DNA of 64,000 nucleotides from contig JASTWF010000034.1 in the NCBI GenBank assembly GCA_030390025.1, positions 5,766,001 to 5,830,000 on the forward strand. The letters run 5' to 3'. Under the pieces are notes generated by a model. The model ran no database searches and was not told where the DNA came from. It saw only the letters and a list, made by a program, of their open reading frames with translations. Positions within the stretch are counted from its first letter, which is position 1. Every line of letters starts with the position of its first letter. Below, piece by piece: positions 1 through 64,000 of this stretch. The stretch comes from Squalus acanthias (Eukaryota). The translations under genes were made by a program, and so were the position numbers.

Positions 1-330
1 CCTCCAAAAACCACAACCATCTTCCGTTGTGCCGGGTATGACTCGAGCCAGTGGAGAGTTTTCCCCCTGCTTTCCATTGCCACAATTTTACTGGGGCTCC
101 TTGATGCCGCACTCAGTCCAATGCTGCCTTGATGTCAAGGGCAGTCACTCTCTCCTCACCACTGAAATTCAGCACCTTTGTCCATGTTTGGACCAAGGCT
201 GTAATGAGGTCTGGAGCCGAGTGGTCCTGCCGGAACTCAAACTGGGCATCGGTGAGAAGATTATTAGTGAGTAAGTGCCACATAATAGCACTGTCGACGG
301 CACATTTAATCAATTTGCTCAGTTCACCAG
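1..330 (-). mobile_element. LINE (CR1/L2 group) reverse transcriptase fragment, decayed, truncated by window start
   Basis: Minus-strand ORF 113..313 reads QFEFRQDHSAPDLITALVQTW...VTALDIKAALD, matching non-LTR RT motifs QxGFR and LDIKAAFD. Paralogous to 43377-43715. Confidence 0.85.
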
Positions 331-394
331 TCTGTCTATGTCCTCCTGAAGCCTACTACTATCCCGCTCTGTGTGTATATAAAAGTCTATATCA

Positions 395-985
395 TTAATG
401 CATATCAAAAAGAGCAGTGGTCCGAAGAGCGACCCCTGGGGGATACCACTGTACACTTCCCTCCAGTCTGCACAACAACCGTTCACCACTACTCCCGGTT
501 TTCTGTCCCTTAGCCAATGTCAGATCCCCACTGCCACTGTCCCTTTGGTCCTATCAAGTCTATTCAATTGCACTTCATCAAATGCATTTTGAAAGTCCAT
601 ATACACAACATCAACCGCACTACCCTCATCAAACATTTCCGTTACTTCATCAAAGAATTTAATCAAGTTTGTCAGACACACTTTGCCGCTAATATATCCG
701 TGCTGGTTGTCATTTATTAATGCATGTTTTTTCCAAAGACAGATACTTTTCTCTGTGAATATGGCCTCTAGAAGTTTCCCCACCACTGACGTGAGGCTGA
801 CTGGCCTGCAGTTACAGGGTTTATCCCTCTCTCCTTTTTTAAGCAGGGTGTAACATTTGCAACCCTCCAGTCCTCTGGCTCCACTCCCATTTCCGAGGAT
901 GATTGAAATATTCTGGCCAGAGCCTGTGCTATTTCCACCATTCCTTCCCTCAGCAATCCTCATACTTCCCATCCGGAGCGGGTAA
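395..985 (-). mobile_element. CR1 LINE ORF2 (RT) fragment with internal deletion
   Basis: Minus ORF 520..972 has RPVSLTSVVGKLLE...NQHGYISGKVCLTNLIKFFDEVT...VDVVYMDFQNAFD, typical of CR1 RT. Frameshifted. Confidence 0.9.
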
Positions 986-1028
986 ATGTTCTACTTTACT
1001 GTGGTATAAAAAGTGTTGGATTGAAAGG

Positions 1029-1181
1029 GGTTAACTGAAGCTGTTTGTTCAGTGAGTGTAATTAATGTCCGTCTCCACGGGTTAACTGAAGCTGTTTGTT
1101 CAGTGACTATAATTAATGTCAGTCTCCACGGGTTAACTGAAGATGTTTGTTTAGTGACTGTAATTAATGTCTGCCTCCATG
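1029..1181 (+). repeat. 51-bp tandem repeat x3 upstream of GPCR-like exon A
   Basis: The unit GGGTTAACTGAAG(C/A)TGTTTGTT(C/T)AGTGA(C/G)T(G/A)TAATTAATGTCAGTCTCCAC has TTAACTGAAG at 1031, 1082 and 1133. The paralog carries one unit at ~44439-44490. Confidence 0.9.
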
Positions 1182-1353
1182 GACTCTAATTGTATTAGTG
1201 CAGGGTTTCCCTCTTCTATTAATAAGGGACTCCTTTCAATGTGTTATCCATAGTGTCAGTGAGAGCATCACCTCCGGCACTGACAGGGATCAGCGCGCTG
1301 CTCCACAGAGAGGGAGTCGGAATCTGAGAACAGTAGATTGGAATGTTACAACA

Positions 1354-1534
1354 ATGGATCAGAATCTGAGAGCAGTAGATTGGAATGTTACAACAATGGA
1401 CAGGAGTTTCAGCTCGCAGTTTGACTTTCTTTCAGCAAATTATGATTGGCTGCCATTAGACTGGCGGATAGAGTTGGTGCTTCAGATTATCCAATACTTT
1501 TACTATCCCCTCCTTGCTGCTGTTGGGGTTCCTG
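1354..1534 (+). CDS. Putative first coding exon of a class A GPCR (chondrichthyan GPR139/GPR142-like expansion), copy A; downstream exons not found
   Basis: ACAATGG start at 1354 (second in-frame ATG at 1396) gives MDQNLRAVDWNVTTMDRSFSSQFDFLSANYDWLPLDWRIELVLQIIQYFYYPLLAAVGVP. It has an NVT sequon, a hydrophobic TM1-like start and a consensus phase-1 donor CCTG|GTAAGT at 1534/1535. Frame and length are conserved in the paralog. Family assignment is from recalled motif similarity, not a search. Confidence 0.75.
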
Positions 1535-1689
1535 GTAAGTGTCTCTAACCAACTATTAACTCTGCAAACCTTTGCTAACTGTATTACTATTCTTCATTCT
1601 TTGCTGCTGTTGGTGTCGTTGGTAAGTCTCTTTCTCCAGAAATTGGGTCTATAAATCACGTTTCACTGTATTACTGTTTGTTATTTAAA

Positions 1690-2175
1690 TCTTGGGAAGA
1701 GCGAAGCCATTGTGTTCGGTCCTGGTCACAAACTCCATTCTCTATCTACCGATTCAGTCCCCCTCCCTGGTCAATGTCTGAGGCTGAACCAGGCTGTTTG
1801 CAACCTCTGCGATCTCTTTGTCCCTGAGCTGAGTTCCGATCTCATATCCTCTGAATCACCAGTCCTGCCGACTGCCACCCCCAAAATTTCACCCATCTCC
1901 GTTCCACCTCAGCCCTTCCACTGCATAAACCCTCATCCGTGCCTTTGCTAAATCCAGACTCGACTATTCCAATGCTCCCCTGGCCGGCCTCCCAGTAACA
2001 AGCCTCCATAAACTAGAGCTTATCCAAAACTCTGCTGCCCATATCCTAACACACATCATGTCCCGTTCACCCATCACCCCTGTGATCACTGACCAACATT
2101 GGCTGCCGATCCGGCAACAACTCGATTTAAATATTCTCCTCCTCATGTTCAAATCCCACCATGGCCTCACCCCTG
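1690..2175 (+). mobile_element. L2-clade LINE ORF2 C-terminal fragment
   Basis: Translates to SPITPVITDQHWLPIRQQLDLNILLLMFKSHHGLTP, resembling the L2 HITPVL..LHWLP..R..FKILLL.FK..HGLAP region. Confidence 0.8.
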
Positions 2176-2269
2176 CAATTATTCCCATTCCCTTGCTCTT
2201 TTCCCATTGTCCTGCAAATTGTTCCCCTTCAGGTATTTATCCAATTCCCCTTTTAAAGTTAATTTCCTT

Positions 2270-2362
2270 CCCTCTGTACCTCTCCCTGTCTTTCAGTCTC
2301 TATTTTTATTTCTCTCTTTCTCCCTTTCTCTCTCTCCCTCTTCTCTCTCTCTCTGTCTCTTG
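2270..2362 (+). repeat. CT-rich low-complexity tract
   Basis: Degenerate (CT)n run; paralog at ~45680-45772. Confidence 0.8.
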
Positions 2363-2364
2363 CT

Positions 2365-2730
2365 CATAGAATCATAGAACAGTACATCACAGACAGAGAC
2401 CATTCGGCCCATCGTGTCCATGCCGTCTCTTTGAAAGAGTTATTTATTCAGTCCTACTCTTTAATCAGAGCCCCATAAAAAATTCCCCTTCATCTAATTA
2501 CCCCATTCCCTTTCGAAAATTACTATTGAATCTGCTTCCACCACGTTCTCAGTCAGTGCATTCTAGATCACAACTCACTGCGTAAAGAAAATTCTCATCT
2601 CTCCTCTGGTTCTTTTGACAATTACTTTAAATGTGTTTCCTCTGGTTACCCACCATTCTGCCTCTGGAAACCGACTTACTTACTGTATCAAAACCCATTA
2701 CAATCTGGAACATCTATATTAAATCTCCCC
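2365..2730 (-). mobile_element. CR1 3' end, decayed
   Basis: Starts with CATAGAATCATAGAA (reverse complement of an 8-bp CR1-type 3' tail), followed by GACCATTCGGCCCATCG 3'UTR-like sequence seen at other CR1 ends in the window. Confidence 0.7.
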
Positions 2731-2731
2731 T

Positions 2732-4920
2732 AATGGAAAAGTACAAAGAAAGACCAGGTTTAAAAGTTTTCAATTGGGGAAAGGCCAAATTTACTAAGCT
2801 GAGATGTAATTTAGGAAAAGTGGACTGGAAACAGCTTCTTAATTGGAAATCAGTTCGGAGCTGTGGGAAGCATTCAACGAGGAGATAGTGAGGGCTCAGA
2901 GCAACTATATTCCCAAAAAGGTAAAGGATGGGACTTCCAAATCCAGAGTCCCCTAGTTGTCAAGGGGAATACAGGGTAGGAAACGGGAACAAAAAGGGAA
3001 GCTTTTGTCAGATACCGAGAGCTCAATACTACAGAAAGCCTAGAGGGGTATAGAAAGTGCAGGGGTGAAATTAAAAAGTAAATTAGGAAAGCAAAGAGAT
3101 GGCATGAAAAAATATTGGCAAGTAAAATCAAGGAAAACCCAAAGATGTTTTATACATACATCAAGAGCAAGAGGATATCTAAGGAAAGAGTCTGGCCTAT
3201 TATAGAACAAAAAGTTAATCTGTGTGTAGAGGCGGAAGACGTGGATATGGTTCTTAATAAATACTTTGTGTCTGTCTTCACAGAAGAGTGAGACGATGCA
3301 GACATTGTAGTTAAGGAGGAGGAGTGTGAAATATTAGATGAGACAAACATAGTGAGAGAGGAAACATTAAGGGGTTCAGCATCTTTCAAATTAGATAAAT
3401 CACGAGGCTCGGATGAAATGTATCCCAGGCTTTTAAGGGAGGAAATAGCGGAGGCTCAGACCATCATTTTCCAATCCTCTCTGGCTACAGGCATGATGAC
3501 AGAGGACTGGAGGACTGCTAACGTTGTACCATTGTTTAAAAAGGGAGAAAGGGATAGACCGAGTAATTACAGGGCAGTCAGTCTAACCTTGATTGTGGAA
3601 AAAAATTTTGAATGATTCTGAGTGGCAATATAAATCGGCATTTAGAAAGGCACAGATTAATCAAGGACAGTCAGCATGGTAATGTTAAGGGAAGGTCGTG
3701 TCTGACTAACTTGATTGAATTTTTTGAGGAGGTAATGAGAAGGGTCGATGAGGGGAGTGCATTTGATGTAGTCCACGTAGATATTAGTAAGGCCTTTGAC
3801 AAGGTCCCACATGACAGGTTGGTCATTGGATCCAAGGGAAAGTGGCAAGTTGGATCCAAAATTGGCTCAGTGGCAGGAAACAAAGGTCGTAATAGTCAAC
3901 GGGTGTTCTTTGTGACTGGAAGGTTGTTTCCAGTGGGGTTCCACAGGGCTCAGTACTAGGTCCCCTGCTATTTGTGGTATATTTCAATGATTTAGTCTTC
4001 AGTGTTGGGGCCATGATGAAGAAGTTTGCACATGATACAAAAATTGGCCGTGTGGTTGATAGTGAGGAAGACAGCTGTAGACTGCAGGAAGATATCAATG
4101 GACTGGTCCGGTGGGCAGAACAGTGGCAAATGGACTTCATTTCGGAGAAGTGTGAGGTAATGGATTGGTGGAGGTCTAAAAAAGAGGGCATACACAATAA
4201 ATGGTAGGATCCTGAGAATTGCAGAGGAACAGAGGGTCCTTGGAGTACATTTCCATATATCTATAAATATATCAGGACATATAGATAGGGTGGTTAAGAA
4301 GGCATGTGGGATACGTTGCTTTATTAGCCGAGGCATAGGATATAAAAGCAGGGAGGGTATGTTAGAACTGTATAAAACACTAGTTAGGCCATTGCTAGAA
4401 TACTGTGTAAAGTTCTGGTCACCACATTACAGGAACGATGTGATTGCACGAGAGACATTACAAAGGAGATTTACGTGGATGTTGCCAGGACTGGATAATT
4501 TTAGCTATGAGGAAAGATTGGATAGCCTGGGGTTGTTTACTTTGGAACAGAGGAGGCTGAGGGAAGATTTAATTGAGGTGTATAAAATTATGAGAGGCCT
4601 AGCTGGAGTCGATAGGGAGGAACTATTTGCCCTGACAGGGAGGTCAATAACCGGGGGTCATAGATTTAAATTAATTAGTAGAAGGATTAGAGGGGAGATG
4701 GGGAGAAATGTTTTCACCCAGAGGGGTGTGGGGGTCTGAAACTCACGGCCTGAAAGTGTGGTCGAGGCAGAAACCCTCATCACGTTTAAAACGTACATGG
4801 ATATGCACTTGAAATGCTGTAACCTACAGGGCTAAGGACCAAGAGCTAGAAATTGGGATTAGGGTGCAGAGCTCTATTTCGACCACGGATGACACAATGG
4901 GCCAAATGGCCTCCTCCCGT
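2732..4920 (+). mobile_element. 5'-truncated CR1 LINE (linker-RT-C-terminus), multiple frameshifts and stops
   Basis: ORF pieces: EDWRTANVVPLFKKGERDRPSNYRAVSLT, SQHGNVKGRSCLTNLIEFFEEV, FAHDTKIG (FADD-like), LYKTLVRPLLEYCVKFWSPHYR, YEERLDSLGLFTLEQRRLREDLIEVYKI. Confidence 0.93.
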
Positions 4921-4924
4921 ATTC

Positions 4925-5515
4925 TTGCCCATCCCTAGTTACCCGTGAGAAAATGGTGGGCCTTCAAACTGAGCCACTGCAGCCCCTGTGGTGAAGGTGC
5001 TCCCACAATACTGTTATGGAAGGAATTTCAGGCTTTTGACCGAGTGACGATGGAGGAACGGCGATATATTTGAAGGGTACGGAAGCATAGTGGTAATGTT
5101 GCTGGACTAGTAAACCAGATGACTGGACAAATGATCCAGAGTTCAAGTCCCACCAGCTGGGGAATTTAAATTCAATTAATTAAACAAATCTGGAATGAAA
5201 AGCTAATATCAGGAATGGTGACCATGAAACTACGGGATTTTTATAAAAACCTATCTGGGAAGGAAATCTGCCGTCCTTACCCAGTCTGGCTGAAATGTGA
5301 CTCCAGACCCAGATCAATGTGATTAACTTTTAACTGCCCTCTGAAATGCCCGAGCAAGCCATTTAGTTCTTTAAGGCGGCTCACCACCACCTTCTCAAGG
5401 GCAATTAGGAATGGACAATAAATGTGGCCTTGCCAGCGACGCCCACATACCATGAATGAATAAAAAATTGTTCCAGCCTGGATGGTGAGTGACATGAAGT
5501 TGGAACTTGGTTGTG
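4925..5515 (-). mobile_element. 3' region of a LINE (same family as 42025-43715), interrupted by a SINE
   Basis: TGCCCATCCCTAGTT...GCTCCCAC...TTTTGACC...CGATATATTT matches 42076-42210, and the match resumes after the SINE (CCTGGATGGTGAGTGAC vs CAGGATGGTGTGTGAC at ~42218). Confidence 0.7.
5075..5467 (+). mobile_element. tRNA-derived SINE with LF-SINE-like core and LINE-derived tail
   Basis: A-box-like AGCATAGTGG and B-box-like GAGTTCAAGTCCC. Core GGAAGGAAATCTGCCGTCCTTACCCAGTCTGGC...GTGACTCCAGACCC resembles the LF-SINE core as recalled. The tail ends ATGAATGAATAAAAAA. Confidence 0.8.
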
Positions 5516-5709
5516 ATGGTGTTTTTTGCGACAGTCCGAGCCGAACTCTAACCCCTCCCTGTGCCCCTTGATGCCAATAGTAGAAATTCACCTTTGACCC
5601 TGGGGATGAGACATACTTACGGTAAAATACTAAATACAAACAAAGTAACGTTTGGCATTTTCGGGATGCAAATCCTTTACTGGACACTTGGCAATGTGTT
5701 GGGGCTCAA

Positions 5710-5835
5710 CACGGGGATGAGAATTATAAAATCAAAGCATTGCCGGACCGGGAGCCAATGTAGGCCAGCGAGCACAGGGGTGATGGATGAACGGGACTTG
5801 ATGCGAGTTAGGACACGGACAGAAGAGTTTGGGAT
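5710..5835 (-). mobile_element. Short L2 fragment
   Basis: Minus ORF segment KSRSSITPVLAGLHWLPVRQCFDFIIL, the same L2 region as 2058-2170. Confidence 0.75.
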
Positions 5836-6367
5836 GAGACAGAAATGCTTGTAATTAATTTTAGATACAACTCTTATATCTCCCCACCCCTCGAGCAATC
5901 TGTCTCGGATGATAACAAATGACTCTGAATGGGTTCAAGCCGAGCCTTTGAGAGGAAAAGTCTTAGTCCAATTCACCAGCACGCTGTGACATTTGATATT
6001 TGCCGATGTCGACTGACAGGAGCCGAGAAATTTGTCTCGGGCAGTGGGTTAAACGGGTGGTATCGGATCGGGCGCCGGTTACACGCAGCGCCTGATATTC
6101 AGTTCCACTGCAGTCAATGACGGGTTTCTAGTCCTTGGGCTTCGATTCTTCACACTACTTTTCCAGCAAAGCTTTCTCCGTAACTCAGTGAAGTCACTTC
6201 AGTGTCAAAGAACTAGTCTCAGTAATCCTGCACCATCAACACCCCTGTGGTACCAAAATCCATGGTCCCCTGTTTAAAAAAAAAACATCCATTCCAAGAC
6301 CTCTTAATTGTATAACATGCGATGAACACCGAAACAAGAGGCCGGAGCCATAGTCAGTGACAAAAAA

Positions 6368-9113
6368 CATTCACACAGGCTTTTTAGAGAGACAGGACCA
6401 GTCACACAGGCTTTTTAAAGAAACAGGACCAGTCACACAGGCTTTTTAAAGAGACAGGACCAGTCACACAGGCTTTCTAAAGAGACAGGACCAGACACAC
6501 AGGCTTTTTAAAGAGACAGGGCCAGTCACACAGGCATTCTAAAGAGACAGGACCACTCATGCAGGCTTTTTAAAGATACAGGACCAGTCACACAGGCTTT
6601 TTAAAGAGACAGGACGGGTCACACAGGCTTTTTAAAGAGACAGCACCAGTCACACAGGCTTTTTAAAGAGACAGGACTAGTCACCCAGGCTTTTGAAGAG
6701 GCAGGACAAGTCACGCAGGCTTTTTAGAGAGACAGGACCAGTCACACAGGCTTTTTAAAGAGACAGGACCAGTCACATCGGCTTTTTGAAGAGACAGGAC
6801 CAGTCACACAGGCTTTTTGAAGAGACAGGACCAGTCACACAGGCTTTTTAAAGAGACAGGTCCAGTCACACAGGCTTTTGAAGAGACAGGAGCAGTCACA
6901 CAGGCTTTTTGAACAGACAGGATGAGTCAAAGAGGCTTTTTGAAGAGACAGGTCCAGTCACACAGGCGTTTTAAAGAGACAGGACCAGTCACACAGGCTT
7001 TTTAAAGAGACAGGTCCAGTCACAACGGCTTTTTAAAGAGACAGGATCAGCCACACAGGCTTTTTGAAGAGACAGGACCAGTCACACAGGCTTTTTGAAG
7101 AGACAAGACCAGTCACACAGGATTTCTAAAGAGACATGACCAGTCACACAGGCTTTTTAAAGAGACAGGACCAGTCACACAGGCTTTTTAAAGAAACAGG
7201 ACCAGTCACGCAGGCTTTCTAAAGAGACAGGAGCAGTCACAACGGCTTTTTAGAGTGACAGGGCCAGTCACACAGGCTTTTTAAAGAGACAGGACCAGAC
7301 ACACAGGCTTTTTAAAGAGACAGGACCAGTCACACAGGCGTTTTGAAGAGACAGGACCAGTCACACAGGCTTTTTGAAGAGACAGGACCAGTCACACAGG
7401 ATTTCTAGAGACATGACCAGTCACACAGGCTTTTTAAAGAGACAGGACTAGTCACACAGGCTTTTTAAAGAAACAGGACCAGTCACGCAGGCTTTCTAAA
7501 GTGACAGGAGCAGTCACAACGGCTTTTTAGAGAGACAGGGCCAGTCACACAGGCTTTTTAAAGAGACAGGACCAGACACACAGGCTTTTTAAAGAGACAG
7601 GACCAGTCACACAGGCTTTTGAAAGAGACAGGACCAGTCACACAGGCTTTTTAAAGAGACAGGACCAGTCACAAAGGCTTTGTAAAGAGACAAGTCCAGT
7701 CGCACAGGCTTTTTAAAGAGACCTGATCAACCACACAGGCTTTTTAAAGAGATCGCACCAGTCACACAGGCTTTTTAGAGAGACAGGACCACTGACACTG
7801 GCTTTTTAAAGAGACAGGACCAGTCACACAGGCTATTTAAAGAGACAGGTCCAGTCACGCAGGGTTTTTAAATAGACAGGACCAGTCACGCAGGCTTTTT
7901 AAAGAGACAGGATTTTACACACAGGCTTTTTAAAGAGACAGGACCAGTCACAGAGGCTTTTTGAAGAGACCGGACCCCTCACACAGGCTTTTTAAAGAGA
8001 CAGGACCCCTCGCACAGGCTTTTTAAAGAGACGAGACCAGTCACACAGGCTTTTTAAAGAGACAGGACCAGTCACGCAGGCTTTTTAAAGAGACAGGACC
8101 AGTCCCACAGGCTTTTTTGAAGAGACAGGACCAGTCACACTGGCAATCTAAATTTACATAACCACACACACAGGCTTTTTGAAGAGACAGGACCAGTCAC
8201 ACATTCTTTTGAAAGAGATAGGACCAGTCACACAGGCTTTCTAAAGAGACAGGACCAGTCACAATGGCTTTTTAGAGAGAAAGGACCAGTCACACAGGCT
8301 TTCTAAAGAGACAGAAACATTCACACAGGCTTTCAAAAGAGACAGGACCAGTCACACAGGCTTTTTAAAGAGACAAGACCATTCACACAGGCTTTCTAAA
8401 GAGACAGAACCATTCACACAGGCTTTCAAAAGAGACAGGACCAGTCACACAGGCTTTTTAAAGAGACAGGACCATTCACACAGGCTTTCTAAAGAGACAG
8501 GACGAGTCACACAGGCTTTTTAAAGAGACAGGTCCAGTCACACAGGCTTTTTGAAGAGACAGGACCAGTCACACAGGCGTTTGTAGAGACAGGACCAGTC
8601 ACCCAGGCTTGTTAAAGAGACAGGTCCAGTCAAGCAGTCTTTTTAAAGAGACAGGACCACTCACACTGGCTTTTTAAAGAGTCACACAGGCTTTCTTATT
8701 CGGCAGAACCAGTCGCACGGGCTTTTTAAAGAGACAGGACGAGTCACACGGCCTTTTTAAAGAGACAGGACCACTCACACAGGCTTTTTGAAGAGACAGG
8801 ACCAGTCACACAGGCTTTTTGAAGAGACAGGATGAGTTACACATGCTTTTTAAAGAGACATGTCCAGTCACACAGGCTTTTTAAAGAGACGAGTCACACA
8901 GGCTTTTAAAAAGGCAGGACCAGTCACACAGGTTTTTAGAAAGAGACAGGACCAGTCACACAGGCGTTTGCAGAGACAGGACCAGTCACCCAGGCTTGTT
9001 AAAGAGACAGGTCCAGTCGCAGGCTTTTTAAAGAGACAGGACCAGTCACACAGGCTTTTTAACGCGACAGCACCAGTCACACTGGCTTTTTAGAGAGACA
9101 GGGCCAGTCACAC
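6368..9113 (+). repeat. 31-bp minisatellite, roughly 85-90 units, runs into the gap
   Basis: Consensus CACACAGGCTTTTTAAAGAGACAGGACCAGT repeated head to tail with scattered substitutions and no unique spacers. Confidence 0.97.
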
Positions 9114-9613
9114 NNNNNNNNNNNNNNNNNNNNNNNNNNNNNNNNNNNNNNNNNNNNNNNNNNNNNNNNNNNNNNNNNNNNNNNNNNNNNNNNNNNNNNN
9201 NNNNNNNNNNNNNNNNNNNNNNNNNNNNNNNNNNNNNNNNNNNNNNNNNNNNNNNNNNNNNNNNNNNNNNNNNNNNNNNNNNNNNNNNNNNNNNNNNNNN
9301 NNNNNNNNNNNNNNNNNNNNNNNNNNNNNNNNNNNNNNNNNNNNNNNNNNNNNNNNNNNNNNNNNNNNNNNNNNNNNNNNNNNNNNNNNNNNNNNNNNNN
9401 NNNNNNNNNNNNNNNNNNNNNNNNNNNNNNNNNNNNNNNNNNNNNNNNNNNNNNNNNNNNNNNNNNNNNNNNNNNNNNNNNNNNNNNNNNNNNNNNNNNN
9501 NNNNNNNNNNNNNNNNNNNNNNNNNNNNNNNNNNNNNNNNNNNNNNNNNNNNNNNNNNNNNNNNNNNNNNNNNNNNNNNNNNNNNNNNNNNNNNNNNNNN
9601 NNNNNNNNNNNNN
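9114..9613. other. Assembly gap (500 N)
   Basis: Run of N of round length between two different tandem arrays; probably a scaffolding placeholder of unknown true size. Confidence 0.98.
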
Positions 9614-12600
9614 ACCAATACACAGGGTAAAACTGTCAGTTAATTGTTAAATTGGGATATGATAACCAATACACAGGGTAAAAACTGTCAGTTAATTGTT
9701 AAATTGGGTATGATAACCAATACACAGGGTAAAACTGTCACAGTTAATTGTTAAATTGGGTATGATAACAAATACACAGGTAAAACTGTCAGTTAATTGT
9801 TAAATTGGGTATGATAACCAATACACAGGGTAAAACTGTCACAGTAATTGTTAAATTGGGTATGATAAACCAATACACAGGGTAAAAACTGTCACAGTTA
9901 ATTGTTAAATTGGGTATGATAACCAATACACAGAGTAAAACTGTCAGGTAATTGTTAAATTGGGTATGATAACAATACACAGGGTAAAACTGTCACAGTT
10001 AATTGTTAAATTGGGTATGATAACCAATACACAGGGTAAAACTGTCACAGTTAATTGTTAAATTGGTATGATAACCAATACACAGGGTAAAAACTGTCAG
10101 GTAATTGTTAAATTGGGTATGATAACCAATACACAGGGTAAAACTGTCACAGTTAATTGTTAAATTGGGTATGATAACCAATACACAGGGGTAAAACTGT
10201 CACAGTTAATTGTTAAATTGGGTATGATAACCAATACACAGGTGTAAAACTGTTCAGTTAATTGTTAATTGGGTATGATAACCAATACACAGGGTAAAAC
10301 TGTCAGTTAATTGTTAAATTGGGTATGATAAACAATACACAGGGTAAAACTGTCACAGTTAATTGTTAAATTGGGTATGATAACCAATACACAGGGTAAA
10401 ACTGTCACAGTTAATTGTTAAATTGGGTATGATAACCAATACACAGGGTAAAACTGTCAGTTAATTGTTAAATTGGGTATGATAACCAATACACGGTAAA
10501 ACTGTCACAGTTAATTGTTAAATTGGGTATGATAACCAATACACAGGGTAAAACTGTCACAGTTATTGTTAAATTGGGTATGATAACCAATACACAGGTA
10601 AAAACTGTCACAGTTAATTGTTAATTGGGTATGATAACCAATACACAGGGTAAAACTGTCAGTTAATTGTTAAATTGGGTATGATAACCAATACACAGGG
10701 TAAAACTGTCACAGTTAATTGTTAAATTGGTATGATAACAAATACACAGGGTAAAACTGTCAGTTAATTGTTAAATTGGTATGATAACCAATACACAGGG
10801 TAAAACTGTCAGGTATTGTTAAATTGGTATGATAACCAACACACCCAGGGTTAAAAACTTCAGTTAATTGTTAAATTGGGTATGATAACCAATACACAGG
10901 TAAAACTGTCAGTTAATTGTTAAATTGGGTATGAAAACCAATACACAGGATAAAACTGTCAGTTAATTGTTAAATTGGGTATGATAACCAATAACAGGGT
11001 AAAACTGTCACAGTTAATTGTTAAATTGGGTATGATAACCAATACACAGGGTAAAACTGTCAGTTAATTGTTAAATTGGGTATGATAACCAATACACAGG
11101 GTAAAACTGTCACAGTTAATTGTTAAATTGGTATGATAACCAATACACAGGGTAAAACTGTCACAGTTAATTGTTAAATTGGGTATGATAACCAATACAC
11201 AGGGTAAAACTGTCAGTTAATTGTTAAATTGGGTATGATAACCAATACACAGGGTAAAACTGTCACAGTTAATTGTTAAATTGGGTATGATAACCAATAC
11301 ACAGGGTAAAACTGTCAGTTAATTGTTAAATTGGGTATGATAACCAATACACAGGGTAAAACTGTCACAGTTAATTGTTAAATTGGGTATGATAACCAAT
11401 ACACAGGGTAAAACTGTCACAGTTAATTGTTAAATTGGGTATGATAACCAATACACAGGGTAAAACTGTCACAGTTAATTGTTAAATTGGGTATGATAAC
11501 CAATACACAGGGTAAAACTGTCAGTTAATTGTTAAATTGGGTATGATAACCAATACACAGGGTAAAACTGTCAGTTAATGGTTAAATTGGGTATGATAAC
11601 CAATACACAGGGTAAAACTGTCAGTTAATTGTTAAATTGGGTATGATAACCAATACACAGGTAAAACTGTCACAGTTAATTGTTAAATTGGGTATGATAA
11701 CCAATACACAGGGTAAAACTGTCACAGTTAATTGTTAAATTGGGTATGATAACCAATACACAGGTTAAAACTGTCACAGTTAATTGTTAAATTGGTTATG
11801 ATAACCAATACACAGGGTAAAACTGTCACAGTTAATTGTTAAATTGGGTATGATAACCAATACACAGGGTAAAACTGTCAGTTAATTGTTAAATTGGGTA
11901 TGATAACCAATACACAGGGTAAAACTGTCACAGTTAATGGTTAAATTGGGTATGATAACCAATACACAGGGTAAAACTGTCAGTTAATTGTTAAATTGGG
12001 TATGATAACCAATACACAGGGTAAAACTGTCACAGTTAATTGTTAAATTGGGTATGATAACCAATACACAGGTTAAAACTGTCAGTTAATTGTTAAATTG
12101 GGTATGATAACCAATACACAGGGTAAAACTGACAGTTAATTGTTAAATTGGGTATGATAACCAATACACAGGGTAAAACTGTCACAGTTAATTGTTAAAT
12201 TGGGTATGATAACCAATACACAGGGTAAAACTGTCACAGTTAATTGTTAAATTGGGTATGATAACCAATACACAGGGTAAAACTGTCAGGTAATTGTTAA
12301 ATTGGGTATGATAACCAATACACAGGGTAAAACTGTCACAGTTAATTGTTAAATTGGGTATGATAACCAATACACAGGGTAAAACTGTCAGTTAATTGTT
12401 AAATTGGGTATGATAACCAATACACAGGGTAAAACTGTCACTTAATTGTTAAATTGGGTATGATAACCAATACACAGGGTAAAACTGTCACAGTTAATTG
12501 TTAAATTGGGTATGATAACCAATACACAGGGTAAAACTGTCACAGTTAATTGTTAAATTGGGTATGATAACCAATACACAGGGTAAAACTGTCACAGTTA

Positions 12601-15600
12601 ATTGTTAAATTGGGTATGATAACCAATACACAGGGTAAAACTGTCAGTTAATTGTTAAATTGGGTATGATAACCAATACACAGGGTAAAACTGTCAGTTA
12701 ATTGTTAAATTGGGTATGATAACCAATACACAGGGTAAAACTGTCAGTTAATTGTTAAATTGGGTATGATAACCAATACACAGGGTAAAACTGTCAGTTA
12801 ATTGTTAAATTGGGTATGATAACCAATACACAGGGTAAAACTGTCAGTTAATTGTTAAATTGGGTATGATAACCAATACACAGGGTAAAACTGTCAGTTA
12901 ATTGTTAAATTGGGTATGATAACCAATACACAGGGTAAAACTGTCAGTTAATTGTTAAATTGGGTATGATAACCAATACACAGGGTAAAACTGTCAGTTA
13001 ATTGTTAAATTGGGTATGATAACCAATACACAGGGTAAAACTGTCAGTTAATTGTTAAATTGGTATGATAACCAATACACAGGGTAAAACTGTCACAGTT
13101 AATTGTTAAATTGGGTATGAAACCAATACACAGGGTAAAACTGTCAGTTAATTGTTAAATTGGGTATGATAACCAATACACAGGGTAAAACTGTCACAGT
13201 TAATTGTTAAATTGGGTATGATAACCAATACACAGGGTAAAACTGTCACAGTTAATTGTTAAATTGGGTATGATAACCAATACACAGGTAAAACTGTCAG
13301 TTAATTGTTAAATTGGGTATGATAACCAATACACAGGGTAAAACTGTCACAGTTAATTGTTAAATTGGGTATGATAACCAATACACAGGGTAAAACTGTC
13401 AGTTAATTGTTAAATTGGGTATGATAACCAATACACAGTGTAAAACTGTCAGTTAATTGTTAAATTGGGTATGATAACCAATACACAGGGTAAAACTGTC
13501 ACAGTTAATTGTTAAATTGGGTATGATAACCAATACACAGGGTAAAACTGTCACAGTTAATTGTTAAATTGGGTATGATAACCAATACACAGGGTAAAAC
13601 TGTCAGTTAATTGTTAAATTGGGTATGATAACCAATACACAGGGTAAAACTGTCAGTTAATTGTTAAATTGGGTATGATAACCAATACACAGGGTAAAAC
13701 TGTCAGTTAATTGTTAAATTGGGTATGATAACCAATACACAGGGTAAAACTGTCACAGTTAATTGTTAAATTGGGTATGATAACCAATACACAGGGTAAA
13801 ACTGTCAGTTAATTGTTAAATTGGGTATGATAACCAATACACAGGGTAAAACTGTCACAGTTAATTGTTAAATTGGGTATGATAACCAATACACAGGGTA
13901 AAACTGTCACAGTTAATTGTTAAATTGGGTATGATAACCAATACACAGGGTAAAACTGTCAGTTAATTGTTAAATTGGTATGATAACCAATACACAGGGT
14001 AAAACTGTCACAGTTAATTGTTAAATTTGGTATGATAACCAATACACAGGGTAAAACTGTCACAGTTAATTGTTAAATTGGGTATGATAACCAATACACA
14101 GGGTAAAACTGTCACAGTTAATTGTTAAATTGGGTATGATAACCAATACACAGGGTAAAACTGTCACAGTTAATTGTTAAATTGGGTATGATAACCAATA
14201 CACAGGGTAAAACTGTTAGTTAATGTTAAATTGGGTAACATAATCAATGCACAGGTAAAACTGTCACAGTTAATTGTTAAATTGGTTATGATAACCAATA
14301 CACAGGGTAAAACTGTCACAGTTAATTGTTAAATTGGGTATGATAACCAATACACAGGGTAAAACTGTCAGTTAATTGTTAATTGGGTATGATAACCAAT
14401 ACACAGGGTAAAACTGTCACAGTTAATTGTTAAATTGGGTATGATAACAAATACACAGGGTAAAACTGTCAGTTAATTGTTAAATTGGGTATGATAACCA
14501 ATACACAGGGTAAAACTGTCACAGTTAATTGTTAAATTGGGTATGATAACCAATACACAGGGTAAAACTGTCAGTTAATTGTTAAATTGGGTATGATAAC
14601 CAATACACAGTGTAAAACTGTCAGTTAATTGTTAAATTGGGTATGATAACCAATACACAGGGTAAAACTGTCACAGTTAATTGTTAAATTGGGTATGATA
14701 ACCAATACACAGGGTAAAACTGTCACAGTTAATTGTTAAATTGGGTATGATAACCAATACACAGGGTAAAACTGTCACAGTTAATTGTTAAATTGGGTAT
14801 GATAACCAATACACAGGGTAAAACTGTCAGTTAATTGTTAAATTGGGTATGATAACCAATACACAGGGTAAAACTGTCACAGTTAATTGTTAAATTGGGT
14901 ATGATAACCAATACACAGGGTAAAACTGTCACAGTTAATTGTTAAATTGGGTATGATAACCAATACACAGGGTAAAACTGTCAGTTAATTGTTAAATTGG
15001 GTATGATAACCAATACACAGGGTAAAACTGTCACAGTTAATTGTTAAATTGGGTATGATAACCAATACACAGGGTAAAACTGTCACAGTTAATTGTTAAA
15101 TTGGGTATGATAACCAATACACAGGGTAAAACTGTCACAGTTAATTGTTAAATTGGGTATGATAACCAATACACAGGGTAAAACTGTCACAGTTAATTGT
15201 TAAATTGGGTATGATAACCAATACACAGGGTAAAACTGTCACAGTTAATGTTAAATTGGGTATGATAACCAATACACAGGGTAAAACTGTCACAGTTAAT
15301 TGTTAAATTGGGTATGATAACCAATACACAGAGTAAAACTGTCACAGTTAATTGTTAAATTGGGTATGATAACCAATACACAGGGTAAAACTGTCAGTTA
15401 ATTGTTAAATTGGGTATGATAACCAATACACAGGGTAAAACTGTCACAGTTAATTGTTAAATTGGTATGATAACCAATACACAGGGTAAAACTGTCACAG
15501 TTAATTGTTAAATTGGGTATGATAACCAATACACAGGGTAAAACTGTCAGTTAATTGTTAAATTGGGTATGATAACCAATACACAGGGTAAAACTGTCAC

Positions 15601-18600
15601 AGTTAATTGTTAAATTGGGTATGATAACCAATACACAGGGTAAAACTGTCAGTTAATTGTTAAATTGGGTATGATAACCAATACACAGGGTAAAACTGTC
15701 ACAGTTAATTGTTAAATTGGGTATGATAACCAATACACAGGGTAAAACTGTCAGTTAATTGTTAAATTGGGTATGATAACCAATACACAGGGTAAAACTG
15801 TCACAGTTAATTGTTAAATTGGGTATGATAACCAATACACAGGGTAAAACTGTCACAGTTAATTGTTAAATTGGGTATGATAACCAATACACAGGGTAAA
15901 ACTGTCAGTTAATTGTTAAATTGGGTATGATAACCAATACACAGGGTAAAACTGTCACAGTTAATTGTTAAATTGGGTATGATAACCAATACACAGGGTA
16001 AAACTGTCACAGTTAATTGTTAAATTGGGTATGATAACCAATACACAGGGTAAAACTGTCACAGTTAATTGTTAAATTGGGTATGATAACCAATACACAG
16101 GGTAAAACTGTCACAGTTAATTGTTAAATTGGGTATGATAACCAATACACAGGGTAAAACTGTCAGTTAATTGTTAAATTGGGTATGATAACCAATACAC
16201 AGGGTAAAACTGTCACAGTTAATTGTTAAATTGGTATGATAACCAATACACAGGGTAAAACTGTCACAGTTAATTGTTAAATTGGGTATGATAACCAATA
16301 CACAGGGTAAAACTGTCAGTTAATTGTTAAATTGGGTATGATAACCAATACACAGGGTAAAACTGTCACAGTTAATTGTTAAATTGGGTATGATAACCAA
16401 TACACAGGGTAAAACTGTCACAGTTAATTGTTAAATTGGGTATGATAACCAATACACAGGGTAAAACTGTCACAGTTAATTGTTAAATTGGGTATGATAA
16501 CCAATACACAGGGTAAAACTGTCAGTTAATTGTTAAATTGGGTATGATAACCAATACACAGGGTAAAACTGTCACAGTTAATTGTTAAATTGGGTATGAT
16601 AACCAATACACAGGGTAAAACTGTCACAGTTAATTGTTAAATTGGGTATGATAACCAATACACAGGGTAAAACTGTCAGTTAATTGTTAAATTGGGTATG
16701 ATAACCAATACACAGGGTAAAACTGTCACAGTTAATTGTTAAATTGGGTATGATAACCAATACACAGGGTAAAACTGTCAGTTAATTGTTAAATTGGGTA
16801 TGATAACCAATACACAGGGTAAAACTGTCACAGTTAATTGTTAAATTGGGTATGATAACCAATACACAGGGTAAAACTGTCACAGTTAATTGTTAAATTG
16901 GGTATGATAACCAATACACAGGGTAAAACTGTCAGTTAATTGTTAAATTGGGTATGATAACCAATACACAGGGTAAAACTGTCACAGTTAATTGTTAAAT
17001 TGGGTATGATAACCAATACACAGGGTAAAACTGTCACAGTTAATTGTTAAATTGGGTATGATAACCAATACACAGGGTAAAACTGTCACAGTTAATTGTT
17101 AAATTGGGTATGATAACCAATACACAGGGTAAAACTGTCACAGTTAATTGTTAAATTGGGTATGATAACCAATACACAGGGTAAAACTGTCAGTTAATTG
17201 TTAAATTGGGTATGATAACCAATACACAGGGTAAAACTGTCACAGTTAATTGTTAAATTGGGTATGATAACCAATACACAGGGTAAAACTGTCAGTTAAT
17301 TGTTAAATTGGGTATGATAACCAATACACAGGGTAAAACTGTCACAGTTAATTGTTAAATTGGGTATGATAACCAATACACAGGGTAAAACTGTCACAGT
17401 TAATTGTTAAATTGGGTATGATAACCAATACACAGGGTAAAACTGTCAGTTAATTGTTAAATTGGGTATGATAACCAATACACAGGGTAAAACTGTCACA
17501 GTTAATTGTTAAATTGGGTATGATAACCAATACACAGGGTAAAACTGTCACAGTTAATTGTTAAATTGGGTATGATAACCAATACACAGGGTAAAACTGT
17601 CAGTTAATTGTTAAATTGGGTATGATAACCAATACACAGGGTAAAACTGTCACAGTTAATTGTTAAATTGGGTATGATAACCAATACACAGGGTAAAACT
17701 GTCAGTTAATTGTTAAATTGGGTATGATAACCAATACACAGGGTAAAACTGTCACAGTTAATTGTTAAATTGGGTATGATAACCAATACACAGGGTAAAA
17801 CTGTCAGTTAATTGTTAAATTGGGTATGATAACCAATACACAGGGTAAAACTGTCACAGTTAATTGTTAAATTGGGTATGATAACCAATACACAGGGTAA
17901 AACTGTCACAGTTAATTGTTAAATTGGGTATGATAACCAATACACAGGGTAAAACTGTCAGTTAATTGTTAAATTGGGTATGATAACCAATACACAGGGT
18001 AAAACTGTCACAGTTAATTGTTAAATTGGGTATGATAACCAATACACAGGGTAAAACTGTCAGTTAATTGTTAAATTGGGTATGATAACCAATACACAGG
18101 GTAAAACTGTCACAGTTAATTGTTAAATTGGGTATGATAACCAATACACAGGGTAAAACTGTCACAGTTAATTGTTAAATTGGGTATGATAACCAATACA
18201 CAGGGTAAAACTGTCAGTTAATTGTTAAATTGGGTATGATAACCAATACACAGGGTAAAACTGTCACAGTTAATTGTTAAATTGGGTATGATAACCAATA
18301 CACAGGGTAAAACTGTCACAGTTAATTGTTAAATTGGGTATGATAACCAATACACAGGGTAAAACTGTCACAGTTAATTGTTAAATTGGGTATGATAACC
18401 AATACACAGGGTAAAACTGTCAGTTAATTGTTAAATTGGGTATGATAACCAATACACAGGGTAAAACTGTCACAGTTAATTGTTAAATTGGGTATGATAA
18501 CCAATACACAGGGTAAAACTGTCAGTTAATTGTTAAATTGGGTATGATAACCAATACACAGGGTAAAACTGTCACAGTTAATTGTTAAATTGGGTATGAT

Positions 18601-21600
18601 AACCAATACACAGGGTAAAACTGTCAGTTAATTGTTAAATTGGGTATGATAACCAATACACAGGGTAAAACTGTCAGTTAATTGTTAAATTGGGTATGAT
18701 AACCAATACACAGGGTAAAACTGTCACAGTTAATTGTTAAATTGGGTATGATAACCAATACACAGGGTAAAACTGTCACAGTTAATTGTTAAATTGGGTA
18801 TGATAACCAATACACAGGGTAAAACTGTCACAGTTAATTGTTAAATTGGGTATGATAACCAATACACAGGGTAAAACTGTCAGTTAATTGTTAAATTGGG
18901 TATGATAACCAATACACAGGTTAAACTGTCACAGTTAATTGTTAAATTGGGTATGATAACCAATACACAGGGTAAAACTGTCACAGTTAATTGTTAAATT
19001 GGGTATGATAACCAATACACAGGGTAAAACTGTCAGTTAATTGTTAAATTGGGTATGATAACCAATACACAGGGTAAAACTGTCACAGTTAATTGTTAAA
19101 TTGGGTATGATAACCAATACACAGGGTAAAACTGTCAGTTAATTGTTAAATTGGGTATGATAACCAATACACAGGGTAAAACTGTCACAGTTAATTGTTA
19201 AATTGGGTATGATAACCAATACACAGGGTAAAACTGTCAGTTAATTGTTAAATTGGGTATGATAACCAATACACAGGGTAAAACTGTCAGTTAATTGTTA
19301 AATTGGGTATGATAACCAATACACAGGGTAAAACTGTCACAGTTAATTGTTAAATTGGGTATGATAACCAATACACAGGGTAAAACTGTCACAGTTAATT
19401 GTTAAATTGGGTATGATAACCAATACACAGGGTAAAACTGTCACAGTTAATTGTTAAATTGGGTATGATAACCAATACACAGGGTAAAACTGTCACAGTT
19501 AATTGTTAAATTGGGTATGATAACCAATACACAGGGTAAAACTGTCAGTTAATTGTTAAATTGGGTATGATAACCAATACACAGGGTAAAACTGTCACAG
19601 TTAATTGTTAAATTGGGTATGATAACCAATACACAGGGTAAAACTGTCACAGTTAATTGTTAAATTGGGTATGATAACCAATACACAGGGTAAAACTGTC
19701 ACAGTTAATTGTTAAATTGGGTATGATAACCAATACACAGGGTAAAACTGTCACAGTTAATTGTTAAATTGGGTATGATAACCAATACACAGGGTAAAAC
19801 TGTCAGTTAATTGTTAAATTGGGTATGATAACCAATACACAGGGTAAAACTGTCACAGTTAATTGTTAAATTGGGTATGATAACCAATACACAGGGTAAA
19901 ACTGTCAGTTAATTGTTAAATTGGGTATGATAACCAATACACAGGGTAAAACTGTCAGTTAATTGTTAAATTGGGTATGATAACCAATACACAGGGTAAA
20001 ACTGTCACAGTTAATTGTTAAATTGGGTATGATAACCAATACACAGGGTAAAACTGTCAGTTAATTGTTAAATTGGGTATGATAACCAATACACAGGGTA
20101 AAACTGTCACAGTTAATTGTTAAATTGGGTATGATAACCAATACACAGGGTAAAACTGTCAGTTAATTGTTAAATTGGGTATGATAACCAATACACAGGG
20201 TAAAACTGTCACAGTTAATTGTTAAATTGGGTATGATAACCAATACACAGGGTAAAACTGTCACAGTTAATTGTTAAATTGGGTATGATAACCAATACAC
20301 AGGGTAAAACTGTCAGTTAATTGTTAAATTGGGTATGATAACCAATACACAGGGTAAAACTGTCACAGTTAATTGTTAAATTGGGTATGATAACCAATAC
20401 ACAGGGTAAAACTGTCACAGTTAATTGTTAAATTGGGTATGATAACCAATACACAGGGTAAAACTGTCACAGTTAATTGTTAAATTGGGTATGATAACCA
20501 ATACACAGGGTAAAACTGTCACAGTTAATTGTTAAATTGGGTATGATAACCAATACACAGGGTAAAACTGTCAGTTAATTGTTAAATTGGGTATGATAAC
20601 CAATACACAGGGTAAAACTGTCACAGTTAATTGTTAAATTGGGTATGATAACCAATACACAGGGTAAAACTGTCACAGTTAATTGTTAAATTGGGTATGA
20701 TAACCAATACACAGGGTAAAACTGTCAGTTAATTGTTAAATTGGGTATGATAACCAATACACAGGGTAAAACTGTCACAGTTAATTGTTAAATTGGGTAT
20801 GATAACCAATACACAGGGTAAAACTGTCAGTTAATTGTTAAATTGGGTATGATAACCAATACACAGGGTAAAACTGTCACAGTAATTGTTAAATTGGGTA
20901 TGATAACCAATACACAGGGTAAAACTGTCACAGTTAATTGTTAAATTGGGTATGATAACCAATACACAGGGTAAAACTGTCAGTTAATTGTTAAATTGGG
21001 TATGATAACCAATACACAGGGTAAAACTGTCACAGTTAATTGTTAAATTGGGTATGATAACCAATACACAGGGTAAAACTGTCAGTTAATTGTTAAATTG
21101 GGTATGATAACCAATACACAGGGTAAAACTGTCACAGTTAATTGTTAAATTGGGTATGATAACCAATACACAGGGTAAAACTGTCACAGTTAATTGTTAA
21201 ATTGGGTATGATAACCAATACACAGGGTAAAACTGTCACAGTTAATTGTTAAATTGGGTATGATAACCAATACACAGGGTAAAACTGTCACAGTTAATTG
21301 TTAAATTGGGTATGATAACCAATACACAGGGTAAAACTGTCACAGTTAATTGTTAAATTGGGTATGATAACCAATACACAGGGTAAAACTGTCACAGTTA
21401 ATTGTTAAATTGGGTATGATAACCAATACACAGGGTAAAACTGTCACAGTTAATTGTTAAATTGGGTATGATAACCAATACACAGGGTAAAACTGTCACA
21501 GTTAATTGTTAAATTGGGTATGATAACCAATACACAGGGTAAAACTGTCACAGTTAATTGTTAAATTGGGTATGATAACCAATACACAGGGTAAAACTGT

Positions 21601-24600
21601 CACAGTTAATTGTTAAATTGGGTATGATAACCAATACACAGGGTAAAACTGTCACAGTTAATTGTTAAATTGGGTATGATAACCAATACACAGGGTAAAA
21701 CTGTCACAGTTAATTGTTAAATTGGGTATGATAACCAATACACAGGGTAAAACTGTCAGTTAATTGTTAAATTGGGTATGATAACCAATACACAGGGTAA
21801 AACTGTCACAGTTAATTGTTAAATTGGGTATGATAACCAATACACAGGGTAAAACTGTCACAGTTAATTGTTAAATTGGGTATGATAACCAATACACAGG
21901 GTAAAACTGTCAGTTAATTGTTAAATTGGGTATGATAACCAATACACAGGGTAAAACTGTCACAGTTAATTGTTAAATTGGGTATGATAACCAATACACA
22001 GGGTAAAACTGTCACAGTTAATTGTTAAATTGGGTATGATAACCAATACACAGGGTAAAACTGTCACAGTTAATTGTTAAATTGGGTATGATAACCAATA
22101 CACAGGGTAAAACTGTCAGTTAATTGTTAAATTGGGTATGATAACCAATACACAGGGTAAAACTGTCACAGTTAATTGTTAAATTGGGTATGATAACCAA
22201 TACACAGGGTAAAACTGTCACAGTTAATTGTTAAATTGGGTATGATAACCAATACACAGGGTAAAACTGTCACAGTTAATTGTTAAATTGGGTATGATAA
22301 CCAATACACAGGGTAAAACTGTCACAGTTAATTGTTAAATTGGGTATGATAACCAATACACAGGGTAAAACTGTCACAGTTAATTGTTAAATTGGGTATG
22401 ATAACCAATACACAGGGTAAAACTGTCACAGTTAATTGTTAAATTGGGTATGATAACCAATACACAGGGTAAAACTGTCACAGTTAATTGTTAAATTGGG
22501 TATGATAACCAATACACAGGGTAAAACTGTCACAGTTAATTGTTAAATTGGGTATGATAACCAATACACAGGGTAAAACTGTCAGTTAATTGTTAAATTG
22601 GGTATGATAACCAATACACAGGGTAAAACTGTCACAGTTAATTGTTAAATTGGGTATGATAACCAATACACAGGGTAAAACTGTCACAGTTAATTGTTAA
22701 ATTGGGTATGATAACCAATACACAGGGTAAAACTGTCAGTTAATTGTTAAATTGGGTATGATAACCAATACACAGGGTAAAACTGTCACAGTTAATTGTT
22801 AAATTGGGTATGATAACCAATACACAGGGTAAAACTGTCACAGTTAATTGTTAAATTGGGTATGATAACCAATACACAGGGTAAAACTGTCACAGTTAAT
22901 TGTTAAATTGGGTATGATAACCAATACACAGGGTAAAACTGTCACAGTTAATTGTTAAATTGGGTATGATAACCAATACACAGGGTAAAACTGTCACAGT
23001 TAATTGTTAAATTGGGTATGATAACCAATACACAGGGTAAAACTGTCACAGTTAATTGTTAAATTGGGTATGATAACCAATACACAGGGTAAAACTGTCA
23101 CAGTTAATTGTTAAATTGGGTATGATAACCAATACACAGGGTAAAACTGTCAGTTAATTGTTAAATTGGGTATGATAACCAATACACAGGGTAAAACTGT
23201 CACAGTTAATTGTTAAATTGGGTATGATAACCAATACACAGGGTAAAACTGTCACAGTTAATTGTTAAATTGGGTATGATAACCAATACACAGGGTAAAA
23301 CTGTCAGTTAATTGTTAAATTGGGTATGATAACCAATACACAGGGTAAAACTGTCACAGTTAATTGTTAAATTGGGTATGATAACCAATACACAGGGTAA
23401 AACTGTCACAGTTAATTGTTAAATTGGGTATGATAACCAATACACAGGGTAAAACTGTCAGTTAATTGTTAAATTGGGTATGATAACCAATACACAGGGT
23501 AAAACTGTCACAGTTAATTGTTAAATTGGGTATGATAACCAATACACAGGGTAAAACTGTCAGTTAATTGTTAAATTGGGTATGATAACCAATACACAGG
23601 GTAAAACTGTCACAGTTAATTGTTAAATTGGGTATGATAACCAATACACAGGGTAAAACTGTCAGTTAATTGTTAAATTGGGTATGATAACCAATACACA
23701 GGGTAAAACTGTCACAGTTAATTGTTAAATTGGGTATGATAACCAATACACAGGGTAAAACTGTCACAGTTAATTGTTAAATTGGGTATGATAACCAATA
23801 CACAGGGTAAAACTGTCAGTTAATTGTTAAATTGGGTATGATAACCAATACACAGGGTAAAACTGTCACAGTTAATTGTTAAATTGGGTATGATAACCAA
23901 TACACAGGGTAAAACTGTCACAGTTAATTGTTAAATTGGGTATGATAACCAATACACAGGGTAAAACTGTCACAGTTAATTGTTAAATTGGGTATGATAA
24001 CCAATACACAGGGTAAAACTGTCACAGTTAATTGTTAAATTGGGTATGATAACCAATACACAGGGTAAAACTGTCACAGTTAATTGTTAAATTGGGTATG
24101 ATAACCAATACACAGGGTAAAACTGTCACAGTTAATTGTTAAATTGGTTATGATAACCAATACACAGGGTAAAACTGTCACAGTTAATTGTTAAATTGGG
24201 TATGATAACCAATACACAGGGTAAAACTGTCAGTTAATTGTTAAATTGGGTATGATAACCAATACACAGGGTAAAACTGTCACAGTTAATTGTTAAATTG
24301 GGTATGATAACCAATACACAGGGTAAAACTGTCAGTTAATTGTTAAATTGGGTATGATAACCAATACACAGGGTAAAACTGTCACAGTTAATTGTTAAAT
24401 TGGGTATGATAACCAATACACAGGGTAAAACTGTCAGTTAATTGTTAAATTGGGTATGATAACCAATACACAGGGTAAAACTGTCACAGTTAATTGTTAA
24501 ATTGGGTATGATAACCAATACACAGGGTAAAACTGTCACAGTTAATTGTTAAATTGGGTATGATAACCAATACACAGGGTAAAACTGTCAGTTAATTGTT

Positions 24601-27600
24601 AAATTGGGTATGATAACCAATACACAGGGTAAAACTGTCACAGTTAATTGTTAAATTGGGTATGATAACCAATACACAGGGTAAAACTGTCAGTTAATTG
24701 TTAAATTGGGTATGATAACCAATACACAGGGTAAAACTGTCACAGTTAATTGTTAAATTGGGTATGATAACCAATACACAGGGTAAAACTGTCACAGTTA
24801 ATTGTTAAATTGGGTATGATAACCAATACACAGGGTAAAACTGTCAGTTAATTGTTAAATTGGGTATGATAACCAATACACAGGGTAAAACTGTCACAGT
24901 TAATTGTTAAATTGGGTATGATAACCAATACACAGGGTAAAACTGTCACAGTTAATTGTTAAATTGGGTATGATAACCAATACACAGGGTAAAACTGTCA
25001 CAGTTAATTGTTAAATTGGGTATGATAACCAATACACAGGGTAAAACTGTCACAGTTAATTGTTAAATTGGGTATGATAACCAATACACAGGGTAAAACT
25101 GTCAGTTAATTGTTAAATTGGGTATGATAACCAATACACAGGGTAAAACTGTCAGTTAATTGTTAAATTGGGTATGATAACCAATACACAGGGTAAAACT
25201 GTCACAGTTAATTGTTAAATTGGGTATGATAACCAATACACAGGGTAAAACTGTCACAGTTAATTGTTAAATTGGGTATGATAACCAATACACAGGGTAA
25301 AACTGTCACAGTTAATTGTTAAATTGGGTATGATAACCAATACACAGGGTAAAACTGTCACAGTTAATTGTTAAATTGGGTATGATAACCAATACACAGG
25401 TAAAACTGTCACAGTTAATTGTTAAATTGGGTATGATAACCAATACACAGGGTAAAACTGTCACAGTTAATTGTTAAATTGGGTATGATAACCAATACAC
25501 AGGGTAAAACTGTCAGTTAATTGTTAAATTGGGTATGATAACCAATACACAGGGTAAAACTGTCACAGTTAATTGTTAAATTGGGTATGATAACCAATAC
25601 ACAGGGTAAAACTGTCAGTTAATTGTTAAATTGGGTATGATAACCAATACACAGGGTAAAACTGTCACAGTTAATTGTTAAATTGGGTATGATAACCAAT
25701 ACACAGGGTAAAACTGTCAGTTAATTGTTAAATTGGGTATGATAACCAATACACAGGGTAAAACTGTCAGTTAATTGTTAAATTGGGTATGATAACCAAT
25801 ACACAGGGTAAAACTGTCACAGTTAATTGTTAAATTGGGTATGATAACCAATACACAGGGTAAAACTGTCAGTTAATTGTTAAATTGGGTATGATAACCA
25901 ATACACAGGGTAAAACTGTCACAGTTAATTGTTAAATTGGGTATGATAACCAATACACAGGGTAAAACTGTCAGTTAATTGTTAAATTGGGTATGATAAC
26001 CAATACACAGGGTAAAACTGTCACAGTTAATTGTTAAATTGGGTATGATAACCAATACACAGGGTAAAACTGTCACAGTTAATTGTTAAATTGGGTATGA
26101 TAACCAATACACAGGGTAAAACTGTCAGTTAATTGTTAAATTGGGTATGATAACCAATACACAGGGTAAAACTGTCACAGTTAATTGTTAAATTGGGTAT
26201 GATAACCAATACACAGGGTAAAACTGTCACAGTTAATTGTTAAATTGGGTATGATAACCAATACACAGGGTAAAACTGTCACAGTTAATTGTTAAATTGG
26301 GTATGATAACCAATACACAGGGTAAAACTGTCAGTTAATTGTTAAATTGGGTATGATAACCAATACACAGGGTAAAACTGTCACAGTTAATTGTTAAATT
26401 GGGTATGATAACCAATACACAGGGTAAAACTGTCACAGTTAATTGTTAAATTGGGTATGATAACCAATACACAGGGTAAAACTGTCACAGTTAATTGTTA
26501 AATTGGGTATGATAACCAATACACAGGGTAAAACTGTCACAGTTAATTGTTAAATTGGGTATGATAACCAATACACAGGGTAAAACTGTCACAGTTAATT
26601 GTTAAATTGGGTATGATAACCAATACACAGGGTAAAACTGTCACAGTTAATTGTTAAATTGGGTATGATAACCAATACACAGGGTAAAACTGTCACAGTT
26701 AATTGTTAAATTGGGTATGATAACCAATACACAGGGTAAAACTGTCACAGTTAATTGTTAAATTGGGTATGATAACCAATACACAGGGTAAAACTGTCAG
26801 TTAATTGTTAAATTGGGTATGATAACCAATACACAGGGTAAAACTGTCACAGTTAATTGTTAAATTGGGTATGATAACCAATACACAGGGTAAAACTGTC
26901 ACAGTTAATTGTTAAATTGGGTATGATAACCAATACACAGGGTAAAACTGTCAGTTAATTGTTAAATTGGGTATGATAACCAATACACAGGGTAAAACTG
27001 TCACAGTTAATTGTTAAATTGGGTATGATAACCAATACACAGGGTAAAACTGTCAGTTAATTGTTAAATTGGGTATGATAACCAATACACAGGGTAAAAC
27101 TGTCACAGTTAATTGTTAAATTGGGTATGATAACCAATACACAGGGTAAAACTGTCAGTTAATTGTTAAATTGGGTATGATAACCAATACACAGGGTAAA
27201 ACTGTCAGTTAATTGTTAAATTGGGTATGATAACCAATACACAGGGTAAAACTGTCACAGTTAATTGTTAAATTGGGTATGATAACCAATACACAGGGTA
27301 AAACTGTCACAGTTAATTGTTAAATTGGGTATGATAACCAATACACAGGGTAAAACTGTCAGTTAATTGTTAAATTGGGTATGATAACCAATACACAGGG
27401 TAAAACTGTCACAGTTAATTGTTAAATTGGGTATGATAACCAATACACAGGGTAAAACTGTCAGTTAATTGTTAAATTGGGTATGATAACCAATACACAG
27501 GGTAAAACTGTCACAGTTAATTGTTAAATTGGGTATGATAACCAATACACAGGGTAAAACTGTCACAGTTAATTGTTAAATTGGGTATGATAACCAATAC

Positions 27601-30600
27601 ACAGGGTAAAACTGTCAGTTAATTGTTAAATTGGGTATGATAACCAATACACAGGGTAAAACTGTCACAGTTAATTGTTAAATTGGGTATGATAACCAAT
27701 ACACAGGGTAAAACTGTCAGTTAATTGTTAAATTGGGTATGATAACCAATACACAGGGTAAAACTGTCACAGTTAATTGTTAAATTGGGTATGATAACCA
27801 ATACACAGGGTAAAACTGTCAGTTAATTGTTAAATTGGGTATGATAACCAATACACAGGGTAAAACTGTCAGTTAATTGTTAAATTGGGTATGATAACCA
27901 ATACACAGGGTAAAACTGTCACAGTTAATTGTTAAATTGGGTATGATAACCAATACACAGGGTAAAACTGTCAGTTAATTGTTAAATTGGGTATGATAAC
28001 CAATACACAGGGTAAAACTGTCACAGTTAATTGTTAAATTGGGTATGATAACCAATACACAGGGTAAAACTGTCAGTTAATTGTTAAATTGGGTATGATA
28101 ACCAATACACAGGGTAAAACTGTCACAGTTAATTGTTAAATTGGGTATGATAACCAATACACAGGGTAAAACTGTCACAGTTAATTGTTAAATTGGGTAT
28201 GATAACCAATACACAGGGTAAAACTGTCACAGTTAATTGTTAAATTGGGTATGATAACCAATACACAGGGTAAAACTGTCACAGTTAATTGTTAAATTGG
28301 GTATGATAACCAATACACAGGGTAAAACTGTCACAGTTAATTGTTAAATTGGGTATGATAACCAATACACAGGGTAAAACTGTCACAGTTAATTGTTAAA
28401 TTGGGTATGATAACCAATACACAGGGTAAAACTGTCACAGTTAATTGTTAAATTGGGTATGATAACCAATACACAGGGTAAAACTGTCAGTTAATTGTTA
28501 AATTGGGTATGATAACCAATACACAGGGTAAAACTGTCACAGTTAATTGTTAAATTGGGTATGATAACCAATACACAGGGTAAAACTGTCACAGTTAATT
28601 GTTAAATTGGGTATGATAACCAATACACAGGGTAAAACTGTCAGTTAATTGTTAAATTGGGTATGATAACCAATACACAGGGTAAAACTGTCACAGTTAA
28701 TTGTTAAATTGGGTATGATAACCAATACACAGGGTAAAACTGTCAGTTAATTGTTAAATTGGGTATGATAACCAATACACAGGGTAAAACTGTCACAGTT
28801 AATTGTTAAATTGGGTATGATAACCAATACACAGGGTAAAACTGTCAGTTAATTGTTAAATTGGGTATGATAACCAATACACAGGGTAAAACTGTCAGTT
28901 AATTGTTAAATTGGGTATGATAACCAATACACAGGGTAAAACTGTCACAGTTAATTGTTAAATTGGGTATGATAACCAATACACAGGGTAAAACTGTCAG
29001 TTAATTGTTAAATTGGGTATGATAACCAATACACAGGGTAAAACTGTCACAGTTAATTGTTAAATTGGGTATGATAACCAATACACAGGGTAAAACTGTC
29101 ACAGTTAATTGTTAAATTGGGTATGATAACCAATACACAGGGTAAAACTGTCAGTTAATTGTTAAATTGGGTATGATAACCAATACACAGGGTAAAACTG
29201 TCACAGTTAATTGTTAAATTGGGTATGATAACCAATACACAGGGTAAAACTGTCAGTTAATTGTTAAATTGGGTATGATAACCAATACACAGGGTAAAAC
29301 TGTCACAGTTAATTGTTAAATTGGGTATGATAACCAATACACAGGGTAAAACTGTCACAGTTAATTGTTAAATTGGGTATGATAACCAATACACAGGGTA
29401 AAACTGTCAGTTAATTGTTAAATTGGGTATGATAACCAATACACAGGGTAAAACTGTCACAGTTAATTGTTAAATTGGGTATGATAACCAATACACAGGG
29501 TAAAACTGTCAGTTAATTGTTAAATTGGGTATGATAACCAATACACAGGGTAAAACTGTCACAGTTAATTGTTAAATTGGGTATGATAACCAATACACAG
29601 GGTAAAACTGTCAGTTAATTGTTAAATTGGGTATGATAACCAATACACAGGGTAAAACTGTCAGTTAATTGTTAAATTGGGTATGATAACCAATACACAG
29701 GGTAAAACTGTCACAGTTAATTGTTAAATTGGGTATGATAACCAATACACAGGGTAAAACTGTCAGTTAATTGTTAAATTGGGTATGATAACCAATACAC
29801 AGGGTAAAACTGTCACAGTTAATTGTTAAATTGGGTATGATAACCAATACACAGGGTAAAACTGTCACAGTTAATTGTTAAATTGGGTATGATAACCAAT
29901 ACACAGGGTAAAACTGTCACAGTTAATTGTTAAATTGGGTATGATAACCAATACACAGGGTAAAACTGTCACAGTTAATTGTTAAATTGGGTATGATAAC
30001 CAATACACAGGGTAAAACTGTCACAGTTAATTGTTAAATTGGGTATGATAACCAATACACAGGGTAAAACTGTCAGTTAATTGTTAAATTGGGTATGATA
30101 ACCAATACACAGGGTAAAACTGTCACAGTTAATTGTTAAATTGGGTATGATAACCAATACACAGGGTAAAACTGTCAGTTAATTGTTAAATTGGGTATGA
30201 TAACCAATACACAGGGTAAAACTGTCACAGTTAATTGTTAAATTGGGTATGATAACCAATACACAGGGTAAAACTGTCACAGTTAATTGTTAAATTGGGT
30301 ATGATAACCAATACACAGGGTAAAACTGTCACAGTTAATTGTTAAATTGGGTATGATAACCAATACACAGGGTAAAACTGTCACAGTTAATTGTTAAATT
30401 GGGTATGATAACCAATACACAGGGTAAAACTGTCAGTTAATTGTTAAATTGGGTATGATAACCAATACACAGGGTAAAACTGTCACAGTTAATTGTTAAA
30501 TTGGGTATGATAACCAATACACAGGGTAAAACTGTCACAGTTAATTGTTAAATTGGGTATGATAACCAATACACAGGGTAAAACTGTCAGTTAATTGTTA

Positions 30601-33600
30601 AATTGGGTATGATAACCAATACACAGGGTAAAACTGTCACAGTTAATTGTTAAATTGGGTATGATAACCAATACACAGGGTAAAACTGTCAGTTAATTGT
30701 TAAATTGGGTATGATAACCAATACACAGGGTAAAACTGTCACAGTTAATTGTTAAATTGGGTATGATAACCAATACACAGGGTAAAACTGTCAGTTAATT
30801 GTTAAATTGGGTATGATAACCAATACACAGGGTAAAACTGTCAGTTAATTGTTAAATTGGGTATGATAACCAATACACAGGGTAAAACTGTCACAGTTAA
30901 TTGTTAAATTGGGTATGATAACCAATACACAGGGTAAAACTGTCACAGTTAATTGTTAAATTGGGTATGATAACCAATACACAGGGTAAAACTGTCAGTT
31001 AATTGTTAAATTGGGTATGATAACCAATACACAGGGTAAAACTGTCACAGTTAATTGTTAAATTGGGTATGATAACCAATACACAGGGTAAAACTGTCAG
31101 TTAATTGTTAAATTGGGTATGATAACCAATACACAGGGTAAAACTGTCAGTTAATTGTTAAATTGGGTATGATAACCAATACACAGGGTAAAACTGTCAC
31201 AGTTAATTGTTAAATTGGGTATGATAACCAATACACAGGGTAAAACTGTCACAGTTAATTGTTAAATTGGGTATGATAACCAATACACAGGGTAAAACTG
31301 TCACAGTTAATTGTTAAATTGGGTATGATAACCAATACACAGGGTAAAACTGTCAGTTAATTGTTAAATTGGGTATGATAACCAATACACAGGGTAAAAC
31401 TGTCACAGTTAATTGTTAAATTGGGTATGATAACCAATACACAGGGTAAAACTGTCACAGTTAATTGTTAAATTGGGTATGATAACCAATACACAGGGTA
31501 AAACTGTTCAGTTAATTGTTAAATTGGGTATGATAACCAATACACAGGGTAAAACTGTCACAGTTAATTGTTAAATTGGGTATGATAACCAATACACAGG
31601 GTAAAACTGTCACAGTTAATTGTTAAATTGGGTATGATAACCAATACACAGGGTAAAACTGTCAGTTAATTGTTAAATTGGGTATGATAACCAATACACA
31701 GGGTAAAACTGTCAGTTAATTGTTAAATTGGGTATGATAACCAATACACAGGGTAAAACTGTCACAGTTAATTGTTAAATTGGTATGATAACCAATACAC
31801 AGGGTAAAACTGTCAGTTAATTGTTAAATTGGGTATGACATACCAATACACAGGGTAAAACTGTCAGTTAATTGTTAAATTGTTATATAACCAATACACA
31901 GAGTAAAACTGTCACAGTTAATTGTTAAATTGGGTATGATAACCAATACACAGGTAAAACTGTCAGTTCATTGTTAAATTGGGTATGATAACCAATACAC
32001 AGGGTAAAACTGTCACAGTTAATGGTTAAATTGGGTATGATAACCAATACACAGGGTAAAACTGTCACAGTTAATTGTTAACTTGGGTATGATAACCGAT
32101 ACACAGGGTAAAACTGTCACAGCTAATTGTTAAATTTGGTATGAAGACCAATACACAGGGTAAAACTGTCACAGTTAATTGTTAAATTGGGTATGATAAC
32201 CAATACACAGGGTAAAACTGTCACAGTTAATTGTTAAATTGGGTATGATAACCAATACACAGGGTAAAACTGTCACAGTTAATTGTTAAATTGGGTATGA
32301 TAACCAATACACAGGGTAAAACTGTCAGTTAATTGCTTACATTGGGTAACATAACAATACACAGGGTTAAACTGTGACAGTTAATTGTTAAATTGGTTAT
32401 GATAACCAATACACAGAGTAAAACTGTCACAGTTAATTGTTAAATTGGGTATGATAACCAATACACAGGGTAAAACTGTCAGTTCATTGTTAAATTGGGT
32501 ATGATAACCAATACACAGGGTAAAACTGTCACAGTTAATGGTTAAATTGGGTATGATAACCAATACACAGGGTAAAACTGTCAGTTAATTGTTAAATTGG
32601 GTATGATAACCAATACACAGGGTAAAACTGTCACAGGTAATTGTTAAATTGGGTATGATAACCAATACACAGGGTAAAACTGTCACAGTTAATTGTTAAA
32701 TTGGGTATGATAACCAATACACAGGGTAAAACTGTCAGTTAATTGTTAAATTGGGTATGATAACCAATACACAGGGTAAAACTGTCACAGTTAATTGTTA
32801 AATTGGTATGATAACCAATACACAGGGTAAAACTGTCACAGTTAATTGTTAAATTGGGTATGATAACCAATACACAGGGTAAAACTGTCAGTTAATTGTT
32901 AAATTGGGTATGATAACCAATACACAGGGTAAAACTGTCACAGTTAATTGTTAAATTGGGTATGATAACCAATACACAGGGTAAAACTGTCAGTTAATTG
33001 TTAAATTGGGTATGATAACCAATACACAGGGTAAAACTGTCAGTTAATTGTTAAATTGGGTATGATAACCAATACACAGGGTAAAACTGTCACAGTTAAT
33101 TGTTAAATTGGGTATGATAACCAATACACAGGGTAAAACTGTCACAGTTAATTGTTAAATTGGGTATGATAACCAATACACAGGGTAAAACTGTCACAGT
33201 TAATTGTTAAATTGGGTATGATAACCAATACACAGGGTAAAACTGTCACAGTTAATTGTTAAATTGGGTATGATAACCAATACACAGGGTAAAACTGTCA
33301 GTTAATTGTTAAATTGGGTATGATAACCAATACACAGGGTAAAACTGTCACAGTTAATTGTTAAATTGGGTATGATAACCAATACACAGGGTAAAACTGT
33401 CACAGTTAATTGTTAAATTGGGTATGATAACCAATACACAGGGTAAAACTGTCACAGTTAATTGTTAAATTGGGTATGATAACCAATACACAGGGTAAAA
33501 CTGTCAGTTAATTGTTAAATTGGGTATGATAACCAATACACAGGGTAAAACTGTCACAGTTAATTGTTAAATTGGTATGATAACCAATACACAGGGTAAA

Positions 33601-36600
33601 ACTGTCACAGTTAATTGTTAAATTGGGTATGATAACCAATACACAGGGTAAAACTGTCACAGTTAATTGTTAAATTGGGTATGATAACCAATACACAGGG
33701 TAAAACTGTCACAGTTAATTGTTAAATTGGGTATGATAACCAATACACAGGGTAAAACTGTCACAGTTAATTGTTAAATTGGGTATGATAACCAATACAC
33801 AGGGTAAAACTGTCAGTTAATTGTTAAATTGGGTATGATAACCAATACACAGGGTAAAACTGTCACAGTTAATTGTTAAATTGGGTATGATAACCAATAC
33901 ACAGGGTAAAACTGTCACAGTTAATTGTTAAATTGGGTATGATAACCAATACACAGGGTAAAACTGTCACAGTTAATTGTTAAATTGGGTATGATAACCA
34001 ATACACAGGGTAAAACTGTCACAGTTAATTGTTAAATTGGGTATGATAACCAATACACAGGGTAAAACTGTCACAGTTAATTGTTAAATTGGGTATGATA
34101 ACCAATACACAGGGTAAAACTGTCACAGTTAATTGTTAAATTGGGTATGATAACCAATACACAGGGTAAAACTGTCAGTTAATTGTTAAATTGGGTATGA
34201 TAACCAATACACAGGGTAAAACTGTCAGTTAATTGTTAAATTGGGTATGATAACCAATACACAGGGTAAAACTGTCACAGTTAATTGTTAAATTGGGTAT
34301 GATAACCAATACACAGGGTAAAACTGTCCAGTTAATTGTTAAATTGGGTATGATAACCAATACACAGGGTAAAACTGTCACAGGTAATTGTTAAATTGGG
34401 TATGATAACCAATACACAGGGTAAAACTGTCACAGTTAATTGTTAAATTGGGTATGATAACCAATACACAGGGTAAAACTGTCAGTTAATTGTTAAATTG
34501 GGTATGATAACCAATACACAGGGTAAAACTGTCACAGTTAATTGTTAAATTGGGTATGATAACCAATACACAGGGTAAAACTGTCAGTTAATTGTTAAAT
34601 TGGGTATGATAACCAATACACAGGGTAAAACTGTACAGTTAATTGTTAAATTGGGTATGATAACCAATACACAGGGTAAAACTGTCACAGTTAATTGTTA
34701 AATTGGGTATGATAACCAATACACAGGGTAAAACTGTCAGTTAATTGTTAAATTGGGTATGATAACCAATACACAGGGTAAAACTGTCACAGTTAATTGT
34801 TAAATTGGGTATGATAACCAATACACAGGGTAAAACTGTCACAGTTAATTGTTAAATTGGGTATGATAACCAATACACAGGGTAAAACTGTCACAGTTAA
34901 TTGTTAAATTGGGTATGATAACCAATACACAGGGTAAAACTGTCACAGTTAATTGTTAAATTGGGTATGATAACCAATACACAGGGTAAAACTGTCAGTT
35001 AATTGTTAAATTGGGTATGATAACCAATACACAGGGTAAAACTGTCACAGTTAATTGTTAAATTGGGTATGATAACCAATACACAGGGTAAAACTGTCAC
35101 AGTTAATTGTTAAATTGGGTATGATAACCAATACACAGGGTAAAACTGTCAGTTAATTGTTAAATTGGGTATGATAACCAATACACAGGGTAAAACTGTC
35201 ACAGTTAATTGTTAAATTGGGTATGATAACCAATACACAGGGTAAAACTGTCACAGTTAATTGTTAAATTGGGTATGATAACCAATACACAGGGTAAAAC
35301 TGTCACAGTTAATTGTTAAATTGGGTATGATAACCAATACACAGGGTAAAACTGTCACAGTTAATTGTTAAATTGGGTATGATAACCAATACACAGGGTA
35401 AAACTGTCACAGTTAATTGTTAAATTGGGTATGATAACCAATACACAGGGTAAAACTGTCACAGTTAATTGTTAAATTGGGTATGATAACCAATACACAG
35501 GGTAAAACTGTCACAGTTAATTGTTAAATTGGGTATGATAACCAATACACAGGGTAAAACTGTCAGTTAATTGTTAAATTGGGTATGATAACCAATACAC
35601 AGGGTAAAACTGTCACAGTTAATTGTTAAATTGGGTATGATAACCAATACACAGGGTAAAACTGTCACAGTTAATTGTTAAATTGGGTATGATAACCAAT
35701 ACACAGGGTAAAACTGTCACAGTTAATTGTTAAATTGGGTATGATAACCAATACACAGGGTAAAACTGTCAGTTAATTGTTAAATTGGGTATGATAACCA
35801 ATACACAGGGTAAAACTGTCACAGTTAATTGTTAAATTGGGTATGATAACCAATACACAGGGTAAAACTGTCAGTTAATTGTTAAATTGGGTATGATAAC
35901 CAATACACAGGGTAAAACTGTCAGTTAATTGTTAAATTGGGTATGATAACCAATACACAGGGTAAAACTGTCACAGTTAATTGTTAAATTGGGTATGATA
36001 ACCAATACACAGGGTAAAACTGTCAGTTAATTGTTAAATTGGGTATGATAACCAATACACAGGGTAAAACTGTCACAGTTAATTGTTAAATTGGTATGAT
36101 AACCAATACACAGGGTAAAACTGTCACAGTTAATTGTTAAATTGGGTATGATAACCAATACACAGGGTAAAACTGTCAGTTAATTGTTAAATTGGGTATG
36201 ATAACCAATACACAGGGTAAAACTGTCACAGTTAATTGTTAAATTGGGTATGATAACCAATACACAGGGTAAAACTGTCAGTTAATTGTTAAATTGGGTA
36301 TGATAACCAATACACAGGGTAAAACTGTCACAGTTAATTGTTAAATTGGGTATGATAACCAATACACAGGGTAAAACTGTCAGTTAATTGTTAAATTGGG
36401 TATGATAACCAATACACAGGGTAAAACTGTCACAGTTAATTGTTAAATTGGGTATGATAACCAATACACAGGGTAAAACTGTCACAGTTAATTGTTAAAT
36501 TGGGTATGATAACCAATACACAGGGTAAAACTGTCACAGTTAATTGTTAAATTGGGTATGATAACCAATACACAGGGTAAAACTGTCACAGTTAATTGTT

Positions 36601-39600
36601 AAATTGGGTATGATAACCAATACACAGGGTAAAACTGTCAGTTAATTGTTAAATTGGGTATGATAACCAATACACAGGGTAAAACTGTCAGTTAATTGTT
36701 AAATTGGGTATGATAACCAATACACAGGGTAAAACTGTCACTGGTAATTGTTAAATTGTGTATGATAACCAATACACAGGGTAAAACTGTCAGTTAATTG
36801 TTAAATTGGGAATGATAACCCATACACAGGGTAAAACTTTCACAGTTAATTGTTAAATTGGGTATGATAACCAATACACAGGGTAAAACTGTCACAGTTA
36901 ATTGTTAACTTGGGTATGATAACCAATACACAGGGTAAAATTGTCAGTTAATTGTTAAATTGGGTATGATAACCGATACACAGGGTAAAACTGTCACAGC
37001 TAATTGTTAAATTTGGTATGATAACCAATACACAGGGTAAAACTGTCACAGTTAATTGTTAAATTGGGTATGATAACCAATACACAGGGTAAAACTGTCA
37101 CAGTTAGTTGTTAAATTGGGTATGATAACCAATACACAGGGTAAAACTGTCACAGTTAATTGTTAAATTGGGTATGACAACCAATACACAGGGTAAAACT
37201 GTTAGTTAATGCTTAAATTGGGTAACATAATCAATACACAGGTTAAACCTGTGACAGTTAATTGTTAAATTGGTTATGATAACCAATACACAGAGTAAAA
37301 CTGTCACAGTTAATTGTTAAATTGGGTATGATAACCAATACACAGGGTAAAACTGTCAGTTCATTGTTAAATTGGGTATGATAACCAATACACAGGGTAA
37401 AACTGTCACAGTTAATGGTTAAATTGGGTATGATAACAAATACACAGGGTAAAACTGTCAGTTAATTGTTAAATTGCGTATGATACCCAATACACAGGGT
37501 AAAACTGTCACAGGTAATTGTTAAAGTCGGTATGATAACCAATACACAGGGTAAAACTGTCAGTTAATTGTTAAATTGGGTATGATAACCAATACATAGT
37601 GTAAAACTGTCAGGTAATTGTTAAATTGGGTTTGATAACCAATACACAGGGTAAAACTGTCACAGTTAATTGTTAAATTGTGTATGATAACCAATACACA
37701 GGGTAAAACTGTCACAGTTAATTGTTAAATTGGGTATGATAACCAATACACAGAGTAAAACTGTCAGGTAATTGTTAAATTGGGTATGATAACCAATACA
37801 CAGGGTAAAACTGTCACAGGTAATTGTTAAATTGGGTATGATAACCAATACACAGGGTAAAACTGTCAGTTAATTGTTAAATTGGGTATGATAACCAATA
37901 CACAGGGTAAAACTGTCAGTTAATTGTTAAATTGGGTATGATAACCAATACACAGTGTAAAACTGTCACTGGTAATTGTTAAATTTGGTATGATAACCAA
38001 TACACAGGGTAAAACTGTCACAGTTAATTGTTAAATTGGGTATGATAACCAATACACAGGGTAAAACTGTCACAGTTAATTGTTAAATTGGGTATGATAA
38101 CCAATACACAGGGTAAAACTGTCACAGTTAATTGTTAAATTGGGTATGACAACCAATACACAGGGTAAAACTGTTAGTTAATGCTTAAATTGGGTAACAT
38201 AATCAATACACAGGTTAAACCTGTCACAGTTAATTGTTAAATTGGTTATGATAACCAATACACAGAGTAAAACTGTCACAGTTAATTGTTAAATTGGGTA
38301 TGATAACCAATACACAGGGTAAAACTGTCAGTTCATTGTTAAATTGGGTATGATAACCAATACACAGGGTAAAACTGTCACAGTTAATGGTTAAATTGGG
38401 TATGATAACAAATACACAGGGTAAAACTGTCAGTTAATTGTTAAATTGCGTAAGATACCCAATACACAGGGTAAAACTGTCACAGGTAATTGTTAAATTG
38501 GGTATGATAACCAATACACAGGGTAAAACTGTCAGTTAATTGTTAAATTGGGTATGATAACCAATACATAGTGTAAAACTGTCAGGTAATTGTTAAATTG
38601 GGTTTGATAACCAATACACAGGGTAAAACTGTCATAGTTAATTGTTAAATTGTGTATGATAACCAATACACAGGGTAAAACTGTCACAGTTAATTGTTAA
38701 ATTGGGTATGATAACCAATACACAGAGTAAAACTGTCAGGTAATTGTTAAATTGGGTATGATAACCAATACACAGGGTAAAACTGTCACAGGTAATTGTT
38801 AAATTGGGTATGATAACCAATACACAGGGTAAAACTGTCAGTTAATTGTTAAATTGGGTATGATAACCAATACACAGGGTAAAACTGTCAGTTAATTGTT
38901 AAATTGGGTATGATAACCAATTCACAGGGTAAAACTGTCACTGGTAATTGTTAAATTGGGTATGATAACCAATACACAGAGTAAAACTTTCATAGTTAAC
39001 TGTTAAATTGGGTATGATAACCAATACACAGGGTAAAACTGTCACAGTTAATTGTTAACTTGGGTATGATAACCAATACACAGGGTAAAATTGTCAGTTA
39101 ATTGTTAAATTGGGTATGATAACCGATACACAGGGTAAAACTGTCACAGTTAATTGTTAAATTTGTTATGATAACCAATACACAGGGTAAAACTGTCACA
39201 GTTAATTGTTAAATTCGGTATGATAACCAATACACAGGGTAAAACTGTCAGTTAATTGTTAAATTTAGTATGATAACCAATACACAGGGTAAAACTTTCA
39301 CAGTTTATTGTTAAATTGGGTATGATAACCAATACACAGTGTAAACTGTCACAGTTAATTGTTAAATTGGATATGATAACAAATACACACGTTAAAACTG
39401 TCACAGTTAATTGTTAAATTGGGTATGATAACCAATACACAGGGTAATACTGTCACAGTTAATTGTTAAATTGTGTTTGATAACCAATACACAGGGTAAA
39501 ACTGTCAGTTAATTGTTAAATTGTGTATGATAACCAATACACAGGCTAAAACTGTCACAGTTAATTGTTAAATTGGGTATGATAACCAATACACAGGGTA

Positions 39601-39990
39601 AAACTGTTCGTTAATTGTTAAATTGGGTATGATAACCAATACACAGGGTAAAACTGTCACAGTTAATTGTGAAATTGGGTATGATAACCAATACACAAGG
39701 TAAAACTGTCAAAGTTAATTGTTAAATTGGGTATGATAACCAATACACAGGGTAAAACTGTCACAGTTAATTGTGAAATTGGGTATGATAACCAATACAC
39801 AGGGTAAAACAGTCAGTTAATTGTTAAATTTGGTATGATAACCAATACACATGCTAAAACTGTTACAGTAAATTGTTTAAATTGGTTATGATAACCAATA
39901 CACAGGGTAAAACTGCCGCAGTTAATTGTTAAATTGGGTATGATAGCCAATAAACAATGGTGTAAAGTTAATTGTTAATTCTTAAATTGG
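9614..39990 (+). repeat. ~30-kb AT-rich satellite of interspersed 50-bp and 52-bp monomers (about 590 units by length/period)
   Basis: Monomer ACCAATACACAGGGTAAAACTGTC(AC)AGTTAATTGTTAAATTGGGTATGATA. Near-invariant in the centre, more variable from ~36700 to the right edge. Confidence 0.99.
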
Positions 39991-40007
39991 AAATAAGCAA
40001 AACACAC

Positions 40008-40268
40008 CAACAACTTATATTTATAAAGCGCCTTTAACGTAGTAGAACGTCCCAAGACGCTTCACAGGAGTGCTATCAAACAACATTTGACATCGAGCCA
40101 CATAAGGAGATATTTGGGCAGATAACCAAAAGCTTGGTCAAAGAGGTAATTTTTAAGGAGCGTCTTGATGGAGGAGAGAGAGGCAGAGAGGTTTACGGAC
40201 AGAATTCCAGAGCTTAGGGCCCAGGCAGCTAAAGGCATGGCCACCAATGGTGGAGTGATTAAAATCAG
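40008..40268 (-). mobile_element. L2 LINE 3' end
   Basis: The reverse strand reads GTGAAGCGTCTTGGGACGTTCTACTACGTTAAAGGCGCTTTATAAATATAAGTTGTTG, an L2-type tail. The upstream part translates ...IKTLLKNYLFDQAF, resembling the L2 ORF2 terminus. Confidence 0.8.
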
Positions 40269-40269
40269 G

Positions 40270-40500
40270 GATACATTGAGAGGGACATTGAGAGAGACAT
40301 TGACTGAAACATAGAGCGAGACATTGGGAGGGTCATTGAGCGGGCCATAGAGAGAGTCAGACAGACACAAAGAGAGAAATAGAAACAAAGAGAGTGGGCA
40401 GATTGAGAGATAGAAATAGAGAGACAGAAAGTCTGGGGGAGAGCCACAGACAGCCAGAGAGAGACAGACAGGCTGAGAGAGGCAGAGGGAAGAGAAAGTC
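40270..40500 (+). repeat. GA-rich low-complexity region including degenerate 12-bp GACATTGAGAGA units
   Basis: GATACATTGAGAGGGACATTGAGAGAGACATTGAC... followed by degenerate (GA)n. Confidence 0.7.
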
Positions 40501-40519
40501 AGGGCTAGATATTGAGAGT

Positions 40520-41988
40520 TAGAAAATAGGAACATATGAAATAGGAGCAGGAGTAGGCCATTTGGCCCATCGATCCTGCTCCGCCGTTCAATAAGGTCAT
40601 GGCTGATCTTCTATCTCAACTCCACTGTCCTGAACTATCCCCATAACCCTTGATTCCCTTAATATTCAAAAATCTTTCAATCTCTGTTTTGAATATACTC
40701 AACGACTGAACATCCACAGCCCTCTGGGGGAGAGAATTGCAAAGATTCCCCACCCTCCGAGTGAAGAATTTTCTCCTCATCTCGGACCTAACTGGCCGAC
40801 GTCTTTTGCTGAGACTGTGACCCCTTGTTCTAGACTCCCGAGCCAGGGGAAACATCCTCCCTGCATCTACCCTGTTAAGCCCTCTAAGAATTTTATATAT
40901 TTCCATGAGATTACCTTTCATTCTTCTAAATTCTAGGGAACATAGGCCTAGTCTACTCCACCTGTTCTCATAGGAAAATCCCCCCATCCCAGGAACCAGT
41001 CTGGTGAACCTTCGTTGCACTCCCTCTTTGGCAATTATATCCTTCCTTAGGTAAGGAGACCACAACTGTACACAGTACTCCTGGTGTGGTCTCACCAGGG
41101 CCTTATATAATTGCAGTAAGACGTCTTTACTCTTATGCTCAAATCCTCTTATAATAAAGGCCAACATACCATTTGCTTTCCTAATTATTTGCTGTACCTG
41201 CATGTTACCTTTCAGTGATTCATGTACAAGGACACCCAGGTCCCTCTGAACACCAACATTTCCCAATCTCTCAACATTTAAAAAATACCTTGCTTTACTA
41301 TTTTTCCTAACTGCACATTTCTCCACTTATATTCCATTTGCCATGTTCTTGCCCATTCACTTAGCCTGTCTATATCCCCTTGAAGCCTCCTTGCATCCTC
41401 CTCACAACTTACATTTCCACCCAGCTTTGTATCATCAGCAAACTTGGAGATATTGCATTTGGTCCCCTCATCCAAATCATTGATATATATCGTAAATAGC
41501 TGTGGCCCAAACACTGATTATTGCAGTACCCCACTAGTTACAGCCTGCCAAACCGAAAATGACTCGTTTATTGCTATTCTCTGTTTTCTGTCCGTTAACC
41601 AATCCTCAACCCATGCTAGAATATTACCCCCAATCCCATTTTGTTTAATAACCTCTTGTGCGGCCCCTTATCGTATGTCTTCTGAAAATCCAAATCCACC
41701 ACATCCACTGTCTCCCCCTTATCTGTTCTGCTAGTTACAACCTCAAAACACTGTAACAAATTTGTCAAACACGATTTCCCTTTCATAAATCCGTGTTGAC
41801 TCTGCCCAATCCTATTATCATTTTCTAAGTGCCCTGTTACTACGTCCTTAATATATTTTAGCATTTTCCCTACTACTGATGGCAGGAAAACTGGTCTGTA
41901 GTTCCCCGTTTTCTCTCTCCCTCCTTTCTTAAATATTGGGGTTACATTTGCTACATTCCAATCCGCGGCAAACGTTCTAAAATCTATG
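40520..41988 (-). mobile_element. 5'-truncated CR1 LINE (RT to 3' UTR)
   Basis: Minus ORFs SQHGFMKGKSCLTNLLQCFE, ISKFADDTKLGG, LYKALVRPHQEYCVQLWSPYLRKD. The 3' UTR/tail lies at 40520-40615. Confidence 0.93.
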
Positions 41989-42024
41989 CAATTTATGGAA
42001 TTTCATCTGCCATCTATTTTGTCC

Positions 42025-43715
42025 TTTTTTATTCATTCATGGGATGTGGTCATCGCTGGCACGCCGAGCATTTATTGCCCATCCCTAGTTGCACTTGAGA
42101 AGGTGATGGTGAACCGCTACAGTCGGAGATGGAAAGGCGCTCCCACTGTGCTGTTATGGAGGGAGTTGCAGGATTTTGACCCAGCGACAATGAAGGAATG
42201 GTGATATACTTCCAAGTCAGGATGGTGTGTGACTAGGAGGGGAAGTTACAGGTGATGGTGTTCCCATGCTCCTGCTGCCCTTGTCCTTCTAGGTGGTAGA
42301 GGCTGCATGTTTGGGAGGTACTGCCGAAGAAACCTTGGCAAGTTGCTGCAGTGCATCTTGTAGATGGTACAAACTGTAGCCACGGTGCGCCGGTGGTGGA
42401 GGGAGTGAATGTTTCAGAACATAACATAAGTCATAGGAGCAGGAGCAGGCCTCCTCTGTTCAAAGGAAAACAAACCCAGCTTATCCCAGTTAATATTGGG
42501 GTAGTTCAAATCTCCTACTACTACTGCCCTATAGTTTTTGCACTTCCCAGAAATGTGTCGACATATTTGCTCTTCTATCTCCCTCTCACTGTTTGGGGGT
42601 CGAGAGTACATTCCCAGCAGTGTGGTCGCCCCTTTTTTGTTTTTCCATTCGACCCATATGGCCTCGTTTGATGATCCCTCCAACATATCATCTCTCCTCA
42701 CAGCTGTAATAGTTTCTTTAATCAATACCGCGACCCCCTCCCTTTTTACCACCCTCTCTACCCCTTTATGGTGATGGATGGGCTACCAATCAAGTGAGCT
42801 GCTTTGTCCTGGATGATGTCGAGCTTCTTGTGTTGTTGGAGCTGCACTCATCCAGACAAGTGTAGAGTATTCCATCACACTCCTTACTTGTGCCTTGTAG
42901 ATGGTGGAAAGGATTTGGGGAGTCAGGAGGTGAGACGCTCAAAGCAGAATACCCAGCCTTGACCTGCTCTTTTAGCCACAGTATTTATGTGGCTGGTCCA
43001 GTTAAGGTTCTGGTCAATGGAACCCCACAGGATACTGATGGTGACGGATTTGGCGATGGTAATCCCATTGAAGGTCAAGGGGATGCGGCTCTTGTTGGAG
43101 ATTGTCATTGCCTGGCACTTGTTTGGTGTGATTATTACTTGCCACTTATCAACCCAAGGCTGAATGTCATCCAGGTCTTGCTGCATGTGGGCATGGACTG
43201 CTTCATTATCTGAGGAGTTGTGAATAGAACTGAATACTGAGCAATCATCAGCGAACATCCCCACTTCTGACCATAGGATGGAGGGAAGGTCATTGATGAA
43301 ATAGCTGAAGATGGATGGGCCGAGGACACTGCCCTGATGTACTGCTGCAGCGATGTCCTGGGGCTGTGATGATTGACCTCCAAAAACCACAACCATCTTC
43401 CGTTGTGCCGGGTATGACTTGAGCTGGTGGAGAGTTTTCCCCCTGCTTTCCATTGACACAATTTTACTGGGGCTCCTTGATGCCGCACTCAGTCCAATGC
43501 TGCCTTGATGTCAAGGGCAGTCACTCTCACCTCACCTCTGGAATTCAGCTCCTTTGTCCATGTTTGGACCAAGGCTGTAATGAGGTCTGGAGCCGAGTGG
43601 TCCTGCCGGAACTCAAACTGGCCATCGGTGAGAAGATTATTATAGAGTAAGTGCCACATAATAGCTCTGTCGACCGCACCTTTCATCACTTTGCTCATTT
43701 CACCAGCCTGTCGAT
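42025..43715 (-). mobile_element. LINE (CR1/L2 group) RT plus 3' end, carrying a nested CR1-derived fragment
   Basis: Minus ORFs with HQGSVLGPSIFSYFINDLP...MFADDC and LDIKAALD. The 3' tail reads ATGAATGAATAAAAAA on the minus strand at 42025-42040. Confidence 0.88.
42415..42768 (-). mobile_element. Composite CR1 fragment (endonuclease piece joined to C-terminal and tail pieces) inside the LINE
   Basis: Minus ORF 42414..42752 goes from EN motifs (GVAVLIKE, AIWVE, YSRPPN, VVGDLNYPNINW) straight to DKLGLFSFEQRR and then CCTGCTCCTGCTCCTATGACTTATG, a CR1-like tail. Confidence 0.75.
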
Positions 43716-43814
43716 GTCCTCCTGAAGCCTACCTTATCCCACTATCTGTGTGTGTGTATATATGTATATGAATATATATATATATGTCTATATATATGTC
43801 TATATCATTGATAT

Positions 43815-44395
43815 ATATCAAAAAGAGCACTGGTCCGAATAGCGACATCTGGGGGACACCACTGTACACTTCCCTCCAGTCTGAACAACAACCGTTCACC
43901 ACTACTCTCGGTTTTCTGTCCCTTAGCCAGTGTCAGATCCCCACTGCCACTGTCCCTTTGGTCCTAACAAGTCTATTCAATTGTACTTCATCAAATGCAT
44001 TTTGAATGTCCATGTACACAACATCAAACGCACTATGCTCATCAACCCTCTCCGTTACTTCATCAAAGAACTTAATCAAGTTTGTCAGACACACTTTGCC
44101 GTTACATATCCATGCTGGTTGTCATTTATTAATCCATGTTTTTTCCAAAGACAGATACTTTTCTCTGTGAATATGGCCTCTAGAGTTTTCCCACCACTGA
44201 CGTTAGGCTGACTGGCCTGCAGTTACAGGGTTTATCCCTCTCTCCTTTTTTAAACAGGGTGTAACATTTGCAACCCTCCAGTCCTCTGGCACCACTCCCA
44301 TATCCGAGGAGGATTGAAATATTCTGGCCACAGCCTGCGCTATTTCCACCATTCCTTCCCTCAGCAATCCTCATATTTCCCATCCGGACCGGGTA
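43815..44395 (-). mobile_element. CR1 RT fragment (paralog of 395-985)
   Basis: LFKKGERDKPCNCRPVSLTSVVGKL, with the same internal deletion as copy A. Confidence 0.88.
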
Positions 44396-44662
44396 AATGT
44401 TCTACTTTATTGTGGTACAAAAAGTGTTGGATTGAAAGGGGTTAACTGAAGATGTTTGTTTAGTGACTGTAATTAATGTCAGTCTCCATGGACTCTAATT
44501 GTATCAGTGCAGGGTTTCCCTCTTCTATTAATAAGGGATTCCTTTCAATGTGTTATCCGTAGTGTCAGTGAGAGCATCACCTCCGGCACTGACAGGGATC
44601 AGCGCGCTGCTCCACAGAGAGGGAGTCGGAATCTGAGAACAGTAGATTGGAATGTTACAACA

Positions 44663-44843
44663 ATGGATCAGAATCTGACAACAGTAGATTGGAATGTTAC
44701 AACAATGGGCAGGAGTTTCAGCTCGGATATTCACGATCTTTCAGCATTTTATATTTGGCTACCATTAAACGTTCGGATAAAGTTCGCACTTCAGATTATT
44801 CAATACATTTACTATCCACTCCTTGCTGCTGTTGGTGTTCCTG
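44663..44843 (+). CDS. Putative first coding exon of a GPR139/GPR142-like class A GPCR, copy B; downstream exons not found
   Basis: ATG at 44663 (second at 44705) gives MDQNLTTVDWNVTTMGRSFSSDIHDLSAFYIWLPLNVRIKFALQIIQYIYYPLLAAVGVP. It has NLT and NVT sequons and a phase-1 donor CCTG|GTAAGT at 44843/44844. Same 181-bp length as copy A, with no stops or indels. Confidence 0.75.
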
Positions 44844-45097
44844 GTAAGTCTCTCTGTCCAGCTATTCTGTTAACCATGTTTTACTGTATTACTGTTCTTG
44901 TCATTTACTCTCCCCTCCTTGTTTTCGATTGTTGTTCCTGGTCAGTCTCTCTATCCAGCTGTTAACCCTGCCAACCTTTGCTAACTGTATGACTATTCTT
45001 CATTCTTTGCTGCTGTTGGTGTCCCTGGTAAGTCTCTCTATATCCAGAAATTAGATCTGTAAATCACGTTTCACTGTATTACTGTTTGTCATTTAAA

Positions 45098-45583
45098 TCT
45101 TGGGAAGAGCGAAGCCATTGTCTTCGGTCCTCGTCACAAACTCCATTCTCTATCTACCGATTCAGTCCCCCTCCCTGGTCAATGTCTGAGGCTGAACCAG
45201 GCTGTTTGCAACCTCTGCGATCTCTTTGTCCCTGAGCTGAGTTCCGAACTCATATCTTCTCAATCACCAGTCCTGCCGACTACCGCCCCCAAAATTTCAC
45301 CCATCTCCGCTCCACCTCAGCCCTTCCGCTGCATAAACCCTCATCCGTGCCTTTGTTATATCCAGACTCGACTATTCCAATACTCTCCTGGCCGGCTTCC
45401 CAGTAACAAGCCTCCATAAACTAGAGCTCATCCAAAACTCTGCTGCCCATATCCTAACACACATCATGTCCCGTTCACCCATCACCCCTGTGATCACTGA
45501 CCAACATTGGCTGCCGATCCGGCAACAACTCGATTTAACTATTCTTCTCCTCATGTTCAAATCCCACCATGGCCTCACCCCTC
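45098..45583 (+). mobile_element. L2 ORF2 C-terminal fragment (paralog of 1690-2175)
   Basis: SPITPVITDQHWLPIRQQLDLTILLLMFKSHHGLTP. Confidence 0.8.
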
Positions 45584-45774
45584 AAATTAGTCCCATTCCC
45601 TTGCTCTTTTCCCATAGTCCTGCGAATTGTACCCCTTCAGGTATTTATACAATTCCCCTTTTAAGGTTAATTTATTTCCCTCTGTGCCTCTCCCTGTCTT
45701 TCAGTCTGTATTTTTATTTCTCTCTTTCTCCCTTTCTCTCTCTCCCCCTCTTCTCTCTCTCTCTGTCTCTTGCT

Positions 45775-46140
45775 CATAGAATTATAGAACGGTACATCAC
45801 ATACAGAGACCATTCGGCCCATCGTGTCCGTGCCGTCTCTTTGAAAGAGTTATTTATTCAGTCCTACTCTTTAATCAGAGCCCCATAAAAAAATTCCCCT
45901 TCATCTAATTACCCCATTCCCTTTCGAAATTTACTATTGAATCTGCTTCCACCACGTTCTCACTCAGTGCATTCTAGATCACATCTCACTGCGTAAAGAA
46001 CAATATCATCTCTCCTCTGGTTCTTTTGCCAATTACTTCAAATTTGTTTCCTCTGATTACTCACCATTCTGCCTCTGGAAACAGACTTACTTAATCTATC
46101 AAAACCTATTACAATCTGGAATATCTATACTAAATCTCCC
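45775..46140 (-). mobile_element. CR1 3' end (paralog of 2365-2730)
   Basis: CATAGAATTATAGAA...GACCATTCGGCCCATCG. Confidence 0.7.
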
Positions 46141-46141
46141 C

Positions 46142-48180
46142 TGATGGAAAAGGACAAAGAAAGACCAGGTTTAAAAATTTCAATTGGGGAAAGGCCAAAT
46201 TTACTCAGCTGAGATGTGATTTAGGAAAAGTGGACTGGAAACAGCTTCTTAATTGGAAATCAGTGCAGAGCTGTGGGAAGCATTCAACGAGGAGATAGTG
46301 AGGGCTCAGAGCAAATATATTCCCAAAAAGATAAAGGATGGGACTTCCAAATCTAGAGCCCCCTGGATGTCAAGGGGAATACTGTGTTGGATAAGGGGAA
46401 AAAAGGGAAGCTTCTGTCAGATACCGAGAGCTCAATACTACAGAAAGCCGAGAGGGGTATAGAAAGTGCAGGGGTGAAATTAAAAAGTAAATTAGGAAAG
46501 CAAAGAGATGGCATCAAAAAATATTGGCAAGTAAAATCAAGGAAAACCCAAAGATGTTTTATGCATACATCAAGAGCAAGAGGATAACTAAGGAAAGAGT
46601 CTGGCCTATTATAGAACAAACAGTGAATCTGTGTGTAGAGGCGGAAGACGTGGATATAGTTCTTAATAAATACTTTGTGTCTTTATTCACAGAAGAGTGA
46701 GATGATGCAGACATTGTAGTTAAGGAGAAGGAGTGTGAAATATTAGATGAGACAAACATAGTGAGAGAGGAAACATTAAGGTGTTTAGCATCTTTGAAAG
46801 TAGATAAATCACGAGGCTCGGATGAAATGTATCCCAGGCTTTTAAGGGAGGAAATAGCGGAGGCTCAGACCATCATTTTCCAATCCTCTCTGGCTACAGG
46901 CGAAATGCAAGATTAATCAAGGACAGTCAGCATGGTAATGTTAAGGGAATGTCGTGTCTGACTAAATGGATTGAATTTTTTGAGGAGGTAATGAGGAGGG
47001 TCGATGAGGGGAGTGCATTTGATGTAGTCCACGTAGGTATTAGTAAGGCCTTTGACAAGGTCCCAAATGACAGGTTGGTCATTGGATCCAAGGGAAAGTG
47101 GCAAGTTGGATCCAAAATTGGCTCAGTGGCAGGAAGCAAAGTTCGTAATGGTCAACGGGTGTTTTTGTGACTGGAAGGTTGTTTCCAGTGGGGTTCCACA
47201 GGGCTCAGTACTAGGTCCCCTGCTATTTGTGGTATATATTAATGATTTAGACTTTAGTGTTGGGGCCATGATGAAGAAGTTTCCACATGATACAAAAAGT
47301 GGCCGTGTGGTTGATAGTGATGAAGAAAGCTGCAGACTGCAAGAAGATATCAATGGACTGGTCCGGTGGGCAGAACAGTGGCAAATGGACTTCATTTCGG
47401 AGAAGTGTGAGGTAATGCATTGGTGGCGGGCTAACAAAAAGGGAATACACAATAAATGGTAGGATACTGAGAGGTGCAGTGGAACAGAAGGACCTTGGAG
47501 TACATTTCCACATATCTCTAAAACTATCAGCACATGTAGATAGGGTGGTTAAAAAGGCATGTGGGATACATTGCTTTATTAGTCGAAGCATAGAATATAA
47601 AAACAGGGAGTTTATGCTAGAACTGTATAAAACACCAATTAGACCACAGCTAGAATACTGCGTACAATTTTGGTCAAAATATTACAGGAAAGATGTGATT
47701 GCATTTGAAACATTATAGAGGAGATTTACGTGGATGTTGCCAAGACTGGGGAATAGTTTGGGGTTCTTTACTTTGGAACAGAGGAGGCTGAGGGGAGATT
47801 TAATTGAGGTGTATAAAATTATGAGGGGCCTAGATAGAGTCGATAGCAAGCACCGATTTCACCTGGCAGAGAGGTCAATAACCAAGGAGCATAGATTTAA
47901 AGTAATTGGTAGAAGGATTAGACGGGAGATGAGAATTTCTTTCACCCAGAGGGCTGTGCGGGTCTGAAATTCAAGGCCTGAAAGGGTGGTAGAGGCAGAA
48001 ACCCTCATCACGTTTAAAACGTACATGGATATGCACTTGAAGTGCCATCACCTACAGGGCTACGGACCAAGAGCTGGAAAGTGGGATTAAGCTGGAAAGC
48101 TCTATTTCGACCGGCGCAGATGCAATGGGCCAAATGGCCTCCTTCTGTGCCGTAAATTTCGACGATTCTACAATTCTGTG
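46142..48180 (+). mobile_element. 5'-truncated CR1 (paralog of 2732-4920) retaining its 3' tail
   Basis: SGVPQGSVLGPLLFVVYINDLD, RPQLEYCVQFWS and LEQRRLRGDLIEVYKI; ends in TTTCGACGATTCTACAATTCTGTGAT, a degenerate 8-bp tail. Confidence 0.9.
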
Positions 48181-48182
48181 AT

Positions 48183-48742
48183 GTTTAACCTTCGCTGCTC
48201 GAAAATGAACAATCCCAGCTTCTCCTGTCTCTCCACGTAATTGAAGATCCAGATCCCTGGTACCATTCTGGTAAATCTCCTCTACACCTTCTCTAATCCT
48301 TGCCATGCTTGCCAAAGTGTGGTGCTCAGAATTGCACACAATACTCCAGCTGGGGTCTAACCAATGCTTTTTAAAAGGTTAACATTTCTACCTGGATTTT
48401 GTTACTCTGTGTCTCTGTTTGTAAAGCCAAGGACTCCGTATGCTTTATTAACAGCCATCGCTACTTGTCCTGCCACCTTCAATGATTTGTGTAAGTACAC
48501 ACCAGGTCTCTCTGATCGTGCACCCGCTTTGAAATTGTAACGTTTAGTTGATATTGCCTCTGCTCATGCTTCCTACCAACATGTATCACTTCACCCTTCT
48601 CTGTGTTAAATTGTATCTGCCATGTGTCTGCCCATTTCACCAGTCTGTCTGCGACCTCCTGAATTTCTGTTACTATCATTCTCACTGTCTATTAACATTT
48701 CCGAGTTTTCTGTCATTTTCAAACTTTGAAATCATGCGCTGT
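48183..48742 (-). mobile_element. Old CR1 RT C-terminal fragment
   Basis: Minus ORF EIQEVADRLVKWADTWQIQFNTEKGEVIHVGRK...QRDL. Confidence 0.8.
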
Positions 48743-49417
48743 CATAGAGTCATCGATAGTTATAGTTATACAGCACAGAAAGGGGCCCTTCGGCCCATTG
48801 TGTCCGCGCCGGCCATCAAGCCCTATCTATTCTATTCCCATTTTCCAGCACTTGGTCCGTAGCCTTGTATGCTATGGCATTTCAAGTGCTCATCTCAATG
48901 CTTCTTGAATGCTGTGAGGGTTCCTGCCTCTACCACCGTTTCAGGCAGTGAGTTCCAGATTCCAACCACACTCTGGGTGAAAAAGATTTTCCTCAAATCC
49001 CATCTAAACCTCCTGCCCCTTACCTTGAAACTCTGTGCCCTGGTGATTGACCCCTCTATTAAGGGGGAAATTCCTTTCTATCTACCCTATCTATGCCCCT
49101 CATAATTTTGTACACCTCAATCAGGTCCCCCCGCAGCCTTCTCTGCTCTAAGGAAAGCAACCCCAGCCTGTCCAGTCTCTCTTCATTGCTGCAGCGCTCC
49201 AGCCCAGGTAACATCCTGGTGAATCTCCTCTGCACCCTCTCCAATGCAATCACATCCTTCCTATAGTGTGGCGATCAGAACTACACACCGTATTCCAGCT
49301 GTGGCCTAACTAGCATTTTGTACATCTCCAACACAACCTCCCTGCTCTTATATTCTATGCCTCGGCTAATGAAGGCAAGCATCCCATATGCTTTTTTAAC
49401 CACCTTACCTACCTGTC

Positions 49418-50923
49418 TTCCAAAATTCTATAGACTCTAGAACAGTTCCCATGTATTGGAGGGTAGCGAATATAACCCCACTATTTAAAAAAGGTGGGAG
49501 AGAGAAAACGGGGAATTATAGACTGGTAAGCCTGACATCGGTAGTGGGGGAAATGCTAGAGTCCATTATAAAATATGTAATAGCAAAGCACTTGGAAACC
49601 AGTGACAGGATCGGACAAAGTCAACATGGATTTACAAAAGGTAAATCATGCTTGACTAATCTACTGGAATTTTTTGAGGATGTAACTGGTAGAATAGATA
49701 AGGGAGAACCAGTGGATGTGGTGTATTTGGACTTTCAGATGGCTTTCGATAAGGTCCCGCATAAGAGATTGGCGTGGAAAGTTAAAGCACATGGGATTGG
49801 GGGTAAGGTATTGACTTGTATAGAAAACTGGTTGACAGACAGGAAGCAGAGAGTTGGAATAAACAGATCTTTTTCCGAGTGGCAGGCAGTGACTAGTGGG
49901 GTACCGCGGGGATCAGTGCTAGGACCCCAGTGATTCACAATATATATTAATGATCTAGATGAGGGAACTAGATGCAATATCTCCAAGTTTGCAGATGACA
50001 CAAAGCTGGGTGGGTGTGTGTGCCGTGAGGAGGACGCCGAGAAACTCCAGGATGATTTGGACAGGTTGGGTGATTGGTCAGATGCATGGCAGATGCAATA
50101 CAATGTGGATAAATGCGTGGTTATCCACTTTGGTGGCAAAAACAGGAAGGCAGATTATTATCTGAACGGCAATAGATTGGGAAAAGGGGAAGGGCAACGA
50201 TCCTGGGAGTCCTTGTGCACCAGTCGTTGAAGGTAAGCATGCAGGTGCAGCAGGCGGTTAAGAAGGCAAATGGTATGTTGGCATTCATAGCGAGAGGATT
50301 CGAGTACAGGAGCAAGGAGGTCTTGCTGCAGTTGTACAGAGCCTTGGTGAGACCACAACTTGAGTATTGTGTGCAGTTTTGGTCGCCTTATCTGAGGAAG
50401 GATGTTCTTGCCATGGAGGGAGTGCAGCGAAGATTTACCAGACTGATACCTGGGATGGCAGGAATGACGTATGAAGAGAGATTGGATCGATTGGGATTAT
50501 ACTCGCTGAAGTTTATAAGAATGAGAGGGGATCTCACTGAAAGTTATAAAATTCTAACAGGACTAGACAGACTAGATGCAGGAAGGATGTTCCCGATGGC
50601 GGGGGAGTCCAGAACCAGGGGTCACAGTCTAAGGATAAGGGGTAAGCCATTTAGGACTGAGATGAGGAGGAATTTCTTCACCCAGAGAGTGGTGAACCTG
50701 TGAAATTCTCTACCACAGAAGGCAGTAGAGGCCAATTCATTAAATATATTCAAGAAGGTGTTAGATATATTTCTTAAGGCTAAAGAGATCAAGGATATGG
50801 GGAGAAAGCAGGGACAGGGTACCGAATTTGGATGATCAGCCATGATCTCATTAAATGGCGGAGCAGGCTTGAGGTGCTGAATGGCCTACTCCTGCTCCTA
50901 TCTGCTATATTTCTATGTTTCTT
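49418..50923 (+). mobile_element. 5'-truncated CR1 insertion nested in the minus-strand CR1
   Basis: RT ORFs 49451..49933 and 50215..50703, tail CTATATTTCTATGTTTCT. Flanked by TGTC at 49414-49417 and 50924-50927 (candidate TSD). Closely similar to 53859-55360. Confidence 0.92.
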
Positions 50924-51086
50924 TGTCCTGCTGTCTTCAGGGAACTATGTACATGCACACCAAGGTCCCTCTGGTCCTCTGTCCTTCCTAGGGTCTTACC
51001 ATTCATTTCGTATTTCCTTGCCTTGTTAGTCCTCCCAAAATGCATCACCCCACACTTTTCCGGGTTAAATTCAGTTTGCCCCTGTT

Positions 51087-54000
51087 TGCGATTCAAAACG
51101 TGACGCGGGCAAGAGGAAACAGCTGATTGAGTGAGTACAGCCAGGTGAGTATTTACACGACTCCATAGTTTGACAGTTAAGGTTAATAGTTTATAAAGTT
51201 TAGATGGTCTTAATTTTGTGGTTATAGTTTCTAAGGTCTCAGTTGTGTAGCGGGGAGTGCTAGTAAACAATGGCCCTTGACTTTATCATTTAATTGCAGT
51301 GTAATTTGCAGCATTGATTTGATTTAATTTAATTTTAATTATTTATAGGTAAGTCATGGCAGCACAGCTCGGCCCCGTGGTATGCTCCTCCTGCAGTTTG
51401 TGGGGAATCAGGGACACTTCCTGTGTCCCTGACGACCATGTGTGCGGGAAGTGAATCCAGCTGCAGCTGCAGGCAGACCGCATTGCGGCGCTGAAGCTGC
51501 GAATGGATACATACTGGAGCATTCGCGATGCTGAGTACATGGTGGATATCACGTTTAATGAGTTGATTACACCGCAGGTAAACGCTGCACAGGAAGGAAG
51601 GGAATGGGTGACCGCCAGGCAGAGTAGTAGGCGCAGGCAGGTAGTGCAGTGGTCCCCTGTGGCCATCCTCCTCTCAAACAGATATACCGCTTTGGATATT
51701 GTTGAGGAGGATGGCTTATCGGGGGAAGACAGCTGCAGCCAACTTCCTGGCACCATGGGTGGTTCTGCTCCACAGGACGGGAGGAAAAAGAGCGGGAGAG
51801 CTACAGTGATAGGGGAGTCTATTGTAAGGGGAATAGATCGGCGTTTCTGCGGCTGCAAACGAGACTCCAGGATGGTATGTTGCCTCCCTGGTGCAAGGGT
51901 CAAGCATGTTTCGGAGCGGCTGCAGTGTATTCTGGATGGGGAGGGTGAACAGCCAGTTGTCGTGGTGCATATAGGTACCAACGACATAGGTAAAAAACGG
52001 GATGAGGTCCTAAAAGCTGAATATAGGGAGTTAAGAGGTAAATTATAAAATTGGAACTCAATCTCAGGATTGCTACCAGTGCCACGGAATAGTCAGAGTA
52101 GAAATAGAAGGATATTTCAGCTGAGTACGTGGCTGGAAGAATGGTGCAAGGAGGAGGGATTCAAATTCCTGGGACATTGGAAACGGTTCTGGGGGAGGTG
52201 GGACCAGTACAAACTGGAAAGTTTGCACCTGGGCATGACCGGGACCGATGTCCTAGGGGGAGTGCTTGCTAGTGCTGTTGAGGAGGGTTTAAACTAAAAT
52301 GGCAGGGGGTTGGGAACCTGTGCAGGGAGACAGAGGAAATGGAAGCAAGGATAGAAGCAAAAGACAGGAAGGAGAAAAGCAAAAGTGGAAGTCAGAGAAA
52401 GCAAGGGTGTAAATCAAACATGGCCACAGTAAACACTAATTCTAAAAGGTCTAAGAGTGATAAGTAAACAAGCCTGAAGGCTTTGTGTCTTAATGCGAGG
52501 AGCATTCGTAATAAGGTGGATGAATTAGCTGCGCAAATAGATGTAAACGGATATGATATAATTGGGATTACGGAGACATGGCTCCAGGGTGACCAAGGCT
52601 GGGAATTCAACATCCAGGGGTATTCAATATTCAGGAAGAACAGGCAAAGAGGAAAAGGAGGCGGTGTAGCATTGCTGGTTAAAGAGTTAATTCACACAAT
52701 AGTAAGGAAGGATATTAGCTCGGATGATGTCGAATCTGTATGGGTGGAGCTGAGAAATACCAAGGGGCAGAAAACATTAGTGGGATTTGTATACAAACCC
52801 CCAAACAGTCATGCTGAGGTTGGGGATGGCATTAAACGGGAAATTAGAGATGCGTGCAATAAGGGCACAGCAGTTATCATGGGTGACTTTAATCTACATA
52901 TAGATTGGGCTAATCAAATTAGTAACAATACTGTGGAAAATGAATTCCTTGAGTGTATACGGGATGGCTTCCTGGACCAATATGTCGAGGAACCAACTAG
53001 AGATCAGGCCATCTTAGACTGGGTATTATGTAATGAGAAAGGATTAATGAGCAATCCTGTTGTGCGAGGCCCCTTGGGGAGGAGCGATCATAATATGATA
53101 GAATTCTTCATTAAGATGGAGAGTGAAGTAGTAGTTGACTCAGAAACTTGGGCACTGAATTTCAATAAAGGAAACTGTGATGGTATGAGGCGCGAGTTGG
53201 CTAGGATGGATTGAGGAATGTTACTTCAAGGGTTGATGGTGGATAGGCAATTGCAAACATTTAAAGATCGCATGGATGAACTACAGAATTTCGTCATCCC
53301 TGTTTGGCATAAAAATAAAGCAAAAAAGGTGACTCAACCGTGGCTAGCAAGGGAAATTAAGAATAGCATAAGATCCAAGGAGAGAACATATAAATTGGTC
53401 ACAAAAAGCAGCAAACTTAAGGATTGGGAGCAGTTTAGGATTCAGCAAAGGAGGACAAAGGGATTAATTAAGAGGGGGAAAATAGAGTATGAGAGTAAGC
53501 CTGCAGGGAACATAAAAACTGACTGTAAAAATTCCATAGATATGTGAAGAGAAAAAGATTGGTGAAGTCAAGCGTAGGAACCTTGCAGTCAGAATCAGGG
53601 AAATTTATAATGGGGAACAAAGAAATGGCAGATCAATTAAATATATACTTTTGGTTCTGTCTTCACAAAGGAGGACACAAATAAACTCTCAGAGATGTCG
53701 GGGAACATAGGGTCTAATAAGGGAGGAACTGAATGAAATCAGTATTTGAAGGGTAATTGACGTGACTGAAGGCCGATAAATCCCCAGGGCCTGATAATCT
53801 ACATCCTAGGTTACTTCAGGAAGTGGCCCTAGAAATAGTCGATGCATTGCTGGTCATGTTCCAAAATTCTATAGACTGTGGAACAGTTCCCATGGATTGG
53901 AGGGTAGCTAATATAACTCCACTATATTAAAAAGCTGGGAGAGAGAAAACGGGGAATTATAGACCGGTAAGCTTGACATCGGTAGTGGGGAAAATGCTAG

Positions 54001-55360
54001 AGTCCATTATAAAAGATGTAATAGCAGAGCACTTGGAAAACAGTGACAGGATCGGACAAAGTCAACATGGATTTACAAAAGGTAAATCATGCTTGACTAA
54101 TCTACTGGAATTTTTTGAGGATGTAACTGGTAGAATAGGTAAGGGAGAACCAGTGGATGTGGTGTATTTGGACTTTCAGAAGGCTTTCGATCAGATCCCG
54201 CATAAGAGATTAGCGTGCGAAGTTAAGGCACATGGGATTGGGGGCAAGGTATTGACTTGGATAGAGAACTGGTTGGCAGACAGGAAGCAAAGAGTTGGAA
54301 TAAACGGGTCTTTTTCCGAGTGGCAGGCAGTGACTAGTGAGCGTTTGCAGGGATCGGTGCGAGGAACCCAGCTATTCACAGTATATATTAATAATCTAGA
54401 TGAGGGAACTAGATGTAATATCTCCAAGTTTTCAGACGACACAAAGCTGGGTGGGTGTGTGTGCTGTGTGAGGAGGATGCAGAGAAACTCCAATATGATT
54501 TGCACAGGTTGGGTGATTGATCAGATGCATGGCAGATGCAGTATAATGTGGGTAAATACGAGGTTTTCCACTTTGGTGGCAAAAACAGGAAGACAGTTTA
54601 TTATCTGAACGGCAATAGATTGGGAGAAGGGGAAGTGCAACGAGACCTGCGTGTCCTTGTGCACCAGTTGCTGAAGGTAAGCATGCAGGTGCAGCAGGCA
54701 GTTAAGAAGGCAAATGGTATGTTGGCCTTCACAGCAAGAGGATTCGAGGACAGGAGCAAGGATGTCTTGTTGCAGTTGCACAGAGCCTTGGTGAGACCAC
54801 ACCTTGAGTATTGTGTGCAGTTGTGGTCGTCTTATCTGAGGAAGGATGTTCTTGCCATGGAGGGAGTGCAGCGAAGATTCACCAGACTGATACCTGGGAT
54901 GGCAGGAATGACGTATGAAGAGAGATTGTTTCGATTAGGCTTATAGTCGCTGGAGTTTAGAAGAATCAGAGGGGGTCTCATTGAAACTCATAAAAGTCTA
55001 ACAGGACTAGACAGACTAGATGCAGGAAGGATGTTCCCGATGGCGGGGGAGTCCAAAACCAGGGGTCACAGTCTAAGGATAAGGGGTAAGCCATTTAGGA
55101 CTGAGATGAGGAGGAATTTCGTCACCCAGAGAGTGGTGAACCTGTGAAATTCTCTACCACAGAAGGCAGTTGAGGCCAATTTATTAAATATATTCAAGAA
55201 GGAGTTAGTTATATTTCTTAAGGCTAAAGGGATCAAGGGTTATGGGGAGAAAGCAGGGACAGGGTTCTGAATTTGGATGATCAGCCATGATCGCATTGAA
55301 TATCGGAGCAGGCTCGAGGGGCCGAATGGACTACTCCTGCTCCTATCTTCTATGTTTCTA
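51087..55360 (+). mobile_element. Full-length-sized CR1 LINE (~4.3 kb), inactivated by stops and frameshifts
   Basis: 5' UTR, then ORF1 from ATG 51356 (CSSC...CGK*, GESIVRG, HIGTND) to ~52297. ORF2 has an APE endonuclease (CLNARSIRNK, ITETW, YKPPN, GDFN, SDHN) and RT (QHGF, LDFQKAFD, FSDD). Tail TTCTATGTTTCTA; candidate TSD TGTT at 51083-51086 and 55361-55364. Confidence 0.95.
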
Positions 55361-58300
55361 TGTTCTGCCTATCTAACCAAACCGTTTATATCGTCCTGTA
55401 GCCTGAGGCTTTCGTCCTCGCTTTTTACCACTCCACCAATTTTCGTGTCATCTGCGAACTTGCTGATCATACCTCCTACATTCATATCTGAATCATTAAT
55501 GTACACTACAAACAGCAAAGGTCCCAGCACCGATCCCTGCGGTACACCACTGGACCCAGGCATCAAGTCACAAAAACATCCTTCGACCATCACACTCTGC
55601 CTCCTGCCACTAAACCAATTTTGGATCCAATGTGCCAAATTGCCCTGGATTCCATGGGCTCTTACCTTCTTGACCAGTCTTCCATGTGGGACGTTGTCAA
55701 AAGCCTTACTGAAGACCATGTAGACGACATCAACTGCACTACCCTCATCCAGAAACCTGGTCACTTCAATCAAATTGCTTAGAACTGATCTCCCCCTTCC
55801 AAAGCCATGCTGACGATCCTTGATCAATCCTTGCCTCTTCAAGTGTAGACTAACTCTGTCCCTCTGAATTTTTTCCAAGAATTTCCCTACCACTGATGTT
55901 AGGCTCAATGGCCTGTAATTTCCTGGTTTATCCCTACTAACCTTCTTGAACAATGGTACTATGTTGGCTGTTCTCCAGTCATCTGGCACCTCCCCTGTGG
56001 TCAGAGAGGTTCTGAAAATTTATGTCAGAGCCCCTGCAGTCTCCTCCCTTGCCTCACACTGCAGCCTGGGATACATCTCGTCTGGGCCTGGGGATTTATC
56101 CACTTTTATGCCCACTAAAACCGCAATACCTCCTCCCTCTCAATACTAATTTATTCAAGTATACCACAATCGCCTTGCCTGATTTCTATGCCTACATCGT
56201 CCATCTCCATAGTGAACACAAATGCAAAATATTCATTTAAAACCTCACCCACATCTTCTGGCTCTACACACAGATTACCACTTTGGTCCCTAATGGGCCC
56301 TACTCTTTCCCTGGTTATCCTCTTGCCCTTAATATACTTATAAAACACCTTGGGATTTTCCTTTTTTTTGCCCGCCAGTGTTTTTTTCCATGCCCCCTCT
56401 TCGCTCTCCTAATTTCTTTTTTAAGTACCCCCCTGCACTTTCTATACTCCTCTAGGGCTTCCACTGTTTCTAGTCCTTTGTATCTGCCTAATGCCTCTCT
56501 TTCTTTCCCAATCCATTCTTGTATATCCCTTGACATCCAGGATTCCCTGGGCTTGTTGGTCCCAACCTTGACTTTTACGGGAACATGTTGGTGTTGTACT
56601 CTCTCTATTTCCTTTCTGAAAGAGTACCACTGCTCTGATGTGGATTTTCCTACAAATAGCTGATCCTAGTCCACTTTAACCAGATCCTGCCTTATCATAT
56701 TAAAATTGGCCTTCCCCCAATTTAGAACCATTATTCCGGTCCATCTTTGTCCTTTTCAATGACTACCTTAAATCTCACCGAATTATGGTCACTGTCACCA
56801 AAATGCTCTCCTACTAACACTTCTACCACTTGCATGGCTACATTCCCTAGAATTAGGTCCAGAACTGCCCCCTCTCTTGTAGCACTTTCTATATGTTGGC
56901 TCAAAAAGCTCTCCTGGATGCACTTTAACAATTCCGCACCCTCTAAGCCTTTCACACTCTGACTATCCCAGTTAATATTGGGGAAGTTGAAATCCCCTAC
57001 TATTATTACCCTATTATTCAGACACTTCTCTGAGATTTGCCTACATATCTGTTCTTCTATCTCCCCCTGACGGTTTGGGGCCCTGTAGTACACTCCCAGC
57101 AAAGTGCTTGCCCACTTTTTGGTTTTAAGTTCTACCCATATGGCCTCCTTAGAGGAACCTGCTAAGATATCATCCCTCATTACTGCAGTAATTGACTCCT
57201 TGATTAATATTGAGACACCCCCTCCTCTTTTACACCCCCTGTGTCTCGCCTGAAGATTCTATACCCCGGAATATTGAGCTGCCTGTCCTGCCCCTCCCTC
57301 AACCATGTATCTGTGATAGCAACAATATCATATCCCATGTGTTCATCAACACCTTCAATTCATCTGCCTTACTCGCAAGACTCCTTGCATTAAAATAAAT
57401 GCCCACCAGGCTTGCCTTACATTCTTGTGCCGTTACATATTTGCTCTGCCTTCCAGGCTGACTTGTTTTTTCCTCTATATTTGGCTGTGCATCACCCCCT
57501 ACTATAGCTCCACTCCGTATCCTATCCCTCTGCCAAGTTAGTTTAAACCGCACCCGCCTCCCCCCCCCCCCCGCCCCCCGCGCCAACAGCACTAGCAAAC
57601 CTCCCCGGAAGGATGTTGATCCCGTTCCGGTTCAGGTGCAACCCGTCCAAATTGTACAGGTCCCACCTTCCCCAGAAGCAGACCCAGTGATCCAGGAAAC
57701 GAAAGCCCTCCCTCCTGCACCAACTCTTTAGCCACGCATTCATCTGCTCTATCCTCCTTTTCCTATATTCACTAGCAAGTGGCACCGGGAGTAAAACAAA
57801 GATTACAACCTTTGAGGTCCTGCTTTTTAATCTGCTACCTAGCTCCCTAAATTCTTGTTGCAGGACCTCATCCCTCTTTTTACCCATGTCGTTGGTACCA
57901 ATGTGGATTACGACCTCTGACTGTTCGCCCTCCCCCTTCAGAATACCCTGCAGCCGTTCAGTGACATCCTTGAACCTGGCACCAGGGAGGCAACATACCA
58001 TCCTGGAGTCACGTCTGCGGCCACAGAAACGTCTATCTGTTCCCCTTACGATAGAATCCCCTGTCACTATTGCTCTCCCACTCTTTCCCCCCCCCCCACG
58101 CCTCCTGTGGTGCTGAGCCACTCGTAGTGCCATGGACTTGGCTCTTGCTGCATTCCTCTGAGAAACCCTCTCCCCCATCAGTATCCAAAATGGAAAATCT
58201 ATTGGAGAGGGAGATGGACCTTGGGGACTCCTGCACTGCCTTCCTAGTTCTTTTACACTGTCTGGCTGTCATCTATTTCCTATCTGCCTGTGCACTCTTT

Positions 58301-58786
58301 ACCTGCGGTGTGACCACCTCGTTAAATGTTCTATCCACGAAGATCTCAGCTTTGCGGATGCTCCACAGTGACTCCAGTCGCAGCTCCAGCTCCGAAACGC
58401 GGTTTTCGAGTAGCTGCAGCTGGAGACACTTCCTGCACATGTGTCCGCCCTGGACACCTAAAGTGTCCCTGACTTCCAACATAGCACAGGAGGAGCACTC
58501 CACGCTGCCGAGCTGCCCTGCCATGTCCTACCAATAATTTACTCCCTTTAAATTAAAGAATATTAAATACACTAGGTACCTTACTTCCCTTTAAGCACTA
58601 CTTGCTCTAAACTCGAGACCTTACTTTTACTTTAACGACTGGACTGTAGAAATACTGACCGGGTCTTGGAAGCTGACAAAGACAGAAAAAGAAAGGAACA
58701 CATCCCTCCCTGAACTCCCTCACTCACCAAACTCGCAGCTTAACACTCGGATCCAAGCTGCACTCCATGACAAACTGCACTCAAGC

Positions 58787-59574
58787 CAGCACTGAGGGAG
58801 TGCTGCATTGTTGGAGGGGCAGTACTGAGGGAGTGCATCTCTGTCAGAGGGGCAGTACTGAGGGAGCACTGCACTGTCAGAGGGGCAGTACTGAGGGAGC
58901 GCATCACTGTCAGAGGGGCAGTACTGAGGGAGTGCATCACTGTCAGAGGGACAGTACTGAGGGAGCGCATCACTGTCAGAGGGGCAGTACTGAGGGAGCG
59001 CATCACTGTCAGAGGGGCAGTACTGAGGGAGCGCCGCACTGTCAGAGGGGCTGTACTGAGGGAGCGCATCACTGTCAGAGGGGCAATACTGAGGGAGCAC
59101 ATCTCTGTCAGAGGGTCAGTACTGAGGGAGCGCATCACTGTCAGAGTGGCAGTACTGAGGGAGCACTGCACTGTCAGAGGGGCAGTACTGAGGGAGCACT
59201 GCCCTGTCAGAGGGGCCGTACTGAGGGAGCACTGCACTGTTAGTGGGGCAGTACTGAGGGAGCACTGCACTGTCAGAGGGGCAGTACTGAGGGAGCACTG
59301 CACTGTCAGAGGGGCAGTACTGAGGGAGCACTGCACTGTCAGTGGGGCAGTACTGAGGGAGCACTGCACTGTCAGAGGGGCAGTACTGAGGGAGCACTGC
59401 ACTGTCAGAGGGGCAGTACTGAGGGAGCGCTGCACTGTCAGAGGGGCAGTACTAAGGGAGCGCATCACTGTCAGAGGGGCAGTACTGAGGGAGCACTGCA
59501 CTGTCAGAGGGGCAGTACTGAGGGAGCACTGCACTGTCAGAGGGGCAGTACTGAGGGAGCACTGCACTGTCAGA
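58787..59574 (+). repeat. 33-bp minisatellite (~24 units) derived from a SINE body segment
   Basis: Unit GCAGTACTGAGGGAGCACTGCACTGTCAGAGGG. The first unit CAGCACTGAGGGAGTGCTGCATTGTTGGAGG nearly matches CAGTACTGAGGGAGTGCTGCACTGTTGGAGG in the SINE at ~62362-62392. Confidence 0.95.
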
Positions 59575-60045
59575 TAGGTAGGTTGGTGAGGACGTGGTCA
59601 AGCAGGCTATTCTCTCATCTTGGGTCTCCCACCACCTGCCGCAATCCCAGTCTGGCAGCTGTGTTCTTCAGGACTCGGTTAATGATGGTACTTCCGAGCC
59701 ACTCTTGGTGATGGACATTGAAGTTTCCCCCTCCCGACCCAGAGTATAATTTGCGCCTTTTCTGCTCTCGGTGCTCCCATCAACTGGTGTTCAGCATGAC
59801 GATGTGCCGATTCATCAGCTGAGGGAGGGCGGTAGGTGGTAATCGGCAGGAAGTTATCTTGCCCATGTCTGACTGGAAGCCATCAGACTTCATTATATCC
59901 TCAGGCAATGTTGAGGACTCGCAGGGTTTCTCCCTCCCGATTGTATACCCCTGTGTCCCAACCTCTGGTGGGTCTGTGCAGACCCTGGAATGGTGATGGA
60001 GGGTTTGAGAATGTTGACTGACAGGTATGTTTCTGTGAGTATGAT
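59575..60045 (-). mobile_element. Decayed LINE endonuclease fragment
   Basis: The reverse strand of 59695-59727 encodes NFNVHHQEWLG (GDFN motif region). IIILTETYL in the minus ORF 59893..60096 resembles the EN xTETW motif. Confidence 0.7.
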
Positions 60046-60273
60046 TATGCGAGAATTTAATGTTTCCAGAGTGTTTCCTGGAGTATTGAGGTGCATACAG
60101 CGTATTTATCTCATTGGTTAATATTTTAAGTGTTTTTCCTTTTATCCCTTCGTTTTAATCCTCTGCTCCTTTTAATTATTCTTCCCCTCGGTCAAACACG
60201 ATGACATGTTTGTCTGGGTAAGGTCACTCTTCTTCTTCTTCTTCCATTTTCAGGCAAAAGAGAAATGAACTGA

Positions 60274-61948
60274 GAATGAAATTCCTAAACTGAGGTGGGA
60301 GCAGTGTAATCTAGGCGGCCCTGGGAATCACATTCCTGGACTGAGGTGGGAGCAGTGTAATCTAGGCAGCCCTGGGAATGAAATTCCTGGACTGAGGTGG
60401 GAGCAGTGTAATCTAGGCAGACCTGGGAATGAAATTCCTAGACTGAGGTGGGAGCAGTGTAATCTAGTCTGTCCTGGGAATGAAATTCCTGGATTGAGGT
60501 AGGAGCAGTGTAATCTAGGCAGTCCTGGGAATGAAGTGCCTGGACTGAGGTGGGAGCAGTGTAATCTAGTCTGTCCCGCGGATGAAATTCCTGGACTGAG
60601 GTGGGAGCAGTGTAATCTAGTATGTCCCGGGAATGAAATTCCTGGACTAAGGTGGGAGCAGTGCAATCTAGTCTGTCCTGGGAATGAAATTCCTGGACTG
60701 TGGCGGGAGCAGTGTAATCTAGTCTGTCCCGGGGATGAAATTCCTGGATTTAGGTGGGAGCAGTGTAATTTAGGCGACCCTGGGAATGAAATTCCGGGAC
60801 TGACGCAGGAGCAGTGTAACCTAGACTCTCCCGGGAATGAAATTCCTGGATTGAGGTGGGAGCAGTGTAATCTAGGCAGCCCAGGGAATAAAATTCCTGG
60901 ATTGAGGCGGGAGCAGTGTAATCTAGCAGCCCAGGGAATAAAATTCCTGGATTGAGGTGGGAGCAGTGGAATCTAGGCAGCCCTGGGAATGAAATTCGTG
61001 GATTGAGGTGGGACCAGTGTAATCTAGGCTGTGCCTGGAAATGAAATTCCTGGATTGAGGTGGGAGCAGTGTAATCTAGGCTGTGCCTGAGAATGAAATT
61101 GCTGGACTGAGGTGGGAGCAGTGTAATCTAGGCAGCCCTGGGAATGAAATTCCTGGATTGAGGTGGGAGCAGTGTAATCTAGGCAGCCCTGGGAATGAAA
61201 TTCCTGGACTGAGGTGGGAGCAGCGTAATCTAGGCTGTGCCTGGGAATGAAATTCCTGGACTGAGGTGGGAGCAGTGTAATCTAGGCTGTCCTGGGAATG
61301 AAATTCCTGGACTGAGGTGGGAGCAGTGTAATCTAGGCTGTCCTGGGAATGAAATTCCTGGATTGAGGTGGGAGCAGTGTAATCTGGGCTGTCCTGGGAA
61401 TGAAATTCCTGGATTGAGGTGGGAGCAGTGTAATCTGGGCTGTCCTGGGAATGAAATTCCTGGATTGAGGTGGGAGCAGTGTAATCTAGGCTGTGCCTGG
61501 GAATGAAATTCCTGGATTGAGGTGGGAGCAGTGTAATCTAGGCAGCCCTGGGAATCACATTCCTGGATTGAGGTGGGAGCAGTGTAATCTAGGCAGCCCT
61601 GGGAATCACATTCCTGGATTGAGGTGGGAGCAGTGTAATCTAGGCTGTGCCTGGGAATGAAATTCCTGGATTGAGGCGGGAGCAGTGTAATCTAGGCTGT
61701 CCTGGGAATGAAATTCCTGGATTGAGGTGGGAGCAATGTAATCTAGGCAGCCCTGGGAATCACATTCCTGGATTGAGATGGGAGCAGTGTAATCTAGGCG
61801 GCCCTGGGAATGAAATTCCTTTACTGAGGTGGGAGCAGTGTAATCTAGGCTGTGCCTGGGAATGAAATTCCTTTACTGAGGTGGGAGCAGTGTAATCTAG
61901 GCTGTGCCTGGGAATCACATTCCTGGATTGAGGTGGGAGCAGTGTAAT
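60274..61948 (+). repeat. 51/52-bp minisatellite (~32 units)
   Basis: Unit GGGAATGAAATTCCTGGA(C/T)TGAGGTGGGAGCAGTGTAATCTAGGC(AGCC/TGTC)CT, which produces 17-aa repeating pseudo-ORFs. Confidence 0.96.
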
Positions 61949-62250
61949 GGTACCTCTATTGTTTCTTAACTCTAACCAAATAGATTCTGTCCTTGACCCC
62001 TCGAAGACACCCTCTTTCTCCAGCACTAATATTCTCCATAATCAATACTGTTAATCCACCTCCTTTCTTTCCTTCCCTATCTTTCCCGAACATCTTATAT
62101 CCAGGTATATTTAGTACCCAATCCTACCCTTTTTGAGCCAGGTCTCTGTTATCGTCACGACATCATTTTCCTATGTGGCTATTTGCGCCTGCAGCTCACC
62201 TACTTATTGACCACGCTTCGTGCGTTTGCACACATGCACTGTAAACCCAT
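61937..62250 (-). mobile_element. CR1 endonuclease fragment
   Basis: Minus frame EGSRTESIWLELRNNRGTITLL. The reverse strand of ~62210-62228 reads like (C)ANARSV, the EN N-terminal motif. Confidence 0.8.
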
Positions 62251-62256
62251 CTGACA

Positions 62257-62712
62257 GTGTCAGCTGTGGCTCAGTAGGTAGCACACTCGCCTCTCAGTCA
62301 GAGGTTGTGGGTTCCAAGCTCCAGGGACTTGAGACCATAAATCTAGGCTGACTCTCCAGTGCAGTACTGAGGGAGTGCTGCACTGTTGGAGGTGCCGTCT
62401 TTCGGATGAGATGTTAAACTGCTCTCTCAGGTGGACGTAAAAGATCCCGTTGCACTAGTTCGATGAAGAGTAGTGAAGTTATCCCCGGTGTCCTGGCCAA
62501 TAATTATCGCTCAATCAACATAACAAAAACTATTAATCTGGTCATTTTCACATTGCTGTTTTTGGGAGCTTGCTGTGCGCAAATTGGCTGCGGTGTTTCT
62601 CACCTGACAACAGTGACTACACTTCAAAAGTATTCATTGGCTGTAAAACGCTTCAAGACGTCCGGAGGTCGTGAAAGGCGATATATAAATGTAAGTCTTT
62701 CTTTCTCTTTTA
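62257..62712 (+). mobile_element. tRNA-derived SINE, DeuSINE/SacSINE1-like, with L2-type tail
   Basis: A-box TGGCTCAGTAGG and degenerate B-box GGTTCCAAG. Central CAGGTGGACGTAAAAGATCCC...CCCGGTGTCCTGGCCAA resembles the Deu domain as recalled. Tail GAAAGGCGATATATAAATGTAAGTCTTTCTTT. Confidence 0.85.
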
Positions 62713-62727
62713 TTTAGACCTTACAAT

Positions 62728-62970
62728 AGCAAAATACTGCGGATGCTGGAAATCTGAAATAACAACAGAAAATGCTGGAAACACTCAGCAATTCAGGCAG
62801 CATCCGTGGAGAGAAACAGAGTTAGCGTTTCAGGTCTGTGACCCTTCGACATAACTGGAAAAAGTTAGAAATGTAACAGATTGTAAGCAGGTGTAGGGGC
62901 AGGGAAAGGCGGGGGGAGGAATGAACAAAAGAGATGGTCTGTGATAGGGTGGAAGGCAGGAGAGGTTAAA
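62728..62970 (-). mobile_element. Probable Penelope-like element terminal remnant
   Basis: The reverse strand reads GAAGGGTCACAGACCTGAAACGCTAACTCTGTTTCTCTCCACGGATGCTGCCTGAATTGCTGAGTGTTTCCAGC..., which I recall as a common chondrichthyan PLE-type terminus. No coding part is present. Confidence 0.55.
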
Positions 62971-63009
62971 TGTTCCCAATGGGAATGGCAGAATCATTGG
63001 CTGTAAAAC

Positions 63010-63946
63010 GCTTCTATAGGCCACCAACTAGTGGGAAGGAAATACAGGAGCAAATTTGCAGGGAAATTGCAGAGGTGGAAGAAATATAGAGTGGTAATAA
63101 TGGGGGACTTCAGTTATCCTAATATAGAGTGAGATAATAATCGTACAAAGGGAAGAGAGGGGGAAGAATTTCCTTAGTGAGTTCAAGAGAACTTTCTTGA
63201 TTGGTGCATTTCTGGCCCAAAGAGGAAGGAGGCATTGCTGGATCTGGTTCTGGGGAATGAGGTAGGTGAAGTGGAGAAGATTTCAGTAAGGGAGCGCACA
63301 GGGAACGGTGATCGCAGTATCATGAGGTTTATATTAGCTATGGAAAAGGACAAGGAGCAATCTAGAGTAAAAATACTTCATTGGGGGAGGGCCAATTTCA
63401 GTGGGTTGAGAACGGAGCTGGCTTGGGTAAAAGGAATCAAAGATTGGCAGGCAAAACTGTCATCGAACAATGGGCTGCCTTTAAAGAAGAGATGATTCAG
63501 GTACAATCGAGGTACATTCCCACGAGGGGGAAAGGTAGGGCAACCAAAGCCAGAGCTCCCTGGATGACGAAAGAGATAGTGGAAGATAGAGAGTAAGAGG
63601 AAGCAGAGAAATGGGGCGTATGACAGATGTCAAGTTCAGAATACAAGTGAGAACCAGGCTGAATATAGAAAGTTCAAAGAGGAAGTGAAAAAGGAAATAA
63701 GAGGGGCAAAGAGAGAATATTAGAATAGATTGGCAGCTAACATAAAATGGAATCCAAAAGTCTTCTTTTGGCAAATAAATATTAAACGGGCAGTAAGAGG
63801 TGGGGTGGGGCTGATTAAGGGCCAAAAAGGAGACATACGAATGGAGGCAGAGGGCATGGCTGAGATAGTAAATAAATACTTTGCATCTGTCTTTAGCAAG
63901 GAAGAAGCTGCTGCCAAAGTCACAGTGAAAGAGGAGGTAGTTGAGT
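63010..63946 (+). mobile_element. CR1 ORF2 fragment (EN C-terminal half and linker), decayed
   Basis: FYRPP, MGDFSYP, LDLVLGNE, RAPWMTKEI, NPKVFFWQIN, NKYFASVFSKE, with several stops. Confidence 0.88.
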
Positions 63947-64000
63947 AAAGTGTTGTAGTGACTCTGGTTCAATGAGTCTGTTTGTTCAATGACTGTAATT

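Follow-up and report, generated by a model that had tools for sequence, protein, structure and literature searches.

Why should two copies of a receptor-like first exon, lying in one stretch of shark DNA, differ most in the few codons that would place their product just outside the membrane? The locus belongs to the Squalus acanthias assembly GCA_030390025.1 (contig JASTWF010000034.1), and the window, by which we mean the whole stretch of 64,000 nucleotides that was analysed (positions 5,766,001 to 5,830,000 of the forward strand), carries both exons on its + strand. The original prediction regarded them as a recently duplicated pair of GPCR-like first exons, members of a chemosensory- or immune-type receptor repertoire.

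Cartilaginous fishes are renowned for chemical sensing. The abstract of PMC6368271 describes the chemoreceptors of a catshark as dominated by V2R, the OR, ORA and TAAR families having 5-8 genes each, and mentions no GPR139-like family. GPR139 itself is, like GPR142, an orphan class A GPCR, with L-Trp and L-Phe as suggested agonists, as outlined in PMC5103216. Among open-access papers and preprints no published description of a shark GPR139-like family was found, and one may exist elsewhere.

Organization of the window and of the gene family

The features of the window, in window coordinates, are as follows.

1..4915, + strand: copy 1 gene-unit fragment, made up of the upstream region, exon 1 and the initial 3.4 kb of the intron (self-BLAST blocks of 88.7-94.3% identity)
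523..990, - strand: LINE reverse-transcriptase fragment in the shared upstream flank (Pfam RVT_1, E 3.9e-8)
1312..1395, + strand: two 42-bp in-frame tandem units (14 residues, xxxNLRTVDWNVTT), read from the sequence
1354..1534, + strand: coding part of exon 1, copy 1; 60 codons plus 1 base (phase 1), counted from the ATG chosen in the original prediction
1417..1479, + strand: the flagged patch, codons 22-42; 19 of 63 bases differ from copy 2, omega 2.0-3.5
1501..1533, + strand: codons 50-60, YYPLLAAVGVP, outer half of TM1, aligning to TM1 of human GPR139
1535..1540, + strand: splice donor GTAAGT, found in 52 of 55 copies examined
3612..4204, + strand: LINE reverse-transcriptase fragments in the shared intron flank (Pfam RVT_1, E 8.6e-6 and 7.6e-8)
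6371..9113, no strand assigned: 31-bp satellite ahead of the copy 2 unit (TRF, 89 copies)
9114-9613: assembly gap (N run) of uncertain true size, directly after the 31-bp satellite
9614..39956, no strand assigned: satellite with a 52-bp repeat, present about 590 times, immediately upstream of the copy 2 unit (TRF)
40000..64000, + strand: 5' part of the complete copy 2 gene unit, comprising the upstream region, exon 1 and intron
44663..44843, + strand: exon 1, copy 2, with the equivalent patch at 44726-44788
69163-70059, beyond the window: exon 2 of the copy 2 gene, 24.3 kb downstream, intact, 300 codons

In copy 1, exon 1 codes for a single 14-residue repeat of the N-glycosylation type, then a linker, then the variable patch and finally the first half of TM1, in an intact open reading frame ending CCTG|GTAAGT. 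The three copies with another donor have GTAAAT (loci L007 and L016) or GTCAGT (L031). The phase of the exon is compatible with the exon 2 acceptor cacag|TT, which yields GTT (Val), and the exon thus ends GVP|VN, two residues ahead of the TM1 Asn. Each 42-bp unit holds an NxT sequon, the first unit of copy 1 being without an ATG; the number of units ranges from 0 to 6 across the 55 copies, with about 9 in one of the annotated shark proteins.

The two window copies had been taken for a private, recent pair sharing a 4.9-kb duplication, a description that needs correction on each point. The duplicated stretch is about 8.3 kb long, running from 3.4 kb before the window start (-3383, the extension being 95.7% identical) to 4915 and matching 40000-48143. 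The same flanks are carried by all 29 other loci fetched, at 81-96% identity. The copies are not sisters either: exon 1 of copy 1 is 87-92% identical to the 39 other scored copies and 85.6% (155/181) identical to copy 2, and the patch of copy 2 is 98% identical to that of a copy on another contig, its nearest relatives lying outside the window. The copy 2 unit, whose intron contains LINEs and satellites of 33 and 51 bp, has an inverted twin at window coordinates 107151-74592, with 98.3-98.7% identity between the two; the centre of the resulting palindrome is at 73266-73765. Locus L055 may be an allele or a paralogue of copy 2, and L057 likewise of the twin. The order satellite, gap, satellite recurs ahead of the twin gene, and the 52-bp satellite is also found directly upstream of that gene and of copy 1 (about -8500 to -3400).

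A complete gene of the family has two exons, separated by an intron of about 17-43 kb. A 31-nt exon-1 marker gave 240 matches in the genome and an exon-2 marker 296, the reversed controls giving 0, so that the forecast of a repertoire in place of a single-copy GPR139 held. Exon 1 is intact in 53 of 55 copies, with a frameshift in the other two, and exon 2 is without a stop in 112 of 113 scored matches. The family comprises about 250-300 near-identical two-exon units in this genome. Related proteins at E 1e-20 or better number at least 2106, and the best 120 listed are all from sharks. A transposon-captured exon was considered and rejected: the repeated unit is the whole gene including exon 2, with about one exon 1 per exon 2.

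Status of copy 1

Copy 1 lies in a truncated gene unit, lacking an exon 2 of its own. Neither tblastn with three full-length shark proteins nor the open reading frames of at least 90 residues revealed an exon 2 within the window, and the sole exon 2 on the strand of copy 1 lies 67.6 kb downstream, beyond copy 2, the satellites and the assembly gap. The odds are even that copy 1 is a dead 5' remnant of a gene unit, its first exon orphaned by partial duplication, and that its differences from copy 2 would have no functional meaning for copy 1. Its homology to complete units ends at 4915, whereas the copy 2 unit and the twin run about 22 kb further and reach exon 2; neither the interval from copy 1 to copy 2 nor the 50 kb upstream holds an exon 2; and satellites that normally precede a unit come directly after the fragment.

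Two + strand first exons, each with its own upstream region, ahead of a single exon 2 recall genes of the protocadherin and UGT1A type, in which clustered variable first exons are spliced to shared constant exons. Matched shark pairs differ from that type in having one exon 1 per exon 2, and the nearly equal genome counts of the two markers (240/296) mean that several first exons sharing one exon 2 are not the rule of the family. A protocadherin-like design was rejected on this ground, and the arrangement in the window looks like an accident of partial duplication.

The exon itself argues against decay, as its reading frame, ATG and consensus donor are all intact and only 5 mismatches separate its immediate upstream 224 bp from copy 2. 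Of the 34 positions conserved in the family it deviates at 1, the mean being 0.74 per copy, a comparison built on few events; the number of neutral hits expected after the duplication is small. The gap at 9114-9613, the size of which is uncertain, also lies downstream of copy 1, and if the exon is transcribed, it could be spliced to the exon 2 at 69163; copy 1 may be in use. The 11 sequencing runs (4 studies) matching the stretch, with word shares all of 0.40 or less, include no RNA run. Contigs of four runs on 700-2200 hold parts of LINEs and intron, and single contigs cross the boundary at 1534 (e.g. 1499-1617 and 1499-1711); they resemble genomic DNA from related animals and are uninformative on transcription. 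The orphan-exon reading concerns copy 1 only and is compatible with selection acting on the family.

Receptor class and predicted structure

That the exons are GPCR-like first exons was confirmed by tblastn and phmmer, which matched them to the N-termini of shark proteins annotated as 'probable GPR139', the 60-residue translation of exon 1 being 43-70% identical to these. Against Pfam, exon 1 alone gave no meaningful match and is too short for 7tm_1. Exon 2 of the copy 2 gene (L043:5163-6062) matched PF00001 7tm_1 with 75.9 bits (cut-off 30.5, E 4.6e-21), and P0003, a homologue from another shark, matched the same profile with 71.6 bits.

The structure was modelled on P0003 with AlphaFold2 and a 96-sequence alignment, a model from a shallow alignment of 76 sequences having been discarded (pLDDT 59.9). 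The model (pLDDT 86.3, and 90-94 over residues 21-50; pTM 0.84) consists of seven long helices and a C-terminal helix, as in the class A fold with helix 8. The best 50 Foldseek matches listed from the PDB were all class A receptors with probability 1.00. Residues N62, D145 and R146 are invariant in 76 family proteins; in the wider alignment of 96 sequences R146 again never varies, and N62 and D145 are conserved to 90% or more. We take N62 to be TM1 position 1.50 and D145-R146 to be the DRY-type motif at the end of TM3. By profile, predicted fold and putative motifs, the family is one of class A (rhodopsin-type) GPCRs.

Residues 19-28 of the model form a helix, 29-34 a loop and 35-70 TM1. The patch is accordingly predicted to lie just outside the membrane and to consist of a short helix and a loop, followed by the extension of TM1 on the extracellular side. 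The family has four variable segments, this one and the three extracellular loops treated below, and the model puts them all on the extracellular side, where they would face the ligand.

GPR139 is the only solved relative detected by sequence at E 1e-5 or better (7vug, 7vuh, 7vui, 7vuj and 9m42; 7vug and relatives at E 1.7e-12), the TM1 motif YY-LL--G-P-N and the end of TM3 being aligned, and it also had the highest identity, 22%, among the best 50 Foldseek matches. The coding region of human GPR139 is probably split at the matching place in TM1, and the NCBI pipeline labels the shark proteins 'probable GPR139'. The shark family nevertheless differs from it in being only about 22% identical, in having hundreds of copies per genome instead of one, and in residues 21-39 and the 14-residue repeats, which fall outside the GPR139-aligned part (from residue 40). 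These differences show that its members are not GPR139 orthologues and that the name is an automatic best-hit label; GPR139 is the closest characterised relative by sequence, and no one-to-one orthology to GPR139 or GPR142 was found.

Clustering of the differences

Comparison of 1354-1534 with 44663-44843 gave again the counts on which the original prediction was based: 26 mismatches in 181 bp with no indels and no stops, 19 of them in the 63 bp of 1417-1479; 15 codons with an altered residue and 4 purely synonymous ones; several codons differing at 2-3 bases (e.g. TGG/GTT at codon 37); and mismatches at only two positions, 1230 and 1250, in the 156 bp before the exon. Both patch peptides had been read rightly. 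When the duplicated stretch is aligned with MAFFT (331 mismatches over 4657 aligned columns, 7.1%), no 63-bp window is more diverged than 1417-1479, excepting the ragged end of homology at 4883-4945, and the runner-up has 15 mismatches. Against the 7.1% background the binomial probability of 19 or more differences in 63 is 2.1e-8, or about 1e-4 when corrected for some 4600 windows, and the clustering of differences in the patch is beyond chance.

The peak is not peculiar to the window pair. In 31 copies the nucleotide diversity per 21-bp bin is 0.156-0.225 over 1417-1479 and 0.137 in 1480-1500, with 0.02-0.09 in the upstream bins and 0.02-0.14 in most intron bins. The patch also exceeds the flanks over 53 copies (0.20 vs 0.078), as had been judged by eye; a patch no more diverged than its flanks, one of the outcomes named beforehand as speaking against the prediction, was not seen. 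Family-wide, the hypervariable stretch is slightly wider than the flagged one and covers codons 21-49 (1414-1500), within which positions 21-25, 28-29, 32-34, 37, 40, 44 and 48 vary. The scaffold noted in the two copies is kept across the family at L26, S27, Y30, L35, R38 and in YYPLLAAVGVP.

Selection on the patch and on the extracellular loops

Selection was studied in 53 intact exon-1 copies, picked by similarity from at least 240, with flanks of only 300 and 500 bp for 20 of the copies fetched. Nucleotide diversity is 0.200 in the patch, 0.097 in the intron, 0.049 upstream and 0.057 in the remaining exon. Over codons 21-49 the replacement diversity pN is 0.224 (95% CI 0.160-0.292) and the synonymous diversity pS 0.109 (bootstrap P 0.0002); over codons 22-42 the values are 0.250 and 0.116. 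Synonymous sites of the patch have diverged as much as the intron has, so that only replacements are in excess. An in-house one-ratio fit of the GY94 type (not codeml or HyPhy) gave omega of 2.88, 3.51 and 2.10 for codons 21-49 on three trees, with likelihood ratio tests against omega = 1 at p 7.7e-8, 6.5e-12 and 5.6e-5. A dN/dS at or below 1, which had been named as the outcome that would speak against the prediction, was thus not obtained: omega is 2.1-3.5 and significantly above 1 over the 53 copies. Recombination is able to inflate tree-based omega.

Codons 50-60 of TM1, at the end of the same exon, are under strong purifying selection (omega about 0, likelihood ratio test p about 1e-34; pN 0.003 vs pS 0.166). 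Exon 2, compared in 14 genes, repeats the contrast, with pN 0.18 vs pS 0.045 in ECL2 and 0.176 vs 0.088 in ECL3, a variable edge of ECL1, where pN is likewise above pS, and pN of 0.01-0.03 in the transmembrane and intracellular parts. Variability over codons 20-50 has a helical periodicity of 90-100 degrees (permutation p 0.0036).

The youngest pair, copy 2 and its inverted twin, has flanks 1.3-2.0% diverged and differs in exon 1 by 11 replacement codons and 1 synonymous codon; in exon 2 it differs at 7 codons, 4 replacement and 3 synonymous, and the variable loops have barely changed. Across the family the patch distance levels off at about 0.20 above 3% flank divergence, and in pairs at 1.6-2.4% flank divergence it is bimodal, with either 0-3 or 9-17 differences in 87. 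This decoupling of patch and flanks suggests episodic change or exchange among paralogues better than a steady fast clock.

Of "diversifying selection or patchwork gene conversion", the former is sustained by omega of 2.1-3.5 and by a pN above both pS and the intron, and some recombination among paralogues probably contributes. On balance we favour, with good though not full confidence, diversifying selection on the extracellular face that would meet the ligand, exchange among paralogues probably reshuffling the variants too. Of the earlier reading as a whole, the GPCR first exons, the large repertoire and an omega above 1 have stood; the recent sister pair has not.

Recombination, relaxed constraint and mutation

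Patchwork conversion or recombination, with no selection for novelty, would have short paralogue tracts replace the patch, the flanks keeping the history of duplication. The decoupled and, in close pairs, bimodal patch distances fit this, as does the copy 2/twin pair, changed in exon 1 only, and copy 2 shares the rare states T6 and D25 and identical codons 1-20 with locus L002, from which it is distant elsewhere in the patch. On only 125 polymorphic columns free of gaps, of which the exon supplies 100, a Sawyer-type SSCF permutation test, which is sensitive to clustered hypervariable sites, gave p 0.003, and four-gamete incompatibility affected 59 of 231 site pairs in the patch vs 8 of 78 upstream. 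Conversion, however, merely moves existing variants, and leaves unexplained both the two-fold excess of replacements over synonymous changes across the family and a patch pN 2.3 times the intron diversity. Donors are wanting too: the best other scored copy is 89% identical to the copy 1 patch, that of copy 2 has no donor beyond its own small clade (98%, 94%, then 88% or less), and the relatives of the twin patch are graded (99, 94, 93, 92 and 90%), as expected of stepwise change. We consider it unlikely that conversion of this kind accounts for the patch.

Relaxed constraint, whether as drift of an unimportant N-terminus or through many pseudogene copies, is very improbable. Class A receptor N-termini are often poorly conserved, and 2 of the 55 exon-1 copies are frameshifted; drift, however, predicts omega near 1 and divergence at the intron level, and omega of 2.1-3.5 and pN of 0.224 (intron 0.097) were seen. 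Within the patch the scaffold residues L26, S27, Y30, L35, R38 and Q47 are 90-100% conserved, and no copy has an in-frame indel there, although the flanks are rich in indels.

A local mutational hotspot, due to targeted hypermutation or error-prone repair, would fit the many codons differing at 2-3 bases and the sharp borders of the peak but is hardly credible, since it should also lift synonymous change, and the patch pS of 0.109-0.116 is not above the intron (0.097) or the TM1 codons (0.166), and since the variable positions track the helical repeat, a pattern of the protein and not of the DNA.

Possible function of the repertoire

The units are young, having diverged by about 5-10% at neutral sites. 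In the N-terminal patch and in the three extracellular loops replacements have built up two to four times as fast as synonymous and intron changes, and the core within the membrane and the intracellular parts have stayed nearly frozen. On the reading preferred here, diversifying selection on the surface that presumably meets the ligand would make every paralogue a differently tuned receptor, and exchange among paralogues probably shuffles the existing variants as well.

Such a signature of extracellular diversity, strongest at the N-terminal patch, marks receptor repertoires for many ligands, chemosensory or immune. Positive selection on extracellular domains has been reported for immune GPCRs, e.g. 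the CC chemokine receptors, as outlined in PMC2880985. The shark family, likewise of class A, has its replacements concentrated in the same places, the N-terminus and the extracellular loops, and the fold of the P0003 model is nearest to the peptide- and chemokine-type receptors GPR15, CCK1R and CXCR3. The chemokine signal differs in coming from about ten to twenty genes compared between species, whereas that of the shark comes from hundreds of paralogues within one genome.

The shark family resembles the OR, TAAR, V1R/ORA and T2R families in that it is of class A, large, clustered and specific to its lineage, and has few pseudogenes; its transmembrane and intracellular parts are conserved and its extracellular or pocket-rim parts positively selected. 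Two features of a chemosensory repertoire were thus found, a large and mostly intact family and, as far as codon fits and the predicted fold indicate, diversifying selection on putative ligand-facing parts. The classical families typically have an intronless coding exon, whereas in the shark gene TM1 is interrupted by an intron, 17-43 kb long. The shark units are also far more alike, their 5-10% neutral divergence pointing to a very recent burst.

It is conceivable, and we put it forward tentatively, that in sharks and rays the GPR139-like family, in place of the classical OR, TAAR, V1R or V2R sets, forms a major chemosensory repertoire that has gone undescribed, each of its several hundred receptors being tuned by the four hypervariable segments on the extracellular side. 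By analogy with GPR139, amino acids or small peptides may be candidate ligands. If so, the family would explain why animals famed for their senses of smell and taste can do with so few classical odorant receptors: the shark receptor repertoire described in the abstract cited above is small, yet this class A family has about 250-300 mostly intact genes in one genome. The variable exon 1 positions listed above, together with ECL1-3, can steer ligand screens on the premise that the patch contacts the ligand. The N-terminal helix flagged in the window is the most variable of the four segments and would bear the putatively glycosylated repeat of variable length on top.

Exon identity and gene structure

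The 60-residue translation of the exon at 1354-1534 (copy 1) matches the N-termini of the predicted "probable G-protein coupled receptor 139" of several sharks (14 of 18 candidates at E <=0.01), whose common layout comprises a variable number of 14-residue repeats, a variable stretch, YYPLLAAVGVP and then the remainder of the seven-helix receptor. The repeats of the annotated proteins are MDRNLRTVDWNVTT-like, with an NxT sequon in each. Exon 1 in the window ends CCTG/GTAAGT, in phase 1. A translated search with the shark proteins and an ORF scan found no exon 2 within the 64-kb window; the gene map was drawn from the window extended by 50 kb on its upstream side and by 70 kb on its downstream side (coordinates below 1 or above 64000 lie in these flanks).

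Gene map of the window and its flanks
from 1354, + strand, exon 1 of copy 1
from 44663, + strand, exon 1 of copy 2
69163-70059, + strand, exon 2 of copy 2
76533-77429, - strand, exon 2 of the inverted neighbour gene (twin)
102266-102445, - strand, exon 1 of the twin
from 133412, + strand, partial exon 2

The exon 2 at 69163-70059 is an open frame of 300 codons with a Pfam 7tm_1 match (E 4.6e-21). Its acceptor reads ...ttcccttccacacag/TTAAC, and the last G of exon 1 completes the codon GTT, followed by AAC; the resulting Val-Asn is also what the annotated proteins have. The original prediction of a GPCR-like first exon was thus borne out both by the N-terminal matches and by the splice phase.

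A 42-bp in-frame coding tandem repeat (14 residues) lies at 1312-1395, and the corresponding position was compared in 54 further copies. Its units mostly begin with ATG and bear an NxT sequon, and their number differs among copies (n=55: 0 in 1, 1 in 34, 2 in 13, 3 in 3, 4 in 2 and 6 in 2), so paralogues differ in N-terminal length and predicted glycan number, and which ATG starts translation is ambiguous.

Divergence between the two copies in the window

Alignment of 1354-1534 with 44663-44843 reproduced every count made earlier by eye: 26 of 181 positions differ with no indels or stops, 19 of them within 1417-1479 (codons 22-42, the patch); 15 codons carry a residue change and 4 are synonymous; and the 156 bp preceding the ATG hold 2 differences. 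Homology extends from -3383 to 4915 against 40000-48143, in blocks 95.7, 93.4, 93.3, 91.8, 94.3 and 88.7% identical. The claim that divergence is concentrated in the patch relative to its duplicated surroundings held when the whole stretch was scanned: against a background of 7.1% mismatch over 4657 aligned columns, 1417-1479 is the most diverged 63-bp window, bar the ragged homology end (binomial P = 2.1e-8 per window, ~1e-4 corrected for all windows).

Two length differences were seen in this alignment. A 51-bp tandem repeat at 1028-1179, ~200 bp upstream of the exon, has three units in copy 1 and one in copy 2, giving a 102-bp gap. Downstream of the real donor (1585-1690; 44867-44960) the last ~35 bp of exon 1, with a GGTAAGT-like donor, recur in degenerate tandem form, once in copy 1 and twice in copy 2 (a 97-bp insertion); these repeats may act as decoy donors.

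A large family built of multi-kilobase units

A first look gave 381 candidates for the copy 1 exon genome-wide. The 39 other copies scored full-length, query aside, are 87-92% identical to copy 1, whereas copy 2 is only 85.6% identical (155/181); the pair taken originally as recently duplicated are therefore two members among hundreds and not sisters. The flanks of copy 1, ~3 kb with LINE fragments in them, recur at 29/29 other fetched loci at 81-96% identity, so the repeated object is a multi-kilobase unit. With one mismatch allowed, a 31-nt marker covering the exon 1 end and donor has 240 genome matches, and a 31-nt exon-2 marker has 296; reversed versions of both, used as a control, have 0 in the genome. 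No stop occurs in 112 of 113 scored exon-2 matches. Where an exon 1 could be paired with an exon 2 on one contig and strand, the intron measures ~17-43 kb.

Past 4915 copy 1 departs from the unit, being followed by ~1.4 kb of other sequence, a 31-bp satellite, a 500-N gap, a 30-kb 52-bp satellite and then copy 2. Copy 1 is therefore a truncated unit, reduced to its 5' part, and the present assembly shows no exon 2 that belongs to it. The ORF of copy 1, its ATG and its donor are all intact; of 34 positions conserved in the family it departs from the consensus at 1, where the average copy does so at 0.74, too few events to gauge constraint.

The copy 2 unit (40008-72000) is 98.3-98.7% identical to that of the twin (107151-74592) and 94-95% identical to a third gene over the intron parts in common. 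The copy 2 and twin genes lie tail to tail as an inverted repeat with ~32-kb arms (40008 to 107151), centred on a 500-N gap (73266-73765); this may be a genuine palindrome, or a pair of haplotypes that scaffolding joined head to head.

Probable selection on the variable segment

Family-wide, the hypervariable stretch covers codons 21-49. The sample for the rates was 55 exon-1 copies together with their flanks. It consists of the 30 best matches to the copy 1 exon (copy 1 being L001), copy 2, the twin and 23 from patch searches. Fifty-three are intact, and in the other two, L056 (C625) and L065 (C3286), a 1-bp deletion breaks the frame. Omega was estimated on the intact copies by a purpose-written one-ratio GY94-type codon likelihood (F3x4), with branch lengths scaled from an IQ-TREE tree.

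Divergence and codon rates among exon-1 copies
Mean pairwise difference, patch (codons 21-49): 0.200, biased downward because copies were picked by similarity
Mean pairwise difference, 500 bp intron: 0.097
Mean pairwise difference, 300 bp upstream: 0.049
Mean pairwise difference, rest of exon: 0.057
Nei-Gojobori pN/pS, codons 21-49: 0.224/0.109; bootstrap over codons P(pN<=pS) = 0.0002
Nei-Gojobori pN/pS, codons 50-60: 0.003/0.166
Codons 21-49, exon + flanks tree: omega 2.88; LRT p vs omega = 1, 7.7e-8
Codons 21-49, flanks-only tree: omega 3.51; LRT p vs omega = 1, 6.5e-12
Codons 21-49, exon-only tree: omega 2.10; LRT p vs omega = 1, 5.6e-5

The anticipated diversity-favouring selection on the patch codons was therefore supported, omega (2.10-3.51) being significantly above 1. 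In TM1 omega is ~0 (p ~1e-34), and in codons 1-20 it is 3.4-4.9, resting on very few changes. Synonymous divergence of the patch is at the intron level, so the excess lies in replacements.

Conversion between paralogues was weighed as the sole cause of the patch divergence. Patch distance is uncoupled from flank distance: it levels off near 0.20 once flank divergence exceeds 3%, and pairs at 1.6-2.4% flank divergence differ in the patch by 0-3 or 9-17 of 87 positions, with nothing between. Copy 2 and the twin, whose flanks are 1.3-2.0% apart, differ in exon 1 at 11 replacement and 1 synonymous codons and in exon 2 at only 7 codons (4 replacement, 3 synonymous). Copy 2 also has the rare states T6 and D25 and identical codons 1-20 in common with L002, a paralogue distant elsewhere in the patch. 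A Sawyer-type permutation test gave p 0.003, and four-gamete incompatibility affects 59/231 site pairs in the patch vs 8/78 upstream, few flank columns lying behind this test. Together these observations fit a simple fast clock poorly. However, the best scored match to the copy 1 patch is <=89% identical. The copy 2 patch, 98% identical to L055 on another contig and 94% to the frameshifted L056, has no relative above 88% outside this small clade (88% to the twin, <=84% to all other scored copies); the twin patch has a graded series of relatives; and the replacement excess cannot arise from exchange alone. Our reading of the sequences is that the gene unit duplicates, that positive selection would then act episodically on the patch, and that some exchange between paralogues probably adds to its variation.

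Old alleles as the source of the divergence are argued against by patch synonymous divergence that no more than matches the intron, and a mutational hotspot by an excess confined to replacements. Plain drift of the N-terminus fits poorly with replacements exceeding the synonymous and intron level.

Synonymous divergence in codons 1-20 (1354-1413; pS 0.027) and divergence in the 300 bp upstream (1054-1353; 0.049) both fall well short of the 0.097 found in the intron; the promoter and 5' end may be constrained, or this part may have been homogenised locally.

Rest of the protein and structure model

Among 14 exon-2 sequences pN is 0.01-0.03 in the transmembrane and intracellular parts, exceeds pS at exon-2 residues ~48-58, and reaches 0.18 (pS 0.045) at exon-2 residues 121-150 and 0.176 (pS 0.088) at exon-2 residues 231-255. 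An AlphaFold2 model was built from a 96-sequence alignment for P0003, the homologous protein of another shark, whose exon 1 also encodes 60 residues (pLDDT 86.3, pTM 0.84; pLDDT 90-94 at residues 21-50). It places a short helix at residues 19-28, a loop at 29-34 and a long TM1 at 35-70, and the three variable exon-2 segments map to ECL1, the ECL2 hairpin and ECL3 with the TM6 and TM7 tips; the model thus puts all four variable segments, the patch included, on the extracellular side. Across codons 20-50 variability is periodic at 90-100 degrees, like one helix face (permutation p 0.0036). The best 50 PDB matches of this model in Foldseek are all class A receptors, peptide and chemokine-type receptors ranking top; GPR139 (7vug) came tenth, with the highest identity among them, 22%.

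Relation to known receptors

GPR139 is described as an orphan receptor of the brain, with L-Trp and L-Phe put forward as its agonists (PMC5103216). Its name on the shark proteins is an automatic best match only; at ~22% identity and with copies in the hundreds, they are not GPR139 orthologues. The marker counts and this low identity agree with the earlier expectation of a repertoire rather than a conserved single-copy GPR139. Of 2106 related proteins at E <=1e-20, the best 120 are all shark proteins. The described shark chemoreceptor repertoire is reported as small and V2R-dominated (PMC6368271). Positive selection on extracellular parts is reported as well known for class A receptors, e.g. 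CC chemokine receptors (PMC2880985). In the open-access papers and preprints on GPR139 and orphan GPCRs in cartilaginous fishes we found none describing a shark GPR139-like family, one citing GPR139 in its references only; the phenomenon is of a known kind, in a family apparently undescribed in print. The core of the original prediction holds, namely a receptor of repertoire type in which a predicted extracellular segment is under selection for diversity; its recently duplicated pair did not stand, and the focal copy proved to be a truncated unit.

Satellites and other repeats

The 52-bp satellite forms ~590 units over 30 kb in the window (9614-39956) and immediately precedes all three gene units observed (also -8500 to -3400 and 107000-123000). 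For the copy 2 and twin units it is preceded by the 31-bp satellite (6371-9113 in the window), and in both cases an assembly gap falls exactly at the 31-bp/52-bp junction (9114-9613; 110573-111072). LINE remains inside the gene units (52468-53211, +; 57546-58268, -; 523-990, -; 3612-4204, +) comprise an endonuclease (Exo_endo_phos), pieces of reverse transcriptase and an ORF whose domain is of the GDSL-lipase or esterase type. The copy 2 gene carries 33-bp and 51-bp satellites in its intron (58787-59574; 60270-61948); they produce long spurious ORFs on both strands and recur in the introns of neighbouring family members.

Follow-up and report, generated by a model that had tools for sequence, protein, structure and literature searches.

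In excerpts of PMC1885805 and PMC3325998, the clustered protocadherins, UGT1A and GCNT2 are described as loci in which first exons with individual promoters are arrayed in tandem on one strand and end in one donor phase. Alternative N-terminal exons are also recorded for Gr39a, Gr28b and Or69a of Drosophila and for Gr60a-m of Blattella in the relevant parts of PMC3011837 and PMC6175461. The insect loci are the closest precedent for the locus described here: within a seven-helix family under birth-and-death evolution, they join tandem first exons, of which some are pseudogenic, to shared 3' exons. In those loci a long variable exon is combined with short shared exons, whereas the shark family would show the reverse proportions, exon 1 contributing 60 of ~360 residues while the loops of the body hold the remaining variable stretches, as seen in an entropy track. 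To our knowledge, the Gr and Or receptors of insects fall outside the rhodopsin-type GPCRs. A further point of reference is vertebrate GPR139, which is a two-exon gene in human and is 70 to 96% conserved across vertebrates according to PMC7318219.

The window, by which we mean the whole 64,000-nucleotide stretch of Squalus acanthias DNA that was analyzed, contains two same-strand exons with a common phase-1 donor, as the original prediction had stated. Both were found to be intact (A and B, Table 1). Their coding parts are 181 nt each, start at an ATG at 1354 (A) and 44663 (B), and contain no stop codon or frameshift. The exon-1 profile of the family matched A with an E value of 2e-36 and B with an E value of 6e-32, and a database search with the exon-1 peptide gave 12 matches, 11 of them named (best E value of 2e-23); a Pfam search of the two exons produced no domain match. 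By these comparisons, A and B were confirmed as exon 1 of "probable GPR139" receptors of sharks, as sequence of this family and not as complete genes.

Table 1. Positions of features within the window
Feature	Positions	Strand	Basis or remark
Block copy A, from LINE pieces ahead of the promoter through exon 1 to 3.4 kb into intron 1	1..4915	+	left end outside window
Promoter-upstream element of A: short leader and three 51-bp units	1010..1182	+	TRF, alignment to B
TATA-like box of A (putative)	1217..1226	+	sequence; same bases at 44526 in B
Exon A, coding part, 60 codons + G: N-terminal segment and TM1 start, GPR139-like receptor	1354..1534	+	
Donor A, GTAAGT, phase 1	1535..1540	+	sequence
Degenerate intronic copy of exon end, second GTAAGT at 1622	1597..1627	+	A-B comparison, sequence
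Breakpoint of copy A	4905..4925	.	LINE without tail, right half of host element absent; B has both
31-bp satellite, 89 copies	6371..9113	.	tandem repeat search; runs up to gap
Assembly gap, 500 N	9114..9613	.	between two different satellites; true size not given by N count
52-bp satellite, ~592 copies	9614..39956	.	tandem repeat search; begins at gap
Block copy B, nested LINE structure intact	43377..48143	+	blastn to copy A
Promoter-upstream element of B: leader and one 51-bp unit	44421..44491	+	51/54 to A
TATA-like box of B (putative)	44526..44535	+	sequence
Exon B, coding part, 60 codons + G	44663..44843	+	family profile match
Donor B, GTAAGT, phase 1	44844..44849	+	sequence
Two degenerate exon-end copies, donor-like sites 44941 and 45028	44916..45033	+	A-B comparison, sequence
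19.1 kb without gap, ~90% LINE pieces and tandem repeats, without 7TM exon	44850..63946	.	
Candidate cassette C, start: promoter-upstream element cut by window edge	63947..64000	+	42/54 ungapped, blastn E 4e-7

The chondrichthyan "probable GPR139" models (e.g., XP_067882871.1 of Heterodontus francisci, with others from Heptranchias perlo, Pristiophorus japonicus and Rhincodon typus, the RefSeq/UniRef names being automatic) resemble A and B in having an N-terminal NLRTIDWNVTTM-type repeat, an exon 1 that ends in YYPLLAAVGVP with 58 to 70% identity over exon B, and a donor in the same position. Unlike anything seen in this window, they also carry a 7TM body. The family junction is a phase-1 intron placed after ...VGVP and before the TM1 Asn, and both A and B conform to it. 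The junction residue was V or A in 207 of 214 gene models, either of which the G left by the phase-1 donor permits, and 11 of 32 database matches read through into the intron as GK, with the donor positioned as in A and B. Among solved structures, the best match to a full-length member of the family was human GPR139 (PDB 7VUG and 9M42), the TM1 stretch of which aligns across the shark exon junction. The E value of this match (1.7e-12) argues for a GPR139-"like" receptor and not an orthologue. GPR139 is a conserved gene, whereas the receptors of the shark family exist in many copies and are distant from it. No candidate emerged when short relatives of exon A that stand alone were sought, and the exon-end pattern had no match in metagenome scans; one metagenome locus, which resembled neither the promoter nor the receptors, was set aside as a chance hit.

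No continuing 7TM exon was found in the window, in line with what had been reported from the sequence. tblastn with 12 relatives and the full-length profile, both run over the whole window, gave nothing past exon 1 (best other E value of 1.8), and a body-only profile built from 210 models detected no 7TM exon in the six-frame translation (best E value of 3.3). In planted controls, consisting of 40-residue fragments carrying 30% random changes, the body search recovered 13 of 13 at E values of 1.2e-6 or lower. The absence of a 7tm_1 body exon downstream of A or B applies to the readable sequence of the window, 1-9113 and 9614-64000. A strong acceptor-like site at ~60254, ahead of a 51-bp array, was considered as a partner for B and rejected, as each + frame of 60255-61960 contains at least 30 stops and a phase-1 join from B meets a stop within a few codons. 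The description of the flanks as almost entirely transposable elements and satellite was also upheld: repeats, counted as tandem arrays plus self-similarity, cover 84% of 1536-9113, 98% of 9614-44400 and 90% of 44845-63946, and LINE-type Pfam matches (RVT_1, endonuclease, GDSL esterase) were obtained for 9 of 13 ORFs tested, one of the nine being weak. The gap of 500 N is present and, because it joins two different satellites, the adjacency of A and B is unproven.

A and B sit in one duplication of ~5 kb that includes upstream LINE pieces. The two copies aligned by blastn in three pieces of 84.5, 94.2 and 88.5% identity, and the likeness extends across the upstream LINE fragment (94%) and 3.4 kb of the intron (91 to 95%), whereas resemblance to relatives upstream of the exon was seen only over the ~180 bp that immediately precede the ATG. 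Each exon had been credited with its own conserved upstream region; this holds near the ATG, and the rest mostly reflects the shared ancestry of the duplicated block. In copy B, a LINE complete with its tail lies inside a host element, both halves of which are collinear. In copy A the LINE ends ~40 bp short of its tail, and nothing in B closely matches the sequence past 4915. Because A breaks inside a LINE that B has complete, A looks like a truncated copy, which lends direct support, for this copy, to the partial duplication that had been offered as a simpler alternative. It is unlikely that A and B are alleles set in tandem by the assembler, given 91 to 95% identity in the intron and different sequence past 4915.

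The predicted promoters of A and B are 98% identical, and TRF reported a repeat at 1028-1179 with a period of 51 and 3.0 copies. The result of a sigma-70 scan was disregarded, that model being inapplicable to a vertebrate promoter. The promoter-upstream element has a third copy on the + strand, missed by the original prediction, in the last 54 bp of the window. It begins where the A and B elements begin and stays in register up to the window's last base. Its score of 42/54 compares with 29 for the next best site elsewhere and 34 for the best of 200 shuffled queries, and nhmmer with the B unit gave it an E value of only 0.69. From these 54 bp we suggest that it is probably the start of a third cassette, C, the projected exon of which would begin at or after ~64189, outside the window. 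The proposal that exon 2 of B lies beyond the window is thereby weakened, since the probable cassette C follows B by 19 kb with no body in between. The locus would resemble the protocadherin, UGT1A and GCNT2 loci in its same-strand first exons, common donor phase and a predicted promoter for each. It differs from them in that no constant exon was identified, the family has many bodies, and exon 1 encodes about one-sixth of the protein and is not a recognition domain. The tandem array itself amounts to two exons and a probable third promoter element, with A and B across a gap from each other and the promoters predicted only.

The relation between exon 1 (head) and the remainder of the receptor (body) was then compared across the family, which comprised 2003 clusters at E values of 1e-60 or lower among 8000 scored. 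Gene models were taken from the best 120 of the 2003 matches and from the members of 30 clusters. Among 121 models fetched from one related species there were 116 different bodies, and 206 different bodies were counted among the 214 models used for pairing, which remained from 259 after exclusion of 31 headless and 14 short-headed models. Not one of the 22,271 pairs with a head identity of 0.75 or less (that of A and B is 0.70) had a body identity above 0.961, and all 35 pairs with bodies at 0.99 or above had heads at 0.875 or above, these being automatic models that may join a body to the nearest head by construction and so are blind to extra first exons. At the family level, then, no constant exon common to heads of 75% identity or less was found in the 214 models. 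Debris of the kind opposite to A and B is common among the gene models, 31 of the 259 having a body but no head of the family. Isoform labels were carried by only 2 of the 164 cluster members listed, and neither has an N-terminus encoded by an exon of the family; in the H. perlo isoform pair, one body is annotated with two different 5' ends. Head and body distances were correlated in two species (rho of 0.69 and 0.70, reached in none of 300 permutations) and uncorrelated in two others (0.05 and 0.02).

The coding parts of A and B have diverged more than their surroundings, a pattern that neutral decay does not produce. Identity is 86% in the coding parts and 91 to 98% in the flanks, and it falls to 75% over codons 22 to 49, a patch picked after seeing the data; 15 of 60 residues differ between the peptides. 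The excess is also seen in the dN of 0.165, compared with 4.6 to 9% in the intron. The dN/dS of 1.14 does not differ from 1 (P = 1.0) and so does not show positive selection on exon 1. Since dS is also raised (P = 0.014 to 0.048), gene conversion would fit the joint rise of dS and dN as well as selection.

We favor, with some reserve, the view that A and B are first exons of separate two-exon GPR139-like genes in a shark tandem cluster, stranded by partial duplication and deletion, and not alternative first exons. A normal gene of the family would consist of a promoter, the 181-nt exon 1, a long repeat-filled intron and one large exon 2 that encodes the rest of TM1 through TM7. Unequal recombination among the many LINE copies would duplicate or delete pieces and, because the intron makes up most of the gene length, the breaks would often part the two exons. 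On this view A would be a duplicate that ends 3.4 kb inside its intron, and copy B would have lost its exon 2, because the next promoter element follows 19 kb on with none between. Stranded exons of this kind would not give rise to a receptor by themselves, save by occasional read-through splicing to the exon 2 of the next gene, and might still give or receive sequence for the variable N-terminal patch by gene conversion. In favor of stranding are the composition of the family, a large set of whole genes with many bodies, and the LINE likeness on both sides of the exons. Against it, A and B keep their ATG, frame, donor and 98% identical promoter while their coding parts diverge more than the flanks, the H. 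perlo pair suggests that a body can accept different upstream exons, the head-body correlation is absent in two of four species, and the break in A may result from a deletion within its intron, the gap then concealing exon 2. If the exons are stranded, the locus is an ordinary remnant of a tandem family, and exon counts taken across a gap in satellite DNA mean little.

It appears unlikely that shark orphan-GPCR clusters hold more first exons than bodies, with at least two promoters and fast-diverging N-terminal exons (B, C and perhaps A) being spliced in frame to one 7TM exon and stranded exons from broken genes being recruited as additional variable exons. Its local form, in which B, C and perhaps A would each splice from their own promoters to the next downstream exon 2, giving few N-termini per body and many small units, we consider improbable. 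A first exon lacks an acceptor, so that splicing from B would pass over C and reach that exon 2 in frame. Such sharing would accord with the ungapped 19.1 kb without a body between B and the probable C, the intact frames, common phase and nearly constant V or A at the junction, the excess of coding dN over the intron, and the two 5' ends of the H. perlo body. It is opposed by the lack, in 22,271 model pairs, of clearly different heads on one body, by the equally good fit of gene conversion to the substitution rates, by the small share of exon 1 in a receptor that varies also in its body loops, and by the broken state of A and its position across the gap; twelve + strand AATAAA sites between B and C, a signal common in introns, count weakly in the same direction. 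Were B and C to have a common body, alternative first exons with coding sequence would be a source of diversity in a vertebrate GPCR, and a protocadherin/UGT1A-type cluster would be seen beginning from ordinary tandem genes.

We are also doubtful that every gene is intact, with each first exon paired to one body, the exon 2 of A lying in the gap (or the scaffold being misjoined), that of B being separated from its first exon by a long intron that reaches past the window, and a decayed promoter fragment within this intron accounting for the edge match at 63947. The round size of the gap and the different satellites on either side do point to hidden sequence, the exons and promoters are intact, and the poor nhmmer score would suit a decayed fragment. 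A head-plus-body model on a 33-kb whale shark contig, which bounds the gene span from above only, is compatible with this arrangement, as are the two exons of human GPR139, whose intron is ~40 kb. Yet the match at the edge keeps register and strand with the elements of A and B and ends only with base 64000, and the intron of A is broken at 4915. A programmed array across the scaffold, in which many variable first exons would serve one constant 7TM exon, is very improbable in spite of the two, probably three, same-strand cassettes in 64 kb without a body, as one related species has over a hundred different bodies that vary strongly in their loops, and a constant body of the protocadherin or UGT1A kind is accordingly unlikely from these sequences.

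No paper describing this family was found in a literature search that included shark genome papers, the Squalomix bioRxiv tandem-cluster tables being outside its scope. The family is large, with a variable N-terminus and variable loops. Among the matches listed for 44200-45300 in the short contigs of four presumed-RNA runs, there was neither a splice joint nor a loose end at 44843/44844. Two contigs from the presumed-RNA runs cross donor B unspliced and may represent DNA, pre-mRNA or paralogues. The additional donor-like sites were set aside as alternative donors: read-through to the site at 1622 in A runs into stop codons, and the two in B, at 44941 and 45028, are both in phase 2 relative to the ATG.

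Exons A and B, two lone first exons of a GPR139-like shark receptor family, lie on the same strand, as the original prediction had described, with intact frames, and because each measures 181 nt from ATG to GTAAGT donor, both are in phase 1. At 15 of the 60 encoded positions the two peptides carry different residues. Both exons have a putative TATA-like box 137 bp 5' of the ATG, and upstream of it a 51-bp unit is present in three copies in A and one in B. As to the conserved upstream region that had been claimed for each exon, several of the 32 matches of an exhaustive search also resemble translations of the 180 bp before the ATG, so its core is conserved in relatives. An out-of-frame ATG 11 bases 5' of the start (1343 in A and the equivalent place in B) opens a short overlapping ORF, and 14 codons past the start both exons have another ATG, in frame and in the same sequence context. 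In each copy the 42-bp unit of the family's N-terminal 14-residue repeat is present about twice, beginning in the 5' UTR, and just inside the intron the exon end and donor recur in degenerate form every ~90 bp (1597-1627 in A; 44916-44946 and 45003-45033 in B).

Coordinates of the first exons, the gap and the satellites beside it
Feature	Position	Strand	Description
Exon A	ATG 1354, donor GTAAGT 1535	+	181 nt, without stop or frameshift
31-bp satellite	6371-9113		Adjoins gap
Sole gap in window	9114-9613		500 N; 31-bp satellite left, 52-bp satellite right
52-bp satellite	9614-39956		Adjoins gap
Exon B	ATG 44663, donor GTAAGT 44844	+	181 nt, without stop or frameshift

Searches across the window with 12 relatives (tblastn) and a full-length profile matched only the two first exons, and a profile of the body alone (the 7TM-encoding remainder, exon 2) gave a best E value of 3.3; in its control, 13 of 13 planted fragments with 30% changed were recovered. 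These results bear out the observation that a continuing 7TM exon could not be found after either donor. The intervals between and after the exons are, as had been stated, almost entirely transposable elements and satellites, with repeat cover of 84, 98, and 90%, and the only uncovered stretches of at least 300 bp outside the exons are 5840-6364 and 62411-63011. The 30-kb 52-bp array is 96 to 97% homogeneous and shows no relationship to the 31-bp satellite on the other side of the gap; its many one-base differences in homopolymer length may be read errors. Within 60200-61948, a strong acceptor-like site (pyrimidine run plus CAG, ~60254) lies directly 5' of a 33-copy 51-bp array, whose best plus-strand frame gives a 17-residue repeat with Cys, yet 30 stops. 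LINE copies on both strands, presumably CR1-like by architecture, are stacked at 49418-50919, 51300-55364, and 55372-58557 with pieces of GDSL-esterase ORF1, endonuclease, and RT; 49418-50919 and 53859-55364 are 92% identical.

Positions 1-4915 match 43377-48143, with identities of 94% in the upstream LINE, 98% in the promoter, and 95% and 91% in the intron; the two exons form part of one duplication, in which the copy of A is broken. In B, a plus-strand LINE with its tail is nested in a minus-strand element with two collinear halves. In A, the equivalent LINE ends before the tail at 4915, the right half of the host element is absent, and the sequence beyond has no close match in B. Position 4915 is a rearrangement junction, either a partial-duplication end or a deletion edge. 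It is followed by 1.4 kb, then satellite, then the contig end at the gap; given the round gap size and the unlike satellites on either side, the distance between A and B in the assembly, and even their relative orientation, would be tentative.

The coding parts of A and B are 86% identical, versus 91 to 98% in the flanks (dN 0.165, dS 0.145, ratio 1.14). Nonsynonymous sites have diverged more than the intron (p 2e-5); for synonymous sites the excess is weak (p 0.014-0.048). An 84-bp coding patch (1417-1500 versus 44726-44809) is only 75% identical, with synonymous sites raised too. This excess is explained by gene conversion of a patch from a further paralogue, or by selection on the extracellular N-terminus while the genes were live. 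It shows that A and B have not merely decayed since duplication, and says nothing of their present use.

A search with exon B matched 12 longer proteins (best E 2e-23); 11 are shark models, for most of which the assigned name is "probable GPR139." In a full-length family member, Pfam 7tm_1 begins at residue 62, just past the exon junction, and human GPR139, described in an excerpt of PMC7318219 as a two-exon gene, is the best solved relative (E 1.7e-12). Of 8000 candidates scored against this member, 2003 clusters reached E <= 1e-60, and the 120 best on the list all come from sharks. The donor position is common to the whole family, since the residue directly past the junction is V or A in 207/214 models and the intron is read through as GK in 11/32 matches. 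These family relationships place the window in a shark-type genome. Family-wide, variability in the head (the exon-1-encoded N-terminal part) is roughly double that in the body (entropy 1.44 versus 0.73), whose loops hold further variable stretches. No paper on the shark expansion was found among sources including few subscription papers, a term look-up being empty in passages of PMC8455134, PMC11979771, PMC10620051, and bioRxiv 10.1101/2025.06.08.657570; the available part of PMC12208981 held nothing on sharks or exons. A and B add to an automatically annotated family two new members that are probably broken.

The reading we favor, with moderate confidence, is that A and B are stranded first exons left by birth-and-death turnover. 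The original observation is confirmed and extended, and its interpretation, that the two exons feed a shared downstream body, is unproven. What favors that pattern more than anything in the prediction itself is the right edge of the window, where an ungapped comparison of the last 54 plus-strand bases (63947-64000) with the beginning of the promoter-upstream element gives 42/54 identities (blastn E 4e-7), against a maximum of 29 at other places in the window and of 34 among 200 shuffled queries (plus strand). These bases are probably the start of a third same-strand first-exon cassette, C, cut by the edge; the evidence is good but short, as nhmmer with the single unit of B gave only E 0.69 over the 54 bases. 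If C is a cassette, its exon would start at or after about 64189, and the 19.1 kb from B to the next promoter, an interval with no gap, would contain no body. Two readings fit this: exon 2 of B was lost, or B splices past C onto a downstream exon 2. A first exon has no acceptor, so such splicing is mechanistically easy and we do not dismiss a local shared body, unlikely as we judge it. That all the genes are intact and paired 1:1 with their own bodies is likewise improbable. The LINE piece preceding 63947 differs from that before A and B.

Of the 259 models fetched, 14 with short heads and 31 lacking a head were set aside; the other 214 have both the complete family head and a body. These 214 carry 206 different bodies, and in the 22,271 pairs with heads at most 75% identical over the last 40 head residues, the class into which A and B fall at 70%, body identity never exceeds 0.961, which speaks against a single constant exon and makes a programmed array of variable first exons very improbable. 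All 35 pairs with bodies at least 0.99 identical have heads at least 0.875 identical, and within a single species (set of 241 models) 121 models have 116 different bodies. Head and body distances correlate in Heptranchias perlo (rho 0.69) and Pristiophorus japonicus (0.70), and not in Heterodontus francisci (0.05) and Rhincodon typus (0.02), in a sample so rich in close paralogues that permutation counts are not probabilities. The way automatic models are built may itself enforce a 1:1 pairing, and the sample favors the best matches, so the result would leave room for small shared units.

Tandem variable first exons with common constant exons are described, in the available parts of PMC1885805 and PMC3325998, for the UGT1, GCNT2, and protocadherin clusters. 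Excerpts of PMC3011837 and PMC6175461 describe insect Gr/Or loci, the closest parallel that involves a seven-helix receptor, in which long first exons are spliced to short common 3' exons and some isoforms are pseudogenic. The shark locus is filed with neither group, because its variable part would be only a sixth of the protein and no constant exon was found.

Isoform labels were present on 2/164 listed cluster members, which have a common body and N-termini that are not family exons. These H. perlo isoforms, X1 and X2 (P0227, P0229), join the family body to short N-termini unrelated to family exon 1, the body apparently being fed by foreign upstream exons. Family members (P0002, P0263, and others) carry between one and about ten copies of the N-terminal 14-residue repeat, which contains an N-x-T sequon. 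Ten within-species pairs have heads at least 95% identical yet bodies less than 90% identical, suggesting recombinant receptors; in P0065 and P0045 the heads are near-identical and the bodies part from the second extracellular loop onward.
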